Virus record (IMG/VR): IMGVR_UViG_3300023174_000042
Coordinates: 124,001 to 188,000 of that record
Length of the DNA: 64,000 nt
Direction: 5' to 3' (one strand)
A model generated the notes under the pieces. The model saw only the letters and a program-made list of their open reading frames with translations, searched no databases and was not told the DNA's origin. Position 1 is the first letter of the stretch. Every line of letters begins with the position of its first letter. The position numbers were made by a program, and so were the translations under genes. This document shows positions 1-64,000 of this stretch, one piece after another.

Positions 1-6
1 ATCATT

Positions 7-2151
7 ATGAAAGTATCATTTCAATACGAAAATAAAGACTTTAAGAAATATTCAAATTTTGTTAACAGGTTTATAAAACTCCTACAAAAAGAATTTCCTT
101 TAAAAAACGATGTAAAAATCTTTTTTTTAAATGACAAAAAGGGGGAAATGTCCACTGGAAGTAGAATGCCAAATAACATAATTAAGGTTTTGGTCGCCAA
201 CAGATTAAATCGCGACATTATGAGAACTTTGGCTCACGAATGGGTTCATGAATATCAAATGGATGTTCAGAAAAGAAAACAAGGTCCTAATATTGGTGGT
301 AAAAACGAAGATGAAGCAAATGCGTTTGCTGGTAGACTTATTAAAATGTTTGAAAAAGACAACCCTAACTTAGAGGAAATGATGTATGAACAAAAAGGTA
401 TCAGAGGTAAAATTAGTTTAATTAACGAAGAAATAATAACTGAAGAGAAAAAAACGATAAAAGAAAACTTTTTGGTTGAGATGAAAAAAATTGGAATTGA
501 AAAATTACCATATTCATACTCTTCCTTGTCAAGATTTATTGATTCTAAAACAATGAACGTCCATTACAATAAACATTACAAAGGATATGTTGACAAATTA
601 AATAAAGCCATAAAAAAAATTGATGGAGATATGGATTTAGAAGAAATTATTAGATCCATATCAAAATTTGACAAAAATATTAGAAATAACGCAGGAGGTT
701 CTTTTAATCACGCTTTATTTTGGAAAATGTTGTCACCAAAAAAACAATTACCAAAAGGGGAAATTCTTAAAAAGATAAACAAAGACTTTGGAAACATAAA
801 AAAAATGAAAGACGAGTTTAATCAAGCGGCAAAAGATCGTTTTGGATCAGGTTGGGCTTGGTTATACCTTAGCAAAGACGGAAAATTGAAAATAATGTCC
901 ACCCCAAATCAGGATAATCCACTTATGAATGTTGTTAAAAAAGGTGGATTTCCATTATTGGGTTTAGATGTTTGGGAACATGCTTATTATTTGAAATATC
1001 AAAACAAACGAGATGAATATATCAATAACTTTTGGAATGTTGTAAATTGGGAGTTTGTAAATGATTTATATTTGTCAAAAACAAAAAAAGAAAACATTAA
1101 AGAAAATGTTGAGTCTAAAGAAATTATAAATGAGATCAGCTCAACATTTGCATTTCCATACACAGCAAAACAATTAAGAGAATTAATTCATTCGCAGTAT
1201 GTAGGATGCCATGGTCAACAATATAAAAATGGATGTATAGGAAAGATCCAAACAAAAAAATGTAAAACAGATATTGGTGTTTTAGGCGGTGATTATGCAG
1301 AAAAAAAACACGGAGGAACAAGTCAATGGTCTGTAATCAATCGTTTTGACACCAATGGCAAAGTCAAAAAAGAGATTTACAATATTTGGCAAGAAGAAAC
1401 AGAAGGAGTAACAGATTTTAAAACATGGATTAAAGAACATGCATACGATCTTTTTTCAAATGAAGGAATGTATTTAGATAGATTGGCCGAAATAAACGTT
1501 GGGACTATAGAAATTGGTAAAGAAAATGAGGGATACGCAACAAGTATCATCAAACAAATATATAAATTAAATCCTGATGAAGAAGGTATAACTTACGAAA
1601 TATATGAACATTGTTCGGGAGATGTTAATGATAGAAAAAAAGGTCAAGATATAGTTTTAAAAATTAAAGGTCACGACACAATTTATTTTCAAGTCAAACC
1701 ATTTTTAAATCAAAATAACGATATTCAATATTTTGATGGTGGAGATAGAGGACATTATTTCAAAGTAAATTCTTGGAACACAAACAAAAAATATAAAGAA
1801 GAAAATGTTGATGTAATAGTGTATGTTGATAGATCTGAACAAAAATATATTATGTTTAGAAACGATCATAGTAAAATTTTAACAATAGGAACCTCAAGAA
1901 AAAACATACCATATTTTATATATTATTATGAAATGCCGCTCAAAAGTAATTTCCAAGTTCCATTACAAAAAGAAACATCAAGTGCTCCCGTAAAACAATT
2001 AATATCAAAAGATGTAAGTAAACAAATTGAATTTTATAAACAAAGAATTAAATATTTCACAGACAAAATCAAAGAATTGGGTGGTGAAAGTTCTGAAATT
2101 ACTGAAATGATAAATTTCTACAAAAAAGAGTTAAACAAAATATTTATCTAA
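7..2151 (+). CDS. Multidomain protein: ImmA/IrrE-like (M78) metallopeptidase + Fe/Mn superoxide dismutase + C-terminal PD-(D/E)XK-like domain
   Basis: HEWVH...EDEANAFA in aa 1-128. SOD motifs LPYSY, HYNKHY, NNAGGSFNH, FGSGWAWL, NQDNP and DVWEHAYY in aa ~163-356. DRKKGQDIV...FQVKP near the C-terminus. The SOD call is firm; the flanking domains are less certain. Confidence 0.8.
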   Translation: MKVSFQYENKDFKKYSNFVNRFIKLLQKEFPLKNDVKIFFLNDKKGEMSTGSRMPNNIIKVLVANRLNRDIMRTLAHEWVHEYQMDVQKRKQGPNIGGKNEDEANAFAGRLIKMFEKDNPNLEEMMYEQKGIRGKISLINEEIITEEKKTIKENFLVEMKKIGIEKLPYSYSSLSRFIDSKTMNVHYNKHYKGYVDKLNKAIKKIDGDMDLEEIIRSISKFDKNIRNNAGGSFNHALFWKMLSPKKQLPKGEILKKINKDFGNIKKMKDEFNQAAKDRFGSGWAWLYLSKDGKLKIMSTPNQDNPLMNVVKKGGFPLLGLDVWEHAYYLKYQNKRDEYINNFWNVVNWEFVNDLYLSKTKKENIKENVESKEIINEISSTFAFPYTAKQLRELIHSQYVGCHGQQYKNGCIGKIQTKKCKTDIGVLGGDYAEKKHGGTSQWSVINRFDTNGKVKKEIYNIWQEETEGVTDFKTWIKEHAYDLFSNEGMYLDRLAEINVGTIEIGKENEGYATSIIKQIYKLNPDEEGITYEIYEHCSGDVNDRKKGQDIVLKIKGHDTIYFQVKPFLNQNNDIQYFDGGDRGHYFKVNSWNTNKKYKEENVDVIVYVDRSEQKYIMFRNDHSKILTIGTSRKNIPYFIYYYEMPLKSNFQVPLQKETSSAPVKQLISKDVSKQIEFYKQRIKYFTDKIKELGGESSEITEMINFYKKELNKIFI

Positions 2152-2159
2152 ATAAAAGA

Positions 2160-2166
2160 TATTTAT
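2160..2166 (+). promoter_or_regulatory. TATTTAT putative late-promoter element upstream of the neck gene
   Basis: The same heptamer lies 4-23 nt upstream of about 20 structural-gene starts in sense orientation. Confidence 0.65.
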
Positions 2167-2179
2167 ATAAAAAACTTTT

Positions 2180-3304
2180 ATGGCAATTATCAACGAACCA
2201 GAAAGAAGTCAATTCTATCAAAAAGTTAGACACTTACTTGGAGCCCCTTTGAGGTCAGTAGAACTAGAAGATGAAATGATGGATACTCTTCTTGAGTATT
2301 CAATAGACGATTATTCACAGTATGTTCAAGATTGGTTAACAGAATCTCAATGGACTTCACTTTATAATTTGAATCTTGACACACAATCTTTATCTAGAGC
2401 CTTTATAACAAAAAGTTTAGATTTTGAAACAAGATACACCTACGCTTATTCTAAAATCGTTGGTTTACAGGCGGGAGGTGATTGGGAAATAAAAAAAGAT
2501 TACGTCCAATTAGTTCCAAACCAACAAATTTATGAAATACCGGCCGGTCGAGAAGTAAATGAAGTTTTGTGGTTTACACCACCAACATTAAATAATTTAT
2601 TATTTGATCCATGGGCATTTGGTGGAATCGCAGGAGGGGGTATTTCAGGACCTGCGGGATATGCACAAATAGGAAATATGTCGGGTAGTTATTTTTTAAT
2701 GCCAGCGTTTGATATGTTATTAAGAATGCAAGAGATTAACATTCAAAAAAGAATTATTGCGGGTGATTTAACATATTATATAACAGCATTACCTGGTGGA
2801 AAAAAAGCATTACACTTGTTAAACACACCGGGAGGAAAATTTGATTTTGGTAATTCATCATTAATGCAAGGAAAAGTTTGGTATTGGTATTATGACACAT
2901 CACAAGGCGATAGAGATAAATGTTTGGCCGACAATCCTGACATCATATTACTTCCTTCTGATGTCCCTTACAACAAAATTAGTTGGTATAAATTAAATAA
3001 TCCAGCACAAGTATGGGTAAGAAGATGGTTCATTGCTTATTGTAAAGAAACATTGTCAAGAGTTCGCGGAAAATTTAGTGGAAATTTAAAGGCACCTGAT
3101 GGTGATTTACAAATGGATTACGCATCCTTATCAACTGAGGCTAAAGATGAAAAAACTAAATTAATTGACGAACTTATTGGTGCGGATGGTAGACTCACAA
3201 GACTTCGTCCTGAAAAAATAATGGAAAGAGAAGCGTTGTTAGCAGAAAATTTAAACAAACAACTTAAGTTTAGAGCAATGCCTCGTCAAATATATGTAAT
3301 TTAG
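2180..3304 (+). CDS. Neck/head-completion protein (T4 gp13-like)
   Basis: N-terminal LLGAPLRSVELEDEMMD and C-terminal W(V)RRW...RGKFSG pattern typical of gp13-like neck proteins. Confidence 0.7.
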   Translation: MAIINEPERSQFYQKVRHLLGAPLRSVELEDEMMDTLLEYSIDDYSQYVQDWLTESQWTSLYNLNLDTQSLSRAFITKSLDFETRYTYAYSKIVGLQAGGDWEIKKDYVQLVPNQQIYEIPAGREVNEVLWFTPPTLNNLLFDPWAFGGIAGGGISGPAGYAQIGNMSGSYFLMPAFDMLLRMQEINIQKRIIAGDLTYYITALPGGKKALHLLNTPGGKFDFGNSSLMQGKVWYWYYDTSQGDRDKCLADNPDIILLPSDVPYNKISWYKLNNPAQVWVRRWFIAYCKETLSRVRGKFSGNLKAPDGDLQMDYASLSTEAKDEKTKLIDELIGADGRLTRLRPEKIMEREALLAENLNKQLKFRAMPRQIYVI

Positions 3305-3307
3305 TAT

Positions 3308-3655
3308 ATGCCAATACATAGAGAATCACCAACAAGAAAAACCGTATTCAGAGGAGGTAGATCAATTAACTTGAATACTTTTGAAACTATAATTTTAAGC
3401 GACCCAACTTATACTACAAACGGTGAAAATTTAATTGTCGTTAAAGATATCCCTAATTGTAAATTAAAACTTAATTCTACAACCACCGATAAGGTAATAA
3501 TAAAGTCTTTAACAAATTGCACAATTATACCAGATCTAAACAGAATTGATGAAGATTGGGATGAAATTGAAATTAGTAAAGGGTCTTGTGTGGAACTACA
3601 AAACATACAAGGAGTCTGGTATATATTATCGTCCGATGGTTTGAAACTTGATTAA
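3308..3655 (+). CDS. Small putative virion protein
   Basis: 115-aa ORF directly after the neck gene; beta-rich C-terminus (GSCVELQNIQGVWYI). Confidence 0.5.
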   Translation: MPIHRESPTRKTVFRGGRSINLNTFETIILSDPTYTTNGENLIVVKDIPNCKLKLNSTTTDKVIIKSLTNCTIIPDLNRIDEDWDEIEISKGSCVELQNIQGVWYILSSDGLKLD

Positions 3656-6445
3656 CTCATCTTTTGGGACATATTTTTTCATGATATCGTCGGCCCCTTT
3701 ATACATGTGATATGGAGTTTCATTAACACGATTCCAAAACAACATTTCTTCGTCTGAAATTTCCATAACGTCTTCTAACTTATCTTGATCACTTTCATCA
3801 AATGGTTGTCCGTTTATTAATTCACATTGTTCTTTTGTAAAAAATGGTCTTTCTTCGGGATTTTTAATTAATAATGAATTTCTGACTTCCTGTTTAAAAA
3901 CAACTAACAAAGGCTCAACTCTTTTATTAAAAGTTGCAATTGCTCTTTGAATGTTATATTGTCCCTTCATAGTTGGGTTGCTTTCAAGATCTAATGGGTC
4001 AATTCTATAACAATTAAGTTGGATTATTGAATCCAAAGAATCAGGAATAGGACCACCATAAGTTTCGATGTGATCATTAGACCAACCTTTTTTTGGTTTG
4101 TTAACTTTTTGAACATCTCCATGTGATGCTTTCGATCCATTATTAACATAAAATATCACATCACCAAGATTTACATTTAACCCTTCTTTTATTGCCAACT
4201 CCATGTGTGCTTGACGAGACATTGAGTTTCCCGCTTTTGTTGTTGTTTTACTTTTGGAAACATAATCTTCTATTGTTTGTTTTACTTTCGCTTTGTTTGC
4301 AATATCCATTAAAGGAATTTCAAGATCAAAAATTTGTTGTATGTATTCATAATACCACTCAACAAACTCTTGTCCTTTACCATCAAGAAGTAATTTAATC
4401 CCTTTATCTAAAAACTTTTCAATATAAATCGGCATTTTTTTAGATTTAATTGAGTTTCCTGTAAGTTTAATTTTTCCTTTGGCGGTAATTAACGCATAAT
4501 TTTTACGAGCCAAGTTAATACAAGCAGGCCACTGTCCATCGGTGTCAAGGGCCATTTCACCACGCATCGCAAGATCATTAAACTCCATAACATCTGCTTC
4601 TTCACCAACATATTCTTTTCCTTCTTTTACTTTCCAGTTTTGTCCTTTGCCAATATAACGTCTTTCTTCCACACCTTCAGGAACCGAAAAGTTAATACCA
4701 TCCGTGTCCATTACAAGAGGGGTATAACCACGATCCATAAAAAAATGAATCATCATTCGAAGATACTGACGACCAGTACATGTAATCATTTCACCCTTAT
4801 CCATATCACCCCAATGAAATACTTGAGGGGCTGACAAAGCTCCAAACATCGAGTTAATAAAAATCTTAATCGGCAATTGTTTTCTATCGTATGATGTTGA
4901 TTTCTTTTTATCGATTGTTGCAAACTCTTCAGCAAGTTGTTTATATTTAATACGAGTATTTCTAAAATATGTTAAAAGACCTTTCATTGCTCCTGTGACA
5001 TCGCAATCTGGAAACACATCATGAACCAACTGAATTGATGGGTATAGAGACGAGTAGTCAAGTTTTAATACGTTCTTTGAGTAACCTGTTCTAATCAACC
5101 TTGAAAGTCCTCCTACGAAGTTTCCTTTATCGTTTTTAGCAGGTATTGCTAGTTTATGTTTATAAGACCATGCTAACATTAACATTTTCCATAAAGTAGC
5201 AGTTCCCATAGTTGATACTCTTTCATAAGTTGTTGGAAGAAGAGATGCTAATAAAAAAGAACCTTGGTTGAATTCTTCATCAACCAAAAGTGTTTCTTCT
5301 AAGTCGTCGTCAAGATAACGCTCAATAATATTGTCCCCCGTTGTTTTAATATAAATTTTAGAATGTCTTTCACAAACCTCATCGATCTTTGGATCAAGAC
5401 CAATTTTTTTATATTTACCATTTTCAACATTTAACCAATATTCTTCTTTTTCACGATACATAGAACCAATTTTATCATGATCAACATAAACACGATCTGA
5501 AGCCTCAAGTTCTAAATACTTTGTAATGTATTTCAAACCGGCCTCTTTGATGTTTGAATTAATTGCTTGAGCCCTTCTAACAGAATGTAAAATATCAATA
5601 ATATTATAACCCCACATTGAGGTTTGTGTAAATTTTTCTACTTCGTTTGCCAATTTCAAAATAGATTCTTTTTGTGAAATTGGTTTTTCTGAATTTAAAG
5701 ACTTTGCAATTTTTCTAATGTCTAAGTTTAGAATTTTACATCTTTCATAAATCCAATACCAGTCAAAGTTAAATGAGTTATATCCTGATATAATTGATGG
5801 GGTTAATTCTTCTATTGTTCTAAAAAATTCTGTAATACCTCTTCTCTCTTCATCTTCGTTTGTGCATTCAATAACTTTTTTAAACCCCTTGTTTGTTTTA
5901 ATTCCAATCATAAATATTCTACCATCTTTAGGTTCTAAAGATGTTGTCTCAAGGTCAAATACCATTCTTGTAATGTCGTTATATTCCTCAAAACCCTTGA
6001 ATAGTCTTTTTTCTTTTGATATGAGGTATTGCTCAACTGGAGGTAAAATCATAATCAAATCTTTTACATTTTCACCCCAAGGATCAACTCCTCCTTCTCT
6101 AAAAAATTGGATAAGGTTTCTATAACCTTTCATAGACTTAACCATAAAAGTAAGTCCTCGTTCTAAACGATCATTATTATCAGTTCTAAGTTTTTCAATA
6201 ATAATTCCGTGTTTCGACATTGCTTCTTTTTGTAAAGCCTTTGATTTGGAATAAAAATTAAGATTTTTTAAATCTCCGACCCACGCAAATGAAACAAGGG
6301 TGTCTTTTTGAAGTTGTTTTCCTTTACCAGGAACTTCTTTTATTTTAAAGATCTTATCTGTTAAGTAGTCGTATTCTACTGCTACTATGTATTGTTCTGG
6401 ATCGTTTCCTTGTAGGAAATTTTCAATTTCTTCTTGTGATATCAT
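3626..6445 (-). CDS. DNA polymerase family B
   Basis: ExoI FDLETT, ExoII GYNSFNFDW, region II LDYSSLYPS, region III KIFINSMFG, region I MDTDG, KNYA. No intein is evident. Confidence 0.95.
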   Translation of the reverse strand: MISQEEIENFLQGNDPEQYIVAVEYDYLTDKIFKIKEVPGKGKQLQKDTLVSFAWVGDLKNLNFYSKSKALQKEAMSKHGIIIEKLRTDNNDRLERGLTFMVKSMKGYRNLIQFFREGGVDPWGENVKDLIMILPPVEQYLISKEKRLFKGFEEYNDITRMVFDLETTSLEPKDGRIFMIGIKTNKGFKKVIECTNEDEERRGITEFFRTIEELTPSIISGYNSFNFDWYWIYERCKILNLDIRKIAKSLNSEKPISQKESILKLANEVEKFTQTSMWGYNIIDILHSVRRAQAINSNIKEAGLKYITKYLELEASDRVYVDHDKIGSMYREKEEYWLNVENGKYKKIGLDPKIDEVCERHSKIYIKTTGDNIIERYLDDDLEETLLVDEEFNQGSFLLASLLPTTYERVSTMGTATLWKMLMLAWSYKHKLAIPAKNDKGNFVGGLSRLIRTGYSKNVLKLDYSSLYPSIQLVHDVFPDCDVTGAMKGLLTYFRNTRIKYKQLAEEFATIDKKKSTSYDRKQLPIKIFINSMFGALSAPQVFHWGDMDKGEMITCTGRQYLRMMIHFFMDRGYTPLVMDTDGINFSVPEGVEERRYIGKGQNWKVKEGKEYVGEEADVMEFNDLAMRGEMALDTDGQWPACINLARKNYALITAKGKIKLTGNSIKSKKMPIYIEKFLDKGIKLLLDGKGQEFVEWYYEYIQQIFDLEIPLMDIANKAKVKQTIEDYVSKSKTTTKAGNSMSRQAHMELAIKEGLNVNLGDVIFYVNNGSKASHGDVQKVNKPKKGWSNDHIETYGGPIPDSLDSIIQLNCYRIDPLDLESNPTMKGQYNIQRAIATFNKRVEPLLVVFKQEVRNSLLIKNPEERPFFTKEQCELINGQPFDESDQDKLEDVMEISDEEMLFWNRVNETPYHMYKGADDIMKKYVPKDELIKFQTIGR

Positions 6446-6470
6446 AATTATTTACTTTTGGTGTATTTGC

Positions 6471-6496
6471 TGCCGAATAAGGTCGACATTTACCTT
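6471..6496 (-). promoter_or_regulatory. Hairpin/pseudoknot in the polB 5' UTR (candidate translational operator)
   Basis: Minus-strand AAGGU-(AAAUGUCG)-ACCUU; loop UGUCG is complementary to downstream CGGCA. Confidence 0.4.
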
Positions 6497-6505
6497 CGTA
6501 AAAAA

Positions 6506-6534
6506 AATATAATAGTAAAATCTATTCTTGTCAA
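6506..6534 (-). promoter_or_regulatory. Early/middle promoter of polB (TTGACA-N17-TATATT)
   Basis: Exact -35 hexamer and 17-nt spacer. It can also be read as TTTG-N20-TATATTTT, near the Bacteroidota consensus. Confidence 0.6.
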
Positions 6535-6539
6535 ATAAA

Positions 6540-7703
6540 TTATGGGGCCGCAACTACATTAGGGGGAAATATAATTTTTAAATTGTAATCAAAAGTTCCT
6601 ATCCCACCAACTGAAAAACTGTGAGTGTATAAATCTAATGTAGAAACACAAGGATCTCCACCAAAAGGAGCTCCCGATGTTTCATATATGAAAGTTCCTG
6701 TAAAATTTTCTCTAACATGGAAATAAACAACATTTCCAATAGGAACTTGAATTGATCCAAAATTCGTTAAGGTTGGGCAAATAGAAACCGAATTTGCGCT
6801 TAAAAGATTCCATGTCAATCCTACAGGGAATGGTTGAGTAGAAATGAAAGTTGAAGAAAATGCGTAATACACTCTATAATTTTGACTACCATATGAAGGA
6901 TCTAAACCAACATTTATATTCAAATATCCAAACTGATTTGTTTGTGTTGGTGTTGGTGTGGGAGTATTAGTTGGTGTGTTAGTTGGTGTGTTAGTTGGCG
7001 TTGGCGTGTTAGTTGGAGTCACAGTGTTTGTCGGGGTATTAGTTGGGGTTACGGTAGGTGTTTGTGTATTAGTTGGGGTTACGGTAGGTGTTTGTGTGTT
7101 AGTTGGAGTCACAGTTGGTGTAGTTGTGGGGGTAGGTGTTGTAGTGTTTGTAGGTGTATTTGTAGGTGTGTTAGTTGGTGTCACGGTTGGTGTCACGGTT
7201 GGGGTTGGTGTGTTAGTAGGTGTATTAGTTGGCGTTAAACTTAGTATTGGAATTGGAGTTAAAGTTGGTGTTGGGGATGGGAATGGTGTTGTGCAACAAT
7301 TATAATTTAATACATAACAATTATTGTAAGGTAAGGTGTCTGACAAATAACTTTCAGTAATGTTGATAAACAATTGTTCTCTGATTGGTAAAACTAATGT
7401 TCCCGTTTCATTTATAAATAAAAATTGTCCTTCATACCTACCAACTCTACTTGTGTCTTGTGGTGTAAATCTATAATAAACATAATATTCTGGAGAAGCA
7501 TTTGAGTTAACTTCTGTTTTTTCAACAAAACTTGCCGCCTGCGAATATATTTTTGGAATACCAGTATCGGTATCTATCATAGAAAAAAATATGGAAGAAG
7601 TCTCAATAAAAGACATCATTGACGGATAGTCTTCTATACCATCTTTTACAACCTGTAATTTCAAAAGAGGAAGCGTCGAGTTTTGACCTATAGTAAATTC
7701 CAT
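6540..7703 (-). CDS. Putative virion protein: BppU-like N-terminal domain, mucin-like Thr/Pro stalk, C-terminal beta domain
   Basis: N-terminus (F.I.QNSTLP.L...DT...GRYEGQF) is paralogous to the next gene; long TPT(N/V) repeats; TATTTAT at 7717-7723. Confidence 0.65.
6941..7280 (-). repeat. Coding low-complexity repeat (TPTN/TPTV)n
   Basis: Repeated gttggtgt-type units on the + strand encode about 110 aa of Thr/Pro. Confidence 0.9.
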
Positions 7704-7745
7704 TTAATCTTTTTCTATAAATACAACAAAAGACCATTTAGTGTC

Positions 7746-8786
7746 CTACGGACAAACACCACCAACACAGTTGTTTATACCACCTGTCACTGTTATATAG
7801 TTGTATGGTATTGTAAACGCCCCACAAAAACTTTGTGATCCATTAAATGGTAAAGTAATCGCGGTTGTATTACCATTACAATTTACATAAAGAGAGTTAA
7901 ATATATTATTTTGAGTTTTTGTATAGGTAAAGCATTTACATGGAAATGAAGTTCCACACTCATGTGAATAAATTACTTGACTATAATTACCAAATAATCC
8001 TGAGTATTGACCAACAAATACTATCGTATTAGGTGAGTATGAAACACCATTTCTAGATAAAATTCGAACCCAAAGACCATTTGTAGAAATAGCATAATTA
8101 TCAAAATTTGGTGAACTCCATAAAGTTTGACCGATAGTCAAGGCCGACATACTAGGAGTATAGGCAGTTACAAAAGCGGTTTCTTGTGAACACGCTAACG
8201 ATGCTGATCCAGAACCAAAAGTAATAACCCATTCTGTATATCCTGTTGGTTCAGGTCCGTGTGTTGTTGAAGTTGTTGTTACAGGTATACTTGTTGTTGA
8301 AGTGGTTGTTGGTGATATGGTCGATGTTGTTGTTGTAACAGGAGGGATTTGTGGTGGTGGAATTGGTTGAGATTTACAACAAGGATAGTCAACAACATAA
8401 CAACTTTGAAATTCAAAGTCGTTAATTATAAAACTATCAGTAACATTTACATATATTTCTTGATTCAAAGGTAAAACCAAAACTCCAGTATCGTTTCTAA
8501 ATAAAAATTGTCCTTTGTATCTTCCTGTTTGTTTTGTATCAAATGGTGTAAATTGATAATAAACATAGTATTGATCTTGTTCGCTAGAGTATAAGGGTTC
8601 TTTTTTTATTATACCGGCAGGTCTTGTTGTTATTTTTGGAATTCCAGTTTCGGTATTTACCATAGAAAAAAATATATCGGTCTCTTCTAAAAACCGCATA
8701 GATCTATCGTAATCAGATCTTCCATCTTTTATAACATTAATTTTTAATGTAGGAAGTGTAGAATTTTTCTTAATAAAGAACTCCAT
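7746..8786 (-). CDS. Putative virion protein, paralog of 6540..7703, with Thr-rich linker and Cys-rich tip
   Basis: Shared ~135-aa N-terminal domain; TTTTST linker; TATTTAT at 8800-8806. Confidence 0.65.
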   Translation of the reverse strand: MEFFIKKNSTLPTLKINVIKDGRSDYDRSMRFLEETDIFFSMVNTETGIPKITTRPAGIIKKEPLYSSEQDQYYVYYQFTPFDTKQTGRYKGQFLFRNDTGVLVLPLNQEIYVNVTDSFIINDFEFQSCYVVDYPCCKSQPIPPPQIPPVTTTTSTISPTTTSTTSIPVTTTSTTHGPEPTGYTEWVITFGSGSASLACSQETAFVTAYTPSMSALTIGQTLWSSPNFDNYAISTNGLWVRILSRNGVSYSPNTIVFVGQYSGLFGNYSQVIYSHECGTSFPCKCFTYTKTQNNIFNSLYVNCNGNTTAITLPFNGSQSFCGAFTIPYNYITVTGGINNCVGGVCP

Positions 8787-8812
8787 TTAATCTTTATTAA
8801 TAAATACTTGAA

Positions 8813-10480
8813 TTAAAATTCTTTTCTTAAATTGCCATCGTAGAAGTCAAATCGATTGTGTTCGGTTGGTGTCATAAGTAGAACACCAGCATGAATTCTT
8901 CCCTTAATTGTTTGTTTATAACAATGAGACATAAGAGTTTGTTCATAAGGAAATTGAAATTTTGTCTCTATATAACATTTGTAATTTCCTTCCTTTGACA
9001 AAAGAATTGGCCAATTCGATAGATATATTTCTCCTGTGGCATAAGGTATACCTTCGTAAGATTTTATGTTTTTAAACTCTAAATTTGGGGAATCAGGATC
9101 TTGTCCATGTCTTGGTAGATTTTGATTCATGGGCCAATGTGTTTTTCTAAACTCTTGATCTACATTATACCAAGACCATTGTTTTTCGTGACTACCATAA
9201 AATTCTGTAAAGTTAAGTTTCAAAAAATCAAATTCTTCCTTTTTGAATAATTGAAAAACTTTTTTATACAAATTTTTTGTTTTTCTATTAAAACCATTTT
9301 TACAAGTGTCGTCTTTACCATTGTAAAAAAACATATCATCCTCCAAAAAATAATAGTAATCCATATCAGATTCGTGAAAGTGTTCAGCAACAAAAACTCT
9401 TCCACCTGTAATTCCAATATTATCTTTTTTAATGTGTTCAAAACCATATTGTTCACACAATTCTTTATAATTCGGAGTGGTCGAAAGATCTGTAGAATTA
9501 TCTAACAAAAACTTTTTTGTTTTATGGATAAAATCAGAATCATACTCTAACATAGATGTTATTAATGTTTCAAATTGTTTTGGACTATTGAATGAAATTA
9601 CATATAAACCAACATCACCCGTTCTATTCTTTATTACTTTGTAATTTTTCTTTAAACTTTTAATTTCTACAGAATCGTTCTTAACATCTTCAAAAAATTT
9701 ATAAACCAAACCATTTGATTCAATTTCAACATAATCTGTAATTGTTGGATTGTTATAAAGTAGAATAGAAAACAAACTTTCTTCCGTTCCCATCAAACCT
9801 TTTTGTAATGTAGATTTCATCAAATTATAATATAGAGTATTCATTTGACGAATAACTTCTTTTGTTCCACCAAAAAAACCACCACGACAAACCTTGTCAA
9901 CTCTTGTTCCCGTTATTTCGGTCATCTTATCGATGTTGAATCCATGAATTTCACGATCTGCTTGATATGGAAAACAAATAAATAAAAAGTTGTCAGATAA
10001 TTTATCTATCTTATCTAAGACCTTATCGTTAGTTAAATAACCCATATGAACGGTGTTTGCTAAACCAGCGTCAATCCAATAAAGTTTTTCTGAATCAAAT
10101 TTATCCAAAAGAACCGCATCATGTAAAATAAACATTTTTGACATAACAAGTGGGTTATACATTTCTAATTTTGCTTGTGTTGAATCTTTTAACCAACCGG
10201 CCAAATTATACCATTTTGGGTTATTTCTAATGTTTTGAATTTGGTCAAAAAACTCACCATTTCTAAACCAACTTAGGTCTCTTAAAATAAATTGGGTGTT
10301 TTCTTCACTTCTTCTTTCTGTGACAAATTTTTCTAGTTCTTTGTCACCAAAAATTATCATATTACAATCAACTTGTAATAGTTGTTCAAATTTATTTAAG
10401 TAATGATCAAAAGACCTTGACCATCCTTCAGAAAGATTCCCTCTTCCAATATCCCATAAACCTGTTACTAATGTTATCAT
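8813..10480 (-). CDS. HtrL/YibB-family glycosyltransferase-like domain fused to a GT-A-like domain
   Basis: ITLVTGLWDIGR, YWIDAG, GGFFGG and GTEES motifs; second domain has ISFNSP...LEDD. Confidence 0.65.
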   Translation of the reverse strand: MITLVTGLWDIGRGNLSEGWSRSFDHYLNKFEQLLQVDCNMIIFGDKELEKFVTERRSEENTQFILRDLSWFRNGEFFDQIQNIRNNPKWYNLAGWLKDSTQAKLEMYNPLVMSKMFILHDAVLLDKFDSEKLYWIDAGLANTVHMGYLTNDKVLDKIDKLSDNFLFICFPYQADREIHGFNIDKMTEITGTRVDKVCRGGFFGGTKEVIRQMNTLYYNLMKSTLQKGLMGTEESLFSILLYNNPTITDYVEIESNGLVYKFFEDVKNDSVEIKSLKKNYKVIKNRTGDVGLYVISFNSPKQFETLITSMLEYDSDFIHKTKKFLLDNSTDLSTTPNYKELCEQYGFEHIKKDNIGITGGRVFVAEHFHESDMDYYYFLEDDMFFYNGKDDTCKNGFNRKTKNLYKKVFQLFKKEEFDFLKLNFTEFYGSHEKQWSWYNVDQEFRKTHWPMNQNLPRHGQDPDSPNLEFKNIKSYEGIPYATGEIYLSNWPILLSKEGNYKCYIETKFQFPYEQTLMSHCYKQTIKGRIHAGVLLMTPTEHNRFDFYDGNLRKEF

Positions 10481-10484
10481 TTTT

Positions 10485-11360
10485 TTAATTTAAGTTTTCT
10501 AAAATTTTATAAAAACTTTTTTCTGTTTTTGTTAATTCCAAAAGATCGACACCAGGTATGACATCTTCTTCATGCCACCAAATATCAAAATATAAAGAAG
10601 TAAACAAGTCTTGATTGTTGTAATATAAAAGTGACATAATATTTTCTTCTAAATAAAGTTCGTTTTCATTTAACAATACCTCATTTATTTTATCAATAAA
10701 TAAATCGCAAAATGTTTTCATTATATCTTTTTTACCACCAAAAAAACCTCCGATTATATGTCGATCACTATTATATTTAGAATAATATTTTTTTGGTAAT
10801 GTTGTAGACCAATAATTTTTTTTGTTGTCTTTAGCACAAACAACAATTTTATCTTTAGTAAAATCTATTAGATTATTTAAAAAGTTGTTATTAAAAAGTG
10901 AAGACTCAAAATATTTTTCCCAATATCCTTTTGTTTGGTCTAAATATTTAAAAGGTATTAAACCTGTATGTGAAAGTCCTGCATCAAACCAATATAAATG
11001 TTTTACATCATCAGTTAATTCATTCAAACACCAAACAAACTTTGAATATTGAATTTCATAACACCTATCTTTTAACACGACACTTGACACATCTTTTATT
11101 CTTTGGATGTGTTTGTGAAAATCACATCTTTGTAAATCAAATGTTTTAAATATTATTTGATTTTCATTAAAGTTATTTTGAACATAAAAAAAATCTTTCA
11201 GAATATCTATTTCACTAATACTAGTATAACAAACAAAAGTTGCGTTAGACATTTTTAATAAACTTCGAAGTGAATTTAAATAATGTCCTTGACGACTATC
11301 TCTACCCCCTAATTTAGTGTTGTATAAGTTTGAGTATATTGCTGTGATAATTTTTATCAT
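10485..11360 (-). CDS. HtrL/YibB-family glycosyltransferase-like protein
   Basis: QYSKF, YWFDAG, IIGGFFGG and LEENIMS motifs; paralog of the N-terminal half of 8813..10480. Confidence 0.65.
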   Translation of the reverse strand: MIKIITAIYSNLYNTKLGGRDSRQGHYLNSLRSLLKMSNATFVCYTSISEIDILKDFFYVQNNFNENQIIFKTFDLQRCDFHKHIQRIKDVSSVVLKDRCYEIQYSKFVWCLNELTDDVKHLYWFDAGLSHTGLIPFKYLDQTKGYWEKYFESSLFNNNFLNNLIDFTKDKIVVCAKDNKKNYWSTTLPKKYYSKYNSDRHIIGGFFGGKKDIMKTFCDLFIDKINEVLLNENELYLEENIMSLLYYNNQDLFTSLYFDIWWHEEDVIPGVDLLELTKTEKSFYKILENLN

Positions 11361-12601
11361 AAATTTCCAATAATTCTTTCACACCAATCTTTTGAAACGG
11401 AATGTGGCCAAACAACCCAATACGCAGGAACTTCTGTTGTATTAAACTCTCTCCATATTTTTCCGTAACCATCAGGATCATTTTTAATTCTTAAAATTTC
11501 GTTGGCGTCTGCGTCTTGTCTAAATAGTGTATTATTTTCTTTATCGTGAAAAGCAACAACCCAAAAATCGTAATCAGTTTCAGGAACACGATTTAGATCT
11601 AAGTCAATACAATGTTTGAATATGGTTGAAAATGAATTTTTCCATTCTTCTTCGGTTTTATAATCGTATGTGTTTGGTGGGTATTTTTTATCTATCGTTT
11701 CTTGTTGAATACCTCTTGTCTCAAACAATACGCCAGCATATTTTTCATAATCTCTTATGGTTCTTTCTGTTCCAAACCATTCTGAGTAATCTCCATTATA
11801 TTTTTCACCATCAACACCAAGTAATTGTCTGTTTTTAATATGACATGCGGTGTTTTTTAAATGCCATTCTTTATCTATATCCCATTGTTTAATTCTTCCT
11901 TTTCTTGTGTATTCATGCCAAATAACAACTTTATGTGGGTGAAATAAATCATATCCGTGAGTAAAGGCACGAACTGAAATAGAAATTTCTTCTCCGTGAA
12001 AATAAAATTCAGGATCGTGTTGAACTTCAGTTGAAAATTCACCAAGTGTAAAACAGAAGTGAGCGGAATAAAATCTTGCTGTTACAGGTTCTTTAAGTTC
12101 TTTCCATCCAGGAATTACTTCAGGTAAAAAAAATACAACACCTTCAGGTGTAAATCTATCAAAAGCCATTCTCCACGGCTCGGTAACTCTTCCTTGTGGG
12201 TCGTTTTCCGGATCAAAAGATGAAACATATCCTGTTAACAAAGGTTTTTTATGTCCTTTCTTTTGGAGTTGTTTAATCATCTTAATAAGAGTATCATCCC
12301 AATCTTTTTCAAATCTCATATGGGAATCAATTTGTAATGTATATTTTTCATTACCATACAATTGTTGAACTTGATGTCTTGCCCAACAAACACCTTTTGA
12401 GTCAACATCTAAGACATCAATAATTTTAAATCTTTTGTCATTTCTATATTTGTCAATATTAAAATCGTCTTCTGAATTATATTGATGACAAATACCAATT
12501 CTTAAATTATTTGGGTATTTTGAGTTTTCAATTAGGTTATCTAATGTTGGTTCTAATTGAGGGTCTCTAAACGATGCTATTTGAATAAAAATAGTATTCA
12601 T
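11357..12601 (-). CDS. GT60-family polypeptide/hydroxyproline GlcNAc-transferase (Gnt1/OGNT-like)
   Basis: IFIQIASFRDP, GVCWARH, LQIDSHMRF (DSH motif), FHGEEIS...RAFTHGYD, HEY. Confidence 0.8.
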   Translation of the reverse strand: MNTIFIQIASFRDPQLEPTLDNLIENSKYPNNLRIGICHQYNSEDDFNIDKYRNDKRFKIIDVLDVDSKGVCWARHQVQQLYGNEKYTLQIDSHMRFEKDWDDTLIKMIKQLQKKGHKKPLLTGYVSSFDPENDPQGRVTEPWRMAFDRFTPEGVVFFLPEVIPGWKELKEPVTARFYSAHFCFTLGEFSTEVQHDPEFYFHGEEISISVRAFTHGYDLFHPHKVVIWHEYTRKGRIKQWDIDKEWHLKNTACHIKNRQLLGVDGEKYNGDYSEWFGTERTIRDYEKYAGVLFETRGIQQETIDKKYPPNTYDYKTEEEWKNSFSTIFKHCIDLDLNRVPETDYDFWVVAFHDKENNTLFRQDADANEILRIKNDPDGYGKIWREFNTTEVPAYWVVWPHSVSKDWCERIIGNL

Positions 12602-12662
12602 ATTTATATTTTTATTAAAAATTAGGAATAATAAAAAAAATATAAATTACTTTTTTAAATTA

Positions 12663-12965
12663 TTAAGGTCCTTCGTATAAATAAATTGACGCATCTTGAA
12701 ATAAAAATACTTCAAACCCTTCAAATAATTTTCCATAAATTTCACCACAAGTAAGAAGAAATATTTTTTCACAACCCAAAGAATCAATAATTTTTAATAT
12801 TATTGGTGTTGATGTGTCTAATGGTGGTGGAACAATAAAACTTAATGGTGGTGTAATAAATGTGGCTCCCGAAACCAAATAACAATATGTTATTGTTTGA
12901 TCACAAACATATATATCATAAGGGGGTGTTCCTGATATTGATGTTATTTGAATTATATTTGACAT
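12663..12965 (-). CDS. Small putative virion protein
   Basis: 100-aa ORF with GTPPY beta motif; TATTTAT at 12971-12977. Confidence 0.55.
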   Translation of the reverse strand: MSNIIQITSISGTPPYDIYVCDQTITYCYLVSGATFITPPLSFIVPPPLDTSTPIILKIIDSLGCEKIFLLTCGEIYGKLFEGFEVFLFQDASIYLYEGP

Positions 12966-13011
12966 ATAACATAAATACCAAATTAAAATATTTCTAAAAT
13001 CTGTAAATCAA

Positions 13012-14010
13012 TTAAAGACCAAATCTTGATTTATTCGAATTCCACAAAGAGTCAATTTGATATGAATCTAAAGCCCTATCATATATTTCAACAATAGCCA
13101 ATAACCCACCCCAATATTCATTTAAGTCCCATCTTTTCATTAATACTATTCCTGAATTTCCAGAAGTTGGTGTGGTAACGTCAATTACACTAGATATCAA
13201 TGAATTATCAACATATAAACTAAGATTTATCCCATCGTAAGTTCCAACAATAAAATGCCAACCAGGTGTTAATATATAACCTATAGGTGTAAGATTCCAA
13301 GATCCATTAAAAAACCCTGTTTGTAAATTAGGACTTGTATCACTTCCGTTTCCTAACATATAATTGATGGCGGTCGGAAATACTTCTGAAACAATACATG
13401 GTGACCCACCAATATTTGATCCATCATAAAAATGCCAAACTCCAATCGACCAAGTATTTAAACTTGGTAAACTTGTCGAACATTCTGCGTATTGAGATGA
13501 GGAAGGTTGAAAACTCAAAAATCCTCCAAATCCTACACCATAAATTGGGTTGTTAATCAAATTAAAAACCTTCCCATCAACTAAATCGGTCCATTCTGTT
13601 CCAAAACCAGGATAGCTTGAAGTATTTCCGGCATCTAACGCTAATACTGGAGTCACATATGAATTCCAATATCCGTTTGCTGTTAAATCTAGTGATGCGG
13701 CACTGGCGGTGGTATAAGTTGTTCCTAATAACTTATTGGCTAAAAAAATAAATTCACTATCATTAAAACCATTTGTTCTATAAAATCCAACTGATGCGGT
13801 TAATCCATATACGGGAGTTGGCTGACTATTATCGGGGACTGGTTGTGCTATTACATAACCTAAACTTTCATCAGGACCATTCCACCATTGAAGTCCAGTT
13901 GAATCAAAACCATAAGTTGGATAACCAACCGCTAAATTACCAACTTGTATTGTTCCATCAATTGTTGATCCCGAATTAAACGCAAATGGTCTTGCTATTG
14001 GTATTGACAT
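13012..14010 (-). CDS. LamG/concanavalin-A-like domain virion protein
   Basis: LDAGN..SYPG.G..W.DL, WHFIVGTYDG..LSLYVD and IYDRAL motifs; TATTTAT at 14023-14029. Confidence 0.75.
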   Translation of the reverse strand: MSIPIARPFAFNSGSTIDGTIQVGNLAVGYPTYGFDSTGLQWWNGPDESLGYVIAQPVPDNSQPTPVYGLTASVGFYRTNGFNDSEFIFLANKLLGTTYTTASAASLDLTANGYWNSYVTPVLALDAGNTSSYPGFGTEWTDLVDGKVFNLINNPIYGVGFGGFLSFQPSSSQYAECSTSLPSLNTWSIGVWHFYDGSNIGGSPCIVSEVFPTAINYMLGNGSDTSPNLQTGFFNGSWNLTPIGYILTPGWHFIVGTYDGINLSLYVDNSLISSVIDVTTPTSGNSGIVLMKRWDLNEYWGGLLAIVEIYDRALDSYQIDSLWNSNKSRFGL

Positions 14011-14064
14011 TGTTGTTTTTTAATAAATACTACATTTATAAATATTTTAATATTATTTTTATTT

Positions 14065-16275
14065 ATGAATAAAATCAAACTTTTATATCTCACACCACAC
14101 CTTTCAACAGGAGGAATGCCACAATTCGTATTAAAAAGAATTGAAACCCTTCAAAAATACAAAGATCAAATTGAAATATTTTTAGTGGAATATTCTAAAT
14201 TTAGTGATGAATATGTTATTCAAAGAAATAAAATAACTAAATTGTTAGATCAAAATCACTTTTTTTCTTTGGGGTTATCAACAGAAGAAGATAAAAAATA
14301 TGATTTAATAAAAATTATTAAAGAAAATAATATTGATATTATTCACGTAGAAGAAATACCAGAAGCTTTTGAAAGTTTTAATAAAATACCAAAAGATTTA
14401 TTAAATCAATTATATTCAAATAACAGAACATGGAAACTTGTAGAAACTTGTCATAATGTTTGGTATGATGCCAATAGATTAAAAAAATTACATCCAGATT
14501 ATTATTGTTTGGTTACGCCTTTCCATCAAGTTTCACAATTTAATAATACACCATCACCAAAAAAATTACTCACTTTTCCTTACGAAGAAAAACAAATTTC
14601 AGTTTATAAAAAAATTGAATCAAGACAAAAATTAAAAATTGATGAATCAAAAATCCACATATTAAATGTTGGTTTATGGACGGAAGGGAAAAATCAAAAA
14701 GAAGGAATTGAAGTTGCAAGATTATTACAAGACACAAATCCTAATTTACATTTTCATTTTGTTGGAAATATGGCACCAAACTTTGAAACTTATTGGAAAC
14801 CAATAATGGAGGACTTACCAAAAAATGTTTCTGTTTGGGGTGAAAGAGATGATGTTGATTTATTTATGGAGTGTTGTGATGTTTTAATGTTTAATTCAAC
14901 TTTTGAATGTAACCCTCTTGTTATTAGAGAAGCAATTGGTTATAAAATGAAAATTTTAACAAGAAACCTTCCACAATATATGGGAATGTTTGACCCATAC
15001 ATTAAACCAATAGAAGGAGATATAATTAAAATTTCAAACGATTTGTTAGATCTAATTAATTCAAACCAAAATTATGAAATTAAAGATCAAACAGATTTTG
15101 GAAACGAGTTATTAAATTTTTATAAAAAAGTTATAAATACACCAATGATTCATAATGAACTGATCAAAAACGACTATACTTTTAATCAACACTTTGTTGT
15201 AAATCCATTTTTTGAAATTATGGGAAAAAGTGATAGTTTATTTAACATAAAGTTATTTGACCAAAATAATTTAATATATGAAAATAATTTGCCAATTAAT
15301 AGTTGGGTTAAATTAAACAGAGAATATTATACAAAATGGAGAACCGAAGTTTATGAAAATGGCGAATTGATTTATAATCACACATTAAATTTAAAAAACA
15401 AAAGAGTTTATATTTCATTTGGGTCAAAATCATTAGGAGACACTTTGGCTTGGATACCATACTGCGAAGAGTTTAGAAAAAAACACGACTGCGATTTAAT
15501 CGTTTCAACTTTTATGAACGATCTTTTCAAGTATCAATATACAAATATTGAATTTGTTGAGCCAGGTGAAACGGTGTATAACATAATTGCCCAATATCAA
15601 CTTGGTTGGTATTACAACGAAAATGGGGAATTTGATTCTAACAAACATCCTTTTGATTTTAAAAGACAACCATTACAAAAAACGGCAACAGATATTTTGG
15701 GATTAGAATATAAAGAGATTAGACCAAAACTTAAATTACCAAATGTTTCAAAAAAGAAAAAAGTGGGCATTGGTTTTCATTCAACAGCACAAGCAAAGTA
15801 TTGGAACAATCCTGATGGGTGGCAGTCCGTTATAGACCATCTTAGTATGTTAGGATATGAATGTATGATCTATTCAAAAGAGGGTGATGGTTACATGAAT
15901 AATTTTTATCCAAAAGGAGTTACTATCTTTAAAGGGGGGAATCTTCAGGAGGTTATTAACGATTTGGTTAGTTGTGAATTTTTCATTGGGTTAGGTTCAG
16001 GTTTATCTTGGTTGGCTTGGGCATGTGAATTACCAGTGATTTTAATTTCAGGATTTAGTGAAAAATTTGCAGAAACAAAGTTAGACACATATAGAGTTAT
16101 AAATGAAAACGTATGTCATGGATGTTTTAATAATGATAGATTAAATGCCGGTGATTGGAATTGGTGTCCACTTCATAAAGGAAGTGATCGTCAATTTGAA
16201 TGTTCAAAACAAATAACATCAGACATGGTTATTAAAGAAATTGAATTTTTATTAAAAAATTTCAACAATCGCTAA
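14065..16275 (+). CDS. GT4-like domain fused to an Aah/TibC-type (autotransporter O-heptosyltransferase family) protein glycosyltransferase
   Basis: N-half: HLSTGGMPQF, NVG....KNQ, ECNPLVIREA. C-half: SLGDTLAW, STAQAKYWNN, FIGLGSGLSWLAW, ISGFS, and the iron-finger CHGC-x13-C-x11-C. Confidence 0.85.
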   Translation: MNKIKLLYLTPHLSTGGMPQFVLKRIETLQKYKDQIEIFLVEYSKFSDEYVIQRNKITKLLDQNHFFSLGLSTEEDKKYDLIKIIKENNIDIIHVEEIPEAFESFNKIPKDLLNQLYSNNRTWKLVETCHNVWYDANRLKKLHPDYYCLVTPFHQVSQFNNTPSPKKLLTFPYEEKQISVYKKIESRQKLKIDESKIHILNVGLWTEGKNQKEGIEVARLLQDTNPNLHFHFVGNMAPNFETYWKPIMEDLPKNVSVWGERDDVDLFMECCDVLMFNSTFECNPLVIREAIGYKMKILTRNLPQYMGMFDPYIKPIEGDIIKISNDLLDLINSNQNYEIKDQTDFGNELLNFYKKVINTPMIHNELIKNDYTFNQHFVVNPFFEIMGKSDSLFNIKLFDQNNLIYENNLPINSWVKLNREYYTKWRTEVYENGELIYNHTLNLKNKRVYISFGSKSLGDTLAWIPYCEEFRKKHDCDLIVSTFMNDLFKYQYTNIEFVEPGETVYNIIAQYQLGWYYNENGEFDSNKHPFDFKRQPLQKTATDILGLEYKEIRPKLKLPNVSKKKKVGIGFHSTAQAKYWNNPDGWQSVIDHLSMLGYECMIYSKEGDGYMNNFYPKGVTIFKGGNLQEVINDLVSCEFFIGLGSGLSWLAWACELPVILISGFSEKFAETKLDTYRVINENVCHGCFNNDRLNAGDWNWCPLHKGSDRQFECSKQITSDMVIKEIEFLLKNFNNR

Positions 16276-18681
16276 ATAAGATTGACAAACAGAAGTTGAG
16301 CTACCTCCAACAGTTGTAAAATGAAGATAGGTTTGAGTTGTAAAGTCATTAGAAACTAATGTATATGCACCTGCCGTTGATTGGTCAGATATAATATTAC
16401 CACCTGGTACTATACAATTAATACTACCAGACGAACCACCAATAACAGGAAAACTTCTAAAAATACTCATACTAGTTGTTGAACCAACCGCATCTGTTGC
16501 AATTATTGTCATTAAACTCAATTGAGAAAAATTTGGATTTTGAATATTTCCAATTCTAATTCTTGCCCTACCTCCAACAGATGTGCCAGCAAACGTGTTT
16601 TGATTTACAAAAGTGCATCTAATCATGCCTGAAGAAATATTTGTGGGTATGGCAAACGTTCCATAAATTGTTTCAGTGTTTCCAGTAACAGATAAAGTTG
16701 TCGCTGATTTATAAATTATTGGACTTGTTCCGCTTGTCCCATTTGTTCCTGATGTGCCTGAAGCACCACTTAGTCCCGAACTACCAGATGTTCCATTAGA
16801 ACCTGATGTTCCACTTGTTCCTGATGTTCCACTACTACCTGTCGCTCCGCTTAATCCGCTAGTTCCATTAACTCCTGATGTTCCACTTGTTCCTGATGTT
16901 CCTGATGGTAATTGTGCCACAATAAACAATATGTTTTCTCCACCTGTAAATTGAAAAGTTGATTGAACTAATGTAATTGGAAAAGTCCAATATGAATTAA
17001 ATGAAGTTTCAACACCAACTCCCACAATCCACTTTTGATATTGAGTTGAATCATTTTGATCTTGAATAATGATTGTTGTTCCACTTGGAATTAAAGCCAA
17101 ATAAACATCAATATCATTATTATCTCTATCTAAATGTGAAATATTTATTTGGGTTGATGCTGATTGAGTTACATTATTCCAAATAATATTTGTATTTCCA
17201 GGATTTCCTGATTGTATATTTACTCTCGCATTATATGGGAATATTGTGTTTGATTGCCCATTTATACCACTTGTTCCTGATGAACCATTAGTTCCACTTA
17301 CACCACTTGTTCCTGATGTTCCATCAAATCCATTAGTTCCATCTGTTCCGCTTGTGCCATCTGTTCCGCTTGTGCCAGCTTGTGACATCAAAGCCCAAGA
17401 AGAATTAAAAGGAGGTGGAGGTGTTCCACTTGTACCATTCACAAGACAAATATAAGAGCTCCCCGCATACTCAACGACATCATTTATATTATATGTTACT
17501 AATGGATCCCAAGAATTTTTCCAAACAAAAGAAGAACCATCAGTTCCTGAAGTTCCGCTTGTTCCATCCAAACCGTTAGTTCCAGATGTTCCATCAGTCC
17601 CTGAAGTTCCGTTTACTCCCGATAAACCGCTAGTACCGCTTGTTCCATCTAAACCGCTAGTTCCTGATGTTCCATCAAAACCGCTAGTACCATCTATTCC
17701 GCTAGTTCCTGATGTTCCATCAATACCGCTTGTTCCATCAATACCGCTTGTTCCATCTAAACCGCTAGTTCCTGATGTCCCATCTATACCGCTAGTTCCA
17801 TCTAAACCGCTAGTTCCTGATGTTCCGTTTACTCCTGACAAACCACTTGAGCCGCTTGTTCCATCAATACCGCTAGTCCCCGATGTTCCATCCAAACCGC
17901 TAGTTCCGCTTGTTCCATCCAAACCGCTAGTACCATCTATACCACTAGTTCCTGATGTTCCGTCAAATCCATTAGTTCCGCTTGTTCCATCTATTCCGCT
18001 AGTCCCTGATGTCCCATCCAAACCGCTAGTTCCTGATGTTCCGTCAAATCCATTAGTTCCGCTTGTTCCATCGGTTCCACTTGTTCCTGTTGCACCACTC
18101 AATCCACTAGTTCCAGAAGTTCCACTTGTTCCTGTTGCACCACTCAATCCACTAGTTCCAGAAGTTCCACTTGTTCCTGTTGCTCCGCTTAATCCACTTG
18201 TTCCCGAAGAACCAGAAGTTCCTGATGTTCCGTTAGAACCTGATGTTCCATTAATACCACTTGTTCCGCTTGTCCCTGATGTTCCTGTTGCACCACTTAA
18301 TCCGCTTGTCCCTGAAGACCCGCTAATTCCTGAAGAACCACTACTACCACTCGTCCCTGAAGTTCCACTTGTTCCTGTTGATCCACTCAATCCGCTAGTT
18401 CCTGATGAACCCGACGTTCCACTAGAACCTGAAGTTCCACTTGTTCCCGTTGCCCCACTTAATCCGCTTGTTCCGCTTGAACCATTAGTTCCACTTGTTC
18501 CTGAAGTCCCTGCAGGACCTGTTGAACCACTTAAAATTGCTTGTAAATCACTTAAAGGAGCATAATATGACGATCCTTGTGGGCTTTGTGATGTGTCTCC
18601 TGTTACAACAACATGGAAAATGTCATTCAAAGTGACGGCAGAAACCTTTGTCCTATCTGTTAATCTATTATAAACTGGCAT
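16252..18681 (-). CDS. Collagen-like (Gly-Thr-Ser)n fibre protein with a CBM-like insert
   Basis: About 110 consecutive Gly-X-Y triplets plus two shorter blocks; WDPLVTYNINDVVEYAGSSYIC module; TATTTAT at 18690-18696. Confidence 0.8.
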   Translation of the reverse strand: MPVYNRLTDRTKVSAVTLNDIFHVVVTGDTSQSPQGSSYYAPLSDLQAILSGSTGPAGTSGTSGTNGSSGTSGLSGATGTSGTSGSSGTSGSSGTSGLSGSTGTSGTSGTSGSSGSSGISGSSGTSGLSGATGTSGTSGTSGINGTSGSNGTSGTSGSSGTSGLSGATGTSGTSGTSGLSGATGTSGTSGTSGLSGATGTSGTDGTSGTNGFDGTSGTSGLDGTSGTSGIDGTSGTNGFDGTSGTSGIDGTSGLDGTSGTSGLDGTSGTSGIDGTSGSSGLSGVNGTSGTSGLDGTSGIDGTSGTSGLDGTSGIDGTSGIDGTSGTSGIDGTSGFDGTSGTSGLDGTSGTSGLSGVNGTSGTDGTSGTNGLDGTSGTSGTDGSSFVWKNSWDPLVTYNINDVVEYAGSSYICLVNGTSGTPPPPFNSSWALMSQAGTSGTDGTSGTDGTNGFDGTSGTSGVSGTNGSSGTSGINGQSNTIFPYNARVNIQSGNPGNTNIIWNNVTQSASTQINISHLDRDNNDIDVYLALIPSGTTIIIQDQNDSTQYQKWIVGVGVETSFNSYWTFPITLVQSTFQFTGGENILFIVAQLPSGTSGTSGTSGVNGTSGLSGATGSSGTSGTSGTSGSNGTSGSSGLSGASGTSGTNGTSGTSPIIYKSATTLSVTGNTETIYGTFAIPTNISSGMIRCTFVNQNTFAGTSVGGRARIRIGNIQNPNFSQLSLMTIIATDAVGSTTSMSIFRSFPVIGGSSGSINCIVPGGNIISDQSTAGAYTLVSNDFTTQTYLHFTTVGGSSTSVCQSYLAIVEIF
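17530..18528 (-). repeat. Coding 9-bp-periodic Gly-X-Y (GTS/GSS/GLD) repeat
   Basis: Gly at every third residue across about 333 aa. Confidence 0.9.
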
Positions 18682-18771
18682 CTTTTACTATAAATATTTC
18701 TGTTAGTTAAAATAAAATTAAATAACACCTATAAATATGAACTCAAACCTATTTTAATCTATTTATAAAAT

Positions 18772-19323
18772 ATGTCTAAAAAAAAATTAAATGACTTGAA
18801 GATAAATCTTTACTTAAAAGAATTAAATCTTCTTGAATTAGAAAAAGAATATGCCGACGAATTCACGTCTTATCACAAACCTTTATTTATGGAGGATGCT
18901 TCCAAACATGGTTACGTTGCCCCAATAATCACAGGAGAAAGTATTTCTTGTGGAATAAAAAAAGATATACCTTTTGAAGTTTCAGAAAAAGAATTAAAAA
19001 CAATTAAATCAATTTTTAGATCTATCGCAAAAGAATGTCATCCTGACAAGTCAAAAAGTTCGGTTAGAATTAAATGGTATCAAGAGTCACAAATTGCTTA
19101 TGAAAAAAATGATTTATTAACTCTTTATAAAATTGCAAAAAAGTTAAATATTGAGGTGGATTTTGAAACAAATGGTTTTACATTAATACAAAAGACAATA
19201 GAAGAAAAGAAAAAAGAATTACAATCAATATCAAAGTCTTTTTTATGGTTATGGGCAAACTCAGAAACTCAAGAAGAAAAAGACGAAATAATAAAACAAT
19301 TTATAAACCAAACAAATCAATAA
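18772..19323 (+). CDS. J-domain (DnaJ-like) protein
   Basis: IKSIFRSIAKECHPDK (HPD motif); TATTTAT at 18760-18766. Confidence 0.75.
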   Translation: MSKKKLNDLKINLYLKELNLLELEKEYADEFTSYHKPLFMEDASKHGYVAPIITGESISCGIKKDIPFEVSEKELKTIKSIFRSIAKECHPDKSKSSVRIKWYQESQIAYEKNDLLTLYKIAKKLNIEVDFETNGFTLIQKTIEEKKKELQSISKSFLWLWANSETQEEKDEIIKQFINQTNQ

Positions 19324-19325
19324 CA

Positions 19326-20525
19326 ATGAAAAATTTGAAAATTGGAATTACACTTGGCTTACAATCAAACACAGAGTCAATATGGACAAACGGAATGAAA
19401 CAAAACGTTTTAATGTTTGTTCATTTATTAAAACAATCAGAAAATAATTATGAAGTTTGTATTTTAAACACCGTTGATGTTGATTTTTCAGAACAAAGAC
19501 CTTCTTATCTTAAAGATATTGATATCTACAACTTTAAAGAAAAATATATGGATATGGACCTTATTGTAATGATGGGAGCCCAAGTTCATGAAGAATATAT
19601 AAAACAATTCAAAGAAGATAAAAACAAAAGGTTTATTGGGTATAAATGTGGAAACAATTATGTAATTCACATGGAAAACGTAATGTTTAAAGAAAACAAA
19701 AAAAGATATTTTGAATATGAAACAACGTTTGATGAATTATGGTATATTCCACAACAACACGAAACAAATTATGGGTTCTTTTCAACTCTTTATAGAACAA
19801 ACGCATTTATAGTTCCTTTTATTTGGCATAACAAATTCTTGCTTGAATCAGTCGTTGGAATTGAAACCGGATTTAAAGAAGGAAGATATAAAAAAGGTTA
19901 TAAATATAATTCCCAAAAAGAGAAAAAAGTTTTGGGAATAATGGAGCCAAACATTAATATCGTTAAATATGCTTTAATTCCTGCTATGATTGCTGAAGAA
20001 TCATATAGATCTGAAATAGGAAAAAATAAAATTGAAAAACTTATGATTACAAATGGTGACAAACTTAAAGAAAATCATGAGTTTTTATCAATAATCGGAA
20101 CTTTTGACTTGTATAAAGATAAAAAAATTACCGCAGAATCAAGGTATCAAACATCTTTTGTTTTAACACAATATTTTGACATTTTACTTTGTCATCAAGT
20201 ATTAAACCCATTAAACTATCTTTATTTAGACGCCGCTTATTTGGGTTATCCTGTTTTACACAATGCTCCTCTTTGTAAAGATCTTGGGTATTACTATGAA
20301 AATGGTGACACAAAAGATGGGGCTAAAATGTTAAATCATATTTTATCAGAACACGATAATAACATTTCTGAATATCATAAAAGAAACGATATTGTTTTAC
20401 AAAGATATCATGCCGATAACAAAGAACTTATTAAAACCTATGATAAATTGATTTATAATCTTTTTAATGGGGGAAATAAAGATTTAATTTATAATCCTAA
20501 CACCAACAGATACGACAATCTTTAA
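19326..20525 (+). CDS. DUF2827-family protein (predicted GT-B glycosyltransferase)
   Basis: SIWTNGMKQN, CGNNY, EPNINIVK and LNYLYLDAAYLGYPVLHN. Start moved to the ATG at 19326, just after the J-domain stop. Confidence 0.7.
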   Translation: MKNLKIGITLGLQSNTESIWTNGMKQNVLMFVHLLKQSENNYEVCILNTVDVDFSEQRPSYLKDIDIYNFKEKYMDMDLIVMMGAQVHEEYIKQFKEDKNKRFIGYKCGNNYVIHMENVMFKENKKRYFEYETTFDELWYIPQQHETNYGFFSTLYRTNAFIVPFIWHNKFLLESVVGIETGFKEGRYKKGYKYNSQKEKKVLGIMEPNINIVKYALIPAMIAEESYRSEIGKNKIEKLMITNGDKLKENHEFLSIIGTFDLYKDKKITAESRYQTSFVLTQYFDILLCHQVLNPLNYLYLDAAYLGYPVLHNAPLCKDLGYYYENGDTKDGAKMLNHILSEHDNNISEYHKRNDIVLQRYHADNKELIKTYDKLIYNLFNGGNKDLIYNPNTNRYDNL

Positions 20526-20544
20526 TTATTTTTTTTTGTATAAT

Positions 20545-20576
20545 AAAAAAAAGGGACTCCGAAGAGCCCCTTTTTT
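20545..20576 (-). terminator. Intrinsic terminator with cUUCGg loop, probably bidirectional
   Basis: Minus strand GGGGCUC-UUCG-GAGUCCC-U8; A/T runs on both sides; lies between convergent genes. Confidence 0.85.
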
Positions 20577-20598
20577 GTTTTCATTAACAAGTTAATGA

Positions 20599-23466
20599 TT
20601 AAGCGTAAACACCGTAAGCAGTTACTTTACCACCAGTAGATGGAGTGTAAGTAAATACTACGTTAACACCACCTGTGATGTTGTAGTCAACACCTGCTTC
20701 TTGTAACAATCCATTGTAATAGATTGCTTCAGAATCAGTTTTAACTGAACTAGCCAAAGTGAATGCTTTGTTTGTCCCGTTAACTAAACCAGAAACAGAT
20801 ACTTTTTTGAAATATTCGTTAGTGATTTTGTTTTCGATGCTGTTCAATCCAGTAACTACTTCAGAGAAAGAGTCAATTGCAGATAGATCAGTGTTTGATA
20901 ACAAGTAAGAAACTTCAGTAGACAAGGCAGTTTCTAAAGATGATTCTGCGTCTGTCGCTCTACTTGTCTCGTTGTTAATCTTAGTATTCAACATTGAAAC
21001 GGCATCATTAATTGCAGTATCCAATGAAATATCAGCACTTAATCTTGAACTTTCTTCAACAGAAACTTGAGTGTTGATTTTGTCATTCAATTGAACAAAC
21101 AATGAAGTGTCAGCAGTTTCTCTACTAGAGATTTCAACACCAATTTTGCTTTCCAATGAATACTCAACAGATTCTCTGATGCTTTGTTCAACAGTAACTC
21201 TTCGATCAAGTTCAATTTCAATTGAATTATCGGCAGATCTTCTTTCAGATGCTTCTGAATCAATGTATTGTACCAAAGATTGATCGGCATTTTGTCTGTC
21301 ATAAATTTCAGTTGAGATTGAAGAATCTAATTTAGTTTCTAATGAATTATCTTTAGCAATTCTTGAAGACTCTTCAGCATTCAAATTAAGACCAATAGAA
21401 GTAACCGCTGATAACAACGAATTGTCATTAGCCATATCAATGCTATTAACAAAAGAAACAATTTCTGCGAATTGATCTAAATCAACCGTTGATCCATCAA
21501 GGATAGTATCAATTCTTCCTGATTCTCTTGCGATTGAGTTTGTCAATGAAAGATCTGCGCTTTCTCTATTTGCAATTTCAGAAGAAATTTTAGAGTTAAT
21601 AGAAGTTTTAGCATCTGAAATTACAGATTCTAATGAACCATCATTAGAAACTCTTGATGAAACTTCTGAAGAAATAGCAGAAGATAATTTAGAGTCGATG
21701 CTGTTTTCTCTTACGATAGCCAAAGATTCTTTTGTAGAAACTGTAGTTTCGATAGAAGCAAAACCTCTTGATACTTCACCTTCAATAGAACCTTCAACAG
21801 ATGTGTGAAGTGAACAACACTCAGAAATTTCCGCCTCCAAAGAATTATCGGCAGCAACTCTGTCTGATTCTTCAACACTCACCATAGTAATTATGATGTT
21901 ACTTAATGCATCGGTTATAAATTGTTCTTTAGATTCTCTTGTTGACACTTCAGCTTCAAGACTAGCATTGAAAGCCGCGTCATACAATTCTCTAATAGAA
22001 GCTTCTACTGAAATATCATTTCTTAATGATTCCTCAACAGATTGAGCTCTTGCCTCTTCAGCATCTACATCAGCGATTCTGTTAGAAACTTCAGTAGCCA
22101 AGTTAGAAGATAATGTTGCCTCAGCAACCATAGCTCTCGATTCTTCAGCATCTACATCAGCGATTCTGTTAGAAATTTCTGCAGTTAAATTAGACGCAAT
22201 AGACGCTTCAGCTGCCATAGCTCTTGATTCTTCAGCATTAACATCAGCAATTCTGTTAGAAATTTCAGTTGACAAATTAGATGCGATAGAACCTTCAGCG
22301 GCGATTGCTCTTGATTCTTCTGCGTCAACATCAGCAATTCTGTCAGAAATTTCATTTGTTAACTTTGTAGAAATAGATGATTCAGCGGCGATTGCTCTTG
22401 CAATTTCTGTTGATACCGCCGCTTGTCTGTTAGCAGTTTCCAAAGATAGATTTTGAGAAATAACTGACTCAACTGACGTTGCTCTTGCTTCTTCAGCATC
22501 AACATCTAAACCTCTGTTTACGATTTCAGAAGATAAATCAGACGCGATAGAAAATTCTACCGACATCGCTCTTGATTTTTCTGTAGATACCGCTACTGAT
22601 GCTGTAGATGCCAAGGTAGTGATAGCATTGTTAATGTCACCATCGGCAGATTGGAAAGCAGAAACGATTTCAGTCAATGAATCTAACGCAGCAGGATCAA
22701 CGTTAGAAATAACAAAATCAATTTTTGTGTTCAACGATGAATCAGCAGCAATACGTGCAGATGCTTCAGAATTCAAATCAGTCGCTAATGAACCTTCGGC
22801 CAACTTTGCTCTTGACTCTTCAGCATCAACATCGGCGATTCTTGCAGATGTTTCAGAAGAAATTAAGTTAGACAATGAAGTTTCAGAAGAAATTGCTCTT
22901 GAACCTTCAGCATTTAAAGAAGTTTCTAATGATAAATCACCAGCAACTCTTGAAGACGCTTCAGTAGAAACAGCGTTTGTTCTGTTAACAACTTCAGAAG
23001 ACAAGTTAGAAGAAATAGTTGCTTCAGCAACCATTGCTCTTGATTCTTCAGCGTCAACATCAGCAGTTCTGTTTACGATTTCAGTCGACAAATCAGCAGC
23101 AACTGATTGGTCACCAACAACTCTCAAAGAAGCCTCAGTAGAAACAGCAATAGTTCTGTTTGTAATTTCTGATGCTAAGTCAAAAGCAACTGATGCGTCT
23201 CCAGAAATTCTTGCAACTGTTTCAGTAGAAACTGCGTTTGTTCTGTTAACAACTTCAGAAGATAAGTTTGATTCAAGTGATAAGTCTCCAGAAACTCTTG
23301 AAGAAGCCTCACTTGAAATGTTAGTTGATAAATTGCCTAACTCTGAGTTCACGTTAGTTAAACCAAACGCGATATCACTAGCAACAATACCAACCGGGGT
23401 TGTGATCGATGGACTCGATAATACTAAGTCCGATTGTAAGTCTAAAACTATTTTAGTAGTAGCCAT
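20599..23466 (-). CDS. Long coiled-coil fibre protein (tail fibre/whisker-like)
   Basis: 29-aa repeats (LSTEISNRIADVDAEESRAMAAEASIASN), three LD(S/Q)(L/F)xE(I/V)V knobs, and a C-terminal NGTNKAFTL...YYNGLLQ domain. Confidence 0.75.
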   Translation of the reverse strand: MATTKIVLDLQSDLVLSSPSITTPVGIVASDIAFGLTNVNSELGNLSTNISSEASSRVSGDLSLESNLSSEVVNRTNAVSTETVARISGDASVAFDLASEITNRTIAVSTEASLRVVGDQSVAADLSTEIVNRTADVDAEESRAMVAEATISSNLSSEVVNRTNAVSTEASSRVAGDLSLETSLNAEGSRAISSETSLSNLISSETSARIADVDAEESRAKLAEGSLATDLNSEASARIAADSSLNTKIDFVISNVDPAALDSLTEIVSAFQSADGDINNAITTLASTASVAVSTEKSRAMSVEFSIASDLSSEIVNRGLDVDAEEARATSVESVISQNLSLETANRQAAVSTEIARAIAAESSISTKLTNEISDRIADVDAEESRAIAAEGSIASNLSTEISNRIADVNAEESRAMAAEASIASNLTAEISNRIADVDAEESRAMVAEATLSSNLATEVSNRIADVDAEEARAQSVEESLRNDISVEASIRELYDAAFNASLEAEVSTRESKEQFITDALSNIIITMVSVEESDRVAADNSLEAEISECCSLHTSVEGSIEGEVSRGFASIETTVSTKESLAIVRENSIDSKLSSAISSEVSSRVSNDGSLESVISDAKTSINSKISSEIANRESADLSLTNSIARESGRIDTILDGSTVDLDQFAEIVSFVNSIDMANDNSLLSAVTSIGLNLNAEESSRIAKDNSLETKLDSSISTEIYDRQNADQSLVQYIDSEASERRSADNSIEIELDRRVTVEQSIRESVEYSLESKIGVEISSRETADTSLFVQLNDKINTQVSVEESSRLSADISLDTAINDAVSMLNTKINNETSRATDAESSLETALSTEVSYLLSNTDLSAIDSFSEVVTGLNSIENKITNEYFKKVSVSGLVNGTNKAFTLASSVKTDSEAIYYNGLLQEAGVDYNITGGVNVVFTYTPSTGGKVTAYGVYA

Positions 23467-23505
23467 GAAAAATTGTTTTTCAAGTTTAAAAAGTGTTCTT
23501 TACAC

Positions 23506-23671
23506 CTTGATTCTAACTATTAGAAACAAGTTGGCTGATACATACAAATAATACCAGGGTGATTTTAAGAGTAAAAACACCCACTGAATATTATACTAAT
23601 TTAAATAGGAAGATAAATAAAAAGATATTAATAATTGTCGCATTATGCGACGATACTATACATATAAATAC
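23506..23671 (-). promoter_or_regulatory. Structured ~200-nt 5' leader of the coiled-coil gene, with a late element and a perfect palindrome
   Basis: TATTTAT at 23664-23670; GTCGCAT-T-ATGCGAC at 23637-23651; hairpins at 23555-23586 and 23506-23530. Confidence 0.5.
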
Positions 23672-23698
23672 TTCATAAATTTTAAAAAGTCAAAACTT

Positions 23699-23935
23699 TT
23701 ACAAATTATATAATAAATTCTTTAAGTTCTTAATAGAATTTGTGTATAAAAGAGGTTCACATGAACCGCTTTCGTTTAAATAATTATTAATTTCTTCTTG
23801 TAAACCTTCATTTTTTTCAAACACAAAAACCGCCTTATTTCTGTTTTTCTCTACGGTCATTTTGTAACCTTTGAGTTTTAAGTAAGCCCCTAAATATAAG
23901 TCCGAAGTTGTGTATTTTTCTCCTTGCTCCATCAT
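23699..23935 (-). CDS. DUF5659-like small protein
   Basis: YTTSDLYLGAYLKLKGY...AVFVF pattern; TATTTAT at 23954-23960. Confidence 0.6.
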   Translation of the reverse strand: MMEQGEKYTTSDLYLGAYLKLKGYKMTVEKNRNKAVFVFEKNEGLQEEINNYLNESGSCEPLLYTNSIKNLKNLLYNL

Positions 23936-24002
23936 TTTTTTTTATTTCTTTTTATAAATATGTTTAATTTTTAAGTTATTTAGTTTTTATGTTAATTTTA
24001 TT

Positions 24003-24788
24003 TTAATTGTATCGATATGAACAAGTAACTTTACTTGATTCAGGTGGCGATATGTTGAATGTTATAATTTTTCCGTTTATTGTATAATCATTATTTTCAC
24101 CAAAATCTTGTAATAAACCATTTAAATAAACATGCTCACTTCCTGTTTTTGGTGTTATACTTAATTCAAAAGCTTTGTTTATACCATCAACAGACCCTAT
24201 TGGATGTTCATGGTCAATAAAGTTTATTTCACTATAAGTTCTATATGAACAAAGTAACTTACTATTTGTTTTTGGAGGATTTTTAAATGTAATTGTTTTT
24301 CCACTTATTAAATAATCTAATTGGTCTCCCTTATCTTGTAAAAGACCATTATAATATAGATGTTCTGAGTTGAGTTCAGGGGTAAACCTTAAAAAAAATA
24401 TTTTGTTTACACTATCAACTGGTCCAGATATCAACTCCCTATCAATAAATGTTGATGAATTGACTCCTGGTATAATTAAATTGTTTGGTAAACTTTTTAC
24501 AATATCTAATTGAGATGATGTCAAAAAGAAAATTTCTTCCCAATCCGTAAGTTCAAAAGACCAAAAAATATTTTTTAACTTAAAAAAACGAAGACCACCT
24601 TCGATTCCGACAATCATTCCAGGTCTTCTTCTGTCGTAGGAAATCAAGTTGAGGTCCGATTCTTGATCAACATTTCTAAGACCATCAATACCATATAGCG
24701 GGTCTATAACCGCATATGTGTCAAGAGTGTCCATTGGTGAAATGAAGCCCATAATTCCAACACCACCAACTCTACTAAAATCGGACAT
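24003..24788 (-). CDS. Putative virion protein with two tandem copies of the fibre C-terminal domain
   Basis: Two G.VD..NK.F.L...P...SEH.Y.NGLLQD.G...DY.I.GK.ITF repeats, homologous to the C-terminus of 20599..23466. Confidence 0.7.
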   Translation of the reverse strand: MSDFSRVGGVGIMGFISPMDTLDTYAVIDPLYGIDGLRNVDQESDLNLISYDRRRPGMIVGIEGGLRFFKLKNIFWSFELTDWEEIFFLTSSQLDIVKSLPNNLIIPGVNSSTFIDRELISGPVDSVNKIFFLRFTPELNSEHLYYNGLLQDKGDQLDYLISGKTITFKNPPKTNSKLLCSYRTYSEINFIDHEHPIGSVDGINKAFELSITPKTGSEHVYLNGLLQDFGENNDYTINGKIITFNISPPESSKVTCSYRYN

Positions 24789-24814
24789 TTAAATTTAAAA
24801 TATACATATAATAT

Positions 24815-26305
24815 TTATTCACATAACCATACGTCAACACTAGCAGAAGTTGAAACATATGATCTATATACAGAATAAATAGTGGTATTTCCTAAATTGT
24901 CAATTAAACTTACGTCAGGTTTAGTTATTATTGGAATAACATTTCCATTACATCCCCAATTACTATTTCTAAATATTGAAGGTTGTTTACTTGTAGTTGG
25001 AATTAAAATATAAACATAACCACTTCCAGACACCACATTTAAATGTAAATTAGTGGTTTCGAAGGTTTGAACGTTATTTATAAAATTTTCGTCACCAATA
25101 TCAAAATTGACTTTTGATGATTTACCGAAATAAATTGTTGGTATAATAATAGGAGTTGTTGTTGGTGTTACTGTTGGGGTTGGTGTATTAGTTGGTGTAT
25201 TTGTCGGTGTTGTTGTAGGCGTATTAGTTGGTGTATTTGTCGGTGTTGTTGTAGGCGTATTAGTTGGAGTGTTTGTCGGTGTGGTTGTAGGTGTATTAGT
25301 TGGTGTTGGGGTATTAGTTGGGGTAATTGTCGGCGTTGGAGTATTAGTTGGAGTTGGGGTTTGTGAAGCACCAACACTTGGGGTCACCGTTGGGGTTGGT
25401 GTATTAGTTGGAGTTGGTGTATTAGTAGGTGTAGTTGTAGGTGTTGGAGTATTAGTAGGTGTATTAGTTGGTGTTGGAGTATTAGTTGGGGTAATTGTCG
25501 GTGTTGGTGTATTGGTTGGTGTATTTGTAGGTGTATTCGTTGGAGTTGGTGTGGGTGTTGGTGTTGGCAAAACTTTAATTGCTTTATCGACTACAAAATT
25601 TGTTTGAATGTTAGGATGGTCAGATTTTATGTTTTGCACAATAACGTCTTCTTTAACTTCATCAAAATCCATATCTAATGTAATCATCAAACTTTCCGAC
25701 ATGAAACCTTTTTTGATTGTTATTTCTTTTGGTATTGTAATTTTTTCATCTGACAAATCTTTTAAAACAACATCGAAAGAAATATTTATATCGTGAACTA
25801 ATACTTTGTTGATATTAACATTTGACATTACAATTACAGAACCTGGCATAATTTCAACAGATATCGAAACAATCAAATTAGGTAATGGTGTAATACAAGG
25901 ATTCCAAGTAGGTGTTGGCGTAGGTGTTAAACTAATTGTAGGTGTTGGCGTAGGTGTGGAAGTAGATGTCGGAGTTGGGCTTGGTAGTTTACATGGGTCT
26001 AATGTAGGTGTAGGAGTGTTTGTCGGTGTTGGTGTCGGTGTTAAAGTTCTTGTAGGACTTGGTGTTGGCGTAGGTGTCGGTGTAGGTCTTGGGACGTTTA
26101 AAAAATATGGACAATTTGCGTTTATCGGTTTAATTGTATATGTTCCGTAGATTTCTCTTGGCGGATATAAAAGATGAGGTTCAAATAAAAATGGTAATGT
26201 TATCTGGTCAAAGTTTAATACAACATCATCATTATCCGGTTTGAATAAGACTTCTGCCAATTCACCATCATAAAAAACACTTTTTATTAATATATTTTGG
26301 TTCAT
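24815..26305 (-). CDS. Putative virion protein with two mucin-like Thr/Pro tracts
   Basis: PTPTPT tract of about 60 aa and TPTN tract of about 140 aa separating globular domains. Confidence 0.7.
25150..25570 (-). repeat. Coding (TPTN/TPTT)n repeat
   Basis: Includes near-exact 36-bp duplications (gtattagttggtgtatttgtcggtgttgttgtaggc). Confidence 0.9.
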
Positions 26306-26310
26306 TTTTT

Positions 26311-28497
26311 TTATGTATTAATAATTGTGTATGTGAAATCATTAGGGAAACATGTTGATAAATCACAATTTGGACAATCAGGATCAAACATAAAAAATGT
26401 GTCCCTTAATAATTTGAAATTGTGTTTTACTTCAGGAGAAGACAATGGTTCGGTGTAAAATCTAAATTGAGATATTGCCCCATCAAAAGTTCCTGCAAAA
26501 TTTTCTTCTAATAATATATGAGTTTTTAGTTTATTAAGCGATGTGTTGTTTAGAATATTTTCAGGGAAACATTCTGGATCTTGTATATATAATCCTTGTG
26601 TGGTTGCTGTGCAAGAAGATAATGTTAAATTTTCGTGAAGTCCTTGCGTTCCCCCACCCCACGAAATATTAAAAGGAACACCAACTTGTTTTTCTTTATC
26701 GGTATTTAATCCACGAGGTATTACTTCTTCAAAATCTTCTATTGTGTAAAATATGCGACCATTTATATAAATCTTTAATCGACCCATTCTAAACTTTGTG
26801 TCATCTAACCATCTTTGATTCAATTGGACAAGGGTTACGCTCAAAGGAACTTCATAACCATTTGTGTAAGGAGGTGCAATTAATGACACATCGTTATTTG
26901 CCAAGTTTTGAAGAAGTTCAACTCTTGTTATGTCATCTAATCCACCAAACCATTTTAAGTCGCAATAATCTAAATAAGTATATCTTTCCCAAACAACGTT
27001 TATTAAAAACCAATGTCTAAAATTTAACCAATTTGGATTTGTTTTCAAACAATATGGATAAATTGGTGGTGTGCAAATATCCACAATCGTATATCCTGTG
27101 GTATATGTTTGTCCTGTAACACAAGTTCCCGTTGTAATACATTCACCAGTAAGTTTAATTGCTCTTACACCAATACCAGGGTTATGTGGATCACCACACA
27201 ATCTAAACGAAATGTTATTTGATAACGCATCCCATTTTGGATCTTTTTCACAAGTGTCTTCTACTGATGAAAAAATTGTCGATGGACTCGGTGGTGGACA
27301 TCCGCACGTATCGCAACCACAATTAGGACAAGAGGTGCAACATGGAGGTGTTGGGTCACAGACTATTGTTGTGGGATATGTATCACAAGGAACGGTTGGT
27401 GTGGGAGTTGGTGTTGGAGTAGGAGTTGGAACAATTATAGAAGAACAAACGTGTTGAAAACACATCCACCCACAAGTTTCACAAGGATCTAAATTACAAC
27501 CACACCCACAAGTTAATTTAGTTTCAGGATTTCCTTTGCACAAATTACATCCGTAATTTACATGAGGATCATAAACACCGCCAATTGGTCTTGGGGGATA
27601 TACGTATATACATCTACTATTTGTGATATCGTAATCACAGCAAGCACAAGTTTCTTCACAAGTTAATTCTGATGTCACCCTTTTATAACTTGGGTCACAT
27701 TTTGGAGATCCATCGGCGTAATGATAAAATTTATTTTCCGCCCTTGTTCCCATATAAAAAAATGTGTTTTTATTATTTGGGTATATTTGATTTAATGTTG
27801 TGTATCCTGGAGGTGGCGTATATTCATCAACAAACCTTGGGTTTAATAACATTTCAACAGACCACCCTTTATTCATTCGTTCTGGTAAAATGTCATAGTC
27901 ATAACCAAATAATTTATAAAATCCTTGATAAAAACCTCCATAAAGTTCAACATATCTTCCAAAATCAGGACTGAACTTTGAAACCATTTGATATGTTGTA
28001 TATGCAGGAATCCCCGAAAAAATGTGATTAGATGGAACGTTTGTTGTTGTTTGAATAAACTTCATTCGTCTATCATAATAAAATCTATCAAATTTTTCTG
28101 TGTCATTAAATAATCCATTGGTAAAGTTTAAACTATCTCCTTTAATTCTAAAAGTTAATCCATTGTCAATTCCTGTGAGACCAACATCACATGTTGTTCC
28201 TGCACTAAAACAACTAAAATTCAAATCATCAGGTTGATAATAGTTTTCTGAAACAATTACGTTATTATAATTGTAATCACCATAGTTTAATGTTAGATTT
28301 TGTGTTGTTAAGGGGCTATTAAGATTAAGAGATATTGGTAATTTTTTTCCATTATCAATACCGATAATGTAAGGTGAGAACACAACTTCTTGGTTAAAAT
28401 CAACTTCATCAGATGCCAAAGACATATCTTGCCCGTCATAAATGACTTGCATTTTTAATTTTTGATAATTATATTGATTTATATTTTGGTATGACAT
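26311..28497 (-). CDS. Putative virion protein, LamG-like scaffold with a Cys-rich/PT insertion
   Basis: [15 protein letters not shown] and [15 protein letters not shown]; about 30 Cys in the central insert. Start set at MSYQN, downstream of TATTTAT at 28509-28515. Confidence 0.65.
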
Positions 28498-28508
28498 CTG
28501 TTTTACTA

Positions 28509-28535
28509 ATAAATACCACAAATCAAAGTATTTAT
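28509..28535. promoter_or_regulatory. Back-to-back divergent TATTTAT elements
   Basis: ATAAATA at 28509-28515 serves the minus gene; TATTTAT at 28529-28535 serves the plus gene. Confidence 0.65.
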
Positions 28536-28550
28536 TAAGAAAATTATATC

Positions 28551-29432
28551 ATGATAAAATTAAACCATGAGTATTATAACAACCCGTATTATTTCTTTTT
28601 GAAAGATAAAGGAAATAAAATTGCTGTTTATTATTCGGTTTCAAACACAATTAACGAATCAAGAGAACAAGATGATGTTATTGTTGTTGATAAAGAAGTT
28701 TTTGAAGAAATACAAAACGTTATTTCCAAAATATTAAAATCAGGAAAAAAATTAACCAAAAGACAAGTTCACAAACTTTTGGATTCCAAAGCAAAAAGAA
28801 CTGAATCACCTGATGGAGAATTGGGTGAGTTGGTAAATCCTGACGGATCTATTATCGGTTCAAGTATTCCTATCTTGAATCAAAGAAATTTGGCTAAAAA
28901 AACTATGGACCAAACTGTCCGTATGACAAAAGCAAATCAATTTCCATTTATTCGTGTTTATTATGGTGAATCAGAGGAAGGACAAAAACCTTTATCTGAA
29001 GTTGATCAATCTGAATCATTTGGCTTTGAAGAAACGGAAGATGCTCCGACTTATGATGTCGCAAACAAAATCTTAAAGAAAATGGATGTTGAAGATCCAA
29101 TTGAAAGAGATGAAAGATTAAAAAGATTTGGTTTTGACAGAAAATTAGACAAACAATTAAAACAAGAAAAAAAACGAGGAATATGTAAAAATTGTTTTAC
29201 AAAAAGAAGATTGTCCGAACTTGAAAAAGAAAAAATGGAAAAAATGATAGACGAAATTCTTATTTCAAAAAAATCAAAAGACAAAGAGGTTGTTAAAAAA
29301 CATAAAGAGGAAGACGAAAATGAAATTGTGTCAAAAATTTTAATGAGAAACATTGAAGCAATCAAAAAGTTGGCAGAAAAAGAAAATATTAGCATAGAAA
29401 AATTAATCAAACATTTAAGAGATAGTGAATAG
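28551..29432 (+). CDS. Hypothetical protein (late, charged)
   Basis: 293-aa ORF preceded by the late element. Confidence 0.6.
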   Translation: MIKLNHEYYNNPYYFFLKDKGNKIAVYYSVSNTINESREQDDVIVVDKEVFEEIQNVISKILKSGKKLTKRQVHKLLDSKAKRTESPDGELGELVNPDGSIIGSSIPILNQRNLAKKTMDQTVRMTKANQFPFIRVYYGESEEGQKPLSEVDQSESFGFEETEDAPTYDVANKILKKMDVEDPIERDERLKRFGFDRKLDKQLKQEKKRGICKNCFTKRRLSELEKEKMEKMIDEILISKKSKDKEVVKKHKEEDENEIVSKILMRNIEAIKKLAEKENISIEKLIKHLRDSE

Positions 29433-29895
29433 TAAGTTATATAATAAAACAATTACTCTACCAAAGGAGGTAACGGAATATCTACAAATATGTTTCGATG
29501 AGATTCCAAATTCCGATTCATCAATCGAGGGTCACAAAAGAAACGAGCAATTAAGAAACAGTGGATATGTCACTTATCAACAATTGGGAAGAATTAAAAA
29601 TTGGTTTGATAATTACAATGGAGACAAAACTGATGCTCCATTTATTTTGAATGGTGCTGATTATATGAAAAATTGGGTTGATCAAACAATTCAACAATTA
29701 AGAAAAAATGATTCTTTAGAAACAAGAGTTGATGATGAATTTATGCCAGAAAAAATTGATGGTAACATATCACAAGATCTTGGCCCGTATGCTGATATGA
29801 TTAGACCTTCAAAAGATCATAGCACTTTTACACAAGATGTTAGAATCAAAGAAGATGTTAACAGAATAAACCAAATAATTAAAAAAATAATTTAA
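29425..29895 (+). CDS. Hypothetical protein
   Basis: 156-aa ORF with a GTG start overlapping the previous stop. Confidence 0.6.
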   Translation: MNSKLYNKTITLPKEVTEYLQICFDEIPNSDSSIEGHKRNEQLRNSGYVTYQQLGRIKNWFDNYNGDKTDAPFILNGADYMKNWVDQTIQQLRKNDSLETRVDDEFMPEKIDGNISQDLGPYADMIRPSKDHSTFTQDVRIKEDVNRINQIIKKII

Positions 29896-29896
29896 G

Positions 29897-30181
29897 ATGC
29901 AAACAGAAAGATTAGATTTTAGTCAACCCGCAAATGATTTAACAGCAATTGCTGATTTGCAAAGAAAAAGTTTGATAGTAAAAAATGATTACAAAACCGT
30001 AAATCCTTATTCTGCTGTTAATCCCGATGCGTTATCTGATGGTGATGAATCAGGAAAAGGAACTGGAGTTTTTCTTGACACAATAAATGGGGGATCTTCT
30101 ACAGATATTATTGAAAGAAAAAATGAAATCAAAGTAAACGAATATCAACCAAACAAACCATACACTACTCCATCGGCATAA
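29897..30181 (+). CDS. Hypothetical protein
   Basis: 94-aa ORF, tightly packed in the operon. Confidence 0.6.
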   Translation: MQTERLDFSQPANDLTAIADLQRKSLIVKNDYKTVNPYSAVNPDALSDGDESGKGTGVFLDTINGGSSTDIIERKNEIKVNEYQPNKPYTTPSA

Positions 30182-30561
30182 TGAAACTTTACAACACCCT
30201 TAATAATCTTATATTAGAGGTAGCATCAAGGGATCAAATTATTGATGCTATAAAAAATAAAAAAGTTTGTGTAATCTATTACAACGGAGATGAACCGGGT
30301 GGACGAGGGTTAAGGGTTATTGAACCAGTTGCTTTTGGAAACACAAAAAGGGGAAATCCCGTTTTAAGGGCGTGGGATAGGGAAGGTGCTTCACATACAG
30401 GGTATTTAGGAAAAAAACCTTTACCTGGTTGGAGGTTTTTTAGAATTGATAAAATGCAATTTATAAGACCAACTCAAGAAACCTTTGACACACCAAGACC
30501 AAATTATAACCCAAATGGGGATAAAAGTATGGAAAGAGTAATAATAAACGCAGTATTTTAA
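30181..30561 (+). CDS. Stand-alone WYL-like domain protein
   Basis: AIKNKKVCVIYY...RVIEPVAFG...LRAW...WRFFRIDKM matches the WYL pattern. Confidence 0.65.
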   Translation: MKLYNTLNNLILEVASRDQIIDAIKNKKVCVIYYNGDEPGGRGLRVIEPVAFGNTKRGNPVLRAWDREGASHTGYLGKKPLPGWRFFRIDKMQFIRPTQETFDTPRPNYNPNGDKSMERVIINAVF

Positions 30562-30575
30562 TAATTTAAATTAAT

Positions 30576-31181
30576 ATGAATTCAGAAGCAGAACTACTAC
30601 AAAGACTTATGGTTTCAAAAAAAATCATGGAAAAACACAATCAAATTGGAAGGGGTCAAGTAAGAGAAATGGCGGCACCTGTTGTTGAAGGTTACGATGC
30701 CGTTCCAGCAACGTATAATATTCCGCAAGAGTTTATGACAGAAGAACCAAAACCAATTATGAATCAAAATTCAAATGTTCCTATTGAAGAAAGAATTTCA
30801 AAATCAAAGCTCCCCGATGAAATAAAAAAATTAATGATGGAACACCCAATTCAACAACCAACGATGGGGGTTGGATCTGGAGCAGTTTTAAGTAATGAAT
30901 TGGTTGAAAAAGCGTCAAGACTAATGAACACAAACGCAAAAGGCGATTTTATCGGAGAACAAAAACAAGTTAGACAACCACAACAACAAACACAACAATC
31001 GTTGGTTGGTTTATCTGCAAACGAAATTAAACAAATTGTAAGAGAAACAATGGAAGATGTTTTGTCTGAAAATGGATTATTGATTGAATCAGAAACAAAA
31101 AGTTCTGAAATGTTTAAATTTAGAGTTGGTCAACATCTGTTTGAGGGTAAAGTCTTGAAGATTAAAAAAATGACAAAATAG
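30576..31181 (+). CDS. Hypothetical protein
   Basis: 201-aa ORF, last gene before a terminator. Confidence 0.6.
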   Translation: MNSEAELLQRLMVSKKIMEKHNQIGRGQVREMAAPVVEGYDAVPATYNIPQEFMTEEPKPIMNQNSNVPIEERISKSKLPDEIKKLMMEHPIQQPTMGVGSGAVLSNELVEKASRLMNTNAKGDFIGEQKQVRQPQQQTQQSLVGLSANEIKQIVRETMEDVLSENGLLIESETKSSEMFKFRVGQHLFEGKVLKIKKMTK

Positions 31182-31208
31182 TTTTTTTTTAATAAAGTTA
31201 TAAATATT

Positions 31209-31236
31209 AAACCCACTTCGAAAGAGTGGGTTTTTT
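31209..31236 (+). terminator. Intrinsic terminator
   Basis: AAACCCACTTC-GAAA-GAGTGGG-T6. Confidence 0.85.
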
Positions 31237-31237
31237 A

Positions 31238-31266
31238 TTGATTATTCTTTTGTTTTTGATTACAAT
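31238..31266 (+). promoter_or_regulatory. Early/middle promoter of the glycan operon (TTGATT-N17-TACAAT)
   Basis: Sigma70-like hexamers with 17-nt spacing, immediately after the terminator. Confidence 0.55.
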
Positions 31267-31283
31267 TAAAAAAAAGCAAAAAC

Positions 31284-32498
31284 ATGAAAGAAAAAATTAG
31301 AGTATTGTGTCTCCCCTCAGATAGGTCAGGAGTCGGAAAGTTCAGATCAGTCGACCCCCACATTAAATTACAAAACTTATATTCGGAAGATTTTCATGTT
31401 GACATTGATTACGAACCAAAAATTAACGACATAAATTATTGGAAAAAATATCAAATAGTTCATTTTCACCGAAGTTTTGGCCAACTTGAACAATGTCCAA
31501 ATGTAATAAATAGTTTGAAAAGTTTGGGAATTATTATGATTGCCGACATAGATGACTATTGGTTACCAACAAAAGAACACCCTATTCATCAATTAATTGT
31601 TGAAAATAAAATGCACCAAAAAATTGTGGATAATTTAAAGGCGGCAAGTTATGTTACAACAACCACAGAATTGTTTGCTGAAGAAATTAGAAAATTTAAT
31701 AAAAATGTAATTGTTTTACCAAATGCGATCGACCCTAGCGAACCACAATTTAACCAACCAACACCACCATCAAATAAAATCAGAGTCGGATGGTTGGGAG
31801 GATCGTCACATTTACACGACTTGAAATTGTTGGATGGCATGGTTTCAAAACTTGGATCTGTCCAAGACAAATTACAATATTATGTTTGTGGATTTGACAT
31901 TCGTGGAAGTGTTACAGAAATCAACAAAGAAACTGGAGAACAAAAACAAAGACCAATTAAACCTGAAGAAACGGTGTGGGTTAGATATGAAGAAATATTT
32001 ACAAACAACTACAAAATAATTTCACCTGAATACAAAACATTTTTAAACAAATTCAAAGAAGAGGAATATCCTGCAATTCAGAACGAAAATTATGTTAGAG
32101 TTTGGACAAGACCTGTTGATCAATACGCAAGAAATTATTCAAATTTTGATATTTCTTTGGCACCAATCAAAAACCACATTTTTAACAGAATGAAATCACA
32201 ATTAAAAGTTATTGAAGCAGGATTTTATAAAAAGGCGTTAATTGCGTCAAATGTTGGTCCATATACAATTGATTTAAAACATGCGTTAGATAAAGGTCAA
32301 TTTACGAATGGAAATGCTTTGTTGGTAAATGAAAATAATAATCATAGTGATTGGGCTAAAAACATCAAAAAATTGGTTGACAATCCAAATATGATTACCG
32401 ATCTTGGTGAGAGACTTTATGAAACGGTGAAAGACAGATATGATCTTAATAAGGTTACGGCCGATCGCGCATCTTTTTACAAATCTTTAATTAAATAA
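31284..32498 (+). CDS. GT-B (GT4-like) glycosyltransferase
   Basis: DIDDYW, LPNAID, VGWLGGSSH, DISLAP...FNRMKSQLKVIEAG, IASNVGPY. Confidence 0.85.
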   Translation: MKEKIRVLCLPSDRSGVGKFRSVDPHIKLQNLYSEDFHVDIDYEPKINDINYWKKYQIVHFHRSFGQLEQCPNVINSLKSLGIIMIADIDDYWLPTKEHPIHQLIVENKMHQKIVDNLKAASYVTTTTELFAEEIRKFNKNVIVLPNAIDPSEPQFNQPTPPSNKIRVGWLGGSSHLHDLKLLDGMVSKLGSVQDKLQYYVCGFDIRGSVTEINKETGEQKQRPIKPEETVWVRYEEIFTNNYKIISPEYKTFLNKFKEEEYPAIQNENYVRVWTRPVDQYARNYSNFDISLAPIKNHIFNRMKSQLKVIEAGFYKKALIASNVGPYTIDLKHALDKGQFTNGNALLVNENNNHSDWAKNIKKLVDNPNMITDLGERLYETVKDRYDLNKVTADRASFYKSLIK

Positions 32499-32501
32499 TT
32501 T

Positions 32502-33233
32502 ATGATCAATATACCAATAACAAAAATTTTATTTTTAGATATTGAAACCGTTGGGGGTTGTAAAGACTATCAAAGTTGTATTGATTCTAATCCAGTGGTT
32601 GCCGAACAATTTGAAAAGTATTTTGATTGGTTTTTAAAAAGATTTCCCGAAGATAAAGAATTTGGTGAAGAGGGAGATAGAACAATAAAAGAACATATGG
32701 ATATTGTTTTTAAAAAAAGAGCGGCACTTGTTCCTGAGTTTGCTAAAATCGTGTGTGTTTCTATGGCGTTTGTTTTGGACAACGGTGATGTTAAAAGACA
32801 AACATTTTCTGGCGATGATGAAAAACAACTTTTAATTGACGTAAGAAACTTATTGGATCGTTGTCACAAATTAGATTTTTATCTATGTGGTCATAATTTA
32901 AAGAACTTTGACATCCCGATGTTGGCAAAACGAATGATTATTAATGACATTATGCCATCTAAACTTCTTCCTTCATATGATACAAAACCTTGGGAGATAA
33001 AAGCAATTGATACAAAAGAAATTTGGCAATATGGAGCATATACCTCAATTGGATCTTTGGATTTGATGTGTGCTTGTTTAGAGATACCAACACCAAAAGA
33101 TGGTGAGGTAAATGGGGGTATGGTTCATGAAGCGTATTGGAGTTATAATAAACTTACTGAAATATCAAAATATTGTGAAAAAGATGTTGATGTATTGATT
33201 CAATCAATAAAAAAATTAAAAAATTTAAAATGA
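32502..33233 (+). CDS. Stand-alone PolB-type 3'-5' exonuclease
   Basis: FLDIETV, GHNLKNFDIP and YCEKDV (DEDDy). Confidence 0.85.
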   Translation: MINIPITKILFLDIETVGGCKDYQSCIDSNPVVAEQFEKYFDWFLKRFPEDKEFGEEGDRTIKEHMDIVFKKRAALVPEFAKIVCVSMAFVLDNGDVKRQTFSGDDEKQLLIDVRNLLDRCHKLDFYLCGHNLKNFDIPMLAKRMIINDIMPSKLLPSYDTKPWEIKAIDTKEIWQYGAYTSIGSLDLMCACLEIPTPKDGEVNGGMVHEAYWSYNKLTEISKYCEKDVDVLIQSIKKLKNLK

Positions 33234-33832
33234 CAGAGGAAACTGATGATAATGTAAATGAAAAAGACTTGGAAGATCTATTAAAAATCTTGGAAGATGT
33301 TTCAAATGAAGAAATTGACTACAATGTCATTATGGATTCATTAGGATTGGACATAAAAGAATTGGAGCAGGATTTAAAAGATTATGTTCAACAGATTGAT
33401 TTATCTTATAAAAAAACAAATGAGGACGCAAAAACCCCTTCTTATGTATATCAATCAGACTCTGGTTTTGATTTATGTTCCACAGAAGAAATTTGGATTC
33501 ATGGTTTTGATCGAAAATTAATATCAACAGGATTACACTTTGATATTCCTGAAGGTTATGAAATTCAAATTAGGTCAAAAAGTGGATTGGCTTTAAAACA
33601 AGGTTTGATGGTGTTAAACTCGCCTGGCACGGTAGATCAAGGATATTTGGGAGAAATAAAAGTAATTTTATTTAATACAACAAAAGAAAAAGTTAAAATA
33701 GAAAAAGGTCAAAAAATTGCTCAAGCGGTTCTTTGCCCAGTAGTTTCAGGAAAATGGGTTAATTTAGTTGAAAAAGATAATTTAGAATCCAAAGACAGAA
33801 ATGATAATGGATTTGGATCAACAGGAATATGA
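33230..33832 (+). CDS. dut: Trimeric dUTPase with an acidic N-terminal extension
   Basis: SGFDL, RSKSGLA, NSPGTVDQGYLGEI, IAQAV, R..NGFGSTG. Confidence 0.95.
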   Translation: MTEETDDNVNEKDLEDLLKILEDVSNEEIDYNVIMDSLGLDIKELEQDLKDYVQQIDLSYKKTNEDAKTPSYVYQSDSGFDLCSTEEIWIHGFDRKLISTGLHFDIPEGYEIQIRSKSGLALKQGLMVLNSPGTVDQGYLGEIKVILFNTTKEKVKIEKGQKIAQAVLCPVVSGKWVNLVEKDNLESKDRNDNGFGSTGI

Positions 33833-34551
33833 AAGTCGCATTAGTTTGTATTTCAAAAAACGAAGACCATTATATTGAAGAATGGGTTTCATATTATAAA
33901 AAATTAGGATTTACAAATGTTTTTATCTATGAAAACAATTGGAGATGTAGTTTATTTGATAATGATAGTTTTGTTGTAAAAATACCTTTTGATGGTGACG
34001 CTCAACAGAATAACTCTTATAACAATTTTATAAACAATCATGGAAAGAACTATGATTGGGCCGCTTTTTTTGATGTAGATGAATTTTTAGTTTTGAAAAA
34101 ACACAATAATATATCTGATTTTTTGAAAAATTACAACGACTACTCTAGTGTGGCAATAAATTGGGTGTTTTTTGGAGATGGGGGAAATAAGTTTGTTGAA
34201 AACAATTATAATGTATTAAAAAGATTTACCAAAAGACAAATTGGGGTAGACCAACACATTAAAACAATTTGTAAATTATCATCAAACCCTGTATTTAATT
34301 CACCTCATTATGCTAGTAATTTAAATTGGGTTGACCCAACTTATCATGTGGGATCAGGACCATTTAACACCAACAAAAACGATGAAACTGCCCAATTAAA
34401 TCATTACTTTACAAAAACATTTGAAGAGTTTAAACTTAAAGTAAATAGAAGAAGAGCTGATAACAATTCTATAAGAAATTTAAGTGATTTTGATCCGCAC
34501 AATAGAAATGAAATTGAAGATTTATCGGCGTTAAATTTTTTTATAAGTTAA
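33829..34551 (+). CDS. GT-A glycosyltransferase (GT92/GT2-like)
   Basis: KNEDHYIEEWVSYY, FFDVDEF, INWVFFG, LNHYFTKT. Confidence 0.8.
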   Translation: MKVALVCISKNEDHYIEEWVSYYKKLGFTNVFIYENNWRCSLFDNDSFVVKIPFDGDAQQNNSYNNFINNHGKNYDWAAFFDVDEFLVLKKHNNISDFLKNYNDYSSVAINWVFFGDGGNKFVENNYNVLKRFTKRQIGVDQHIKTICKLSSNPVFNSPHYASNLNWVDPTYHVGSGPFNTNKNDETAQLNHYFTKTFEEFKLKVNRRRADNNSIRNLSDFDPHNRNEIEDLSALNFFIS

Positions 34552-34554
34552 AAA

Positions 34555-36048
34555 ATGATCACAATAATATACTCAACACATAAAAATCAAGAATATAATA
34601 ACAAATTTAAAAAACATTTGTTAGATACTGTTGGTGTAAAAGACGTTCAAGTATTAGAATATGTTAATCACAATCAATACTCACTAGCTCAAGTGTATAA
34701 TAGTGGTATTACAGAATCAATTTACGATATTATTGTTTGTTGTCATAACGATATAAAATTAGAAAAAAATTGGGGAAAAAAACTTATAGAAGATTTTTCA
34801 AATAACAACGAGTTTGGTGTAATTGGAAAGGCAGGTTCTTGTTACTTTCCTAAATCAGGTGTATATTGGGAAAAGATGCATCAAACAATGGTTGGTCAAG
34901 TTTATCACCATCCTGAAGGTCAAAAAAAATGGATTAATAGATATTCGGTTAAACTACCATATTTAATTCCTGTTGTTACAATTGATGGATTATTCATCTC
35001 TTTTGATAAAACAAAAATTAAACACCACTTTGATGAAACAATTGGTAAGTTCCACTTTTACGATCATGGATTCTGTTTACCAAATTATTTAGATAGTGTT
35101 AAAATTGGCGTGACCTCTTCATTTGAAATTACACATGAGTCTGTCGGTCAACCAAATCAAGAATTTTGGGAAAGTAAGGAAAAATTTGTTGGGAAGTGGG
35201 GAGATAAATTACCATTAGATTTAAAACCATCAAAAGTTTATGTTCCTATAATTAAGGAAAAACCATTAAAAAATATTGGCAAAGTTGCGGTTATAATTCC
35301 AACAAAAGGTAAAGTTGATATGTTATATAATTGTGTAAAGTCATTATATGATAACTGTAATTCAAATTTGTTTGATGTGTTTATTGCCGATACAGGATCA
35401 ACAGATGATGAAAAAAATCAAATTAAATCTCAAATTTTATCGTTAGGTAATGTTAATTTAATTGAATACGATTATTACAATTTTGCCAAGATTAATAACG
35501 ATGTTGTTAAAAATCATATAAATGATGATTATGAATTTTTATTATTCTGTAATAATGACATTAAGATATTAAATAATGTGATTTATGGGATGTTAAAAAT
35601 CTTTAAAGAAAAATCTAAAGTTGGAACGGTGGGTGTAAGATTACATTATGAAGATAATACAATTCAACATGACGGAATTATATTTAAATTAGGGGATAAC
35701 AAAAACCTAATAGTAACACATGCAAATGTAGGGTCTTATTATTTGTTTACAAATGGAATCAAAAGTGTTTACGGAAACACTGCGGCTTTAATGATGATAA
35801 GAAAATCAGTATTCAAAAACGTAGGAAACTTCAATGAAAATTACACGACATGTTTTGAAGATGTTGAGTTAAACCTTTCTTGTGTGATTTCAGGTTTTAC
35901 AAATTACTACGACGGTAGTTTAGTTTCATATCACTTTGAAAGTCAAACTAGAGGTAAAAATAGTGAGTCAATTAAAAAAGAATCATATGATTTTGATAAT
36001 ACTTTATTACCATTCATAAAAGAAAATTATAACAAAATATTTAAATAA
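34555..36048 (+). CDS. Two-domain GT-A/GT2 glycosyltransferase
   Basis: CCHNDI, IDGLFI and FHFYD in the first domain; VIIPTK, DTGSTD, FCNNDI, FEDVEL and HFES in the second. Confidence 0.85.
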   Translation: MITIIYSTHKNQEYNNKFKKHLLDTVGVKDVQVLEYVNHNQYSLAQVYNSGITESIYDIIVCCHNDIKLEKNWGKKLIEDFSNNNEFGVIGKAGSCYFPKSGVYWEKMHQTMVGQVYHHPEGQKKWINRYSVKLPYLIPVVTIDGLFISFDKTKIKHHFDETIGKFHFYDHGFCLPNYLDSVKIGVTSSFEITHESVGQPNQEFWESKEKFVGKWGDKLPLDLKPSKVYVPIIKEKPLKNIGKVAVIIPTKGKVDMLYNCVKSLYDNCNSNLFDVFIADTGSTDDEKNQIKSQILSLGNVNLIEYDYYNFAKINNDVVKNHINDDYEFLLFCNNDIKILNNVIYGMLKIFKEKSKVGTVGVRLHYEDNTIQHDGIIFKLGDNKNLIVTHANVGSYYLFTNGIKSVYGNTAALMMIRKSVFKNVGNFNENYTTCFEDVELNLSCVISGFTNYYDGSLVSYHFESQTRGKNSESIKKESYDFDNTLLPFIKENYNKIFK

Positions 36049-36054
36049 ATAATA

Positions 36055-36927
36055 ATGAAAGTATTAATAGGTTGTCTATTATTTAGAGAATACACAGGTT
36101 CAGAAATGTATGTTTTTGAACTAGCAAAAAACTTAATTGATTTAGGATGTGAAGTTACGGTAACATCACCAAATATTGGAGGTCCATTAACGGATTTGGC
36201 AAGAAGTTTTGGAATCAAAACCCATAATTTATCATCAACATTCCAAAATAAAAATTACGATATTATTCACTCACAACATTATCCAGTTACCGAAACACTA
36301 TTAAAAATTTTTCCAAACAAAAAAATGATATGTTCAATCCATTCTGAGATATATCAATTAGAAAATCCTATTTTACATCCTAACATAAAAAAATATATCG
36401 CAATTAGACCTCAAATTAAAAATCATTTAGTAAATAATTTTTGGATTCCAGAAGAAAAAATTACAGTCATTTATAACCCAATTGACATTGAGAAATACAA
36501 CACATTAAACACAAGAGATGATGGTTATACTTTATTTGTTGGGACAATAGACTATACAAGACAAAATACAATTTTTGATTTAGTTGACTATACAAGAAAT
36601 GATAATAGAGAACTATGGTTAGTTGGTAAAAATCACGGAAAATATTTACCACTTATTTTAACAAACTCACATGTTAAATATTTTGATTCCACTTACGATG
36701 TGGATTATTTTGTTAAAAATTGTAAAGAAACTGCAGGAATTTTATTAGGAAGAACTACAATTGAAGGTTGGTTAACTGGTAAACCTGGATGGATCTACGA
36801 TGTAGATGGAAATGGGAATATTAAAAGTAAAGAATTACATCAAGTGCCCGAAGATTTAGATAGGTTTAACTCTAAATTAGTTGTTAAACAAATAAAAGAA
36901 GAGTATTATAAAATTTTAACACAATGA
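36055..36927 (+). CDS. GT4-like glycosyltransferase
   Basis: TGSEMYVFELAK, VIYNPID, GRTTIEG. Confidence 0.8.
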   Translation: MKVLIGCLLFREYTGSEMYVFELAKNLIDLGCEVTVTSPNIGGPLTDLARSFGIKTHNLSSTFQNKNYDIIHSQHYPVTETLLKIFPNKKMICSIHSEIYQLENPILHPNIKKYIAIRPQIKNHLVNNFWIPEEKITVIYNPIDIEKYNTLNTRDDGYTLFVGTIDYTRQNTIFDLVDYTRNDNRELWLVGKNHGKYLPLILTNSHVKYFDSTYDVDYFVKNCKETAGILLGRTTIEGWLTGKPGWIYDVDGNGNIKSKELHQVPEDLDRFNSKLVVKQIKEEYYKILTQ

Positions 36928-37655
36928 AATTAATCATTTTAACCACAAGTTATAATTGTGAAAATTACATAAATAAATGCCTTTCAAGCATTTTGTCACA
37001 AACATATAAAAACTTTATATGTTATATCACAGATGATATGTCTACGGATAACACCACAAAAAAAATAAAAAATTTTATCAAAAATGATGAAAGATTTGTT
37101 TTAATTGAAAATAAATCAAAATTGTATCAGCCAGGTAACTACGATCAAATAATAAGAGGTGAATATGATGTTAATGATGAAGACATTTGTGTTGAGGTTG
37201 ATGGAGACGATTGGTTACCAGATTCTAAAACATTTCAAAGAGTTGTAGACACATATTCCTTTGGAGATGTTTGGTTAGCAAACGGTAGTTTTAGATATCA
37301 TGATGGCAGACCTGGGTTTGCACAACCACATAAAGATTTTGTAAATATTAGACAAAAAGTTTTTACATTAACCCATTTAAGAACTTGGAAATCGTTTTTA
37401 TGGAGACAGATAAAACAAGAAGATTTAAAAGATGAAAATGGGGATTATTGGAGTGTTGCTGGAGACTTATCATTTATGTTTCCTATGGTTGAAATGTGCG
37501 GCCCTGAACATTATAAATTCATGAGTGATATAAATTATATATATAATGAAGGTAATCCATTAAACGATCATAAAGTTAATATGTTTAAAGTTACTGAAGT
37601 TGTTAATAAAATAAGAAGTCTTAAACCGTATGAATTATATAACAACAAATCATAG
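36924..37655 (+). CDS. GT2 glycosyltransferase
   Basis: YNCENYINKCLSSILSQ, DDMSTD, VDGDDWL. Confidence 0.9.
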   Translation: MKLIILTTSYNCENYINKCLSSILSQTYKNFICYITDDMSTDNTTKKIKNFIKNDERFVLIENKSKLYQPGNYDQIIRGEYDVNDEDICVEVDGDDWLPDSKTFQRVVDTYSFGDVWLANGSFRYHDGRPGFAQPHKDFVNIRQKVFTLTHLRTWKSFLWRQIKQEDLKDENGDYWSVAGDLSFMFPMVEMCGPEHYKFMSDINYIYNEGNPLNDHKVNMFKVTEVVNKIRSLKPYELYNNKS

Positions 37656-38421
37656 AGGTGGTATTGGTAATGTAATGTTTAAACTTGCGGCAACAATAAG
37701 TACGGCAATAGATAATAATGTTGATTACATTTTTTCTAAAGAATTTGTAAGACCTAATATAGATCCAAACTATGATACATACACAAATAATCTTTTAAGA
37801 AATATTAAATTCATAAATTCACTTTCACAAAATTATTTTGTCCATACGGAAACCCAATTTAATTACCAAGAAATAAAATACAATAAAGGGATTAATTTAT
37901 TATTAGATGGGTATTTTCAGAGTGAAAAATATTTTATAAATAACAAACAAACTATTATAGATATTTTTAAACCTACGGAAGAAATTAAAAACGATATATT
38001 AAAAACCTTACCTGAAGTTAATAGTTATGTATCAATACACGTTAGACGAGGAGATTATTTAAAATATCCAAACCATCATCCACAACAATCAAATGAATAT
38101 TTCAAAACCGCAACCGAAATAATTGGTATAAATAAAACATATTTAATTTTCAGCGATGATTTAGATGGTATTAAAAATATGTTTGATTATTTACCCAATA
38201 AAATATTCTACACAACAAAAAAAGATTGGTTAGATTTGTATACAATGAGTTTATGTGAAGACAACATAATTTGTAATAGTACATTTAGTTGGTGGGCGGC
38301 ATACTTAAATCAAAACAAAAATAAAAAAGTAATAACAACAAATAAATGGTTTGGTTCTGCAAACGCCAACCATAACACATCAACTCTATTCCCACCTGAA
38401 TGGATAGTTTTAAATAAATAA
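37630..38421 (+). CDS. GT11 alpha-1,2-fucosyltransferase-like
   Basis: GGIGNVMF, GYFQSEKYF, HVRRGDY, FSDD, NSTFSWWAAYL. Confidence 0.9.
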   Translation: MNYITTNHRGGIGNVMFKLAATISTAIDNNVDYIFSKEFVRPNIDPNYDTYTNNLLRNIKFINSLSQNYFVHTETQFNYQEIKYNKGINLLLDGYFQSEKYFINNKQTIIDIFKPTEEIKNDILKTLPEVNSYVSIHVRRGDYLKYPNHHPQQSNEYFKTATEIIGINKTYLIFSDDLDGIKNMFDYLPNKIFYTTKKDWLDLYTMSLCEDNIICNSTFSWWAAYLNQNKNKKVITTNKWFGSANANHNTSTLFPPEWIVLNK

Positions 38422-38425
38422 AAAA

Positions 38426-38845
38426 ATGGAAAAAATTTATTCAAAAGTTGAAGAAGGAAAACTTTTACACATAATTAATAGATTGAGTGACATTAATGGT
38501 AGAACAGAAGTTATACCTGAAAATAATTTTATTCAATGTGCAACATTAAAGATGGAAAAAAATAAAACATTTCCACCACATAAACATATCACTAAAGATA
38601 GACATTATACTGAACAAATCGCTCAGGAATCTTGGATTGTTATTAAAGGTAGTGTTAGATGTATATTGTTTGATATTGATGATCAAATTATTGCAACTCC
38701 AATTTTATATCCAGGAGATGCCAGTTTTACTTTATATGGTGGTCACACATATGAAATTCTAGAACAAGATACTGTTGTTTATGAATATAAAACAGGACCA
38801 TATGAGGGACAATCTTTAGATAAAACATTTATAACAAATGAATAA
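38426..38845 (+). CDS. Cupin-fold (WbuC-like) protein
   Basis: PHKH...QESW...GGHTY...EYKTGPY. Confidence 0.65.
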   Translation: MEKIYSKVEEGKLLHIINRLSDINGRTEVIPENNFIQCATLKMEKNKTFPPHKHITKDRHYTEQIAQESWIVIKGSVRCILFDIDDQIIATPILYPGDASFTLYGGHTYEILEQDTVVYEYKTGPYEGQSLDKTFITNE

Positions 38846-39452
38846 TTTAACTTTAAATAGTGTTGAGATAAGTAGATGGTTTAATGATAGAGGAGATTAT
38901 ACCCATAACATTACATATGATTTAAATGAAAATTCGGTTATTATGGATTTAGGTGGATACACTGGTGTTTGGGCACAACAAATGATTGAAAAATATAACC
39001 CAAACGTTTATATTGTGGAACCTGTTTCTAGTTTTTATGATGGGATGGTATCCAAATTTGAGAATAACCCCAAAGTTAAATTATTAAATGTTGGTGTTGG
39101 AATTGAAGATAGAAGTGGTATTATCTATATGGGAGGAGATGGGACTTCATCTAATTTAATTAATGGGGATGGAATAAATGTTAAATTTAATACTATCGAT
39201 ACCATTCTAAATAATTTTGGTTTAGAATACGTTGATCTTATACAGATTAATATTGAAGGTGATGAATACCCACTTTTAGAGAATATGATATTAACAGGAT
39301 CTATTAATAAATTTAAAAATATACAAATACAATTTCATTTGGGGTTTGAAAATGATGTTGAGAGACGTGAAAAAATTCGTAATAATTTATTAGATAATGG
39401 ATTTAAAATAAATTTTGACTACCCATTTGTGTGGGAATCTTGGGGAAAATAA
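38838..39452 (+). CDS. FkbM-family methyltransferase
   Basis: DLGGYTG, VEPV, INIEGDEY, QIQFH. Confidence 0.85.
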   Translation: MNNLTLNSVEISRWFNDRGDYTHNITYDLNENSVIMDLGGYTGVWAQQMIEKYNPNVYIVEPVSSFYDGMVSKFENNPKVKLLNVGVGIEDRSGIIYMGGDGTSSNLINGDGINVKFNTIDTILNNFGLEYVDLIQINIEGDEYPLLENMILTGSINKFKNIQIQFHLGFENDVERREKIRNNLLDNGFKINFDYPFVWESWGK

Positions 39453-39453
39453 T

Positions 39454-40221
39454 ATGAATGTTTTAGTTAAAACCGTTGGTGGAGGAATTTTTTCAACCTT
39501 CACGATTGCAATACAACAAATTTTAAATGACATCCCAAATGTGGATGAAATTGACAATATCTATATTGAATTAGATAATGATAGATATCATTATTCGGAA
39601 AGAATATTGGGATCGGAAATGATTAATCCATTTGATTATGTTTTAGATCAAAAAAAAATAAATCCTGATATTATTTTAACTGCAAATTTTATTAAAACTT
39701 ATATTAATCATAACGATTTATATGGGACAGAAGAGTTAAAAAAATTACAAATAATTTGTGGTAAAATAAAAATAAAACAAAATGTGTTAAATAAAATAAA
39801 CTCTAAAATTAATGAGAAAACTTTAGGTGTTCATGTTAGATTAACTGATATGTTAGAACACCATATTGAACTACACAAAGGTGGGTCAACTCAAGAATAC
39901 GTTGATTCAATTAAAAACATTATTAACGAAAATGATATTGAAAATATTTTTGTTTCTAGTGACAATGAACATTCTTTACTGATTTTAAAAGAAAATTTTG
40001 ATATAATTAATAATCAAATAAGTAATATAAATAAAACAGAATTTGGTGGCGATTACTTTAGATATCAACTTGATAATTTACATCTTGAATATTTTTGGGT
40101 GGACTCTTTTGTTGACATGATTGGGCTATCTAAATGTGGTATATTATTATATAAATTAAGTAATCTTAATAACTCATCTCTATTTTTTTCAAAAACATTA
40201 AATAAATTTTATAAAATATGA
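39454..40221 (+). CDS. NodZ/GT23-like fucosyltransferase-like protein
   Basis: GGGIFS, LGVHVRLTD, IFVSSDN, DMIGLSKC...SN. Start set at the ATG at 39454. Confidence 0.65.
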   Translation: MNVLVKTVGGGIFSTFTIAIQQILNDIPNVDEIDNIYIELDNDRYHYSERILGSEMINPFDYVLDQKKINPDIILTANFIKTYINHNDLYGTEELKKLQIICGKIKIKQNVLNKINSKINEKTLGVHVRLTDMLEHHIELHKGGSTQEYVDSIKNIINENDIENIFVSSDNEHSLLILKENFDIINNQISNINKTEFGGDYFRYQLDNLHLEYFWVDSFVDMIGLSKCGILLYKLSNLNNSSLFFSKTLNKFYKI

Positions 40222-40748
40222 TTAAAGTTGTTGGTGACGATGTAATTATTGATGACGATGTTGTCGTAAAACAAAATTTAGAAATTATTGGGTCTCACGT
40301 TTCTATTGATAAAGGAGTTTATTGTTCCACAAATGTCACAATAGGATCTTACGTACATATAAGTCCATATGTTACTATTATCGGAGGTAAAAACGGTCAT
40401 TTTATTGCGAATGGATTTAATAATATAATGGCTGGATCAAGAATAATTTGTGGTTCAGATAGATTCGATGAAAGTGGTTTATTTGGGGCAATGATACCAA
40501 AAGAATTAAAAGGCACTCAAATAGTTGAACCTGTTATCATGGAAGAATTCTCAAATGTAGGAACTAATTCCATTGTGTTACCCGGATCAACACTTAGACG
40601 TGGAGTTTTGTTAACTGCCGGTAGTTTACTTATGGGCGATACTGAAGAATGGGGTGTCTATAAAGGAAATCCAGCAATATTAATTAAAAAAATTAATCCA
40701 ACAAAAATTATTGAAAACGCTAAATTATTAGGATATAATGAAGACTAA
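40218..40748 (+). CDS. Hexapeptide-repeat (LbH) acyltransferase
   Basis: IGSHVSID, IGSYVHIS, VGTNSIVLPG, GNPA. Confidence 0.85.
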   Translation: MIKVVGDDVIIDDDVVVKQNLEIIGSHVSIDKGVYCSTNVTIGSYVHISPYVTIIGGKNGHFIANGFNNIMAGSRIICGSDRFDESGLFGAMIPKELKGTQIVEPVIMEEFSNVGTNSIVLPGSTLRRGVLLTAGSLLMGDTEEWGVYKGNPAILIKKINPTKIIENAKLLGYNED

Positions 40749-41535
40749 AATTAATATGATTGGTGGAGGTTTCCAACATAGTATATCAACAAACGATTTA
40801 CCCCCAAAATTTATTGAGTGGGTTAAAGACGGATCTGCTTCAATATCAATACATATTGATAATGGTTTACACTTACCATTTAATGATCAAACTAAAAATT
40901 ATGGGTGGTTATGTGAATCAAAAACAATAATACCACATTTATATGAATGGGCTAAAAATAATATTGAATTATTAAAGAATAAATTCATAAAAGTTTTTAC
41001 ACATGATGTAGAGTTATCCAAGTCATCAGATATTTTTCAACTTACCCAATGTAGTGCCAAATCTTATTTATCTCACGGTGAAATATATCCAAAAACTAAA
41101 TTGGTTTCTATGATTGCATCAAACAAAACCATGTGTTCGGAACACATTTATAGACAACGAATGATTCATAAATTTTCTAAAGACTGTGATCATTTTGGTA
41201 GAGGTTATAACCCAATAAACAATAAAGAAGATGGGTTAAAAGATTATTGTTTTTCATTTGCAATGGAGAATGCAACATATTCAAATATGTTTACGGAAAA
41301 AATTACAGATTGTTTTATGACAGGAACAATACCGATTTATTATGGGATTAGTAATATTGGGAATTACTTCAATACGGATGGAATAATAATATTAGATGAT
41401 AACTTCAAAATTGAAGATTTATCATTTGAACTGTATCATAGTAAAATTGATGCGGTAATAGATAACTTAAAAAGATCAATTGACTTTCCTCATGCGGAGG
41501 ACTACATTTTTAAAACCTTCATTGAAGATAAATAA
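40738..41535 (+). CDS. GT10 alpha-1,3-fucosyltransferase-like
   Basis: SMIASNK, YCFSFAMEN, FTEKITDCF..GTIPIYYG. Confidence 0.85.
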   Translation: MKTKINMIGGGFQHSISTNDLPPKFIEWVKDGSASISIHIDNGLHLPFNDQTKNYGWLCESKTIIPHLYEWAKNNIELLKNKFIKVFTHDVELSKSSDIFQLTQCSAKSYLSHGEIYPKTKLVSMIASNKTMCSEHIYRQRMIHKFSKDCDHFGRGYNPINNKEDGLKDYCFSFAMENATYSNMFTEKITDCFMTGTIPIYYGISNIGNYFNTDGIIILDDNFKIEDLSFELYHSKIDAVIDNLKRSIDFPHAEDYIFKTFIEDK

Positions 41536-41547
41536 AAACATTTTACT

Positions 41548-42147
41548 ATGTCATTTGAAATTATAACTACATTTGAAAATAAAATTTCTAATTTTTTTGG
41601 GTCTCCGTACGCAATTGCGGTTGATAGTTGCACGCACGGTATTGAGTTGTGTTTAAGGTATACTAAAGAAAAAAAAATAAATGTCCCAAAAAGAACATAT
41701 CTGTCCATACCATTTTTAGCAGAAAAAATGGGATTAGAACGAGAATGGAGAGATGAGGAATGGGAAGATTATTACACCCTTAATTATGATAAAAAAAGAA
41801 TAATTGATGCTGCGGTTCTATGGAAAAAAGATAGTTATATTCCAAACACGTTTATGTGTCTTAGTTTCCAATACCAAAAACATTTGTCTTTAGGAAGAGG
41901 TGGTATGATTTTACTTGATGACAAAAATGATTATATTAATTTAAAAAAAATGTCGTATGATGGTAGATTACCAAACATTCCTTGGAGGGATCAAGATATA
42001 GATTGTATTGGTTATCATTACTATATGACACCCGAAACTGCTCAATTAGGGTTAGACAAATTAGAAAAGGCAATCAACACACCACCAAGAAAATGGGTAT
42101 ATAATGATTGGCCAGATTTAACGCAGATGTCAATTTTTAAAAAATAA
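41548..42147 (+). CDS. Miniature DegT/DnrJ-family PLP aminotransferase
   Basis: AIAVDSCTHGI, IIDAA, SFQYQKHL (PLP lysine), GRGGMI, GYHYYM; only 199 aa. Confidence 0.75.
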   Translation: MSFEIITTFENKISNFFGSPYAIAVDSCTHGIELCLRYTKEKKINVPKRTYLSIPFLAEKMGLEREWRDEEWEDYYTLNYDKKRIIDAAVLWKKDSYIPNTFMCLSFQYQKHLSLGRGGMILLDDKNDYINLKKMSYDGRLPNIPWRDQDIDCIGYHYYMTPETAQLGLDKLEKAINTPPRKWVYNDWPDLTQMSIFKK

Positions 42148-42164
42148 AAAATAAAAATAAATCA

Positions 42165-43139
42165 ATGAAAAAAGCATTTATTACAGGTATAAATGGCCAA
42201 GATGGGTCATATTTATCAGAATATCTTTTAGGGTTAGGATATGAAGTTCATGGGATAATTAGAAGAAATTCAGTTTCTGAAAACCAACAAAGTAGATTTA
42301 CTGATGAAATTAGAAATAAATTACACATTTATTATGGAGATCTTTTAGATCAAGGTAGTTTAGAAAGATTGTTAACCGACATTCAGCCAGATGAAATCTA
42401 CAATTTAGCGGCTCAAAGCCACGTTAGAATAAGTTACGACATCCCTCAATTTACAGTTCAGACTAACGCAATAGGTGTTATTAATATTTTAGAAGCATAT
42501 AGAAGAGCTTGTCCGAACTCAAGATTTTATCAAGCGAGTTCATCAGAAATGTTTGGAAGTTCGGTTGACAACGATGGATTTCAAAGAGAGACTACGACAA
42601 TGAATCCAGTATCGCCTTACGGATGCTCAAAGGTATTTGGTTATAATATTGTTAGAAACTACAGAAATGCATATAAATTACACGCATCTAATGGTATTTT
42701 ATTTAATCACGAATCACCAAGAAGAGGTTCTAATTTTGTTACAAATAAAGTAGTTAAAACTGCGGTAGAAATTAAATTAGGATTAACAAATCAATTAGTT
42801 TTGGGTAATATGGACTCTTATAGAGATTGGGGACATTCAAAAGATTATGTTAGGGCAATGCACTTAATAATAAATAACGACACTCCTGATGATTTTGTTG
42901 TATCAACAATGATTACTCACTCAGTTAGAGATATGGTAGAGTACGTTTTTAATAAATTAGAATTAGATTATTCAAAATATGTAAGCCAAGACCATAAGTT
43001 TACTAGACCAGAAGAACTTGATTATTTAAAAGGGGATTCAACAAAAATTAGAACCCAATTGGGGTGGAAACCTGAATATACTTTTGAAATGATGTTAGAT
43101 GAGATGATAGAATATTGGCTAAATTATTTTAAAAAATAA
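42165..43139 (+). CDS. gmd: GDP-mannose 4,6-dehydratase
   Basis: ITGINGQDGSYL, NLAAQSHV, YQASSSEMFG, SPYGCSK, LFNHESPRRG, RDWGH. Confidence 0.95.
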   Translation: MKKAFITGINGQDGSYLSEYLLGLGYEVHGIIRRNSVSENQQSRFTDEIRNKLHIYYGDLLDQGSLERLLTDIQPDEIYNLAAQSHVRISYDIPQFTVQTNAIGVINILEAYRRACPNSRFYQASSSEMFGSSVDNDGFQRETTTMNPVSPYGCSKVFGYNIVRNYRNAYKLHASNGILFNHESPRRGSNFVTNKVVKTAVEIKLGLTNQLVLGNMDSYRDWGHSKDYVRAMHLIINNDTPDDFVVSTMITHSVRDMVEYVFNKLELDYSKYVSQDHKFTRPEELDYLKGDSTKIRTQLGWKPEYTFEMMLDEMIEYWLNYFKK

Positions 43140-43237
43140 ATAATAAAAAAAAATAATAGGTGTAACTTTTTTAACATGAATTTTTGGACAAAAAAATTTT
43201 ATAATCAAGAATCATCAAAAAGATTCGTTAAATAACT

Positions 43238-43975
43238 ATGACAAGAAAAAAACCAACTCCTTTAGTTGAGGAACAAACAAACAAACCATTATCAAAAAAA
43301 GATTTTATTAATTCAGTAATAAAAAGAAAAAGTAAGAGTAAATTTTTAACTGAAAATCAAAAAGATTACTATGATATATTAATGTCAAAACAAATAACTA
43401 TATGTTCAGGCCCTGCTGGCGTTGGTAAATCATACATCGCAATGAAAGCGGCCGTGGATTTACTTATGGATTCTAATAATGGTTATGAAAAAATAATTAT
43501 TGTAAGACCAGCGGTGGAAGCCGAAGAAAAATTAGGTAGTCTTCCTGGTAATTTAGAAGAAAAATTAGACCCTTACATTTTTCCTTCGTATTATCTTTTA
43601 AATAAAATAATTGGAAAAGAATCAAGAGAAAAACTAAAAGACGCAGAAATTATTGAAGTTTTTGCTTTAGCATACATGAGAGGAATGAATATTGATAATT
43701 CAATTTTAATCTTTGAGGAGGCACAAAACGCAACTCCAAACCAAATGAAATTGCTATTGACAAGAATTGGGTTTAATAGTAAATTCTTCATATCTGGCGA
43801 TTTAGAACAAACAGACAGATATAAAGACAAAAAACAATCGGGTCTTTATGATGCGTTGCAAAGATTTAGTGGTGTTGATGATATTGGAGTTTACGATTTT
43901 AGAAACGCCAAAAACGTTAGAAACCCTTTGATTTCAAAAATATTAGAAAAATACGATGATGAGAATAGGAATTGA
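43238..43975 (+). CDS. phoH: PhoH-family ATPase
   Basis: GPAGVGKS, RPAVE, LGSLPG, YMRG, EEAQN, GDLEQTD, VRNPL. Confidence 0.95.
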   Translation: MTRKKPTPLVEEQTNKPLSKKDFINSVIKRKSKSKFLTENQKDYYDILMSKQITICSGPAGVGKSYIAMKAAVDLLMDSNNGYEKIIIVRPAVEAEEKLGSLPGNLEEKLDPYIFPSYYLLNKIIGKESREKLKDAEIIEVFALAYMRGMNIDNSILIFEEAQNATPNQMKLLLTRIGFNSKFFISGDLEQTDRYKDKKQSGLYDALQRFSGVDDIGVYDFRNAKNVRNPLISKILEKYDDENRN

Positions 43976-44621
43976 TATTAATGGAGTGTTAAGAGACACG
44001 ATTGGAAAATTTCAACAATTATATGAAAAACATTTAATTGATAAAGAAGAGGATCAATTTTTGGGACAGACATATGAATTGGATTTGTCAGGAAACACTG
44101 AATTAATCGAATCCTCAACAGATGTTTTTGAATACAAAAAAATATCTGAAGTAAATAGCCTTGATTTATTCAGTCATTTTGCCTTTCAGAGCAAAGAAGA
44201 ACTTTTTAATTTTATGTATGAAGAATATGCTATGGAGTTATTTGGACACGCTCCTTCAACAGAAATGACAACATTTAATATTTTAAATGATTTATATCAC
44301 GAATTAAGAGACGAAAATGAATTGTTAATTGTATCGAGCGAAATAGGAAAATCAAAACCATCATCACTTTTCTTTTTATCCAAATTTGGATGTTTGTTAG
44401 AAAAAATAGTTTTTTTTGGTGAAATTACTAAAAATAACATGTGGAATCAAGTTGATATTTTACTTACGTCAGATCCTAACTTATTATTAGAAAAACAAGT
44501 AGGAAAAATTGTTGTTAAATATAACACAATCTACAATAAACACATTCAAACAGATTTAGAAATTAATTATCTTTCTGAATTTGCTGAAATTATTAAAAAC
44601 ATAAAACAAAATGCTATTTAG
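43956..44621 (+). CDS. HAD-superfamily 5'-nucleotidase-like protein with degenerate motif I
   Basis: IGIDINGVLRD, versus the canonical DxDGVL. Confidence 0.55.
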   Translation: MMRIGIDINGVLRDTIGKFQQLYEKHLIDKEEDQFLGQTYELDLSGNTELIESSTDVFEYKKISEVNSLDLFSHFAFQSKEELFNFMYEEYAMELFGHAPSTEMTTFNILNDLYHELRDENELLIVSSEIGKSKPSSLFFLSKFGCLLEKIVFFGEITKNNMWNQVDILLTSDPNLLLEKQVGKIVVKYNTIYNKHIQTDLEINYLSEFAEIIKNIKQNAI

Positions 44622-44868
44622 TCTATTTGGTGAAAACTACTATATTGATTTAGATAAATTAGAAAAAGAAGTTGAGTTTTTGAACACAACGGGAGAAAGT
44701 CAATTTCATTTGATAAAATATGAAATGGTAAAAATGATGGTCGAAACAATTCTTACAGAATCAGAACCCGTTGATGAAAAATTGGGACCAAATAATAGTG
44801 AATTAACAATACCATTCAAAATTTCTTTTAACACTTTACGAGTTAAAAACATAATAAATAAACTATAA
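44611..44868 (+). CDS. Hypothetical protein
   Basis: 85-aa ORF within the operon. Confidence 0.6.
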   Translation: MLFSLFGENYYIDLDKLEKEVEFLNTTGESQFHLIKYEMVKMMVETILTESEPVDEKLGPNNSELTIPFKISFNTLRVKNIINKL

Positions 44869-44876
44869 TTAAAAAC

Positions 44877-45935
44877 ATGAACAACGATCAATTTGAAAAA
44901 TTAGAAAGATCCATAAATAACATGAAAGAAAAACTTTCAAGGATTTATTTTATGGTACAAGACACAAAAGGAAACGTAAAAGCATCTGTTAGATACATTT
45001 ATCAGATGGCAATGACACTGAAAAAGAATGGTTACAATGCCATTATATTACATGAAAAACCTGATTATTTTGGTGTTTCTTCTTGGATGGGAGAAGAATA
45101 CATGACAGAACTTGTTCACAGGTCTATTGAAGGCACAAGTTTAGAAATTTCCCCTGATGATTTGATTATCATTCCTGAAATTTATGGGTTTGTAATGGAT
45201 CAGATTACAAAATTACCTTGTGGAAAAATTGTATTAAGTCAGGCTTTTGATCACATCTTTGAAACATTACAACCAGGTCAATCTTGGAGTCAATTAGGAT
45301 TTTATAAGTGTATTACAACATCAAGTAAACAAAAAGAATTAATTGAATCTGTTATGAGAAATGTGTCAATAGACATTGTTGAACCATGTGTTTCTGAAAA
45401 CTTTAAAAGAAACGAATTTCCACCAAAAACAATTATAAATATTCACACAAGAGACGCAAGGGACACGGCAAATTTGATTAAAACTTTTTATATTAAATTT
45501 CCACAATATAGATGGATTACTTTTAGAGATCTGAGAGGTCTAAGTGAAATTGAATTTGCTGACGCTATGAAAGATAGTTTCATTTCTGTTTGGATTGATC
45601 AAACAAGTTCTTTTGGAACATTTCCACTTGAATCTATGAAAATGGGTATTCCAGTATTAGGTTTGGTTCCTGATATCATGCCTTCTTGGATGAATGAAGA
45701 TAATGGTCTTTGGGTTAATAACAAAACAATTATTGTAGATGTCCTTTCTGATTTTATACAAAATTGGTTAGAAGACAATTTGAATCCTTCTTTATTTGAA
45801 CAAATGCAAAAAACTATTGAAACAATTAGCACGATTGAAAAATTTGAAAATGATACATTAAACTTATTTTCAGAAATTTTTCAAAAACGTATAACTTCTT
45901 TTGAAGATCAACTTTCTAAATTTGAAACAATTTAA
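44877..45935 (+). CDS. GT-B-like glycosyltransferase
   Basis: DDLIIIPE and SSFGTFPLESMKMGIPV (GT4-type C-terminal motif). Confidence 0.65.
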   Translation: MNNDQFEKLERSINNMKEKLSRIYFMVQDTKGNVKASVRYIYQMAMTLKKNGYNAIILHEKPDYFGVSSWMGEEYMTELVHRSIEGTSLEISPDDLIIIPEIYGFVMDQITKLPCGKIVLSQAFDHIFETLQPGQSWSQLGFYKCITTSSKQKELIESVMRNVSIDIVEPCVSENFKRNEFPPKTIINIHTRDARDTANLIKTFYIKFPQYRWITFRDLRGLSEIEFADAMKDSFISVWIDQTSSFGTFPLESMKMGIPVLGLVPDIMPSWMNEDNGLWVNNKTIIVDVLSDFIQNWLEDNLNPSLFEQMQKTIETISTIEKFENDTLNLFSEIFQKRITSFEDQLSKFETI

Positions 45936-45937
45936 TT

Positions 45938-46744
45938 ATGAGCAAGAAAAACACAATATCTATTATTTTACCGATTAAATCGGCAAAAGCGATCGGTTTC
46001 GAAGACTTTTTTGATAAATGTATCCAATCAGTCAAAAACCAAAAAGAACATGTAAACGAATTAATCATTGTACATGGAGATGAAGATCTTTTAAAAAATC
46101 ATTTAACATCGTATAATTTTGAAGAGTTAAACGTTGTTTTTAAAACTTGGTCAGAGCAGCCAAATTTTGCTAAACAAGTAAATTATGGTGTTGAAGTTGC
46201 GACTTCTAATTGGTGTTCTATTTTAGAATTTGATGACGAGTATTCAAACATTTGGTTTAAAAACGCATTGAATTATATGGATATTTACAAAGATGTTCAC
46301 GCATTTTTACCTATAGTTGTTGACGTAGATGAGAAATTAGTTTTTGCTGGATTTACAAATGAAGCAACATTTGCCGCAAACATATCATCTGAAATTGGCA
46401 TTTTAACAAACGAAACTTTACAAACATTCCAAAATTTTCAAACATCTGGAATGGTTTTTCAAAAAGAAAAATATCAAGAAGTTGGTGGAATGAAATCAAA
46501 TTTAAAATTGACTTTTGGTTATGAATTGTTTTTACGTCTGACACATAATTCGGCAAAAATTATGACAATTCCTAGAATCGGATATAAACATATGAATTTG
46601 AGAGAAGGATCAATTTTTTGGAATTACAAAAATGGTGAAAACAAAATGAATCAAGATGAAGCAAGATTTTGGATTGAGACCGCGAAAAAAGAATACCTTT
46701 TTACCACTGAAAGAGAAATAAATTATGAACCTCAAGAAATTTGA
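45938..46744 (+). CDS. GT2-like glycosyltransferase
   Basis: ISIILPI, CIQSVKNQ, VNYGV, LEFDDEY, EVGG. Confidence 0.75.
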   Translation: MSKKNTISIILPIKSAKAIGFEDFFDKCIQSVKNQKEHVNELIIVHGDEDLLKNHLTSYNFEELNVVFKTWSEQPNFAKQVNYGVEVATSNWCSILEFDDEYSNIWFKNALNYMDIYKDVHAFLPIVVDVDEKLVFAGFTNEATFAANISSEIGILTNETLQTFQNFQTSGMVFQKEKYQEVGGMKSNLKLTFGYELFLRLTHNSAKIMTIPRIGYKHMNLREGSIFWNYKNGENKMNQDEARFWIETAKKEYLFTTEREINYEPQEI

Positions 46745-47487
46745 TGTCTAGTAGTGAAAATGACATAGTTTTTGAAAAGAAAAAGAAAGGTAGAAAACCA
46801 ACAACTAATAATTATTTTGACGAAAGAGAAGAGACGGCGGTTAAAAATTTTTTAATAGCTGAAACTTACGAAGAAAAAAATAAAATTTACAATGAGTTTT
46901 TAAGAGACCCTTTAGATAAAATGATATCTTCGATCATACGAAGATATAAATTGTACAGGAAAGATATGAATTATGAAGAAATTCACATAGACACACATTC
47001 ATTTCTTATGACTAAAATAGATAAGTTTAAACCATCAAAAGAAAAAAAGGCTTATTCTTATTTTGGAACTATTTGTAAAAATTATCTTATGGGTCAAATA
47101 ATGAAAGACCAAAAAGAAACAAATAGAAAAATATCGTATGAGGACATTTCTTCTGACTTGTGTAACAGAGAAGAAATGTCTTATACCATAGATGAAGATG
47201 TTTTAAGTTCAGAATATATTATAAAAAAATTTTTAGAAAGATTAAAAGAAGATATTGATAATATTGACATAAACGATCAAGAACATAAATTAGGAGCAGC
47301 AATATACGATCTTTTTGAAAACTATGGAACTATATTTCCAGACACTAACAATAATAAATTTAATAAAAATATTATATTATTCGAGTTGAGAGAAATGACT
47401 AATCTTTCTACGAAAGAAATCAGAAACTCGATAAAAAAATATAAAAAATTATATTTTGATTTAATACAAGAATTAGTTAAAAGTTAA
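46744..47487 (+). CDS. T4 gp55-like late-transcription sigma factor
   Basis: Basic N-terminus then NYF; KIDKFKPSKEKKAYSYFGTICKNYL resembles the region 2 of gp55-type sigmas. Confidence 0.6.
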   Translation: MSSSENDIVFEKKKKGRKPTTNNYFDEREETAVKNFLIAETYEEKNKIYNEFLRDPLDKMISSIIRRYKLYRKDMNYEEIHIDTHSFLMTKIDKFKPSKEKKAYSYFGTICKNYLMGQIMKDQKETNRKISYEDISSDLCNREEMSYTIDEDVLSSEYIIKKFLERLKEDIDNIDINDQEHKLGAAIYDLFENYGTIFPDTNNNKFNKNIILFELREMTNLSTKEIRNSIKKYKKLYFDLIQELVKS

Positions 47488-47499
47488 TATTTATATACT

Positions 47500-47871
47500 A
47501 TGGCAAGACCACCAAAAAAACAAATCAATTTGACTAAAGAATCAATGTTATCTTTGATGCAAGAAATTTATAATGAACTTGTGGAACAAAGAAATACCGC
47601 TATACGAATTCAAAATAAAATGTTGACCATGATGAAAGAACCTGAAGATATGACTTTGATTGGTCCTGTTATTGAAAAACAACAAAAAATAATAAATGAT
47701 TGTGTTGAGAAAAAACTTACGTTATCAAAATTACAATCTCAAATGTGGCAAAAAAATACAGAAAAAGAAGAGGATTTTACATTATCGGATTTAGATATTG
47801 ACGATGAAACATTTCAAAATTTATTAAAAAAAGATATAAATAATGATAGCACATATAAAATGAAAAAATAA
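47500..47871 (+). CDS. Hypothetical protein (late)
   Basis: 123-aa helical ORF; TATTTAT at 47488-47494. Confidence 0.6.
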   Translation: MARPPKKQINLTKESMLSLMQEIYNELVEQRNTAIRIQNKMLTMMKEPEDMTLIGPVIEKQQKIINDCVEKKLTLSKLQSQMWQKNTEKEEDFTLSDLDIDDETFQNLLKKDINNDSTYKMKK

Positions 47872-47877
47872 CATGAT

Positions 47878-49806
47878 ATGGCGGTTGATATTAATAACGA
47901 TCTAAAAAAAGCGGCTGACAAGACAAATGTTTATAAAACTTATAAACAATATAAACAAAATTATGATGAACTGAAAAAAAAGGCTGGTAGTTCAGAAGAA
48001 CCGGCAAATAAATTTATTTCAAATCAACTAGGTGATTTTGTTAAATGGAGAAAAAAACATACAGCCAACGCAACTACTTTTACAGATGAATTAATTAAAC
48101 AGCTTAAACAAATTAAAGGATCTGGTCTTGAAACTGACACGTTTATTAAAAGAATTTTTTTAAATTCTTTAAAAAAAATAAAACCAGAAATCAAAAATTT
48201 AATTATTGAAAATGTTAAGTCGGCGCTAGCTTGTAGTAATGTTCAAGGATATCAATTTAACACTACATACTACATACCTGTCAAATCTGTAGATTTATTT
48301 GGTGTTTTAGAATTACCAACAGATGACAAAATTGGAAAGTTTTTTTATGAAGAAAAACCAATACAATATGGAACATTTCCATTTTCAATGAATAGAGAAT
48401 TGTATGAAAGAACTCAAAATTTGAATCAAACATATTCGTCTGTCGCTGGAAATAACTATATAGGGACATCTTTTCAAAATCTTTTTGATATATCTTATGT
48501 TGATTCATACGTTGATCCAATTACATCCCAAACAATACAGGGAAGTTTTTTCAAAGTTGATCTAAAACCAAGATCAAATTTTCCAACTATTGATGAATTC
48601 TTAAACGATTATTACAGTTCAATTGACATTTTAAACTATAAAACATTTTTTACAAACTTAGTAGATTACGTTACGGGAGCAATTTCTTTCGGAAAAGGAG
48701 ATGGGAAGTTAAAATTAGGAACAATTCAAAAATCTTTGACGATTATGCAAAGAATTTTAGGACTTTGTTCCGATTCAAACAAAGAAATAAATGTTGGTGG
48801 AACATCCAAAGTTTCTGAAATTGATAACGTAGATGAATCATTTTATGAATTTAACGATATTGATTTAAGGATTATTGATCAAATAACTTCCGATATAAAG
48901 TTGGGGGTTATTGAGTTTGAGGAGTGTGATAATGTCAAAATACCAATGAATTTAGATGCGGTATTAACAGCGTTAGACAATTTACAATTCAATGAAAATA
49001 CCTCAGATGTAAACGAAATAAACGCAGCATTAGGAATTATATATCCTGTTATTGATAATGAAGCAACATATAAACTATCGGTGGATTCAGGTTTTTTCGG
49101 ACAATTTGTAAAAGCAATAGTAAATACTGTATTATCACCAAAAGCAATTCTACCAATAATGATTTCAGCAGGAATGTTAAATCAACCAATATTCAATCAA
49201 ATTAATAACATACAAGATTTTTTAAAAAAATTTAAAAATTTTTTCAATCAATTTTTAACAAAAATTTCTGCTATTTTTACAAAGGCAATTTTTGATGAGT
49301 TGAAAAAAGAAATAAAAACTTTAGTTGCATTGTTGTTAAAAGATATAACTGATGAAAAAAAGAAAAAAATTAATCAAATAATTTTTTCAATAGTTGCAAT
49401 TGTCAAACCTCTAACTCAAGGGGCTAAAGATTTTAGAGAGTGTAAAAGTGTTTTGGATGAGTTATTACAATTATTAAATATTGGTGTTAAAAAACGATTG
49501 GATAAATTAAAAGAGTCTGGATCTGATTTACCTTTACCTTTGTTGTTGTCTGCAAAACTTTTGGATGGGTATTCGCCAACAAGATCTTTTTTGAATACCG
49601 TTCAAAATTTACAAGAATTGGGAATTCCAACAGGGCCAATGCCTGACGGAAGTCCAAATAAATTTTTAGCATCAATTAAGGCAGTTATCGATGGGAATTC
49701 GCAAGAAATTGACGAAAATGGAAAAGTTGCGATAGGAATAGGACCATTAACAGTTACACCAGCAGGAATTACAATACCAAAAGACGCATATGGAAAATTC
49801 ATTTAA
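47878..49806 (+). CDS. Putative structural (baseplate/tail-associated) protein
   Basis: 642-aa ORF in the late operon upstream of the spike-like gene. Confidence 0.5.
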   Translation: MAVDINNDLKKAADKTNVYKTYKQYKQNYDELKKKAGSSEEPANKFISNQLGDFVKWRKKHTANATTFTDELIKQLKQIKGSGLETDTFIKRIFLNSLKKIKPEIKNLIIENVKSALACSNVQGYQFNTTYYIPVKSVDLFGVLELPTDDKIGKFFYEEKPIQYGTFPFSMNRELYERTQNLNQTYSSVAGNNYIGTSFQNLFDISYVDSYVDPITSQTIQGSFFKVDLKPRSNFPTIDEFLNDYYSSIDILNYKTFFTNLVDYVTGAISFGKGDGKLKLGTIQKSLTIMQRILGLCSDSNKEINVGGTSKVSEIDNVDESFYEFNDIDLRIIDQITSDIKLGVIEFEECDNVKIPMNLDAVLTALDNLQFNENTSDVNEINAALGIIYPVIDNEATYKLSVDSGFFGQFVKAIVNTVLSPKAILPIMISAGMLNQPIFNQINNIQDFLKKFKNFFNQFLTKISAIFTKAIFDELKKEIKTLVALLLKDITDEKKKKINQIIFSIVAIVKPLTQGAKDFRECKSVLDELLQLLNIGVKKRLDKLKESGSDLPLPLLLSAKLLDGYSPTRSFLNTVQNLQELGIPTGPMPDGSPNKFLASIKAVIDGNSQEIDENGKVAIGIGPLTVTPAGITIPKDAYGKFI

Positions 49807-50026
49807 TATTAACGAAAAAAAAATAAAATCAGGAGAAATACTTCTGATAATTAAAGAATACAAAGAAAGATCAAATAAAGATCTTCAGTTGGCAATGGAT
49901 TTTATACAAGAAGACTTTAAACTCACAAAAGAATCTTTAATAAAACTAACACATCATTTAGATAAATTAGAAAACACTTATAATTTATTACATAAAGAGT
50001 ATTCTGAAAGAACTAAAATAAAATGA
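49790..50026 (+). CDS. Hypothetical coiled-coil protein
   Basis: 78-aa ORF overlapping both neighbours. Confidence 0.55.
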   Translation: MENSFNINEKKIKSGEILLIIKEYKERSNKDLQLAMDFIQEDFKLTKESLIKLTHHLDKLENTYNLLHKEYSERTKIK

Positions 50027-51573
50027 GTCCAGATAAAATAATATTTCAAGGTTTTGTTATTAACAATCAAGATCCCTTAATGCTTGGAAGAGTAAGGGCC
50101 GTTCCAATTGATCAAGTTGAAACCGCATTATTACCTCAAGATTGGAATCCTGAAAAGGATATTTGGACAGAAAAAGACCCCATAGTTTATCTACCATTAT
50201 TACCATATTATATTAGTCAAGTTCCCGAAGTAGATGAATATATTCATATATTTTATTACAACAAGACACAAGTTAACGACAATTCAAAATTTTACATTCA
50301 AGGACCAATAACAAGACCCCAAAACAATAAGTTTGAAAATTGGCACAACTCTGAATCAATGTTAGCCACTGGTGTTTTTTTAAAACAAGCGAATAATATT
50401 AAAGATCCCTTGAGTTTTGAATTAAAAGGTCAAACTAAGGGTATTTACCCTGAACCGGGCGATAATGCTTTATTGGGAAGAGGAACCGCTGATGTTGTTG
50501 TAAAGGAAAGTGAAGTTTTAATAAGAGCAGGAAAAAATATACCAACACAAACATCAAGTTTTAATTTACCAACACCGCGACAAAATAGGGGGTTTTTACA
50601 AATATCAAACTTTGATTTAGAAAAAAAACAATTAGAACCAATTAAAAAAACATTATTTTCCAACAAATCACAATTAGTTAAAAAATTAATAGAATGGGAA
50701 ATAACAAACGAAATTCAAATTACAGGATTTACACAAGGAGGTGGAGTTACTGGATCAACTTTTTACAATGGTAATATTTCATTGTATTCATTACTTCCTA
50801 AAGATAAAACTAAAAGCACTGAAATTAATATGAATACACCACTTGATCAATATAAAAGTGGAGTTGAATACAAATTGGAGTTCACAGGAAAAACTCAAGA
50901 TGAAGGTGTTAAAATTATTAATCAATTTATAAATGGAGTCAATAATGGAAAAATAAATGTTGATGGATATGACCAATTCCCTTTAGAAAATGATTCAAGA
51001 ATAGAAAAACAATTTCCATTTTATTTTAGACCAACAAAAAATAATATCGATAAATTATCTTCTTCGGCATCTACAGATTATAATATGGTTAATAATTTCT
51101 TTAAAAAAATAAAACTATTACCTTCAGATAGACAATTTGGTAGTGTTTTGGTGTGGTCAAAAAATGTCGTTGGTCAACAATTAAGTGCGGATAAAGTAAC
51201 ATTAAAGCAAAGCATTTATAACCCAAATCCTGTTTCATACGGAACGTTAGCATCTGATTTTATTTATTTTTTATCTCATAAAACAGACATACCGTCAAAA
51301 TCAAAAATAAATCTACAACCAAAAGAAACTTTGTATGGTATTGAACAAGAATATTTTACACAGAATATATTACCAAATACAGACCCAATGGTTCGAGGTA
51401 ATGAATTAATAAAACTTTTAACTTTAATTGTTCGATTTTTAGGGTCGCATGTTCATAACATAAATGAGGCGCCAATACCTATAGGAGTCGATGGAACACA
51501 ATTAGATGAAATAAACAAAATCCTACAAGACGCAGATAATTCAATATTAAATCAAAATATTAGAATTAATTGA
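50023..51573 (+). CDS. Baseplate hub/central spike protein (gp5/VgrG OB-fold-like N-terminus)
   Basis: GFVINNQDPLMLGRVRA...LP...VPEVDEYI; C-terminal HVH. Confidence 0.65.
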   Translation: MSPDKIIFQGFVINNQDPLMLGRVRAVPIDQVETALLPQDWNPEKDIWTEKDPIVYLPLLPYYISQVPEVDEYIHIFYYNKTQVNDNSKFYIQGPITRPQNNKFENWHNSESMLATGVFLKQANNIKDPLSFELKGQTKGIYPEPGDNALLGRGTADVVVKESEVLIRAGKNIPTQTSSFNLPTPRQNRGFLQISNFDLEKKQLEPIKKTLFSNKSQLVKKLIEWEITNEIQITGFTQGGGVTGSTFYNGNISLYSLLPKDKTKSTEINMNTPLDQYKSGVEYKLEFTGKTQDEGVKIINQFINGVNNGKINVDGYDQFPLENDSRIEKQFPFYFRPTKNNIDKLSSSASTDYNMVNNFFKKIKLLPSDRQFGSVLVWSKNVVGQQLSADKVTLKQSIYNPNPVSYGTLASDFIYFLSHKTDIPSKSKINLQPKETLYGIEQEYFTQNILPNTDPMVRGNELIKLLTLIVRFLGSHVHNINEAPIPIGVDGTQLDEINKILQDADNSILNQNIRIN

Positions 51574-51593
51574 TATTTATTAAGAAAAAATAA

Positions 51594-53063
51594 ATGTCAA
51601 TTATTAATTCCTACTTCAGTAGAAACAACACAATAGTATACGATAGTTATGTAAATACAGGAAGAAACCCTGTAATGCAACTCTACTATGGCGATGGGGG
51701 AATTGCAAACCCTGTTGGATATTCAAGATTTATATTTGATTTAAATTTAGATTTATTACGAGAAAAAATTGCAAACGGCACAATTTCTACAAATTGTCAA
51801 AATAGTCAAATAACTCATGTCTTGAAAATGACAAACACGTCTTCATTCAATGAAGAATTACTTAATACATCTATGCCAGATGGAAGTATGAGAGCAACCT
51901 CTTTTGATTTAATTTTATTTAGAATACCCCCAAAAAATTTCAACCCGGCTTTTCCGCAACATTGGGATGAAGGTGTGGGATATGATTTTTATGATGTTCC
52001 TGATGTATTAGGACCAAACAGGGCTTACTCTGATAGACCATCGAATTGGTTTGAAACAACAACAATCAACACTTGGGAGGAACCAGGAATTTATAATAAC
52101 AGAAATGGTGGATTGGTTCCATTTTCGGCAATTACAATTATTGACATTCAACACTTTGAATTTGGAAATGAAGATATTGAATTTGATATGACACAAGAAA
52201 TTAATGATGTGTTAAGTGGTGTGATTCAAAACCCAACGGGTTGGGGAATTGCGTATTTGCCACAAGTAGAAAATTTATCAGGAACAACTGGAACATATTC
52301 AGTTGGTTTTTTTACCCGTCATACTCAAACTTTTTATGAACCATATTTGTTAACCACATATAACGATTTAATCGAAGACGATAGAAATAATTTTTCTATG
52401 GGAAGGTCAAATAAATTATATTTATACATTTATGAAAACGGCGATTTTATTAATTTGGACCACACTCCTTTGGTGTCAATTTCCGATTCACAAGGAACAC
52501 CAATACAAGGTCTTCAAAATCTTCAAACATGTTTAAGAACCAGAGGTGTTTATGAAGTTACATTACCACCACTAATTGGGTATCACACACCTTGTATGTT
52601 TACAGATACTTGGTCAAACATAGAATTAAATGGTTTTAATTTGCCAAACCAAATTAACGAATTTACCGTATATCCATTTAAAAAATCAATTCAAATTGGA
52701 ACAAATACAAATGACCCTTCGCAATATGGGTTTTCTTATTATGGATTAAAGCAAAATGAAAAAATATTAAACACAGACGTTAGAAAAGTAGGGGTTATTA
52801 TAAAACAAGCATATACAACAAATAAACAACTTCCTAATGTTGATGGTCAATATAGAGTTTATGTAAAAGAGGGGACTACTGAAGTCATCGTTCAAGATTG
52901 GACAACTTTAAATAGAACGCCAAATGAATACTATTTTATATTTGACACAAGAGATAAAATACCAAATGAATACTTTGTGGATATTAAAGTAACAACATCA
53001 GGTCAAATAAATGTTTATAAACAACAAATTAATTTCTTTATTGTGAATGTTAAATCAGAATAA
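51594..53063 (+). CDS. Putative structural protein
   Basis: 489-aa beta-rich ORF; TATTTAT at 51574-51580. Confidence 0.55.
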   Translation: MSIINSYFSRNNTIVYDSYVNTGRNPVMQLYYGDGGIANPVGYSRFIFDLNLDLLREKIANGTISTNCQNSQITHVLKMTNTSSFNEELLNTSMPDGSMRATSFDLILFRIPPKNFNPAFPQHWDEGVGYDFYDVPDVLGPNRAYSDRPSNWFETTTINTWEEPGIYNNRNGGLVPFSAITIIDIQHFEFGNEDIEFDMTQEINDVLSGVIQNPTGWGIAYLPQVENLSGTTGTYSVGFFTRHTQTFYEPYLLTTYNDLIEDDRNNFSMGRSNKLYLYIYENGDFINLDHTPLVSISDSQGTPIQGLQNLQTCLRTRGVYEVTLPPLIGYHTPCMFTDTWSNIELNGFNLPNQINEFTVYPFKKSIQIGTNTNDPSQYGFSYYGLKQNEKILNTDVRKVGVIIKQAYTTNKQLPNVDGQYRVYVKEGTTEVIVQDWTTLNRTPNEYYFIFDTRDKIPNEYFVDIKVTTSGQINVYKQQINFFIVNVKSE

Positions 53064-53088
53064 AGAGATATTTATAAAATAAAATATT

Positions 53089-53466
53089 ATGGCAGTACAA
53101 AATTTTGAACTATGTTTTCAACCAGGTGTTTTTGTTGCGGTAAATGATTTCGGAGTAATTCCCGCCCCAACAACAGGTGAAACTTATTCTATCACTTTAT
53201 CGGGAACAACATATTGTGCAACCTTAGTTGGGGGATTACCATCAGGACCACCATACACTTTAGGAACTCTTTTTGATTCTTGTTTTGAATGTAGTCAAAG
53301 TATACCTTCATCGGCAAACACAGAATACACACTTTGTTTAAGAGATTGTAGCGGAAACACAATCAGTTTGAGCATGCCACATCCAGTGGCAACAAACGAA
53401 TACGGAAACGAAGTAACACAATTAAACGCAGTTCAATTGGGAGGACAAAACGGACTTTATAATTAA
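53089..53466 (+). CDS. Small Cys-containing putative virion protein
   Basis: TATTTAT at 53069-53075. Confidence 0.55.
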   Translation: MAVQNFELCFQPGVFVAVNDFGVIPAPTTGETYSITLSGTTYCATLVGGLPSGPPYTLGTLFDSCFECSQSIPSSANTEYTLCLRDCSGNTISLSMPHPVATNEYGNEVTQLNAVQLGGQNGLYN

Positions 53467-53476
53467 AAAAATTATT

Positions 53477-53920
53477 ATGAACAATTTAAACAGAATTATC
53501 AAAAAGGTTATTAAAGAAACATCTGAAGAACATTCTTCAAGATATATGTTTTTTTCAAATTTAGAACAAATGAGAAGACAATGTGATTTATTGTTGGATT
53601 TAGACCATGATATGGTTGAAGAAATTTTAGAAAATGGTCACGATTGGGCTCAAGATCATATTAGTGAGGCAAAAAACAACATGGATCAAGTTTTTGATTT
53701 TTTGATGAATGAATTAGAAGGTGAAAATCACTCTGATGATATGATGACCGAGGGTAGAAAAAAAACAGGAACAAAACTTTGTGCTAGAGGTTTAGCCTCC
53801 GCCAAAGCAAAATATGAGGTTCACCCCTCAGCTTATAGTAATGGTCACGCTGTCCAAGTCTGCAAAGGAAAAATCAAAGGACTTGACGGAAAAAGAAAGT
53901 GTTCAGGAGCATTTTGTTAA
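53477..53920 (+). CDS. Hypothetical protein, possible internal head protein
   Basis: Leader MNNLNRIIKKVIKE; basic C-terminal AKAKYEVHPSAYSNG domain. Confidence 0.55.
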   Translation: MNNLNRIIKKVIKETSEEHSSRYMFFSNLEQMRRQCDLLLDLDHDMVEEILENGHDWAQDHISEAKNNMDQVFDFLMNELEGENHSDDMMTEGRKKTGTKLCARGLASAKAKYEVHPSAYSNGHAVQVCKGKIKGLDGKRKCSGAFC

Positions 53921-53978
53921 AAAAAAAGATTAATATCTTTTTTTTTGTATTTTTATGTTTATCCGTATATTTATTAGT

Positions 53979-54467
53979 ATGGATCAACAATGTAGTAAAT
54001 GTGGAAAAATAAAATCTGTAGTTGATTTTTATAAAACTCAAAGAGGAAATAGATGTAAAGAATGTATTTTAAAAGTGACACGAGATTATAAAAGAAGAAA
54101 AAGATTAGATCCAGAACACAGAAAAAAAGAAGGAATCTTACAAAAAGAAAGAAGAGTTAGATTATGGCAAAACACTCTTATTCATGATTCAAAACATAGA
54201 AAAATAGAATGCACATTAACAGTCGACGATATCAATAAAATGTTTGATAACCAAAATGGTTTATGTTATTGGTTTAAAATACCACTCATACCCTCTGATA
54301 AAACAAAACATCCTCAACAACCGTCGTTAGATAGGTTGGATAGAAATAAAGGATATACCAAAGATAACGTTGTTTTATGTTGTTACTCAGCAAATATTGG
54401 TAGAAATGAAAATGATCAAGAAACTTGGGAAGAATTTGTTAAAAATTTGTTTTTAAATTGCCAATAA
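53979..54467 (+). CDS. HNH/His-Me-finger endonuclease (free-standing homing type)
   Basis: CSKC...CKEC zinc finger; CYW...SLDRLDRNKGYTKDNVVLCC..AN. Start at 53979, after TATTTAT at 53968-53974. Confidence 0.75.
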   Translation: MDQQCSKCGKIKSVVDFYKTQRGNRCKECILKVTRDYKRRKRLDPEHRKKEGILQKERRVRLWQNTLIHDSKHRKIECTLTVDDINKMFDNQNGLCYWFKIPLIPSDKTKHPQQPSLDRLDRNKGYTKDNVVLCCYSANIGRNENDQETWEEFVKNLFLNCQ

Positions 54468-55209
54468 TTTTAGAAATTAAAATATCTTCTTTGATATTTT
54501 TCTTTGGTTTATAACTTGTCATTACAGGTTTTTGACCTTTTCCTGTTTGAGTATCTTTCTTTTCGGCCCTTCTTTTTTGTTGACATGCCGCTCTTTTTTG
54601 AGAATCACTCATTTTGCCAGCAACACCGGCCGCTCTACACTTAGGATAAGCACCTTTTGACGTGTCTTGTCTTCCACAGGGGGGATGTTTTCCATCGACT
54701 TTACGACAAATATTAACCCATGGACCTTTTGGTTGAGAAGATCCTTTAGGTTTCTTCTTTTTACCAAACCAAACCGCTAAATCTTCATTCAAAACTCCTT
54801 TATCTGCAACTTCAAACCATTCATTAAATGGAACTTTTTTTGTGTATGGATCCATTTTTTCTTTAAATGATGCCTCTTTGCTGTTTTCAAAATATTGGTT
54901 TATAATATTTCCGTCATCATCTGAAAATGTTGAGTAGGGATTTCGTTTAATAAAATCTTGTATTTTAGCCGCAGTTCTTTCAAGATCACGAATTTGACTT
55001 CTTCTTAAATCCCAACTTTTATCATAACTATCATATTGAACTAATGGGCTTTTGTAATTAGAAACTGCTTGTGTAAATGGTTGTAAAGATTCACCTGACC
55101 AAGGTCTTAGTCCTGGTTGAACAGGTGCGATATAACTCCCTCTTCCTCCCGTACTGTCACCAGTTGATTCTTTAATGACTTTTTTAATTATTTGATCTAA
55201 TTTATTCAT
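54439..55209 (-). CDS. Hypothetical protein, possible internal head protein
   Basis: Leader MNKLDQIIKKVIKES; basic Cys-containing C-terminal domain (WVNIC...CGR...YPKC); TATTTAT at 55222-55228. Confidence 0.6.
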   Translation of the reverse strand: MNKLDQIIKKVIKESTGDSTGGRGSYIAPVQPGLRPWSGESLQPFTQAVSNYKSPLVQYDSYDKSWDLRRSQIRDLERTAAKIQDFIKRNPYSTFSDDDGNIINQYFENSKEASFKEKMDPYTKKVPFNEWFEVADKGVLNEDLAVWFGKKKKPKGSSQPKGPWVNICRKVDGKHPPCGRQDTSKGAYPKCRAAGVAGKMSDSQKRAACQQKRRAEKKDTQTGKGQKPVMTSYKPKKNIKEDILISKIIGNLKTNF

Positions 55210-55239
55210 TTGATTATAATTATAAATATCTTATATTTG
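55209..55239 (+). promoter_or_regulatory. Bacteroidota-type housekeeping promoter TTTG-N19-TATATTTG
   Basis: Exact match to the -33/-7 consensus, upstream of 55244. Confidence 0.5.
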
Positions 55240-55243
55240 AGTT

Positions 55244-55453
55244 ATGGAACAAGAAAATAAAAATTTTGGTAATTTGTTCAATACAATTGACTTACTAAAT
55301 GAAGACCACTTAGAGTTAATTTTATCTACAATGGATGACGAACACGCTCTCTATTACTTAATTGAAGCCGTTAAATGTGCCCATAGAAAAGGATCTTTTT
55401 CTATTGGAGAAACAGAAGTGATTTCAAAATCAATTAGAACTTTATTAAAGTAA
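55244..55453 (+). CDS. Hypothetical protein
   Basis: 69-aa ORF with its own promoter-like element. Confidence 0.55.
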   Translation: MEQENKNFGNLFNTIDLLNEDHLELILSTMDDEHALYYLIEAVKCAHRKGSFSIGETEVISKSIRTLLK

Positions 55454-56131
55454 TTTATTTGATTTTTTAATATTATCAACACTCCACATAGGTTGTAAAT
55501 TATCTAAAGACCAACATTTCATAAATTCATTATCACCAATTTCTTTTATGTTATATAATGAAATTGGGTGTTTGTGGTCTACATGCCAATCCCCATAATT
55601 ATCCCAAGTCATTTCATCACTAAATTGTTTTTCTAAATGATTTATTAATTGTTCAGGTGTGTATTTTAATATCTCAAAATAGTGTCCATTTTTTTTAATA
55701 TTATTTTCTTTTAATACTTGATAAATTGCGGTTCTGAAATTACTGATTAGTTTATAGAGGGGGTCATTTGATTTACGAGTTTTTTCGTAATTTCTTTTAG
55801 TTTCACGGATTTTATCAGCATTTTTTTCACGGTATTTTTTAAGATATTCTTTTCTGTGTTCTTTGTTATTTTCATACCAATTTTCATAATTTTTTCTTTT
55901 ACGTTGTTTAGTTTTTGGTTTAGATTCGTATTTCTTCATCGCAACTTCTCTACCCCCAATAAATCTTCTACCTGATGGACCTAAATTAACTCCATTTTCT
56001 TTTAAAATTCGCAAAACAATTTGTTTATTTAAACCAACTTTTTTGGATATACTATGTGAACCTAAAAGCTCATCGTTGTACATGTTAACAATTGTTTCTA
56101 TCGTTTCTTGAGTTGGGATGTACTTCTTCAT
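55445..56131 (-). CDS. HNH endonuclease with N-terminal HTH-like region
   Basis: MTWDNYGDWHVDHKHP...CWSLDNLQPMW..DN..KSNK. Start at MKKYIP, after TATTTAT at 56137-56143. Confidence 0.8.
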   Translation of the reverse strand: MKKYIPTQETIETIVNMYNDELLGSHSISKKVGLNKQIVLRILKENGVNLGPSGRRFIGGREVAMKKYESKPKTKQRKRKNYENWYENNKEHRKEYLKKYREKNADKIRETKRNYEKTRKSNDPLYKLISNFRTAIYQVLKENNIKKNGHYFEILKYTPEQLINHLEKQFSDEMTWDNYGDWHVDHKHPISLYNIKEIGDNEFMKCWSLDNLQPMWSVDNIKKSNKLL

Positions 56132-56185
56132 ATAATATAAATATATTATATTTAACCAAAAAATCAATTGTTTTTTTATTATAAT

Positions 56186-56215
56186 AAAAAAGGTCAGATT
56201 TCTCTGACCTTTTTT
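56186..56215 (-). terminator. Intrinsic terminator of the major capsid gene
   Basis: Minus strand GGUCAGA-GAAA-UCUGACC-U6. Confidence 0.9.
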
Positions 56216-56235
56216 GTGATTATTTAAAGATTTGA

Positions 56236-58143
56236 TTATCTCAATTCTCTTAAATCGAATGTACGAACTCCATCAACTGTAATTCTGGCATAGAACCTGT
56301 TATTTACCATCTTCTTCGCGTATCTGGTCATAATACCTTTGATTGGCGTGAAGTTGAATGGGTTATACATTGTAGGTGTCAATTGTAGAGGAACATACGG
56401 TGCGTAGATGTAACCTGTGTCTAACAATGAAGTTCCTTTGTGTCCAATCAAAACTTGGTTTGCTGGGAAGTAAGGATCACGATAAACTTGGTAACGTCCA
56501 GACAATGTACCAACTCTTTCAATACCCATGTTGTATTGGTCTTGATCAGGAGCCGCGTTAGATACGTGGAAGTATTCTAAATCGTCAAAGATAGCAGAAA
56601 CCTCAGAAGAAACAACGATCCAGTTAGCACCACCTCTCAAAGTAGATTTGTGGATTTGTGCTGACAATTGGTTAATTGCTGTAATCAAAGTTTGGTTCCA
56701 GTCTTTTTGAGTGTAAGATGTTGTAGATCCAACTCTTCTCCATCCGTTGTAGTCCCAACGTAATTGCCATGCGGCACCTTTACGTAGGTCACGTAAGATC
56801 TCACGGTCAATTTCAGCCGCAACTTGTTCTGACAACAACGCTGTCAATTCAGCTTCAGCATCGATGTTATGGAATGCGGCAACGTCTTGTGCTAATTCAG
56901 GAGACCATTGTGCTCTTAGTTTTCTTTCTGTAACAGATACAGTTACTGACTCAAGGTCAAAAGAAACCTCACCAATTTGATCTTCGAATTCCATTTCAGC
57001 ATATCTTCTATACCAAGCCAAGAATGAACCACCAGAAGTACCTGAATAAATAGTAGTTCCTGTGTAACCATCCAATGATGTTGAGTTACAATCAGCACAT
57101 ACTGGACAAGATAAATCTACTTCAAGGTAGATACAACCGTCTTGTGAGCAAACGTTGTTATAATTACCACCATCACCAATGTTTGTACCGTTAGCACTTC
57201 CGCTATTTCCAAAGACAGTTGCGGTATTAGTACTTGTAGGTGTAACAATTCCTTGTCCGTAAATTTGAGTTACAACTCTAAACAATAGAGGAACAAATAC
57301 AGTTTGATTGTTATAAGTACTTGTAAATACATTACAAGGTGTAGTTGATGCAGAAATAACTGAAGTTCCATAGATTCTTAGATCGGAAAGGAAAGATTCA
57401 GTATCCATTTCGTTACCATCTGGTCCGATAAGTTTTCCTGTACCAGCATTAGCGAAACCACAAAGTTTCATAAGAACTTTTCTTGTGTTTCCAGAATATT
57501 CAGTTAAAGTCGCATCAACTAAACTACTACCAGCCCATTTTTGTACCGTAGTGTTAGCGGTTACTGCAGTCCACTTACCTTTAGAGTAGTCAAACAATCC
57601 TGGAGGATCTAATCCTGCCTCATTTCCTTCGTAGAATAAATCGTAAAGATCTTTTTTGTAAGGATAAGGACCATTTGGTGGATAACCAGCGTTTACATCG
57701 TTTGGTCCGTTTGGAGCTCCATAAGGTGCATAGTGATCACCACCAGCATTTGCAACTCCGGTTGAAGGGTATCCGTTAGCGTCTAATGAAGATGGGTTTT
57801 GATATCCTTGGATTCTTGGTACAAAATAGAACAATTTACCGATAGGTAAATTCATAGCTTGTACAGATACGATGTCGTTAGCCAACAATTTAGAGAATAC
57901 ACGTCTTACGATTGGGAAAACAACTGTTTCAAATGCTCCGTTAGAAGTACCATCTGAAGATGCTTCGTTAATCAAGAAAGATGCTTGGTTCTCATATAAT
58001 TGAGCTACGTTTTCTTTTAGGTGGCCTTTAAGACCTTCAAGGAACCCTAATTTGTCCCATTTGTTAATTGTGTCTTCTTTGATAACTTTAAGGTGTTTTA
58101 ACCCGATGTTACCTACAAGACCTGATTCTAATAATGCTCCCAT
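56236..58143 (-). CDS. Major capsid protein (T4 gp23-like) with a large internal insertion
   Basis: AQLYENQ, PIVRRVF, VSVQAM..P.G, RKLRAQWSPELAQD, AEIDREI, YAPYVPL, GIMTRY. Confidence 0.95.
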   Translation of the reverse strand: MGALLESGLVGNIGLKHLKVIKEDTINKWDKLGFLEGLKGHLKENVAQLYENQASFLINEASSDGTSNGAFETVVFPIVRRVFSKLLANDIVSVQAMNLPIGKLFYFVPRIQGYQNPSSLDANGYPSTGVANAGGDHYAPYGAPNGPNDVNAGYPPNGPYPYKKDLYDLFYEGNEAGLDPPGLFDYSKGKWTAVTANTTVQKWAGSSLVDATLTEYSGNTRKVLMKLCGFANAGTGKLIGPDGNEMDTESFLSDLRIYGTSVISASTTPCNVFTSTYNNQTVFVPLLFRVVTQIYGQGIVTPTSTNTATVFGNSGSANGTNIGDGGNYNNVCSQDGCIYLEVDLSCPVCADCNSTSLDGYTGTTIYSGTSGGSFLAWYRRYAEMEFEDQIGEVSFDLESVTVSVTERKLRAQWSPELAQDVAAFHNIDAEAELTALLSEQVAAEIDREILRDLRKGAAWQLRWDYNGWRRVGSTTSYTQKDWNQTLITAINQLSAQIHKSTLRGGANWIVVSSEVSAIFDDLEYFHVSNAAPDQDQYNMGIERVGTLSGRYQVYRDPYFPANQVLIGHKGTSLLDTGYIYAPYVPLQLTPTMYNPFNFTPIKGIMTRYAKKMVNNRFYARITVDGVRTFDLRELR

Positions 58144-58169
58144 TTTTTTTGGTTTTTATTATTTATTGT

Positions 58170-59693
58170 TTATTTTATTTTTGTCATCAAATCCTTCATT
58201 CTCAAGAATTGTGGATTTTCATACGTTTTTGATTCAATTAAATTCGCTGATGAACCTGTAGAGACAGTTTTATTCACAGTTCTTTCGATTGATTCGTTTA
58301 TTGAGTTTTCTGTACTTACACCATTTCCTAATTCATTTTTAATGGTTCTGTAAAGATTTTTTGATTCTTTCAAAGATTCAACATTATCAAATCTTTTAAG
58401 AATGTTTATTTTTTCTTGTTTTGTTGTTGAATGTTCAGTAAACAATCTTGTTGAGTAAGCCAAGTTGGAATTAAAAACAGCAACTTCGTTCAATTTTGTT
58501 CTAAACACATCAAGAGCTTTTCTGTATTCTTCATTTTTTTCTCTCAAAGTGTTTATTTCATTTGATTCAGAAAGATTAAATGGATTAAACTCCATGTTTC
58601 TGTTGTTTAATCTTGCTTTTCTAAGACCACGGCTACCATCCTTAGATCCATTACCCAATGTTCTTGAAGCTTCTTTAGTTTCGGCTTTTTTAGTTTGGTG
58701 TTTTTTTCCTTCATAGTCTTTATAGTGACCTTTAACGTCTCCTAATTTTTGACCTTTTGATCTCTTATAATCACCTTTGTTTCCTCCCCACTGTTTTTCT
58801 TCTTTATATTCAAATTTGGCTTTTCCTGTTCCCATCGCTTTAGTACCTTTTCCAAAAGCTTCTTTTCTTTTTTCATCAAAACCTCCATTCATGTTAGGTT
58901 TTTTGTCGTAGTTAAACTTGGGACCTTTTCCAATACCAACACCTTTAGCTTTAATTGCTTTTTTAACTGATTCCATAACTGAGTCATAATCTTCCTCCAT
59001 GTCATCCATTTCCTCCATGTCATCCATTTCCTCCATGTCATCCATGTCATCCATTTCCATCATGTCATCCATTTCCATCATGTCATCCATTTCCATCATG
59101 TTATCGTCTTCATCCATTTCTATTTCATAGACAGTATCTTCTTCAGATTCTTCATCCATTTCTATTTCATAGATTGTTTCACCATCATGATCTTCCATAA
59201 ACTCATCGTCCATTTCCATCATATGGTCTTCTTCTGATTCTCCCAAATGGATCATATACTCATTATCACCATCAGTTAGGTGAATGTTTTCACCTTCTTT
59301 TTTAACAACGATTCCGTCTTGATCTCCCATGGCTTTAAAAACTCTTAAGACTTCCGCGTCAGACGCTCCAGTCATATCAATAGTTTCATCTTCCATGTCT
59401 TCATCTTCCATGTCTTCATCTTCCATGTCTTCATCTTCCATGTCCATGTCTTCATCATCCATTTCCATTTCGTCTTCAGTTCCCATGTCGTCATCTTCTG
59501 GCGTGTTATCAACTTCGACTTCATCGTCTTCAACCTCTTCTTCATCTTGTTCTCTAAGAGATTCTTTTACTAATTGTCTGATTTCTTCACTCATTGTAGA
59601 ATGAAGTATTCCTTTTGCATTTTCTTGTAGAGTTTCTTCCAAATTCTTGATTTGAAAAAGAGCATCTTCTACTACATTTCTGTTATTTGTCAT
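58170..59693 (-). CDS. Prohead core/scaffold protein (gp22-like)
   Basis: Lies between the protease and MCP genes; very acidic D/E/M-rich N-half, basic middle, coiled-coil C-terminus; TATTTAT at 59717-59723. Confidence 0.75.
   Translation of the reverse strand: MTNNRNVVEDALFQIKNLEETLQENAKGILHSTMSEEIRQLVKESLREQDEEEVEDDEVEVDNTPEDDDMGTEDEMEMDDEDMDMEDEDMEDEDMEDEDMEDETIDMTGASDAEVLRVFKAMGDQDGIVVKKEGENIHLTDGDNEYMIHLGESEEDHMMEMDDEFMEDHDGETIYEIEMDEESEEDTVYEIEMDEDDNMMEMDDMMEMDDMMEMDDMDDMEEMDDMEEMDDMEEDYDSVMESVKKAIKAKGVGIGKGPKFNYDKKPNMNGGFDEKRKEAFGKGTKAMGTGKAKFEYKEEKQWGGNKGDYKRSKGQKLGDVKGHYKDYEGKKHQTKKAETKEASRTLGNGSKDGSRGLRKARLNNRNMEFNPFNLSESNEINTLREKNEEYRKALDVFRTKLNEVAVFNSNLAYSTRLFTEHSTTKQEKINILKRFDNVESLKESKNLYRTIKNELGNGVSTENSINESIERTVNKTVSTGSSANLIESKTYENPQFLRMKDLMTKIK
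58992..59100 (-). repeat. Coding 18-bp tandem repeat (MMEMDD/MEEMDD)
   Basis: catccatttc(c/c)atcatgt-type units; a second 15-bp repeat (EDEDM) lies near 59386-59445. Confidence 0.85.
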
Positions 59694-59763
59694 ACTTTTT
59701 ATAAAATATTTTTCTAATAAATATCAATAAAAAAGAAAAAGTTATTGTTTTTTTAAATAAAAC

Positions 59764-59797
59764 AAAAAAAAAAGGGAAAAGACTATTGTCTCTTCCC
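59764..59797 (-). terminator. Intrinsic terminator
   Basis: GGGAAGAGAC-AAUA-GUCUUUUCCC-U10 on the minus strand. Confidence 0.75.
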
Positions 59798-59826
59798 AAT
59801 TTTTTTTAAGTTAAAAAGTTAATTTT

Positions 59827-60039
59827 TTATGATTCTATAACCTCGTCAATTTTACTTTCTGAAATTGAAGTTATTCTCCAAGCCATTGTATAATTTTCAT
59901 AAACTTTGGTTACCTTGGCCTCAACATCGGTTGGTGAAAATGCTTTTACCAACTTTTCTTCTCTCATTTTTTTAATTTTTCCTGTTTCGGTATCAACCAT
60001 ATCGGTTGTAATTTTTGCTATAAAATATTTTTCGTCCAT
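59827..60039 (-). CDS. DUF4494-like small protein
   Basis: YFIAKI...GKIKKMREEKLVKAFSPTDVEAKV resembles the Bacteroidota DUF4494 N-terminal unit. Confidence 0.55.
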   Translation of the reverse strand: MDEKYFIAKITTDMVDTETGKIKKMREEKLVKAFSPTDVEAKVTKVYENYTMAWRITSISESKIDEVIES

Positions 60040-60045
60040 AATTTG

Positions 60046-60774
60046 TTATTTATTCAAATAATCGGACAATCTATTCATTAAGTCAAGCGATTTAGATCCT
60101 GTTTCACCAATATGTCTTTCTGCGTTAATTCTTTTTTCCTCGTCAAGATTTTCTTCAAAGTTAAATCTTTCTTTTGGATCATTGAAAAGATACGCTCCAG
60201 GTGTTGATGGTGAAGAAACCAAGTCAAAACAAATTAATTCAAAATCATCCTGAACTTCGTTTTGCTCACCAACTTTTTTAAGTGACCCAACTCCACGAGA
60301 TGATATACCTAAAGTAACCCCCTGACGAAGATAGTTTGCGGCTAAATCTCCTTTTGTTGATACAATACCTCTTTCGTGAAAACCTGGGCTTGTAAGTAAT
60401 TTTAATTTACCCAATAATACAGGACCCTCCCACCATATATCAGTAATTGCGTGTGAAACTCTATCTAAATCAATCAAAGATGATTCTGGGTGATTTAATT
60501 CAGAAAGGGCGGTTCCTTTTTGAATCATTTTTTTATAATTTTCGGCCTCCCTTTTTAAAATCTTTTCGGGATATATTCTTCCGTTTCTATTTGGGGTGTT
60601 ATATTTTTGTAATACGGCATAAAACTCAAAAGGTTTTGAGTGATCTAACATATCACGATTCTCTCTTATCATAGATAAGTTTCTTCTTTCATTCGGATCG
60701 ATATAACCCGCATCATACTCAACAAGAATCCCACGACCTGAATCTCTTGGGCCTAGTATTTTTAAATTATCCAT
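60046..60774 (-). CDS. Prohead protease (T4 gp21-like)
   Basis: NRNGRIYP, ELNHP, VSH, GISSRGVGS, FDLVSSPSTPGA; TATTTAT at 60790-60796. Confidence 0.92.
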   Translation of the reverse strand: MDNLKILGPRDSGRGILVEYDAGYIDPNERRNLSMIRENRDMLDHSKPFEFYAVLQKYNTPNRNGRIYPEKILKREAENYKKMIQKGTALSELNHPESSLIDLDRVSHAITDIWWEGPVLLGKLKLLTSPGFHERGIVSTKGDLAANYLRQGVTLGISSRGVGSLKKVGEQNEVQDDFELICFDLVSSPSTPGAYLFNDPKERFNFEENLDEEKRINAERHIGETGSKSLDLMNRLSDYLNK

Positions 60775-60796
60775 TTAATATTTTTCTTTATAAATA

Positions 60797-61264
60797 TCAA
60801 CCAACTTCAATTTCTTTTTTTATTGGTTTTATATTTCCATTTTTGGTTAAATAAAACTTAAAATATTTATTTTTATTGATGGTATCGTTGTAGATTTCTT
60901 TAATCAAAGACTTAACGTGTTTTTTTAATTTTTGTGATTTGAAGTCCACAGGTTCTAAAAGAAATAAATTTATTTCTAAATTCATAAAAGATTTCTTTTT
61001 TAATTGAATCCCGCTTGTTCTTAAATCTAAATCTACAATAAATTTTGTGTCAAATACATTTTTGTTTATGTTTTCTAAAACTGAATGTTTTATTGATCTT
61101 GTTAGATTTAATACAACTCTGTTCCAATTTTCAATTTCTTCTTTTGGCTCAACCCAACTTTGAATATTTATAAAGATTGATTTTAAATTTGTGGAATCAA
61201 TTGTTCCATAATGAGATTTGAATGTTCTGTATCCACTCAACTTGATTGTTTTTCCTTTTTTCAT
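60797..61264 (-). CDS. Hypothetical protein
   Basis: 155-aa ORF divergent from bS21, preceded by TTGATA-N17-TAGAAT. Confidence 0.6.
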   Translation of the reverse strand: MKKGKTIKLSGYRTFKSHYGTIDSTNLKSIFINIQSWVEPKEEIENWNRVVLNLTRSIKHSVLENINKNVFDTKFIVDLDLRTSGIQLKKKSFMNLEINLFLLEPVDFKSQKLKKHVKSLIKEIYNDTINKNKYFKFYLTKNGNIKPIKKEIEVG

Positions 61265-61301
61265 AGATTTTTTTCATATGCGAAATGTTTATTTTTGTAT
61301 A

Positions 61302-61330
61302 ATTCTAATAAATTATTATATTTATATCAA
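61302..61330 (-). promoter_or_regulatory. Early/middle promoter TTGATA-N17-TAGAAT, overlapping the opposite-strand late element of bS21
   Basis: Hexamers at 61325-61330 and 61302-61307; + strand TATTTAT at 61319-61325. Confidence 0.5.
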
Positions 61331-61343
61331 CAAACAAAAAAAT

Positions 61344-61532
61344 ATGTTAATTGTAGAAGTAAAAAAAAGTAATATTGAAAAGGCTTTAAAAGATTTAAAA
61401 GGAAAAGTTATTAGAACTAAACAAAATAATATTCTTTTTGAAAGAAAGGAATTTGTCAAACCCTCTGTAATAAAAAGAGAACAAACTAAAAAAGCGATTT
61501 ATAACCAAAAATCTAAAATCCAAAAAGATTAA
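61344..61532 (+). CDS. rpsU: Ribosomal protein bS21
   Basis: 62 aa: MLIVEVKKSNIEKALKDLKGKV...RKEFVKPSVIKRE..KKAIYNQ. The true start is the internal ATG at 61344. Confidence 0.85.
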   Translation: MLIVEVKKSNIEKALKDLKGKVIRTKQNNILFERKEFVKPSVIKREQTKKAIYNQKSKIQKD

Positions 61533-62245
61533 AGACCTTCGTTTAATTTTTTTATTTTATAATAATTCAGTTCTGAAAATGATTCCTTTTGTAATTTGAC
61601 TAAAACCTCATCAATAGTTTTGATTGTATCTATGTCAGATTGATTTTCTTTTTGTGTAGTAAGTTTAGAAATAACATTTTCCTTTTCGTTATTATAATTT
61701 TCTAACAACGATTGTTTTGGTGTTTTCAAAATAGTTTTAAGTTCTTTTCTTTCAGATTCAGAAAGTGTAGATATGAATTTAGAAATAGTTTTGTTTGCCA
61801 CAGACACCATAGAGTTCAAAGGAACTTTAATAATTTCTTTTTTTTCTTTTTGTGGTTCTTTCAAACTTTCTAAAATTAATTTTTTACTTTTAATTTTATG
61901 TTCTAAAGCCAATACGTTTGTGGAAAATAAATTATCAATGTTTTTGTAAGAATTTTCACATTTGTTATGACCGGCCCAAGCATTTAATTCTTTTAGTTGT
62001 GTTGGTTGAATTTTATTTATCAAATTTTCGTAAGCAATAATTGATTCGTTTACAAACTCAACGGCCATATTTTCTGATAAACCTTTTTTTGTTGATAACT
62101 CATCATACAAGAAAAAAAGTTTAGAAATATTTTTATTTTTTAAAACCAACTCTTCAAAAATAAAAAAATTATCTTTAAATAAATTTTTCTTGTAAGACTC
62201 AGTAAGTTGATTTTCTATTTTTGATTTTATTTCACCAAATTTCAT
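61529..62245 (-). CDS. Hypothetical head-module protein
   Basis: Start at MKFGEIK, after TATTTAT at 62262-62268. Confidence 0.6.
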   Translation of the reverse strand: MKFGEIKSKIENQLTESYKKNLFKDNFFIFEELVLKNKNISKLFFLYDELSTKKGLSENMAVEFVNESIIAYENLINKIQPTQLKELNAWAGHNKCENSYKNIDNLFSTNVLALEHKIKSKKLILESLKEPQKEKKEIIKVPLNSMVSVANKTISKFISTLSESERKELKTILKTPKQSLLENYNNEKENVISKLTTQKENQSDIDTIKTIDEVLVKLQKESFSELNYYKIKKLNEGL

Positions 62246-62268
62246 TTTTTTTGTTTTTTTTATAAATA

Positions 62269-62727
62269 TCAACTTATTTTATTTATTTCATCTATTTCCG
62301 TTTCACTAGTTTCTTCATCATATTCGTCTCGGTCAATCATCTCACCATTCCACCAATCATATCCACCAAACCAAGAAGTATAATCTTCAACACCTTCTAT
62401 GTCATCAAAGTAGCTTTCATATGTATTTTTCCAATACTCTATAACTTGAATACTTGCATATCTTTTTGTTACAATTTCATATTCGTGTAACTCAGGTATG
62501 TTAATTTCTTCAGTTAAATAATTTGGGTTATCTCTATAGAGCGCAAAAACAAACTCAATATCTTTATTATTAATATTCATTCCAATATCATTAAAAATGT
62601 CCCTTACGATTTTTTGATTTGAGCTGGATATTAATTGTCTTCCATCACCAAATTGTTCAATACCTTCATTCATTCTTTTTAGAATAAACTTTAAATTTTT
62701 TTGTGGTAGTTTTTCTAATTTACTCAT
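62269..62727 (-). CDS. Hypothetical protein
   Basis: 152 aa with an acidic C-terminus; TATTTAT at 62732-62738. Confidence 0.6.
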   Translation of the reverse strand: MSKLEKLPQKNLKFILKRMNEGIEQFGDGRQLISSSNQKIVRDIFNDIGMNINNKDIEFVFALYRDNPNYLTEEINIPELHEYEIVTKRYASIQVIEYWKNTYESYFDDIEGVEDYTSWFGGYDWWNGEMIDRDEYDEETSETEIDEINKIS

Positions 62728-62738
62728 GTTAATAAATA

Positions 62739-64000
62739 TTAGTCACCAAGAAGTTTTGAAAGATGGTCGTCTAAATCACCTAGTGTGCTATTAACTTTTT
62801 GAAAATCCAAAAATTCATCTTCATCAAAATCATCATCCAAAGATTCTAAAATCAATTTATTTTTATCTTTTTTTATCGACTCTGGTACTGGGGGTGGTGC
62901 CCCTCCTTCAGGTCCAGATGGAGGTGGTGGTGGTGCTCCACCGCCCGCTTCTTCACCAGCAGGGGCCGCTCCTCCACTAGTGGGTGTTCCTCCTGTTACT
63001 GGTTGATAAAGTCTATCTACGGTGCTAAAAATACCTGTCTTAGTGATTATTGTCGCGGTGTTATCGAGTTCTGCAGAAACCGCTCTTTCCATTCTAATTT
63101 GTAATAATTCATTTTTAATTTCATCATCAGAAAAACCAAAAATATGTTTTTTAGCCCAAGTTGCTGAAGTTGGTTGAATTGATTTAGCGATTTCACTAAC
63201 CATATCTTTATACAACGTTACTTTTTCTTTCCAAACATCAATCATTAGAAGGTCCGCTTGTTTTGATGGATTTGTAAGTTGTAATGTAAAATTTGATAAT
63301 TCATCTTCAAAACCCATTAAATATAAATGAATAATTGCGATTTTATTCATTTCGGCAATGGCCGATTTTTGAATTCTATTAATCGTTCTAGCAAATCTAA
63401 TATCCAAAAGAGAAAGATTTTTTCCATCACCAACTGGTTCTTCAAACCCAAGATACGCTTTAGGAACCCTTAATGCCGTGACCAATTTCTTTTGAATATA
63501 TTCAATATCAGCAATTTCAGAAAGGTTTGTTGCTCCCGGTAATGTATCAATCGGACTTGCTTGAGTGGCATCACGAACAGGTATGAAATAATCTTGATCC
63601 ACCGCCATTTGATTAAAACGTAAATCAACGTTTCCGGTTTTTCTATCAACAACCTGATCTCTTTTAAATTTGTTGGCAACTCTTTGAACATATGGTTCAA
63701 CATCTTTATCATCCATGTTCCCAACAAATACTTTAAACACCCTTCTTTCAGGAGCTCTTGATGTTCTATAAATTAACATCGCATCTTCAGATAAAACCAA
63801 TTGTTTCCAAATACGACGTGCTTTTTCTAACATTGACGTTCCATAAGGAAGTTTTCTATCATCACCCAATAATCTAAAGTGAGCAACTTCCCAAGTGTTA
63901 AACTCGGCGTCTCTTGCTTTCCATGAAAACTTTAAAGCCTTTCTGTTAACGTTTATTGTTGATTGAAAAGTTCTAGAATCCATACCCCTTTCTAATCTTT
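62739..64000 (-). CDS. Portal protein (T4 gp20-like), 5'-truncated by the window edge
   Basis: PYGTSMLEKAR, EDAMLIYRTSRAPERRVF, DYFIPVR, IDTLPG, ALRVPKAYL, DIRFARTI. The frame stays open (RLERG) upstream of the called Met. Confidence 0.92.
   Translation of the reverse strand, partial: RLERGMDSRTFQSTINVNRKALKFSWKARDAEFNTWEVAHFRLLGDDRKLPYGTSMLEKARRIWKQLVLSEDAMLIYRTSRAPERRVFKVFVGNMDDKDVEPYVQRVANKFKRDQVVDRKTGNVDLRFNQMAVDQDYFIPVRDATQASPIDTLPGATNLSEIADIEYIQKKLVTALRVPKAYLGFEEPVGDGKNLSLLDIRFARTINRIQKSAIAEMNKIAIIHLYLMGFEDELSNFTLQLTNPSKQADLLMIDVWKEKVTLYKDMVSEIAKSIQPTSATWAKKHIFGFSDDEIKNELLQIRMERAVSAELDNTATIITKTGIFSTVDRLYQPVTGGTPTSGGAAPAGEEAGGGAPPPPPSGPEGGAPPPVPESIKKDKNKLILESLDDDFDEDEFLDFQKVNSTLGDLDDHLSKLLGD

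What the first reader, a model, noticed from the sequence alone, without database searches (positions are those of the whole stretch)
2160..62738. Window-wide late element TATTTAT: the reverse complement of the T4 late promoter
Seen: sense-strand TATTTAT 4-23 nt before the starts at 2180, 7703, 8786, 12965, 14010, 18681, 18772, 23935, 28497, 28551, 47500, 51594, 53089, 53979, 55209, 56131, 59693, 60774, 61344, 62245 and 62727. It is absent before polB and the glycosyltransferase operon starts. Known: T4 gp55 reads TATAAATA in sense orientation. Inference: the gp55-like sigma at 46744 has a different specificity. Spacings of 4-5 nt imply leaderless or nearly leaderless late mRNAs. The motif also corrects several ORF starts.
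Basis: partly seen in the sequence, partly recalled or inferred. Interest (0 to 1): 0.65.

Follow-up and report, generated by a model that had tools for sequence, protein, structure and literature searches.

The report
Late promoter of freshwater jumbo phage
A strictly conserved seven-base word, TATTTAT, sits just upstream of about a third of the genes (mainly virion genes) of this 273-kb T4-like phage of freshwater Bacteroidota. It is most likely the phage's late promoter: a two-base variant of T4's TATAAATA, probably read by a distant gp55-like sigma factor, and often so close to the ATG that the mRNAs would have almost no leader.

Summary
All 21 listed sites exist. Genome-wide (272,576 bp, window = 124001-188000), TATTTAT is the top 7-mer upstream of ORFs: about 100 genes carry it in sense orientation within 45 nt of the ATG, and 31% of all genomic copies lie there against a median of 6% for other A/T-only 7-mers. 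No one-mismatch variant is enriched and there is no -35 element.

The word is invariant at orthologous sites in 80 relatives, and recurs in two more distant complete genomes and in Microcystis phage Mel-JY01. It marks tail, fibre, portal, protease, terminase and bS21 genes. Replication and nucleotide genes lack it; many of them have Bacteroidota-type host promoters instead (TTTG...TAnnTTTG).

ORF 46744-47487 is a distant gp55-family sigma: reciprocal profile hits, and fold Z 10.9 to gp55. It carries an extra sigma-4-like domain. No gp33 or gp45 was detected, and a second, canonical sigma lies elsewhere in the genome.

Calling the word the "reverse complement of T4" is literally true. It is better described as TATAAATA with the two central A changed to T.

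Spacing to the ATG is bimodal (4-5 nt and 13-20 nt). The first class suggests leaderless mRNAs. No RNA evidence could be obtained.

This is a new variant of a known kind.

The parts
2160..2166 (+). TATTTAT, 13 nt before the ATG at 2180 (weak head-tail adaptor match); a second copy lies at 2141-2147
7717..7723 (-). TATTTAT, 13 nt before the ATG at 7703
8800..8806 (-). TATTTAT, 13 nt before the ATG at 8786
12971..12977 (-). TATTTAT, 5 nt before the ATG at 12965 (class 1, near-leaderless)
14023..14044 (-). two TATTTAT copies, 12 and 27 nt before the ATG at 14010 (virion structural protein match)
18690..18696 (-). TATTTAT, 8 nt before the ATG at 18681 (collagen-repeat/CBM5_12 protein, likely a fibre)
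18760..18766 (+). TATTTAT, 5 nt before the ATG at 18772 (class 1)
23954..23960 (-). TATTTAT, 18 nt before the ATG at 23935 (DUF5659)
28509..28535 (.). back-to-back pair: the - strand copy at 28509-28515 lies 11 nt before the ATG at 28497; the + strand copy at 28529-28535 lies 15 nt before the ATG at 28551
46744..47487 (+). distant gp55-family sigma factor (247 aa from the ATG at 46744): sigma-region-2 domain at about residues 24-143, plus a sigma-4-like C-terminal domain at about 157-247
47488..47494 (+). TATTTAT, 5 nt before the ATG at 47500 (class 1); word and spacing are kept in most of the 39 distinct orthologous upstream regions found in 80 related contigs
51574..51580 (+). TATTTAT, 13 nt before the ATG at 51594; invariant in every orthologous upstream region listed from the 80 relatives, while the spacer varies
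53069..53075 (+). TATTTAT, 13 nt before the ATG at 53089
53968..53974 (+). TATTTAT, 4 nt before the ATG at 53979 (endonuclease VII-like; this start fits the family match, which begins at residue 9 of the longer ORF)
55222..55228 (-). TATTTAT, 12 nt before the ATG at 55209
56137..56143 (-). TATTTAT, 5 nt before the ATG at 56131 (class 1; corrects the TTG start at 56167)
59717..59723 (-). TATTTAT, 23 nt before the ATG at 59693; this unit runs on into the gp23-like major capsid gene 56236-58143, which has no copy of its own
60790..60796 (-). TATTTAT, 15 nt before the ATG at 60774 (gp21-like prohead protease, Peptidase_S77)
61319..61325 (+). TATTTAT, 18 nt before the ATG at 61344
61344..61532 (+). 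ribosomal protein bS21 gene (62 aa), on the strand opposite to the surrounding head genes
   Evidence: PF01165, 33.7 bits, cut-off 27; PMC9723584
62262..62268 (-). TATTTAT, 16 nt before the ATG at 62245 (corrects the TTG start at 62272)
62732..62738 (-). TATTTAT, 4 nt before the ATG at 62727, directly after the gp20-like portal gene (class 1)

Best explanation
TATTTAT, in extended form (A/G)TATTTAT(A/T), is the -10-like core of the late, virion-gene promoters of this phage. The phage is a T4-like jumbo phage of freshwater Bacteroidota and belongs to the bS21-encoding clade of Chen et al. 2022.

It works like the T4 late promoter. It is one short A/T element with no -35 partner, read on the non-template strand by a phage sigma factor bound to host core RNA polymerase. 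The most likely reader is the product of ORF 46744-47487, a distant gp55 relative.

Compared with T4's TATAAATA, the element keeps positions 1-3 and 6-8 and has TT instead of AA at the two central positions.

Transcription would start a few bases downstream. In one class of about 26 genes the ATG lies exactly 4-5 nt after the word, so the mRNA would start at or next to the A of the ATG (leaderless). In the other class the ATG lies 13-20 nt after it, giving a leader of roughly 7-14 nt, and no Shine-Dalgarno sequence was evident in the upstream regions read. That suits a Bacteroidota host.

What is shown: the word, its strand, its position, its conservation, its gene set and the sigma's family. 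What is inferred: which sigma reads it, the timing, and the start sites.
For: Statistics and strand bias.

Anatomy:
- The 7-mer is strict; no one-mismatch variant is enriched (<=0.058 against 0.313).
- No -35 or other upstream conservation is seen.
- The bases at +4 to +7 after the word are A-rich.

Conservation:
- The word is invariant before the orthologues of 47500 and 51594 in 80 IMG/VR relatives, while the flanks drift.
- The same word and the same bimodal spacing recur in two complete genomes whose capsid protein is about 72% identical (G001, G002).
- Microcystis phage Mel-JY01 has ATATTTAT 19 times in sense against 2 in antisense, mostly 28-44 nt before the ATG of structural genes. GGAG lies between word and ATG in most of the upstream regions read, so there the word cannot be a ribosome signal.

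Gene set:
- The 96 genes with the word match tape measure, five tail-fibre families, sheath, portal, head protease, large terminase and virion proteins.
- The 125 genes without it match DNA polymerases, helicases, RNR, thymidylate synthases, dUTPase, methylases and glycosyltransferases.

A separate early class matches the Bacteroidota sigma-A pattern, TTTG-N19-22-TAnnTTTG.

Sigma:
- phrog_234 (late sigma) has its only hit in the genome in this ORF (E 8.7e-4).
- The family profile has its only hit in T4 in gene 55 (E 6.6e-4).
- 19 of 72 family members match phrog_234.
- hhalign against gp55 gives E 1e-4.
- The AF2 model has pLDDT 91.5. gp55 (7d7c_F) is the best low-rmsd structural match: Z 10.9, 3.4 A, 115 residues.
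- Mel-JY01 has this sigma family and the word but no canonical Sigma70_r2 gene.

Leaderless class:
- The spacing peaks sharply at 4-5 nt: 26 genes, against 0-2 genes at each of 1-3 and 6 nt.
- The base before the ATG is T in 23 of 26, against 49% elsewhere (p 6e-5), and in 8 of 9 in both G001 and G002. This pyrimidine -1 / purine +1 pattern is typical of start sites.

Literature: bS21 and the structural genes of this clade are co-transcribed in lake metatranscriptomes (PMC9723584), and here bS21 has its own TATTTAT.
Against: - There is no transcript evidence.
- The sigma-to-gp55 links are individually weak (E 1e-3 to 1e-4; hhalign probability 57%), and other sigma region-2 structures score within 1-2 Z units.
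- The ORF has a sigma-4-like C-terminal domain that gp55 lacks. Even so, no -35 element is seen.
- gp33 and gp45 homologues were not detected.
- A few non-structural genes carry the word: a DnaB-like helicase, an ATP-dependent protease and homing/HNH endonucleases.
- With T4 geometry (+1 seven bases after the seventh base of the word), the start in class 1 would fall on the T or G of the ATG. So either the start is 1-2 nt closer than in T4, or some of these ATGs are not the true start codons.
- About half of the orthologues at ~40% identity lack an exact copy within 60 nt.
Confidence: 0.7

Rival explanations
1. TATTTAT is a promoter, but it is read by a different factor: the canonical sigma-70-type protein encoded at G000:48930-49730, or host sigma-A redirected by a phage protein.
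For: A second sigma with regions 1.2, 2 and 4 exists (phrog_351 E 1e-54; Pfam r2 and r4). Its gene lies just downstream of a host-type early promoter. Relatives G001, G002 and G005 carry 1-3 such sigmas. ATATTT is shared between the late word and the host -7 box TATATTTG.
Against: A sigma with region 4 usually needs a -35 element, and none is conserved. Mel-JY01 uses the same word, has no canonical Sigma70_r2 gene, and does have the gp55-like family. The G of TAnnTTTG is replaced by A, and the variant TATTTGT is not enriched in the late geometry. The word matches T4's gp55 element at 6 of 8 positions.
Confidence: 0.15
2. The word acts at the RNA or translation level, as a ribosome-recruiting, bS21-linked or processing signal for mRNAs without a Shine-Dalgarno sequence, and not as a promoter.
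For: It lies very close to start codons (4-23 nt). No Shine-Dalgarno sequence was evident in the upstream regions read. The phage encodes bS21.
Against: In Mel-JY01 the same word mostly lies 28-44 nt upstream, with a GGAG between it and the ATG in most of the regions read. The spacing is bimodal, not fixed. Genes inside operons, such as the capsid gene, lack it. It resembles a known -10-like element, and class 1 shows a pyrimidine -1 / purine +1 signature.
Confidence: 0.05
3. The sites are ordinary T4-type TATAAATA promoters on the opposite strand, driving antisense or divergent transcription.
For: About half of the sites read TATTTATA, so the other strand carries a perfect TATAAATA.
Against: The word flips with the strand of the gene just downstream: 99 sense against 35 antisense in co-directional spacers. 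Read the other way, it would point into the 3' end of the preceding gene. T4 shows the opposite bias under the same pipeline. The eighth base is A in only 50% of sites.
Confidence: 0.03
4. Chance: an AT-rich word in AT-rich spacers.
For: The genome is 30% G+C, and two thirds of the window's copies are background inside ORFs.
Against: It is a 6-sd outlier among all A/T-only 7-mers. It exceeds shuffles restricted to intergenic DNA by 17 sd. It is conserved at orthologous sites.
Confidence: 0.01

Closest known systems
Bacteriophage T4 late promoters (TATAAATA at -13 to -6, read by gp55, activated by gp33 and the gp45 clamp)
   Same: A single short A/T-rich -10-like element with no -35. It lies upstream of virion genes. 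It is identical at 6 of 8 positions, including the A-12 and A-8 that gp55 buries in deep pockets. The phage is T4-like (gp23, gp20 and gp21 homologues) and encodes a distant gp55 relative.
   Different: The central AA (-10, -9) is TT. The eighth base is only weakly conserved. The distance to the ATG is 4-5 or 13-20 nt, against 13-34 nt in T4. The sigma is 247 aa and has a sigma-4-like C-terminal domain. No gp33 or gp45 homologue was detected. In the weak alignment to gp55, the residues at the shallow A-9 pocket differ (H95 aligns with Y105, N13 with E28), while the stacking Tyr (Y97 with Y107) is kept.
Bacteroidota housekeeping promoters (-33 TTTG / -7 TAnnTTTG, sigma-A)
   Same: They are present in the same genome before the replication and early-type genes (TTTG-N19-22-TAT(A/C)TTTGTA). 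They share the ATATTT stretch with the late word.
   Different: The late word has A where the -7 box has its conserved G, has no -33 element, and marks a different gene set.
bS21-encoding freshwater Bacteroidetes jumbo phages (Chen et al. 2022, PMC9723584)
   Same: Same habitat (lake metatranscriptomes), same size range, and the same head-gene block with bS21 on the opposite strand. bS21 is co-expressed with the structural genes.
   Different: That paper's main text never uses the words promoter, motif or sigma. The shared TATTTAT before bS21 and the head genes offers a mechanism for the co-expression it reports.
Microcystis phage Mel-JY01 (PP395634), the closest isolate found
   Same: ATATTTAT lies upstream of structural genes. 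It has a sigma of the same family (E 1e-29), a capsid protein 43% identical, and a bS21 gene in the head block.
   Different: Its leaders are long (mostly 28-44 nt), with GGAG ribosome sites in most of the regions read. Its consensus extends downstream (ATATTTATRTATG). Its host is a cyanobacterium.

Membership tests
T4-type late promoter | Consensus TATAAATA on the non-template strand | tested here: not met
   The word is TATTTAT(A/T), matching 6 of 8 positions. TATAAAT itself is depleted in sense orientation (28 sense against 58 antisense).
T4-type late promoter | No conserved -35 or other upstream element | tested here: met
   In the position table of 100 sites, information content is <0.32 bits at every position from -30 to -1.
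T4-type late promoter | Precedes late (virion) genes and not early or replication genes | tested here: met
   PHROG scans of 96 genes with the word against 125 without it. A few exceptions: helicase, protease, endonucleases. Timing itself was not measured.
T4-type late promoter | Transcription starts about 6-7 nt downstream of the element | not testable with these tools
The only indirect signs are an A-rich stretch at +4 to +7 and T at -1 before the ATG in class 1.
T4 late transcription machinery | gp55 homologue encoded | tested here: met
   Reciprocal single hits between phrog_234 and the ORF and between the family profile and T4 gene 55. Fold match Z 10.9 to 7d7c_F. All of these are weak or distant.
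T4 late transcription machinery | gp33 co-activator encoded | tested here: inconclusive
   phrog_254 has no hit at E<=10. The protein is short and fast-evolving, so absence is not shown. The sigma's own sigma-4-like domain might take its place at the flap; this is inference.
T4 late transcription machinery | gp45 sliding clamp encoded | tested here: inconclusive
   PF02916 and phrog_223 have no hit. A gp44-like clamp loader is present (E 4e-11), so a diverged clamp is likely.
gp55 protein family | Sigma region-2 fold followed by a helix-loop-helix and a C-terminal clamp-binding tail, with no region 4 | tested here: not met
   The region-2 fold is met. The C-terminal 90 residues form a helical domain whose best matches include many region-4 domains at Z 5-5.8. 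No clamp-binding tail was identified.
Bacteroidota sigma-A promoter | -7 box TAnnTTTG with a -33 TTTG about 19-22 nt upstream | tested here: not met
   The late word has A at the G position and no -33. The true host-type class is separate.
Leaderless mRNA | Transcript 5' end at the A of the start codon | not testable with these tools
   Only geometry is available: 26 genes with exactly 4-5 nt between word and ATG, and T at -1 in 23 of 26.

The most novel reading that the evidence does not exclude
The late mRNAs of this abundant clade are leaderless or carry ultra-short leaders by design. On this reading, the phage bS21, made from the same TATTTAT promoter class, retunes the Bacteroidota ribosome, which does not use Shine-Dalgarno pairing, to favour those mRNAs. 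The promoter, the start-codon spacing and the ribosomal protein would then form one late-expression system. In addition, the sigma would be a gp55 relative that has kept, or regained, a region-4-like domain and so needs no gp33.
Probability: 0.15. Interest if true: 0.8.

Novelty: new variant of a known kind. Interest (0 to 1): 0.55.

Why it matters
Sequence relatives of this phage's sigma are very numerous in public metagenomes: more than 7,800 proteins scored E<=0.001 among 8,000 candidates. The paper that describes the clade does not discuss its gene regulation.

A strict seven-base late promoter would be useful in several ways:
- It is a simple tool to split the genes of these 270-360 kb genomes into late and non-late sets.
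- It helps fix start codons and find small genes; it found bS21 here.
- It explains why bS21 is expressed together with the head genes.

For transcription biology, this is a natural specificity variant of the gp55/TATAAATA system. It differs at the two central bases, one of which (-9) gp55 reads through a shallow pocket. That makes the rules of -10-like recognition by minimal sigmas testable by swapping residues and bases.

The 4-5 nt class, if confirmed, would be a large set of leaderless phage mRNAs in a host phylum that does not use Shine-Dalgarno pairing.

Tried and rejected
RNA evidence:
- The look-up of sequencing runs found only freshwater and lake runs kept as assembled contigs, holding 5-8% of the sampled words.
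No read or transcript evidence exists in this report.
A local script built its query set automatically from all genes with the word. Nothing in this report rests on that row.

Searches that found nothing:
- Megablast of 20 kb of the window against the phage collection: no match.
- Direct Pfam, PHROG, PDB-sequence and T4-gp55 searches with the sigma ORF: no hit. Only profiles and the predicted structure linked it to gp55.
- phrog_12791: no hit.
- The search for related loci with the whole sigma alignment failed because it has no conserved stretch. A search with the distant member P0241 found nothing.
- Contigs encoding P0122 and P0131 were too short to use.
- The 20-kb flanks around distant sigma genes held too few late genes to be informative, so whole genomes were fetched instead.
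- A bS21 search in bacterial genomes found nothing. A local tblastn of bS21 against G001, G002 and Mel-JY01 found nothing either, although Mel-JY01 has an annotated S21.
- Literature searches for TATTTAT or ATATTTAT as a phage late promoter, and for Mel-JY01, found nothing relevant.

Weak results:
- Foldseek on the full sigma model gave only weak E-values, because the two domains sit differently, although every top hit was a sigma factor.
- The orthologue test of the leaderless class at ~40% identity was underpowered, because few class-1 genes have orthologues.

Rejected explanations: chance, an opposite-strand T4 promoter, and a host -7 box variant (see the rival explanations).


Full report
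WHAT THE WINDOW IS. The window is bases 124001-188000 of a 272,576-bp IMG/VR virus record with 30% G+C, estimated 93% complete. It is a T4-like phage. It has a gp23-type major capsid gene (56236-58143, -), a gp20-type portal (62739-63983, -), a gp21-type prohead protease (60046-60774, -) and a family-B DNA polymerase (3626-6445, -). The nearest records in the phage collection are an unannotated 484-kb 'huge phage' (LR756508) and Microcystis phage Mel-JY01, each about 43% identical in the capsid protein. Relatives are very common in lake metagenomes and metatranscriptomes. The head-gene block carries a ribosomal protein bS21 gene on the opposite strand (61344-61532, +; Pfam 33.7 bits). That is the arrangement described for the freshwater, Bacteroidetes-infecting bS21 jumbo phages of Chen et al. 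2022 (PMC9723584).

All 21 sites are there, at 4-23 nt before the stated starts. In the window, 22 of the 68 copies lie in sense orientation within 45 nt of 20 of the 65 genes. The rest are mostly inside ORFs and look like background.

The whole genome gives the statistics their power:
- TATTTAT is the commonest 7-mer in the 40 nt upstream of 298 crude ORFs, 91 in sense against 28 in antisense.
- In spacers between co-directional genes there are 99 sense copies against 21 +/- 4.5 in shuffles of those same AT-rich spacers.
- Among all 128 A/T-only 7-mers it ranks first for the share of its copies that sit sense-upstream: 31% against a median of 6%. Only its own one-base shifts come close.

The same script run on T4 returns TATAAAT/ATAAATA as the top word, with the opposite strand bias for TATTTAT. 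So the method finds a known late promoter, and the orientation difference is real.

ANATOMY. The core is strict. No single-mismatch variant is enriched upstream. Flanks are weak: A or G before the word, A or T after it, then an A-rich stretch 4-7 nt downstream. Nothing is conserved between -30 and -1, so there is no -35 element.

Spacing to the ATG is bimodal. There is a sharp peak at 4-5 nt (26 genes) and a broad one at 13-20 nt. The same two peaks, at 4 and at 14-15 nt, appear in two complete genomes of more distant relatives (G001, 288 kb; G002, 360 kb).

In the 4-5 nt class the base just before the ATG is T in 23 of 26 genes, against 49% in other genes (p 6e-5). It is T in 8 of 9 in each relative. 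A pyrimidine at -1 and a purine at +1 is the usual signature of a transcription start, which here would be the A of the ATG.

CONSERVATION. In 80 related contigs, whose sigma is 70-93% identical, the word is unchanged before the orthologues of 51594 and nearly always before those of 47500. The 5-nt spacing is kept, while the spacer and downstream bases vary.

In Mel-JY01, ATATTTAT occurs 19 times in sense and 2 in antisense upstream of genes. In the structural block it mostly lies 28-44 nt from the ATG, with GGAG ribosome sites in between in most of the regions read. That placement argues for a promoter and against a translation signal.

WHICH GENES. PHROG scans were run on the two gene sets:
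- The 96 genes with the word match tape measure, five tail-fibre families, sheath, tail proteins, portal, head protease, large terminase and virion structural proteins. The exceptions are a DnaB-like helicase, an ATP-dependent protease and homing/HNH endonucleases.
- The 125 genes without it match DNA polymerases, helicases, ribonucleotide reductase, thymidylate synthases, dUTPase, methyltransferases, PhoH, RNA ligase and glycosyltransferases. The capsid gene is also in this set; it sits inside a unit whose first gene carries the word.

Many genes of the second set are preceded by a different, longer motif, TTTG/TTG-N19-22-TAT(A/C)TTTGTA. This matches the known Bacteroidota sigma-A promoter (-33 TTTG, -7 TAnnTTTG; from my own knowledge of that literature). 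It agrees with the host prediction in PMC9723584 and with the upstream regions read, in which no Shine-Dalgarno sequence was evident.

So the genome has at least two promoter classes, and TATTTAT is the virion-gene class. 'Late' is an inference from the gene set and from the reported co-expression of bS21 with structural genes. It was not measured here.

THE SIGMA. ORF 46741-47487 probably starts at the ATG at 46744. It has no direct Pfam, PHROG or PDB sequence hit, and T4 gp55 alone does not find it. Profiles do link the two:
- The PHROG for the T4 late sigma has its only hit in the genome inside this ORF (E 8.7e-4).
- An exhaustive search gave 1,124 clusters of relatives. A profile of 72 of them hits sigma-A region 2 (E 0.003) and gp55 (E 0.075) in the PDB. 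In the T4 genome it hits only gene 55 (E 6.6e-4).
- 19 of the 72 members match the late-sigma PHROG.
- hhalign against gp55 gives E 1e-4, with probability 57%.

The AlphaFold model is confident (pLDDT 91.5). Every top structural match is a sigma factor. The best low-rmsd match is gp55 in the T4 late open complex (7d7c_F: Z 10.9, 3.4 A, 115 residues, model residues 24-143), although other region-2 domains score within 1-2 Z units.

Unlike gp55, the protein has a further helical domain at about residues 157-247. Folded alone, that domain finds many sigma region-4 domains among its best matches, but only weakly (Z 5-5.8).

Homologues of gp33 and gp45 were not found. A gp44-like clamp loader was.

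A second, canonical sigma with regions 1.2, 2 and 4 is encoded at G000:48930-49730. Mel-JY01 has the gp55-like family and the word but no canonical sigma region-2 gene.

HOW THE WORD RELATES TO T4. TATTTATA is the reverse complement of TATAAATA only because the T4 element is almost a palindrome. Read in the same direction, the two agree at positions 1-3 and 6-8 and differ at 4-5.

In the T4 structure, gp55 flips out and buries three non-template bases. A-12 stacks on Y97. A-8 sits in a deep pocket with T99. A-9 sits in a shallow pocket lined by N13 and H95 (PMC7892883). With T4 numbering, the present word keeps A-12 and A-8 and changes -10 and -9.

In the weak alignment to gp55, the stacking tyrosine is conserved (Y107), while the residues aligned with H95 and N13 are Y105 and E28. 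This makes a tidy hypothesis for the altered specificity, but it rests on a low-confidence alignment.

LEADERLESS CLASS. This class is supported by the 4-5 nt peak, by its recurrence in the relatives, and by the T at -1. One caveat applies. Strict T4 geometry would put +1 on the T or G of the ATG, so the start must be 1-2 nt closer to the element than in T4, or some of these ATGs are not the true starts. Only 5'-end data can settle this.

START CORRECTIONS. The ATGs at 28497, 53979, 56131 and 62245 sit at promoter-like spacing. They replace longer TTG or ATG calls. For 53979, the endonuclease family match begins at exactly that residue. The start at 61344 defines the bS21 gene.

LIMITS. There is no RNA evidence. 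Gene calls are crude: the longest ATG ORFs. The functional split rests on PHROG family names. Every link between the sigma and gp55 is distant.

VERDICT. This is a real, conserved, strand-specific promoter-like element of the virion genes. It works like the T4 late promoter but is not the same word. It is probably read by a divergent gp55-family sigma that has a different C-terminal half. The phage clade is already described; its promoter and sigma, as far as the searchable literature shows, are not. It is a new variant of a known kind, of moderate interest. The possible link between leaderless late mRNAs and the phage bS21 raises that interest.

Noticed in passing
window 61344-61532 (+): A 62-aa ribosomal protein bS21 gene lies on the strand opposite to the surrounding head genes. 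It is hidden inside a longer TTG/ATG ORF call (61218/61278-61532). A TATTTAT lies 18 nt upstream. The arrangement matches the bS21 jumbo phages of PMC9723584.
   Followed up: yes
G000:C1 9028, 21693, 31840, 48900, 50309, 199405, 201355, 205070, 205224, 210442, 213053, 214382, 218167, 232753, 268697 (all outside the window): A second promoter class, TTTG/TTG-N19-22-TAT(A/C)TTTGTA(G/A)AA, lies mostly 13-23 nt before non-virion genes. It matches the Bacteroidota sigma-A pattern (-33 TTTG / -7 TAnnTTTG) and so points to a Bacteroidota host.
   Followed up: partly
G000:C1:48930-49730 (-), outside the window (L097:8930-9730): A second phage-encoded sigma factor of the canonical type (Pfam regions 1.2, 2 and 4; phrog_351 E 1e-54) lies just downstream of a host-type early promoter. 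Its target promoters are unknown. Relatives G001, G002 and G005 carry 1-3 such genes.
   Followed up: partly
window 7-2151 (+): A 714-aa protein has a complete Fe/Mn superoxide dismutase domain (residues 165-353) embedded in otherwise unmatched sequence. A TATTTAT lies 4 nt before its ATG, just outside the window.
   Followed up: no
window 16252-18681 (-): An 809-aa protein has long collagen triple-helix repeats and a CBM5/12 carbohydrate-binding module. It is probably a fibre, and a late-type site lies 8 nt upstream.
   Followed up: no
window 28509-28535 and 14023-14066: Late words occur back to back on opposite strands, 13 nt apart at 28509-28535. They serve divergent genes. At 14038-14045 the - strand TATTTATA makes a perfect T4-type TATAAATA on the + strand, 22 nt before the glycosyltransferase gene at 14065.
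   Followed up: partly
window 23613-23619 and 23664-23670 (-): Two - strand TATTTAT copies lie in the 232-nt spacer between 23466 and 23699, with no ORF of 20 aa or more downstream of them on that strand. They may be a small RNA, a long leader for 20599-23466, or background.
   Followed up: partly
L094 (LR756508.1 151976-193520) and W03:C1:100327-100974: The 484-kb huge phage carries a sigma of the same family (E 2e-37). Its head-gene region shows no TATTTAT enrichment. Words like TTTTAA(A/C) and ACTTAA are enriched 15-25 nt before its ATGs, which hints that the promoter word varies within this sigma family.
   Followed up: no
L093 (Mel-JY01 5044-46615): In Mel-JY01 the late word extends downstream to ATATTTAT(R)TATG. 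That ATG is not a start codon; it is followed at once by a stop in at least one case. It may mark the start-site region.
   Followed up: no
   Followed up: no
genes with the word, genome-wide (A2): Homing/HNH endonucleases, an ATP-dependent protease (E 1e-236) and a DnaB-like helicase also carry the late word, so the class is not purely structural.
   Followed up: no

What the first reader, a model, noticed from the sequence alone, without database searches (positions are those of the whole stretch)
6540..28497. Candidate phage-encoded virion protein O-glycosylation (glycocalyx) system with co-located acceptors
Seen: at least five late, virion-type genes with long Thr/Pro, Thr-rich or Gly-Thr-Ser tracts (6540, 7746, 16252, 24815, 26311), plus a Ser-rich coiled-coil fibre. 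These are interleaved with five putative glycosyltransferase genes (GT60, two HtrL-like, GT4-Aah/TibC fusion, DUF2827). Known: GT60 and Aah/TibC are both protein-acceptor O-glycosyltransferase families. Inference: the phage initiates two chemically distinct O-glycan types on its own fibres and could elongate them with the 31-46 kb operon. The result would be a mucin-like coat for protease resistance, adhesion or mimicry, analogous to giant-virus fibril glycosylation but in a tailed phage.
Basis: partly seen in the sequence, partly recalled or inferred. Interest (0 to 1): 0.92.

Follow-up and report, generated by a model that had tools for sequence, protein, structure and literature searches.

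The report
Phage fibre genes paired with protein glycosyltransferases
A giant freshwater phage keeps three kinds of sugar-adding enzymes, all from families linked to protein glycosylation, right beside three kinds of repeat-rich tail-fibre genes, which suggests (but does not prove) that it sugar-coats its own fibres.

Summary
The window is part of a 272-kb T4-like jumbo phage contig from IMG/VR. Positions 6.5-28.5 kb carry Thr/Pro-tract proteins, a proline-free collagen-like (G-T-S)n fibre and a Ser-rich coiled-coil fibre. Among them lie a GT60 enzyme, two HtrL-like enzymes, a GT4-TibC/Aah fusion and a DUF2827 enzyme.

Comparison with relatives sharpens the idea into three enzyme-fibre pairs:
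- GT60 plus HtrL is flanked by Thr/Pro-tract genes. In 27 of 49 dereplicated relatives the gene just upstream carries a tract, up to 1,219 residues long. A hypervariable cassette of further glycosyltransferases and methyltransferases sits between GT60 and HtrL.
- The TibC-like gene is followed by a collagen-like gene at +1 or +2 in 18 of 40 dereplicated loci.
- A J-domain gene and DUF2827 stay next to the Ser-rich fibre gene even after relocation.

The GT60/HtrL/o291 trio also occurs in Xanthomonas phage XacN1, whose virions stain as glycoproteins. No glycan has been shown here. Acceptors, donor sugars and any role of the 31-47 kb sugar operon are inferred. The TibC-like domain lacks one heptose-binding arginine. 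Some relatives have the enzymes without adjacent tracts.

Verdict: plausible, partly supported, and a new variant of known phage virion glycosylation.

The parts
6540..7703 (-). Candidate acceptor 1 (387 aa). It has a BppU_N-like Ig-fold N-domain, a 121-aa (TPTxT)n tract (DNA 6930-7292) and a C-terminal globular domain.
   Evidence: Translation and tract. N-domain: ESM Atlas BppU_N lead; AF2 model with pLDDT 73; Foldseek hits to phage baseplate chains 9m8o_P and 4v96_AB; BFVD hits to BppU, minor-tail and tail-fibre proteins. The tract is encoded by imperfect 12-30 bp tandem repeats.
7746..8786 (-). Candidate acceptor 2 (346 aa). It has the same BppU_N-like N-domain, a 44-aa Thr/Ser/Pro tract (DNA 8241-8372) and a Cys-containing C-terminal module.
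   Evidence: Orthologues lie between HtrL and PolB in most relatives.
8813..10480 (-). Two-domain glycosyltransferase (555 aa): an HtrL/YibB-like N-domain plus a GT2-like C-domain.
   Evidence: PF09612 at 9.9e-17. The TIGR02192 hit is below its equivalog cut-off. The C-domain resembles viral GT2-like clusters. It is 41% identical over its full length to XacN1 ORF330. An HtrL-like neighbour of GT60 is found in 29 of 80 bacterial loci.
10485..11360 (-). Second HtrL-like protein (291 aa).
   Evidence: No Pfam hit. BLASTP to the N-domain of 8813-10480 gives E 2e-7 with shared LYWxDAGL and GGFFGG motifs. It is homologous to XacN1 ORF332 at 3.9e-21.
11357..12601 (-). GT60-family glycosyltransferase (414 aa). 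It is the proposed initiating polypeptide O-glycosyltransferase.
   Evidence: PF11397 at 2.6e-69. D92-x-H94, H229 and E204/E205 are invariant in 25 diverse homologues. It has no membrane segment. It is a near-core gene: 242 IMG/VR relatives, the 80 kept being 68-100% identical.
12663..12965 (-). Stand-alone 'o100' beta-sandwich domain (100 aa). In relatives this domain heads proteins carrying T/P tracts of up to 1,219 aa, encoded directly upstream of GT60.
   Evidence: AF2 model with pLDDT 78. No significant PDB match.
13012..14010 (-). ConA/LamG-like lectin-fold protein (332 aa). Probably a distal fibre or binding module.
   Evidence: PF13385 at 1.8e-11. PHROG 'virion structural protein' at 2.8e-8.
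14065..16275 (+). Fusion enzyme (736 aa): a GT4-type domain (about residues 1-345) plus a TibC/Aah-type O-glycosyltransferase domain (about residues 395-727).
   Evidence: PF00534; TibC 4rap at 5.6e-66; TIGR04414 at 282 bits against a cut-off of 200. Asp-110, Thr-226, Lys-230, Trp-305 and the four iron-finger Cys are conserved, while Arg-286 is Val and Pro-300 is Gly.
16252..18681 (-). Candidate acceptor 3 (809 aa): a collagen-like tail fibre with 145 proline-free G-(T/S)-(S/N/D) triplets and a CBM5/12 module. It is convergent with the TibC-like gene and overlaps its 3' end by 24 bp.
   Evidence: PF01391 at 1.6e-62 and CBM_5_12. Tail-fibre PHROGs down to 1e-75. Triplet composition. Collagen-like genes lie at +1 or +2 of TibC in relatives.
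18772..19323 (+). Small J-domain-like protein (183 aa, HPD motif present). It is always paired with DUF2827.
   Evidence: Weak PF00226 hit at 1.2e-3, below cut-off. It is adjacent to DUF2827 in 13 of 14 loci.
19326..20525 (+). DUF2827 protein with a predicted GT-B glycosyltransferase fold. The listed ORF starts at 19245, but relatives and the Atlas record start at Met-28 (19326).
   Evidence: PF10933 at 1.2e-96. The Atlas model of the nearest DUF2827 cluster resembles GT4-type GT-B enzymes at TM 0.62-0.69. DUF2827 is reported next to trimeric autotransporter adhesins in bacteria.
20599..23466 (-). Candidate acceptor 4 (955 aa): a Ser-rich (17.6%) repetitive coiled-coil-type fibre, convergent with DUF2827.
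   Evidence: It is adjacent to DUF2827 in 10 of 14 loci and within three genes in 12 of 14, including loci where the block has moved.
24003..24788 (-). 261-aa protein with two copies of a motif also found at the C-terminus of the Ser-rich fibre. Probably a fibre-associated structural protein.
   Evidence: Weak PHROG hits to virion structural and tail-fibre families. Its position after the Ser-rich fibre is conserved.
24815..26305 (-). Candidate acceptor 5 (496 aa), with two T/P tracts of 75 and 149 aa (DNA 25886-26110 and 25133-25579).
   Evidence: 12-60 bp tandem repeats. Orthologues with tracts occur in relatives.
26311..28521 (-). Cys-rich 736-aa protein with a short (PT)6 linker (DNA 27361-27453). 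It is a weak acceptor candidate.
   Evidence: No Pfam or PHROG family found.
31284..47487 (+). Sugar-metabolism and glycosyltransferase operon. It holds GT1-like, GT2 (four genes), GT4, GT11, GT10 and GT92-like enzymes, an FkbM methyltransferase, a hexapeptide acyltransferase, a DegT fragment and GDP-mannose 4,6-dehydratase. It is interrupted by an exonuclease-like gene, dUTPase and PhoH. Any link to the fibres is unproven.
   Evidence: No ORF in the whole window has two or more membrane-like segments, so no Wzx, Wzy or WaaL-type protein is present.

Best explanation
The phage encodes soluble, cytoplasmic protein O-glycosyltransferases. These modify its own repeat-rich tail appendages before or during assembly. 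I propose three cognate enzyme-acceptor pairs.

1. GT60 attaches a first sugar to Thr in the (TPTxT)n tracts. By analogy with characterised GT60 enzymes this would be a HexNAc; that is inferred. The acceptors are BppU-anchored fibre proteins and, in relatives, giant o100-headed mucin-like proteins. The two HtrL-like enzymes, and in relatives a hypervariable cassette of GT2, GT10, GT25 and GT34 enzymes and methyltransferases, would extend and decorate this sugar.

2. The TibC-like domain attaches a sugar to Ser/Thr of the proline-free (G-T-S)n collagen-like fibre, and the fused GT4 domain adds a second sugar.

3. DUF2827, together with its J-domain partner, modifies the Ser-rich coiled-coil fibre.

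Shown: the gene families, catalytic-residue conservation, conserved synteny, and the lack of membrane or export machinery. Inferred: the acceptors, the sugars, the timing, and the biological pay-off, which could be stiffening or stabilising fibres, protease protection, or antigenic and adhesive diversity.
For: Enzyme families:
- GT60, PF11397 at 2.6e-69. Its characterised members are polypeptide alpha-GlcNAc transferases acting on mucin-type Ser/Thr domains (PMC8724618).
- The TibC-like domain passes NCBI's equivalog cut-off. It keeps the catalytic Asp-110 and the iron finger.
- DUF2827 has a GT-B-like fold. It is independently proposed to glycosylate trimeric autotransporter adhesins.

Synteny:
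- In 49 dereplicated GT60 loci, a T/P/S tract occurs in the -1 gene in 27 of 49, in the +1/+2 genes in 0-1 of 49, and in the +3 to +5 genes in 15-28%.
- Tract ORFs within -5 to +6 genes versus farther away give p = 4e-6. At 80% dereplication (17 loci) p is still 6e-4.
- Tract ORFs are 13 times denser than around the capsid gene.
- Collagen-like genes lie at +1 or +2 of TibC in 18 of 69 ORFs, against 12 of 426 elsewhere, p = 1e-9.
- The J-domain/DUF2827/Ser-rich-fibre trio is kept after relocation.

Operon layout: o100, GT60, o291, HtrL and both T/P proteins are co-oriented with intergenic gaps of at most about 65 bp.

Bacterial loci: tract ORFs are enriched within 4 genes of GT60 (22/507 versus 5/404, p = 0.006). 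HtrL-like genes accompany GT60 in 29 of 80 loci. PqqD peptide-binding domains lie between GT60 paralogues.

XacN1 has the GT60/HtrL/o291 trio beside its baseplate and giant fibre genes. Its virions give PAS-positive glycoprotein bands.

No candidate acceptor has an N-terminal signal-like segment, and no enzyme has a membrane segment. This fits cytoplasmic modification.
Against: - There is no direct chemical evidence for any glycan.
- T/P tracts are also ordinary flexible linkers.
- The enrichment partly reflects that both gene classes sit in the hypervariable fibre module, and the loci are phylogenetically related.
- GT60 is near-core and as conserved as the capsid protein. In contig 3300020220_000008, GT60 is 77% identical and MCP 83%. 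The tract proteins are hypervariable by contrast.
- Some relatives (L101, L103, L113) and XacN1 have GT60 and HtrL with no sizeable tract nearby. The essential acceptor might therefore be something else.
- L090-L092 have the o100 gene without GT60 beside it.
- In this window itself, the gene directly upstream of GT60 has no tract.
- The TibC-like domain has Val in place of the sugar-binding Arg-286. In TibC, the R286A mutant loses or largely loses activity.
- HtrL/YibB is named from an LPS-core locus.
Confidence: 0.55

Rival explanations
1. The glycosyltransferases remodel the host's surface polysaccharides (LPS, O-antigen or capsule) during infection. This would block superinfection or prevent progeny re-adsorbing to lysing cells. 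The T/P, collagen-like and Ser-rich repeats would be unmodified structural linkers that merely share the variable fibre module.
For: - Comparative work on jumbo phages predicted this role for phage glycosyltransferase clusters (PMC7824862).
- HtrL/YibB takes its name from the E. coli LPS-core region (one search lists the protein YibB models).
- The 31-47 kb operon, with GDP-mannose dehydratase, GT10/GT11 fucosyltransferase-like enzymes and GT2s, looks like an O-antigen-type toolkit.
- Variable glycosyltransferase content between conserved flanks is typical of polysaccharide loci.
- Peripheral glycosyltransferases that act on lipid-linked acceptors need no membrane segments.
Against: - No initiating phosphoglycosyl transferase, flippase, polymerase or ligase is present. 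No ORF in the 64 kb has two or more membrane-like segments.
- GT60 and TibC/Aah have only protein acceptors in characterised members.
- The enzymes are co-oriented and tightly packed with fibre genes, and each keeps a specific fibre neighbour through rearrangements.
- XacN1 virions carry glycoproteins.
Confidence: 0.2
2. Some or all of these enzymes glycosylate phage DNA as hypermodified bases, as in T4-like phages, to evade restriction. The neighbouring repeats would be irrelevant.
For: - The genome is T4-like: gp23, gp20 and gp21 homologues.
- A dUTPase/dCTP-deaminase-like gene and an exonuclease gene sit inside the sugar operon.
- DNA alpha-glucosyltransferase clusters appear among distant feature-level look-alikes of DUF2827, at score 0.92.
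- Diverse phage glycosyltransferases are known to hypermodify DNA (cited in PMC12619734).
Against: - No hydroxymethylase or thymidylate-synthase-like gene was found among the window's ORFs scanned with Pfam. Only 64 of 272 kb was visible.
- GT60, TibC and DUF2827 have no known DNA-modifying members.
- The specific, conserved enzyme-fibre adjacencies are not explained.
Confidence: 0.08
3. Only one of the three pairs is real, most likely GT60/HtrL with virion proteins. The true acceptor would not be the T/P tracts but another conserved virion protein, for example the large Ser/Thr/Gly-rich insertion domain of the major capsid protein. The tracts would be bystanders.
For: - GT60 is near-core and about as conserved as the capsid protein, while tract proteins come and go.
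- XacN1 has the trio without large tracts nearby.
- The capsid protein has an insertion of about 270 aa rich in S, T, G, N and Cys.
Against: - The sharp positional peaks of tract genes at -1 and at +3 to +5 of GT60.
- The recurrence of tract genes next to GT60 in unrelated bacterial phyla.
Confidence: 0.15

Closest known systems
Virion O-glycosylation in mycobacteriophages (Freeman et al. 2023; I saw it only as cited in PMC12619734)
   Same: Phage-encoded glycosyltransferases next to structural genes, with glycans on virion proteins made in the cytoplasm.
   Different: In mycobacteriophages the acceptors are the C-termini of capsid and tail-tube subunits, and the phages are small siphoviruses of Actinobacteria. 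Here the candidate acceptors are long internal repeat tracts of fibres. The enzymes are GT60, TibC-like and DUF2827 types, and nothing has been shown experimentally. I could not read the primary paper.
Xanthomonas jumbo phage XacN1: ORF334/ORF328 glycosyltransferases and PAS-positive virion proteins (PMC5852040)
   Same: It has the same GT60 (47% identity), the same two-domain HtrL enzyme (41% over the full length) and the o291 homologue, next to DNA polymerase and the baseplate/giant-fibre genes. Its virions contain glycoproteins.
   Different: No large T/P tract lies nearby; the longest is 43 aa, in the 3,313-aa ORF325. A carbamoyltransferase is inserted, and there is no TibC-like or DUF2827 gene in the region examined. 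The glycoproteins were not identified or linked genetically to the enzymes.
Bacterial autotransporter heptosyltransferases (BAHT: TibC, AAH) acting on TibA and AIDA-I (PMC4358343)
   Same: Homologous catalytic domain at 5.6e-66, above the equivalog cut-off. The catalytic Asp, three of four sugar-binding residues and the 4-Cys iron finger are present. The enzyme is cytoplasmic and acts on a Ser-rich repetitive fibre-like adhesin encoded next to it.
   Different: There is no autotransporter. The neighbour is a collagen-like (G-T-S)n fibre. Arg-286 is Val in 34 of 48 phage homologues and Arg in only 2. The domain is fused to a GT4 domain, and in relatives to methyltransferases. The donor sugar is unknown.
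GT60 polypeptide alpha-GlcNAc transferases that start mucin-type O-glycans in Dictyostelium and Trypanosoma cruzi (PMC8724618)
   Same: The same Pfam/CAZy family, and Thr/Pro-rich mucin-like repeats as the putative acceptor.
   Different: The eukaryotic enzymes are Golgi membrane proteins or the cytoplasmic Skp1-hydroxyproline enzyme. The phage protein is soluble and prokaryote-type, and belongs to a large uncharacterised bacterial and phage branch (4,481 representatives).
DUF2827 genes next to trimeric autotransporter adhesins in Burkholderia, Veillonellales and Pasteurellales (bioRxiv 10.64898/2026.01.22.700529)
   Same: The same family, next to a long trimeric-fibre-type gene, cytoplasmic, and proposed to be a protein glycosyltransferase.
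   Different: Here the neighbour is a phage Ser-rich fibre, with an obligatory J-domain partner gene. Neither system has been tested.
Glycosylated collagen-like and fibril proteins of spores and giant viruses: Bacillus anthracis BclA and Mimivirus fibrils (from my own knowledge, not checked here)
   Same: Collagen-like G-X-Thr repeats or surface fibrils carrying O-glycans made by dedicated, co-encoded enzymes.
   Different: Different enzyme families and organisms. The phage repeats contain no proline at all.

Membership tests
CAZy GT60 / Pfam PF11397 (polypeptide alpha-N-acetylglucosaminyltransferase family) | Sequence match to the family profile above the curated threshold | tested here: met
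   234.8 bits against a cut-off of 21, E 2.6e-69.
CAZy GT60 / Pfam PF11397 (polypeptide alpha-N-acetylglucosaminyltransferase family) | GT-A type metal-binding D-x-H motif plus a distal His. That this is the expected motif for GT27/GT60 enzymes comes from my own knowledge. | tested here: met
   D92, H94 and H229 are invariant in 25 homologues of 34-50% identity.
CAZy GT60 / Pfam PF11397 (polypeptide alpha-N-acetylglucosaminyltransferase family) | Transfers GlcNAc from UDP-GlcNAc to Thr, Ser or Hyp of a polypeptide | not testable with these tools
   Only genomic context bears on this: tract genes next to GT60, PqqD neighbours, and no solved structure found by sequence.
BAHT (TibC/Aah autotransporter O-heptosyltransferases, TIGR04414) | Match to the equivalog model above cut-off and to the TibC structure sequence | tested here: met
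   282.1 bits against 200. 4rap_A at E 5.6e-66 over TibC residues 49-380.
BAHT (TibC/Aah autotransporter O-heptosyltransferases, TIGR04414) | Catalytic base Asp-110 and the iron finger Cys-339/342/358/370 | tested here: met
   All are conserved in the window protein. Across 48 phage homologues, Asp is present in 48/48 and the Cys in 46-48/48.
BAHT (TibC/Aah autotransporter O-heptosyltransferases, TIGR04414) | All four heptose-binding residues: Thr-226, Lys-230, Arg-286 and Trp-305 | tested here: not met
   Thr, Lys and Trp are kept. Arg-286 is Val-630 here, and Val in 34 of 48 phage homologues with Arg in only 2. In TibC, R286A abolished or largely reduced activity.
BAHT (TibC/Aah autotransporter O-heptosyltransferases, TIGR04414) | Acceptor is the beta-helical passenger of a type V autotransporter encoded nearby | tested here: not met
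   There is no autotransporter in the window. The conserved neighbour is a collagen-like fibre gene.
DUF2827 (PF10933) | Profile match. A GT-B fold and a fibre or adhesin neighbour are features proposed in a preprint, not established. | tested here: met
   E 1.2e-96 over the full profile. The nearest cluster's model resembles GT4-type GT-B enzymes at TM 0.62-0.69. The Ser-rich fibre is adjacent in 10 of 14 loci.
HtrL/YibB (PF09612; TIGR02192 equivalog) | Pfam family membership versus equivalence to E. coli YibB | tested here: inconclusive
   Pfam 61.9 bits against 24.1 is met. The equivalog model gives 72.5 bits against 264.9, which is not met. The protein has the domain but is not a YibB orthologue. 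The second copy (10485-11360) is detectable only pairwise.
Collagen triple-helix repeat proteins (PF01391) | Uninterrupted G-X-Y periodicity. Classical collagens also have Pro/Hyp-rich X and Y positions. | tested here: inconclusive
   Periodicity is met: 145 triplets, E 1.6e-62. Proline is 0% across 50 lineage proteins, with X = Thr 74% and Ser 18%, and Y = Ser 53% and Asn 38%. Whether a triple helix forms is not testable here.
Phage virion glycosylation systems (mycobacteriophage type) | Glycan demonstrated on virion proteins and dependent on phage glycosyltransferases | not testable with these tools
   There is only indirect support from XacN1 PAS staining.

The most novel reading that the evidence does not exclude
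An abundant, uncultured lineage of freshwater jumbo phages builds a genuine 'glycocalyx' on its tail appendages, using three separate cytoplasmic protein-glycosylation systems. Each system is dedicated to one repeat chemistry:
- GT60/HtrL on mucin-like (TPTxT)n stalks up to about 1,200 residues long.
- A TibC-like enzyme, possibly with a changed donor sugar, on proline-free (G-T-S/N)n collagen-like fibres of up to 833 triplets. Their triple helix would depend on Thr/Ser glycosylation for stability.
- DUF2827 plus a J-domain chaperone on Ser-rich coiled-coil fibres.

The hypervariable glycosyltransferase and methyltransferase cassette between GT60 and HtrL would make the virion glycan as polymorphic as a bacterial O-antigen. 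If so, this would also give the first function for the large prokaryotic GT60 branch and for DUF2827.
Probability: 0.2. Interest if true: 0.9.

Novelty: new variant of a known kind. Interest (0 to 1): 0.72.

Why it matters
Glycosylated phage virions are documented in only a few cases, and their enzymes and acceptors are mostly unknown. This locus offers concrete, separately testable enzyme-acceptor pairs in a lineage that is very common in lakes: at least 597 capsid-gene relatives and 242 GT60 relatives in IMG/VR.

If the pairs hold, several things follow:
- They would assign functions to three poorly understood families: prokaryotic GT60, phage TibC-like enzymes and DUF2827. DUF2827 and GT60 also sit beside adhesins and T6SS spikes in bacteria.
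- They would explain how proline-free collagen-like and 1,000-residue Thr/Pro stalks can be stable.
- They would reveal a glycan-based layer of phage surface diversity, relevant to adsorption, to grazing or protease resistance, and to engineering phage surfaces.

If they fail, the same genes become candidates for host-envelope remodelling by lytic jumbo phages, which is also poorly documented.

Tried and rejected
- Megablast of the polymerase gene against 50,697 phage records found nothing. Protein searches show only distant kin: Salinibacter and Nostoc phages for PolB at about 24%, and an uncultured 484-kb phage, Microcystis phage Mel-JY01 and Flavobacterium phages for the capsid protein at about 42%.
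- I could not establish whether this lineage is the published 'moraphage' group. The paper lists no IMG identifiers.
- A sequence search of the PDB gave no structure for GT60.
- The three encoding-contig look-ups for distant GT60 homologues returned only 5-9 kb contigs. These were useful for the PqqD and HtrL neighbours but too short for tract statistics.
- The o100 domain model matched nothing significant in the PDB.
- The T4-type late-promoter motif TATAAATA is enriched (30 against 10.7 expected), but it is not upstream of the capsid gene. I drew no inference about timing.
- The primary mycobacteriophage glycosylation paper is not held.
- I considered host-mediated periplasmic O-glycosylation of the tracts and rejected it, because the candidate acceptors have no signal-like N-termini.
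- I considered a Skp1-type hydroxyproline route for GT60. No prolyl hydroxylase was found in the window.
- XacN1 ORF328 ('GT9') is not a TibC homologue by BLASTP.
- Caveats on my statistics. ORF calling was crude (longest ORFs). The tract threshold (at least 70% T+P+S in 30-aa windows, at least 30 aa covered) is arbitrary. Loci are related to each other even after dereplication. The capsid-region control is a conserved core module, so part of the enrichment reflects module type.

Full report
WHAT THE WINDOW IS

The 64-kb window is part of IMG/VR contig IMGVR_UViG_3300023174_000042, which is 272,576 bp long. It has about 30% G+C.

It carries a T4-type head module:
- portal gp20 (PF07230, 2.6e-66);
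- prohead protease (S77);
- major capsid protein gp23 (PF07068, 2.8e-73).

It also carries a family-B DNA polymerase. No close relative exists among 50,697 deposited phage genomes. The nearest capsid proteins, at about 42% identity, are from an uncultured 484-kb phage, Microcystis phage Mel-JY01 and Flavobacterium phages.

The lineage is very common in metagenomes, judging by IMG/VR sample numbers mostly lake samples. There are at least 597 capsid-gene relatives and 242 GT60 relatives in IMG/VR, on contigs up to 321 kb. It may overlap the recently described freshwater 'moraphages', which have Bacteroidota hosts and four core glycosyltransferase orthogroups (PMC12619734). I could not verify that.

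CHECK OF THE OBSERVATION

- 6540-7703 encodes a 387-aa protein with a 121-aa (TPTxT)n tract containing 57 Thr and 31 Pro.
- 7746-8786 encodes a paralogue with a 44-aa Thr/Ser/Pro tract.
- 24815-26305 has two T/P tracts, of 75 and 149 aa.
- 26311-28521 has only a short (PT)6 linker.
- 16252-18681 is a collagen-like protein of 145 G-X-Y triplets (Pfam Collagen 1.6e-62) with a CBM5/12 module and strong tail-fibre PHROG matches.
- 20599-23466 is a 955-aa, 17.6%-Ser repetitive fibre.

The tracts are encoded by imperfect 12-60 bp tandem repeats.

The five enzyme calls are also right:
- GT60, PF11397 at 2.6e-69.
- HtrL_YibB at 9.9e-17, in the 555-aa protein. Its C-terminal half looks like a second, GT2-like domain.
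- A second, Pfam-silent HtrL-like protein, which aligns to the first at E 2e-7.
- A GT4 + TibC/Aah fusion.
- DUF2827 at 1.2e-96.

THE ENZYMES IN DETAIL

TibC-like domain. Its C-half matches the TibC crystal-structure sequence at 5.6e-66. It exceeds NCBI's equivalog cut-off for 'autotransporter strand-loop-strand O-heptosyltransferase', at 282 against 200 bits. I mapped the residues defined by the TibC structure paper (PMC4358343) onto the protein:
- Conserved: the catalytic Asp-110; three of the four sugar-binding residues (Thr-226, Lys-230, Trp-305); and all four iron-finger cysteines.
- Changed: Arg-286 is Val, and the stereoselectivity residue Pro-300 is Gly.
- Across 48 dereplicated phage homologues, Asp and Trp are invariant and the cysteines nearly so. 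Arg-286 is present in only 2, while Val is present in 34.

The phage clade is therefore a genuine BAHT relative with a systematically altered donor pocket. Heptose should not be assumed as its sugar.

GT60. It has an invariant D-x-H motif and a distal His across 25 homologues of 34-50% identity. It has no membrane segment. It belongs to a very large, uncharacterised prokaryotic and viral branch, with 4,481 cluster representatives and at least 576 bacterial loci.

DUF2827. The Atlas model of the nearest DUF2827 cluster resembles GT4-type GT-B enzymes at TM 0.62-0.69. The likely true start of the gene is Met-28, at position 19326.

ARE THE REPEAT PROTEINS VIRION PARTS?

Evidence that they are:
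- The collagen-like protein matches tail-fibre families.
- The shared 130-aa N-domain of the two T/P proteins at 6540 and 7746 is an Ig-like sandwich (AF2, pLDDT 73).
  - Its best PDB match is a baseplate chain of phage NF5 (E 3.7e-4, TM 0.49). The TP901-1 baseplate protein BppU also appears.
  - In the viral model library, 94 hits at E <= 1e-3 include BppU-domain proteins, minor tail proteins, tail fibres and baseplate components.
  - The ESM Atlas gave the same lead.
- The LamG-like protein hits a 'virion structural protein' PHROG.
- None of the candidates has a signal-like N-terminus.

These are most likely baseplate-anchored appendages made in the cytoplasm. The TM-scores are modest, so this remains an inference.

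COMPARATIVE EVIDENCE: THREE ENZYME-FIBRE PAIRS

I fetched 80 GT60-anchored, 80 TibC-anchored, 80 capsid-anchored and 14 DUF2827-anchored viral loci, and analysed ORFs with scripts.

Pair 1: GT60 and T/P tracts.
- The conserved order is: [o100-headed protein] - GT60 - variable genes - HtrL - [BppU-headed T/P proteins] - PolB.
- In 49 loci dereplicated at 97% GT60 identity:
  - the gene immediately upstream of GT60 carries a T/P/S tract in 27, with tracts up to 1,219 residues;
  - the two genes downstream almost never do (0-1 of 49);
  - a second peak lies at +3 to +5.
- The upstream proteins are 'beads on a string'. They have an N-terminal o100 beta-sandwich, small Cys-containing modules, and long (TPTxT)n linkers at 27-40% Thr.
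- Tract ORFs are 13-fold denser here than around the capsid gene, at 11.6 against 0.87 per 100 kb.
- Clustering near GT60 survives dereplication down to 80% identity, with p = 6e-4.
- Between GT60 and HtrL, relatives carry 0-8 extra genes that fall into 55 sequence clusters. The sampled ones are GT25, GT2, GT34 and GT10 enzymes and sugar-type methyltransferases. This is a hypervariable glycan cassette between conserved flanks.

Pair 2: TibC and collagen-like fibres.
- In 40 dereplicated TibC loci, a collagen-like ORF sits at +1 in 10 of 37 and at +2 in 8 of 32.
- Upstream, only 3 of 245 ORFs are collagen-like (p = 1e-9). This includes homologues of only 39-56% identity.
- The arrays are extraordinary. 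They reach 833 triplets with no proline at all. Position X is Thr 74% and Ser 18%. Position Y is Ser 53%, Asn 38% and Asp 6%.

Pair 3: DUF2827 and the Ser-rich fibre.
- DUF2827 is restricted to a sub-clade of 14 loci.
- It is always beside the small J-domain gene (13 of 14).
- It is adjacent to the Ser-rich fibre in 10 of 14 and within three genes in 12 of 14. This holds where the block has moved next to PolB or elsewhere.
- It mirrors the independent report that bacterial DUF2827 genes sit next to trimeric autotransporter adhesins and are candidate adhesin glycosyltransferases.

EVIDENCE FROM OUTSIDE THE LINEAGE

- Among isolated phages, GT60 occurs only in four Xanthomonas and Stenotrophomonas jumbo phages.
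- In XacN1 the GT60 (47% identity), the full two-domain HtrL enzyme (41%) and the o291 homologue lie together, next to the DNA polymerase, baseplate wedge genes and a 3,313-aa fibre-like ORF.
- The XacN1 authors detected at least two PAS-stained virion glycoproteins and attributed them to the phage's glycosyltransferases (PMC5852040).
- In bacterial genomes an HtrL-like gene accompanies GT60 in 29 of 80 loci.
- Tract ORFs are enriched within four genes of GT60, at 22/507 against 5/404 (p = 0.006). Immediate-upstream examples occur in Bacteroidota, Acidobacteriota, Alphaproteobacteria, Planctomycetota and Verrucomicrobiota.
- In two metagenomic contigs, a PqqD-type peptide-binding domain lies between GT60 paralogues.
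- In Burkholderiales, GT60 sits in type VI secretion clusters near VgrG spikes that carry T/P/S tracts.
- A TibC-like domain fused to an FkbM methyltransferase follows a structural gene in Microcystis phage Mel-JY01.

MOST LIKELY MECHANISM

I rate this at confidence about 0.55. Soluble enzymes modify the phage's own appendages in the cytoplasm.
1. GT60 starts O-glycans on Thr of the T/P tracts. The HtrL-like enzymes, and in relatives the variable cassette, extend and methylate them.
2. The TibC-like domain starts a glycan on the Ser/Thr-rich collagen-like array, and its fused GT4 domain adds a second sugar.
3. DUF2827, with a J-domain helper, modifies the Ser-rich fibre.

What is shown: gene identity, catalytic-residue conservation, gene order and its conservation, and the absence of export or lipid-carrier machinery. 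What is inferred: acceptors, sugars, timing and benefit.

A plausible structural benefit is that glycosylation stiffens the T/P stalks and stabilises proline-free triple helices. This rests on my own knowledge of glycosylated Thr in invertebrate cuticle collagen and of BclA, and was not checked here.

WHAT SPEAKS AGAINST IT

- No chemistry has been done.
- T/P tracts are common plain linkers.
- Both gene classes live in the same hypervariable module, so adjacency is partly expected.
- GT60 is near-core and about as conserved as the capsid protein. The acceptors are volatile.
- Relatives L101, L103 and L113, and XacN1, have the enzymes without nearby tracts. L090-L092 have o100 without GT60 beside it.
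- In this very window the gene directly upstream of GT60 is a bare 100-aa o100 domain.
- The Arg-286 loss leaves the TibC-like donor open.

RIVALS

- Host-surface polysaccharide remodelling, as proposed for jumbo-phage glycosyltransferase clusters (PMC7824862). This remains the best reading for the 31-47 kb operon. Against it, no ORF in the window has two or more membrane-like segments.
- DNA hypermodification. This is a T4-like phage with a dUTPase inside the operon, but no hydroxymethylase was seen in the window.
- A different virion acceptor, such as the capsid protein's S/T-rich insertion of about 270 aa.

NOVELTY

Phage virion glycosylation is known in mycobacteriophages and was proposed for XacN1. 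The general idea is therefore not new.

Four things are new:
- the specific enzyme families, none of which has been tied to phage structural proteins;
- the one-enzyme-one-repeat-class pairing;
- the scale of the putative acceptors, with 1,200-residue mucin-like tracts and 833-triplet proline-free collagen-like arrays;
- the polymorphic glycan cassette.

I class it as a new variant of a known kind, with interest 0.72.

Noticed in passing
window 7-2151 (+): A 714-aa fusion protein with a complete Fe/Mn superoxide dismutase (Sod_Fe_N 1.8e-21, Sod_Fe_C 1.1e-41) embedded between unknown N- and C-terminal regions. It is conserved next to the adaptor-like gene in relatives.
   Followed up: no
window 56236-58143 (-), residues about 110-380: The gp23-type major capsid protein carries an insertion of about 270 aa, rich in Ser, Thr, Gly, Asn and Cys and absent from the Pfam gp23 core match. 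It could be a surface domain and an alternative glycosylation target.
   Followed up: partly
L028, L033, L060, L024, L031, L044, L061, L068 (genes directly upstream of GT60); window 7746-8786 C-terminus: Small modules of about 45 aa recur between T/P linkers. Their pattern is roughly C-x-C ... Y-x-D/N-C-x-G ... C, and they have no family assignment. They could be binding domains of the mucin-like proteins.
   Followed up: no
L089, L093, L099, L101, L102 (collagen-like ORFs next to TibC): The collagen-like arrays reach 566-833 triplets and are dominated by G-T-S and G-T-N. Runs of G-T-N-G-T create N-G-T sequons. N-glycosylation by some other enzyme is therefore not excluded.
   Followed up: no
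L263, L283, L290, L293, L295, L303 (Burkholderiales chromosomes): GT60 homologues lie inside type VI secretion clusters (TssF, ImpA, IcmF), next to VgrG spikes with T/P/S tracts and Rhs proteins. The GT60 could modify the spike or could be a secreted effector.
   Followed up: partly
L242 2490-3613; L243 3849-4987: PqqD (a RiPP-recognition-type peptide-binding domain) and ScmC-family genes lie between two GT60 paralogues, with HtrL alongside in L243. This hints at glycosylated-peptide pathways.
   Followed up: no
window 19245-19325: The listed DUF2827 ORF probably starts at Met-28 (19326). Relatives are 399-403 aa, and the Atlas record starts there. This removes the overlap with the J-domain gene.
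   Followed up: yes
window 6958-7305 (+), 25269-25607 (+), 22619-23551 (+): Long antisense ORFs, with Gly/Val repeats for example, are shadows of the T/P and Ser-rich repeats on the opposite strand. They are not likely genes.
   Followed up: partly
window 53955-54467 (+) and 55445-56167 (-): Two endonuclease VII / HNH-like genes flank the region just upstream of the capsid gene. They may be homing endonucleases.
   Followed up: no
window 32502-33832 (+): A PolB-exonuclease-like gene and a dUTPase/dCTP-deaminase-like gene are inserted between glycosyltransferase genes of the sugar operon. PhoH sits further along at 43238-43975.
   Followed up: no
whole window: The T4 late-promoter-like octamer TATAAATA occurs 30 times against 10.7 expected. 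Sites include 20-40 nt upstream of the TibC-fusion gene (14037) and the J-domain gene (18730), but none upstream of the capsid gene.
   Followed up: partly
L325 4750-8430 (Microcystis phage Mel-JY01): A 1,226-aa protein annotated 'methyltransferase FkbM' ends in a TibC-like domain that is 49% identical to the window's. It follows a 'structural protein' gene, and a 639-aa cytidylyltransferase-like gene lies nearby. This is a culturable system for testing the TibC-like enzymes.
   Followed up: no
L244-L248 (MAG contigs labelled Saprospiraceae, Bacteroidia, Melainabacteria): The most similar 'bacterial' GT60 hits (64-67% identity) are on MAG contigs of 5 to 230 kb. At least L246 has phage-like gene order, with a T/P protein, GT60 and HtrL. 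They may be phage contigs binned with a Bacteroidota host, which is a weak host clue.
   Followed up: no

Follow-up and report, generated by a model that had tools for sequence, protein, structure and literature searches.

A freshwater jumbo phage locus of linked glycosyltransferase genes predicted to glycosylate neighbouring threonine-rich stalks

Why should a bacteriophage carry a GT60 glycosyltransferase together with HtrL-like genes, immediately beside genes for proteins with Thr-rich stalks? We examined this question in a 64,000-nucleotide stretch (hereafter, the window) of a ∼272-kb freshwater jumbo phage genome (IMGVR_UViG_3300023174_000042:124001-188000). The original prediction, made from sequence alone, was that the GT60 enzyme primes TPT repeats in the neighbouring stalks and that the HtrL-like/GT-A domains extend the chain. 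The relevant genes, all on the minus strand, are as follows:

13012..14010 (-), 332-aa ConA-like lectin/LamG protein, the first gene of the colinear minus-strand run
12663..12965 (-), 100-aa protein directly upstream of GT60, a small N-terminal module that in relatives is followed by long Thr/Pro stalks
11357..12601 (-), GT60-family glycosyltransferase, 414 aa, the proposed initiating polypeptide O-HexNAc transferase
10485..11360 (-), single-domain HtrL-like GT-A protein, 291 aa, a member of a variable tailoring cassette
9671..10480 (-), N-terminal HtrL_YibB domain (about residues 1-270) of a predicted bifunctional transferase of 555 aa (whole gene 10480..8813)
8813..9619 (-), C-terminal GT-A (GT2-like) domain (about residues 288-555) of the same 555-aa protein
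7746..8786 (-), 346-aa protein with an N-terminal beta-sandwich module (1-137), a Thr-rich tract (141-178, nt 8253-8366) and a Cys-rich beta C-terminal domain, a proposed substrate
6540..7703 (-), 387-aa paralog with the same N-module, a 122-residue Thr/Pro tract (136-257, nt 6933-7298) and a different C-terminal domain, a proposed substrate

The predicted arrangement of three tightly coupled genes directly upstream of two stalk paralogs was confirmed. The first two transferase genes overlap by 4 nt, the next pair is separated by 4 nt, and the two paralogs follow after gaps of 26 and 42 nt. The operon is inferred from this colinearity and the short gaps; promoter and terminator scans were uninformative and no RNA run was listed. 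The two downstream proteins are paralogs over their first 137 residues (50% identity, E 4e-49), and only 4 of about 61 genes in the window have such Thr/Pro-rich tracts. The tract of the 387-aa protein is encoded by imperfect 12/18/24/30-nt tandem repeats, and tract length differs among close relatives. The LamG protein (PF13385, E 1.8e-11) resembles the C-termini of large virion structural proteins (phrog_8510 and phrog_24074). Homologs of the 100-aa protein upstream of GT60 in related loci reach 150-1270 aa and carry 25-260 Thr/Pro-rich residues, but the copy in this window lacks the stalk.

We next asked whether the family assignments hold. The 414-aa protein matched Pfam PF11397 (GlcNAc) at E 2.6e-69, with 234.8 bits against a cut-off of 21, and phrog_24687 over its full length (E 2.6e-163). 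Pfam PF11397 has 4481 50%-cluster representatives at E<=1e-3. The DxH motif, which replaces the GT-A DxD motif only in GT27 and GT60 (PMC7185993), was present as D92-S93-H94 and was invariant in 12 phage homologs, as were the H202-G203-E204-E205 motif and H229; DxH was also present in all four GT60 domains of a distant relative designated P0122. Placement among generic GT2 polysaccharide enzymes, which had been named in advance as a refuting outcome, was thus not observed, and on profile and motif evidence, rather than direct alignment to a characterised member, the protein is GT60. It has no TM-like segment.

Residues 2-248 of the 555-aa protein matched HtrL_YibB (PF09612, E 1e-16, 61.9 bits against 24.1). 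However, it is a family member and not an ortholog of E. coli YibB, because the equivalog cut-offs were missed by a wide margin (TIGR02192, E 4e-20, 72.5 bits against 264.9; NF008462, 50.3 against 342). Residues W135, D137, A138, G139, G204-G205 and E233-E234 are invariant, and AlphaFold2 predicted a Rossmann-like alpha/beta fold with pLDDT above 90 across this domain, although only one Asp (D137) lies at the DxD position. In the C-terminal half, N328-S329-T330-D331 and E380-D381-D382 (the DxD position) are invariant; no Pfam family passed threshold for this domain, though related clusters carry PF00535. The whole model (pLDDT 82) matched enzymes with two GT-A domains, including LARGE1 (E 5.6e-10), LH3, ColGalT1 and K4CP (E 6e-10 to 1e-7), and fold matches also included GnT-I, TarP, RmlT and ppGalNAc-T. 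The 291-aa protein had no Pfam hit of its own, but matched the HtrL half of the 555-aa protein by BLASTP (E 2e-7) and of its family by HHalign (probability 98.8%, E 1.4e-16, 250 columns), and shares the W-x-D-A-G and G-G-F-F-G-G motifs. Both HtrL-like domains are therefore predicted to be GT-A-type transferases.

The N-terminal module of the 346/387-aa proteins had no Pfam hit. It weakly resembled phage baseplate/BppU-type modules: an atlas lead pointed to BppU_N (PF10651), and Foldseek, with a model of pLDDT only 68, matched a phage NF5 baseplate chain (E 4.7e-3 in PDB), the TP901-1 baseplate (E 0.09) and, in BFVD, a 'BppU domain protein' (E 6.9e-4). In the 346-aa model, residues 120-181 are disordered between two beta domains.

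Is the association with Thr-rich proteins more than a local accident? GT60 lies upstream of the fusion gene in 57/57 related phage loci, and a homolog of the N-module protein starts downstream of the fusion gene in 76/78 loci, with a median gap of 37 nt. At least one Thr-rich ORF directly flanks the block in 57/59 loci, compared with 45/562 (8%) of other ORFs. These phage loci are related to each other (63-100% identity in the fusion protein), so the counts are not independent events. Tract sequence and length turn over freely; where the downstream protein has no tail, the upstream neighbour carries a long tract, and tails as short as 16-18 residues still hold a run of 5-6 Thr. The conserved core is GT60 plus the 555-aa fusion, whereas the 291-aa gene belongs to a variable cassette of 0-7 tailoring genes: its homologs occur in 39 of the related loci and are absent from many relatives.

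Bacteria of at least five phyla keep GT60, sometimes a carbamoyltransferase, and an (FkbM-)HtrL-GT-A homolog next to unrelated T/P/S-rich, apparently exported proteins. Such arrangements were found in Saprospirales (with a T9SS C-terminal domain), Cytophagales, Gemmatimonadota (with a PqqD domain), Verrucomicrobiota and Planctomycetota. At least six non-homologous partner families share only the Thr-rich tract. The near-versus-far enrichment in bacteria was modest (odds ratio 3.3, p 0.02), although this measure undercounts.

Taken together, these data partly support the original interpretation, by sequence, structure prediction and comparative genomics only. The link to Thr-rich proteins is far stronger than could be seen from the sequence alone, but several points needed correction. 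The conserved acceptor feature is a Thr run, often with no Pro nearby, and no prolyl 4-hydroxylase-like gene was found in the window: no 2OG-oxygenase family appeared among the listed Pfam hits (two weaker families were not listed), and tblastn with P0122, which carries P4H-like domains, hit only the GT60 gene. Thr is therefore the likely acceptor rather than hydroxyproline. The original prediction also held that a function would be assigned to the poorly understood HtrL/YibB family; however, HtrL is already named 'WlaTC/HtrL family glycosyltransferase' in public annotation, so less is newly assigned. In addition, the authors of the XacN1 study had already proposed that the GT60 homolog makes virion glycoproteins (PMC5852040).

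We consider it somewhat more likely than not that the locus is a phage-encoded cytoplasmic protein O-glycosylation module of the mucin type. In this view, the soluble GT60 enzyme would transfer a first sugar from a UDP-sugar, by analogy an alpha-linked HexNAc such as GlcNAc, onto Thr hydroxyls in the poly-Thr/Thr-Pro tracts of phage proteins encoded right next to the operon, namely the 346-aa and 387-aa paralogs and, in relatives, also the protein upstream of GT60. The only support for such a retaining transfer is the conserved co-location with Thr-rich proteins. The 555-aa protein would add the next sugar or sugars, and the 291-aa enzyme would tailor the chain in a lineage-specific way; in relatives this role would be filled by a swappable cassette of fucosyltransferase-like, PLOD-like and GT2/GT7-like transferases, O-methyltransferases and a carbamoyltransferase. 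The proposed substrates look like virion-attached fibres, with an N-terminal anchoring beta-sandwich, a disordered stalk and a variable distal domain, and the likely product is therefore a glycan-sheathed stalk on the particle, although virion location rests on the weak fold matches given above. What the analysis establishes is gene order, family membership, predicted folds, catalytic motifs and conserved co-location; enzymatic activity, acceptor, donor, order of action, virion location and biological role are inferred. Consistent with this model, none of these enzymes has a TM-like segment, and the window has no polytopic membrane protein such as a Wzx, Wzy or oligosaccharyltransferase. The nearest isolate, XacN1, also has at least two Schiff-positive virion glycoprotein bands, which its authors proposed to attribute to ORF334 (the GT60 homolog) and ORF328 (PMC5852040). 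However, Thr/Pro tracts are also ordinary flexible linkers, and in XacN1 the cluster is not directly followed by a Thr-rich protein, the nearest being a 3313-aa protein a few genes away.

Other explanations appear less likely. The enzymes may glycosylate other virion components (capsid, sheath, collagen-like fibre or the giant baseplate protein), the Thr-rich neighbours being linker-containing fibre genes that happen to share a hypervariable structural region. The block does lie among fibre-like genes (the LamG protein, a collagen-like fibre at 16252-18681 and large unknown proteins), the glycosylated proteins of mycobacteriophages are capsid and tail-tube subunits (as described in PMC12619734 and PMC11256854), and the XacN1 arrangement fits this possibility. 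The 57/59 co-location in phage loci and the independent recurrence next to unrelated Thr-rich proteins in bacterial chromosomes with no phage structural genes nearby make it unlikely. Remodelling of a host envelope glycan (LPS/LOS core, capsule or another lipid-linked acceptor) during infection, for example to block superinfection, is similarly doubtful. HtrL was first seen in LPS-core and LOS clusters, with members in such loci of E. coli, Salmonella, Campylobacter and Acinetobacter (PMC4172580), so a lipid-linked acceptor is conceivable; cyanophage glycosyltransferase clusters were proposed to diversify host outer polysaccharides in a comparative study of jumbo phages (PMC7824862); a second glycan-synthesis island in the window (listed below) has GDP-fucose-pathway and fucosyltransferase-like genes typical of O-antigen clusters; and LPS-core transferases are also soluble or peripheral. 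However, no initiating polyprenyl-phosphate transferase, flippase, polymerase or ligase was found in the window, the YibB equivalog cut-offs were missed, characterised GT60 members are polypeptide transferases (PMC7185993, PMC9472816), and the bacterial and phage link is to Thr-rich proteins, not to LPS genes.

Hypermodification of phage DNA to evade restriction, for example by glycosylating hydroxymethylated pyrimidines, is very unlikely. Phage glycosyltransferases, some with GT-A folds, do hypermodify DNA (cited in PMC12619734), as in the oligosaccharide-like thymidine modification of YerA41 (PMC9023294), the cluster lies next to the DNA polymerase gene, and the C-terminal domain of the 555-aa protein gave a sub-threshold hit to the TET-associated glycosyltransferase family (E 0.052, 13.9 bits against a cut-off of 27.5). 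However, this hit is not significant, and the Pfam scan of the window reported no hydroxymethylase, TET/JBP or kinase of a hypermodification pathway among its listed families, two weaker families being unlisted. A DNA-modifying role also does not explain why the same module sits in bacterial chromosomes beside apparently exported Thr-rich proteins.

We then compared the locus with known systems. T. cruzi TcOGNT1, a UDP-GlcNAc:polypeptide alpha-GlcNAc transferase of the same family, makes GlcNAc-alpha-1-O-Thr on Thr-rich mucin-like proteins (PMC9472816), and Dictyostelium Gnt1 acts on Skp1 hydroxyproline; in these systems the first sugar is then extended by other transferases. The characterised GT60 enzymes, which have the same DxH metal-binding variant, are eukaryotic, either Golgi type II membrane proteins or cytoplasmic enzymes acting on a single Hyp, whereas the phage protein is a predicted soluble enzyme with a conserved extra C-terminal region of about 110 residues. 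Animal mucin-type O-glycosylation involves GT27 polypeptide GalNAc-transferases, a sister family of GT60 with the same DxH motif and polypeptide Ser/Thr glycosylation (PMC7185993), acting on dense Thr/Pro tracts and building the glycan stepwise, as proposed here; however, the phage enzyme is not GT27, has no lectin domain, involves no secretory pathway, and its putative extension enzymes (HtrL, GT2-like) are unrelated to core 1/2 synthases.

The cluster ORF334-ORF330 of Xanthomonas jumbo phage XacN1 (also in Xoo-sp13 and Stenotrophomonas CM1 and RAS14) is orthologous and has the same order, with GT60 42-47% and the fusion protein 39-41% identical, plus a homolog of the 291-aa gene (ORF332). 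XacN1 has a carbamoyltransferase and an extra gene inserted and no N-module homolog, the substrates of its enzymes were never identified, and its GC content and host are very different. In mycobacteriophages (Che8, Rita and others; Freeman et al. 2023, as described in PMC11256854 and PMC12619734), phage-encoded transferases with methyltransferases reportedly glycosylate the phage's own structural proteins in the cytoplasm on terminal extensions, the targets being capsid and tail-tube C-termini, not fibre stalks. Some cluster F1 genomes also annotate an HtrL/YibB protein near a glycosyltransferase (PMC10453261).

Serine-rich-repeat adhesins of streptococci and staphylococci are primed with GlcNAc in the cytoplasm by GtfA/B, extended by Gly/Nss/GlyD/GlyE and then exported by a dedicated system. 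Long Ser/Thr repeats primed with a HexNAc, stepwise extension by several soluble and partly two-domain transferases, variable tailoring sets, and substrate and enzymes in one locus are shared with the arrangement proposed here, and GlyE appeared among the fold matches. However, the initiating enzyme there is GT-B (GT4), not GT60, and the substrates are Ser-rich and exported by accessory Sec, whereas the bacterial partners seen here carry Tat-like signals. E. coli HtrL/YibB and C. jejuni WlaTC share the PF09612 domain family with the 555-aa protein and, remotely, with the 291-aa protein, but here the domain is fused to a second GT-A domain and the inferred context is protein-linked rather than the LPS core.

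Additional features of the window include further predicted glycosylation genes, among them a second, larger glycan island absent from the original prediction, and possible additional substrates:

24815..28521 (-), two further proteins with Thr/Pro tracts (496 aa with 215 such residues, matching phrog_15511; 736 aa with 27), possible additional substrates
31284..47487 (+), glycan-synthesis island with GT4-like, GT2/GT92, two-domain GT2, GT4, GT2, GT11 and GT10 fucosyltransferase-like genes, an FkbM methyltransferase, a hexapeptide acyltransferase, a DegT-like fragment, GDP-mannose 4,6-dehydratase and another GT2, with unrelated genes interspersed
14065..16275 (+), 736-aa fusion of a GT4/GT1 domain (PF00534, E 1.9e-10) with a TibC/Aah-type protein O-heptosyltransferase domain

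The last of these, a putative second protein-glycosylation enzyme, passed the NCBIfam equivalog cut-off for BAHT autotransporter O-heptosyltransferases (TIGR04414, E 6.2e-84, 282.1 bits against 200), the match covering residues 395-727.

The sequence belongs to an uncultured freshwater jumbo phage. The queried gene is 100% identical to that of a 272,576-bp IMG/VR contig, and near-identical DNA occurs in lake and freshwater metagenomes. A T4-type major capsid protein, portal and prohead protease, a family B DNA polymerase and a collagen-like tail fibre are encoded, and the GC content is about 30%. We considered the moraphage lineage (PMC12619734) as the identity of this phage but rejected it, because the window encodes T4-type gp23, gp20 and gp13 proteins, whereas moraphages are placed outside the T4 group in that study. 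Megablast of the 10.5-kb region against isolate phages found no match, and only protein-level relatives exist. The arrangement described in the original prediction, a GT60 gene and two HtrL-like genes tightly coupled upstream of two paralogs with Thr/Pro- or Thr-rich stalks, was confirmed. The colinear run on the minus strand, which is followed by the DNA polymerase gene, consists of the following genes:

14010..13012, minus strand, ConA-like lectin protein, start of the colinear run
12965..12663, minus strand, 100-aa protein
12601..11357, minus strand, GT60-family protein, 414 aa
11360..10485, minus strand, HtrL-like protein, 291 aa, overlapping the preceding gene by 4 nt
10480..8813, minus strand, HtrL and GT-A fusion protein, 555 aa, after a 4-nt gap
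8786..7746, minus strand, protein with a Thr-rich tract, 346 aa
7703..6540, minus strand, paralog with a Thr/Pro tract, 387 aa

A promoter scan found no more sites than expected by chance, and the terminator-like sites (7 found against 3.1 expected) were all located inside coding sequence, so that both scans were uninformative and co-transcription is inferred from gene spacing.

The 414-aa protein is a clear member of Pfam PF11397/CAZy GT60 (E 2.6e-69). In an alignment of 12 phage homologs, D92-S93-H94, the H202-G203-E204-E205 motif and H229 were invariant. According to a survey of GT-A families, DxH in place of DxD is specific to GT27 and GT60, and the same survey places these two as sister families sharing polypeptide Ser/Thr O-glycosylation (PMC7185993). 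The best-characterised GT60 enzyme, T. cruzi OGNT1, makes GlcNAc-alpha-1-O-Thr on mucin-like proteins (PMC9472816). The 555-aa protein has an HtrL_YibB domain at residues 2-248 (PF09612, E 1e-16) but misses the YibB equivalog cut-offs and is therefore not an ortholog of the E. coli protein. Its AlphaFold2 model (pLDDT 82), built from an alignment without the rows of the Xanthomonas and Stenotrophomonas jumbo phages XacN1 and RAS14, shows two Rossmann-like alpha/beta domains. A Foldseek search ranked two-GT-A-domain enzymes first (LARGE1, LH3/ColGalT1, chondroitin polymerase K4CP and COLGALT1, E 6e-10 to 1e-7), followed by single GT-A domains (GnT-I, RmlT, TarP, POMGNT1 and ppGalNAc-T). The matches to LARGE1 and K4CP reflect the two-domain architecture and do not show that the 555-aa enzyme is a polymerase. 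The C-terminal domain keeps an invariant E-D-D at the DxD position, and the HtrL domain keeps W-x-D-A-G, G-G-x-F-G-G and E-E. Sequence searches of the PDB with GT60 alone, with a 12-sequence GT60 profile and with the 555-aa protein found nothing meaningful, and no GT60 or HtrL structure was found there by sequence search. The 291-aa protein has no Pfam hit; however, its family aligns to the HtrL half of the 555-aa family with an HHalign probability of 98.8% (E 1.4e-16). None of the three enzymes has a TM-like segment, and the whole window lacks polytopic membrane proteins.

The 346-aa and 387-aa proteins share a 137-residue N-terminal module (50% identity), which is followed by a Thr-rich tract (residues 141-178) in the former and a Thr/Pro tract (residues 136-257) in the latter, and then by unrelated C-terminal domains. 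The module ends in a nearly invariant Cys-Cys pair just before the Thr-rich tail (C136-C137 of the 346-aa protein, window 8376-8380 region), and several tails in homologs contain further Cys clusters, for example C-C-P-C or C-P-S-C-P-T-C-P; disulfide cross-linking of fibres is one possible role. The long tract is encoded by imperfect 12-30-nt tandem repeats. Two ORFs (98 and 115 aa, Gly/Val/Cys/Trp-rich) on the opposite strand (window 6942-7305, plus strand) are mirror-image products of this repeat and should not be annotated as genes. The model of the 346-aa protein (pLDDT 68) has a beta-sandwich, a disordered stalk and a second beta domain. The N-terminal module resembles phage baseplate-attachment (BppU_N-type) modules only weakly, and a virion location is therefore plausible but not shown. 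A tblastn search with this module against isolate phages found no match.

The 555-aa family is very abundant in metagenomes, with more than 6,000 hits among metagenome proteins. We analysed 80 IMG/VR loci in which this protein is 63-100% identical. GT60 was located upstream of the fusion gene in 57/57 loci that have enough flank. Between the two genes lies a cassette of 0-7 genes that changes from phage to phage; in five loci GT60 abuts the fusion gene directly, and the 291-aa type is present in 39 loci. Cassette genes include rhamnosyl-O-methyltransferase-like and FkbM methyltransferases, GT10 fucosyltransferase-like, PLOD-type, GT7-like and GT2 transferases, a carbamoyltransferase and a HAD-nucleotidyltransferase fusion. 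A homolog of the N-module protein starts a median 37 nt downstream of the fusion gene in 76/78 loci. The tails after the module are unrelated in sequence and range from 0 to more than 1,000 residues, but usually open with Pro-rich residues followed by runs of Thr, even when only 16-30 residues long. In one relative whose fusion protein is 95% identical (locus L006, 11695-12250), the ortholog of the 346-aa gene is a 166-aa ORF ending in the Thr tract and followed by a 64-aa fragment; the stalk and C-terminal domain are therefore gained and lost quickly, possibly by frameshifts in the repeat. The gene upstream of GT60 encodes another small N-terminal module, which in many relatives is followed by Thr/Pro stalks of up to about 260 residues, and where the downstream protein has no tail, the upstream one has a long tract. 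Overall, 57 of 59 loci with both flanks have a Thr-rich ORF directly beside the transferase block, compared to 8% of the other ORFs in the same loci.

Full-length GT60 homologs (36-67% identity) were also present in bacterial genomes and MAGs. In Bacteroidota, Gemmatimonadota and Verrucomicrobiota, GT60 is followed by a homolog of the fusion protein, sometimes with a carbamoyltransferase between them, as in XacN1, and the fusion often carries an FkbM methyltransferase domain. Directly beside GT60, 34-480 bp away, lies a T/P/S-rich protein of a family that differs by lineage. In Saprospirales, this protein has an RR-containing signal-like N-terminus, then the tract and a T9SS C-terminal sorting domain (PF18962, E 1.2e-7). 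In Cytophagales, including the cultured Jiulongibacter sediminis, a different RR-signal protein with a conserved 75-residue C-terminus was found; in J. sediminis JN14-9 it is a 262-aa Thr/Pro protein with a Tat-like signal. The Gemmatimonadota protein (six loci) has a PqqD domain, an RR-hydrophobic segment and the tract, and the Verrucomicrobiota one is a short protein with a textbook-looking twin-arginine signal. Large Thr/Pro proteins were found in one Saprospiraceae locus and one Planctomycetota locus. The RR motif followed by a hydrophobic stretch at the start of these proteins (L100:8947-9735, L120:8651-9631, L088:8507-9652, L093:8678-9559, L095:7997-9751, L117:11411-12115 and L104:9230-9955, each a bacterial locus and the position of its protein) resembles twin-arginine (Tat) signals by inspection of the sequence, and cytoplasmic glycosylation followed by Tat export would be coherent. 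A crude near-versus-far test gave an odds ratio of 3.3 (p 0.02), which undercounts and ignores relatedness among loci. The stronger argument is that at least six non-homologous partner families share nothing but the Thr-rich tract. The closest cellular GT60 homologs (64-67% identity) are on Saprospiraceae (Bacteroidota) MAG contigs of 33-39% GC (L086-L093), and one lies on a 230-kb contig beside a protein with a T9SS domain, which hints at the host lineage or at recent gene exchange. However, some short low-GC MAG contigs (L086, L087, L092, L094, L097 and L107) may be mis-binned phage DNA.

The closest isolates are the Xanthomonas and Stenotrophomonas jumbo phages XacN1, Xoo-sp13, CM1 and RAS14 (GT60 42-47% and fusion protein 39-41% identical), which carry the same cluster. 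XacN1 virions show at least two Schiff-positive glycoprotein bands, and ORF334, the GT60 homolog, and ORF328 were suggested as the enzymes by the authors, who did not identify the substrates (PMC5852040). The XacN1 virion proteome is deposited as PXD008065.

Our best reading is a cytoplasmic, stepwise protein O-glycosylation module. In this view, GT60 would prime Thr in the mucin-like tracts of the adjacent proteins, the two GT-A domains of the 555-aa enzyme would add a conserved inner part of the glycan, and the 291-aa HtrL-like enzyme, or in relatives the cassette, would add lineage-specific decoration. Gene order, family membership, conserved motifs and the recurrent co-location come directly from the analysis, whereas the transferase activities, the acceptor, the order of the steps, the virion location, expression as one unit and Tat export are inferred. 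The proposal in the original prediction that GT60 primes the repeats and the HtrL-like proteins extend the chain is thus partly supported. Of the two acceptors it allowed, Thr rather than hydroxyproline is the likely one, because the conserved feature is a Thr run and no prolyl hydroxylase was found in the window. Hyp-directed GT60s may still exist elsewhere: a distant 2,461-aa metagenomic protein (P0122) has four tandem GT60 domains, each with DSH, followed by domains that JGI names proline 4-hydroxylase/peroxiredoxin. Many other top GT60 relatives also have 2-5 GT60 domains in one chain.

Other explanations were considered. Glycosylation of other virion targets is not supported by the co-location data. 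Remodelling of a host envelope glycan is the traditional context of HtrL and is plausible for a second glycan island of this phage, but for this module it is not supported by gene content or by the neighbours. The only evidence for DNA glycosylation is a hit to the TAGT (DNA glycosyltransferase) family at E 0.05, which is sub-threshold and was set aside, and the bacterial chromosomal context argues against this role.

Several elements of the proposed system are already known, including cytoplasmic glycosylation of Ser/Thr-rich repeats (streptococcal serine-rich adhesins), phage self-glycosylation (mycobacteriophages) and GT60 priming of mucins (T. cruzi). The HtrL family, to which the original prediction hoped to assign a function, is already named 'WlaTC/HtrL family glycosyltransferase' in public annotation. 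In the literature searched, we found no description of the conserved trio of GT60, an HtrL/GT-A fusion and a Thr-rich partner, of its spread across phages and bacterial phyla, or of the link to Tat-like signals. A broader reading, which we regard as tentative, is that this trio forms a widespread, so far undescribed prokaryotic and phage cytoplasmic 'mucin' system, which would be the evolutionary sister of eukaryotic GT27/GT60 mucin-type O-glycosylation. In bacteria (Bacteroidota, Gemmatimonadota, Verrucomicrobiota and Planctomycetota), the glycosylated Thr-rich proteins would leave the cell through Tat-like signals, some also via T9SS, whereas in an abundant lineage of freshwater jumbo phages the system would build glycan-sheathed fibre stalks whose glycan is diversified by a swappable tailoring cassette.

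If this is true, GT60, so far characterised only in protists, would gain the first proposed substrate class for its large prokaryotic and viral membership (about 4,500 50%-identity cluster representatives at E<=1e-3, most of them apparently from bacteria, phages and metagenomes), and mucin-type priming of Thr tracts would be shown to predate eukaryotes. The HtrL/YibB family would gain a concrete, assayable role as a chain-extending GT-A domain on a protein-linked glycan. An abundant group of freshwater jumbo phages would also be seen to invest heavily in glycans, and the hypervariable cassette suggests a glycan arms race at the virion surface, affecting adsorption, protease resistance and recognition. 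The system is small and soluble and comes with short natural putative acceptors, such as N-module proteins with 16-18-residue poly-Thr tails. It is therefore directly testable in E. coli and may be useful for cytoplasmic glycoengineering.

This phage invests unusually heavily in glycans, with at least 14 glycosyltransferase domains in the 64-kb window. Additional features were as follows:

14065-16275, plus strand, 736-aa fusion of a GT4/GT1 domain with a TibC/Aah-type autotransporter O-heptosyltransferase domain
16252-18681, minus strand, collagen-like (G-T-S repeat) tail-fibre gene
19245-20525, plus strand, DUF2827 protein
24815-28521, two more Thr/Pro-tract proteins
31284-47487, plus strand, second and larger glycan island
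41548-42147, plus strand, DegT/DnrJ-type aminotransferase ORF
7-2151, plus strand, 714-aa protein with an Fe/Mn superoxide dismutase domain
56236-58143, minus strand, T4-type major capsid protein

The 736-aa fusion (TIGR04414, 282 bits against a cut-off of 200) converges on the collagen-like tail-fibre gene and overlaps it by 24 nt, and is a second candidate protein-glycosylation enzyme with a candidate Ser/Thr-rich substrate beside it. Relatives carry longer versions (870-980 aa). The second island holds GT4-like, GT2/GT92, two-domain GT2, GT4, GT2, GT11 and GT10 fucosyltransferase-like genes, an FkbM methyltransferase, a hexapeptide acyltransferase, GDP-mannose 4,6-dehydratase and another GT2, with an exonuclease, dUTPase and PhoH interspersed. 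The aminotransferase ORF is only 199 aa, and its best-matching stretch covers only positions 165-237 of the 360-position profile, suggesting that it may be truncated or a remnant. In the 714-aa protein, the superoxide dismutase domain (residues 165-353) is embedded in a larger protein, and the major capsid protein has an N-terminal extension of about 217 residues relative to isolate phages.
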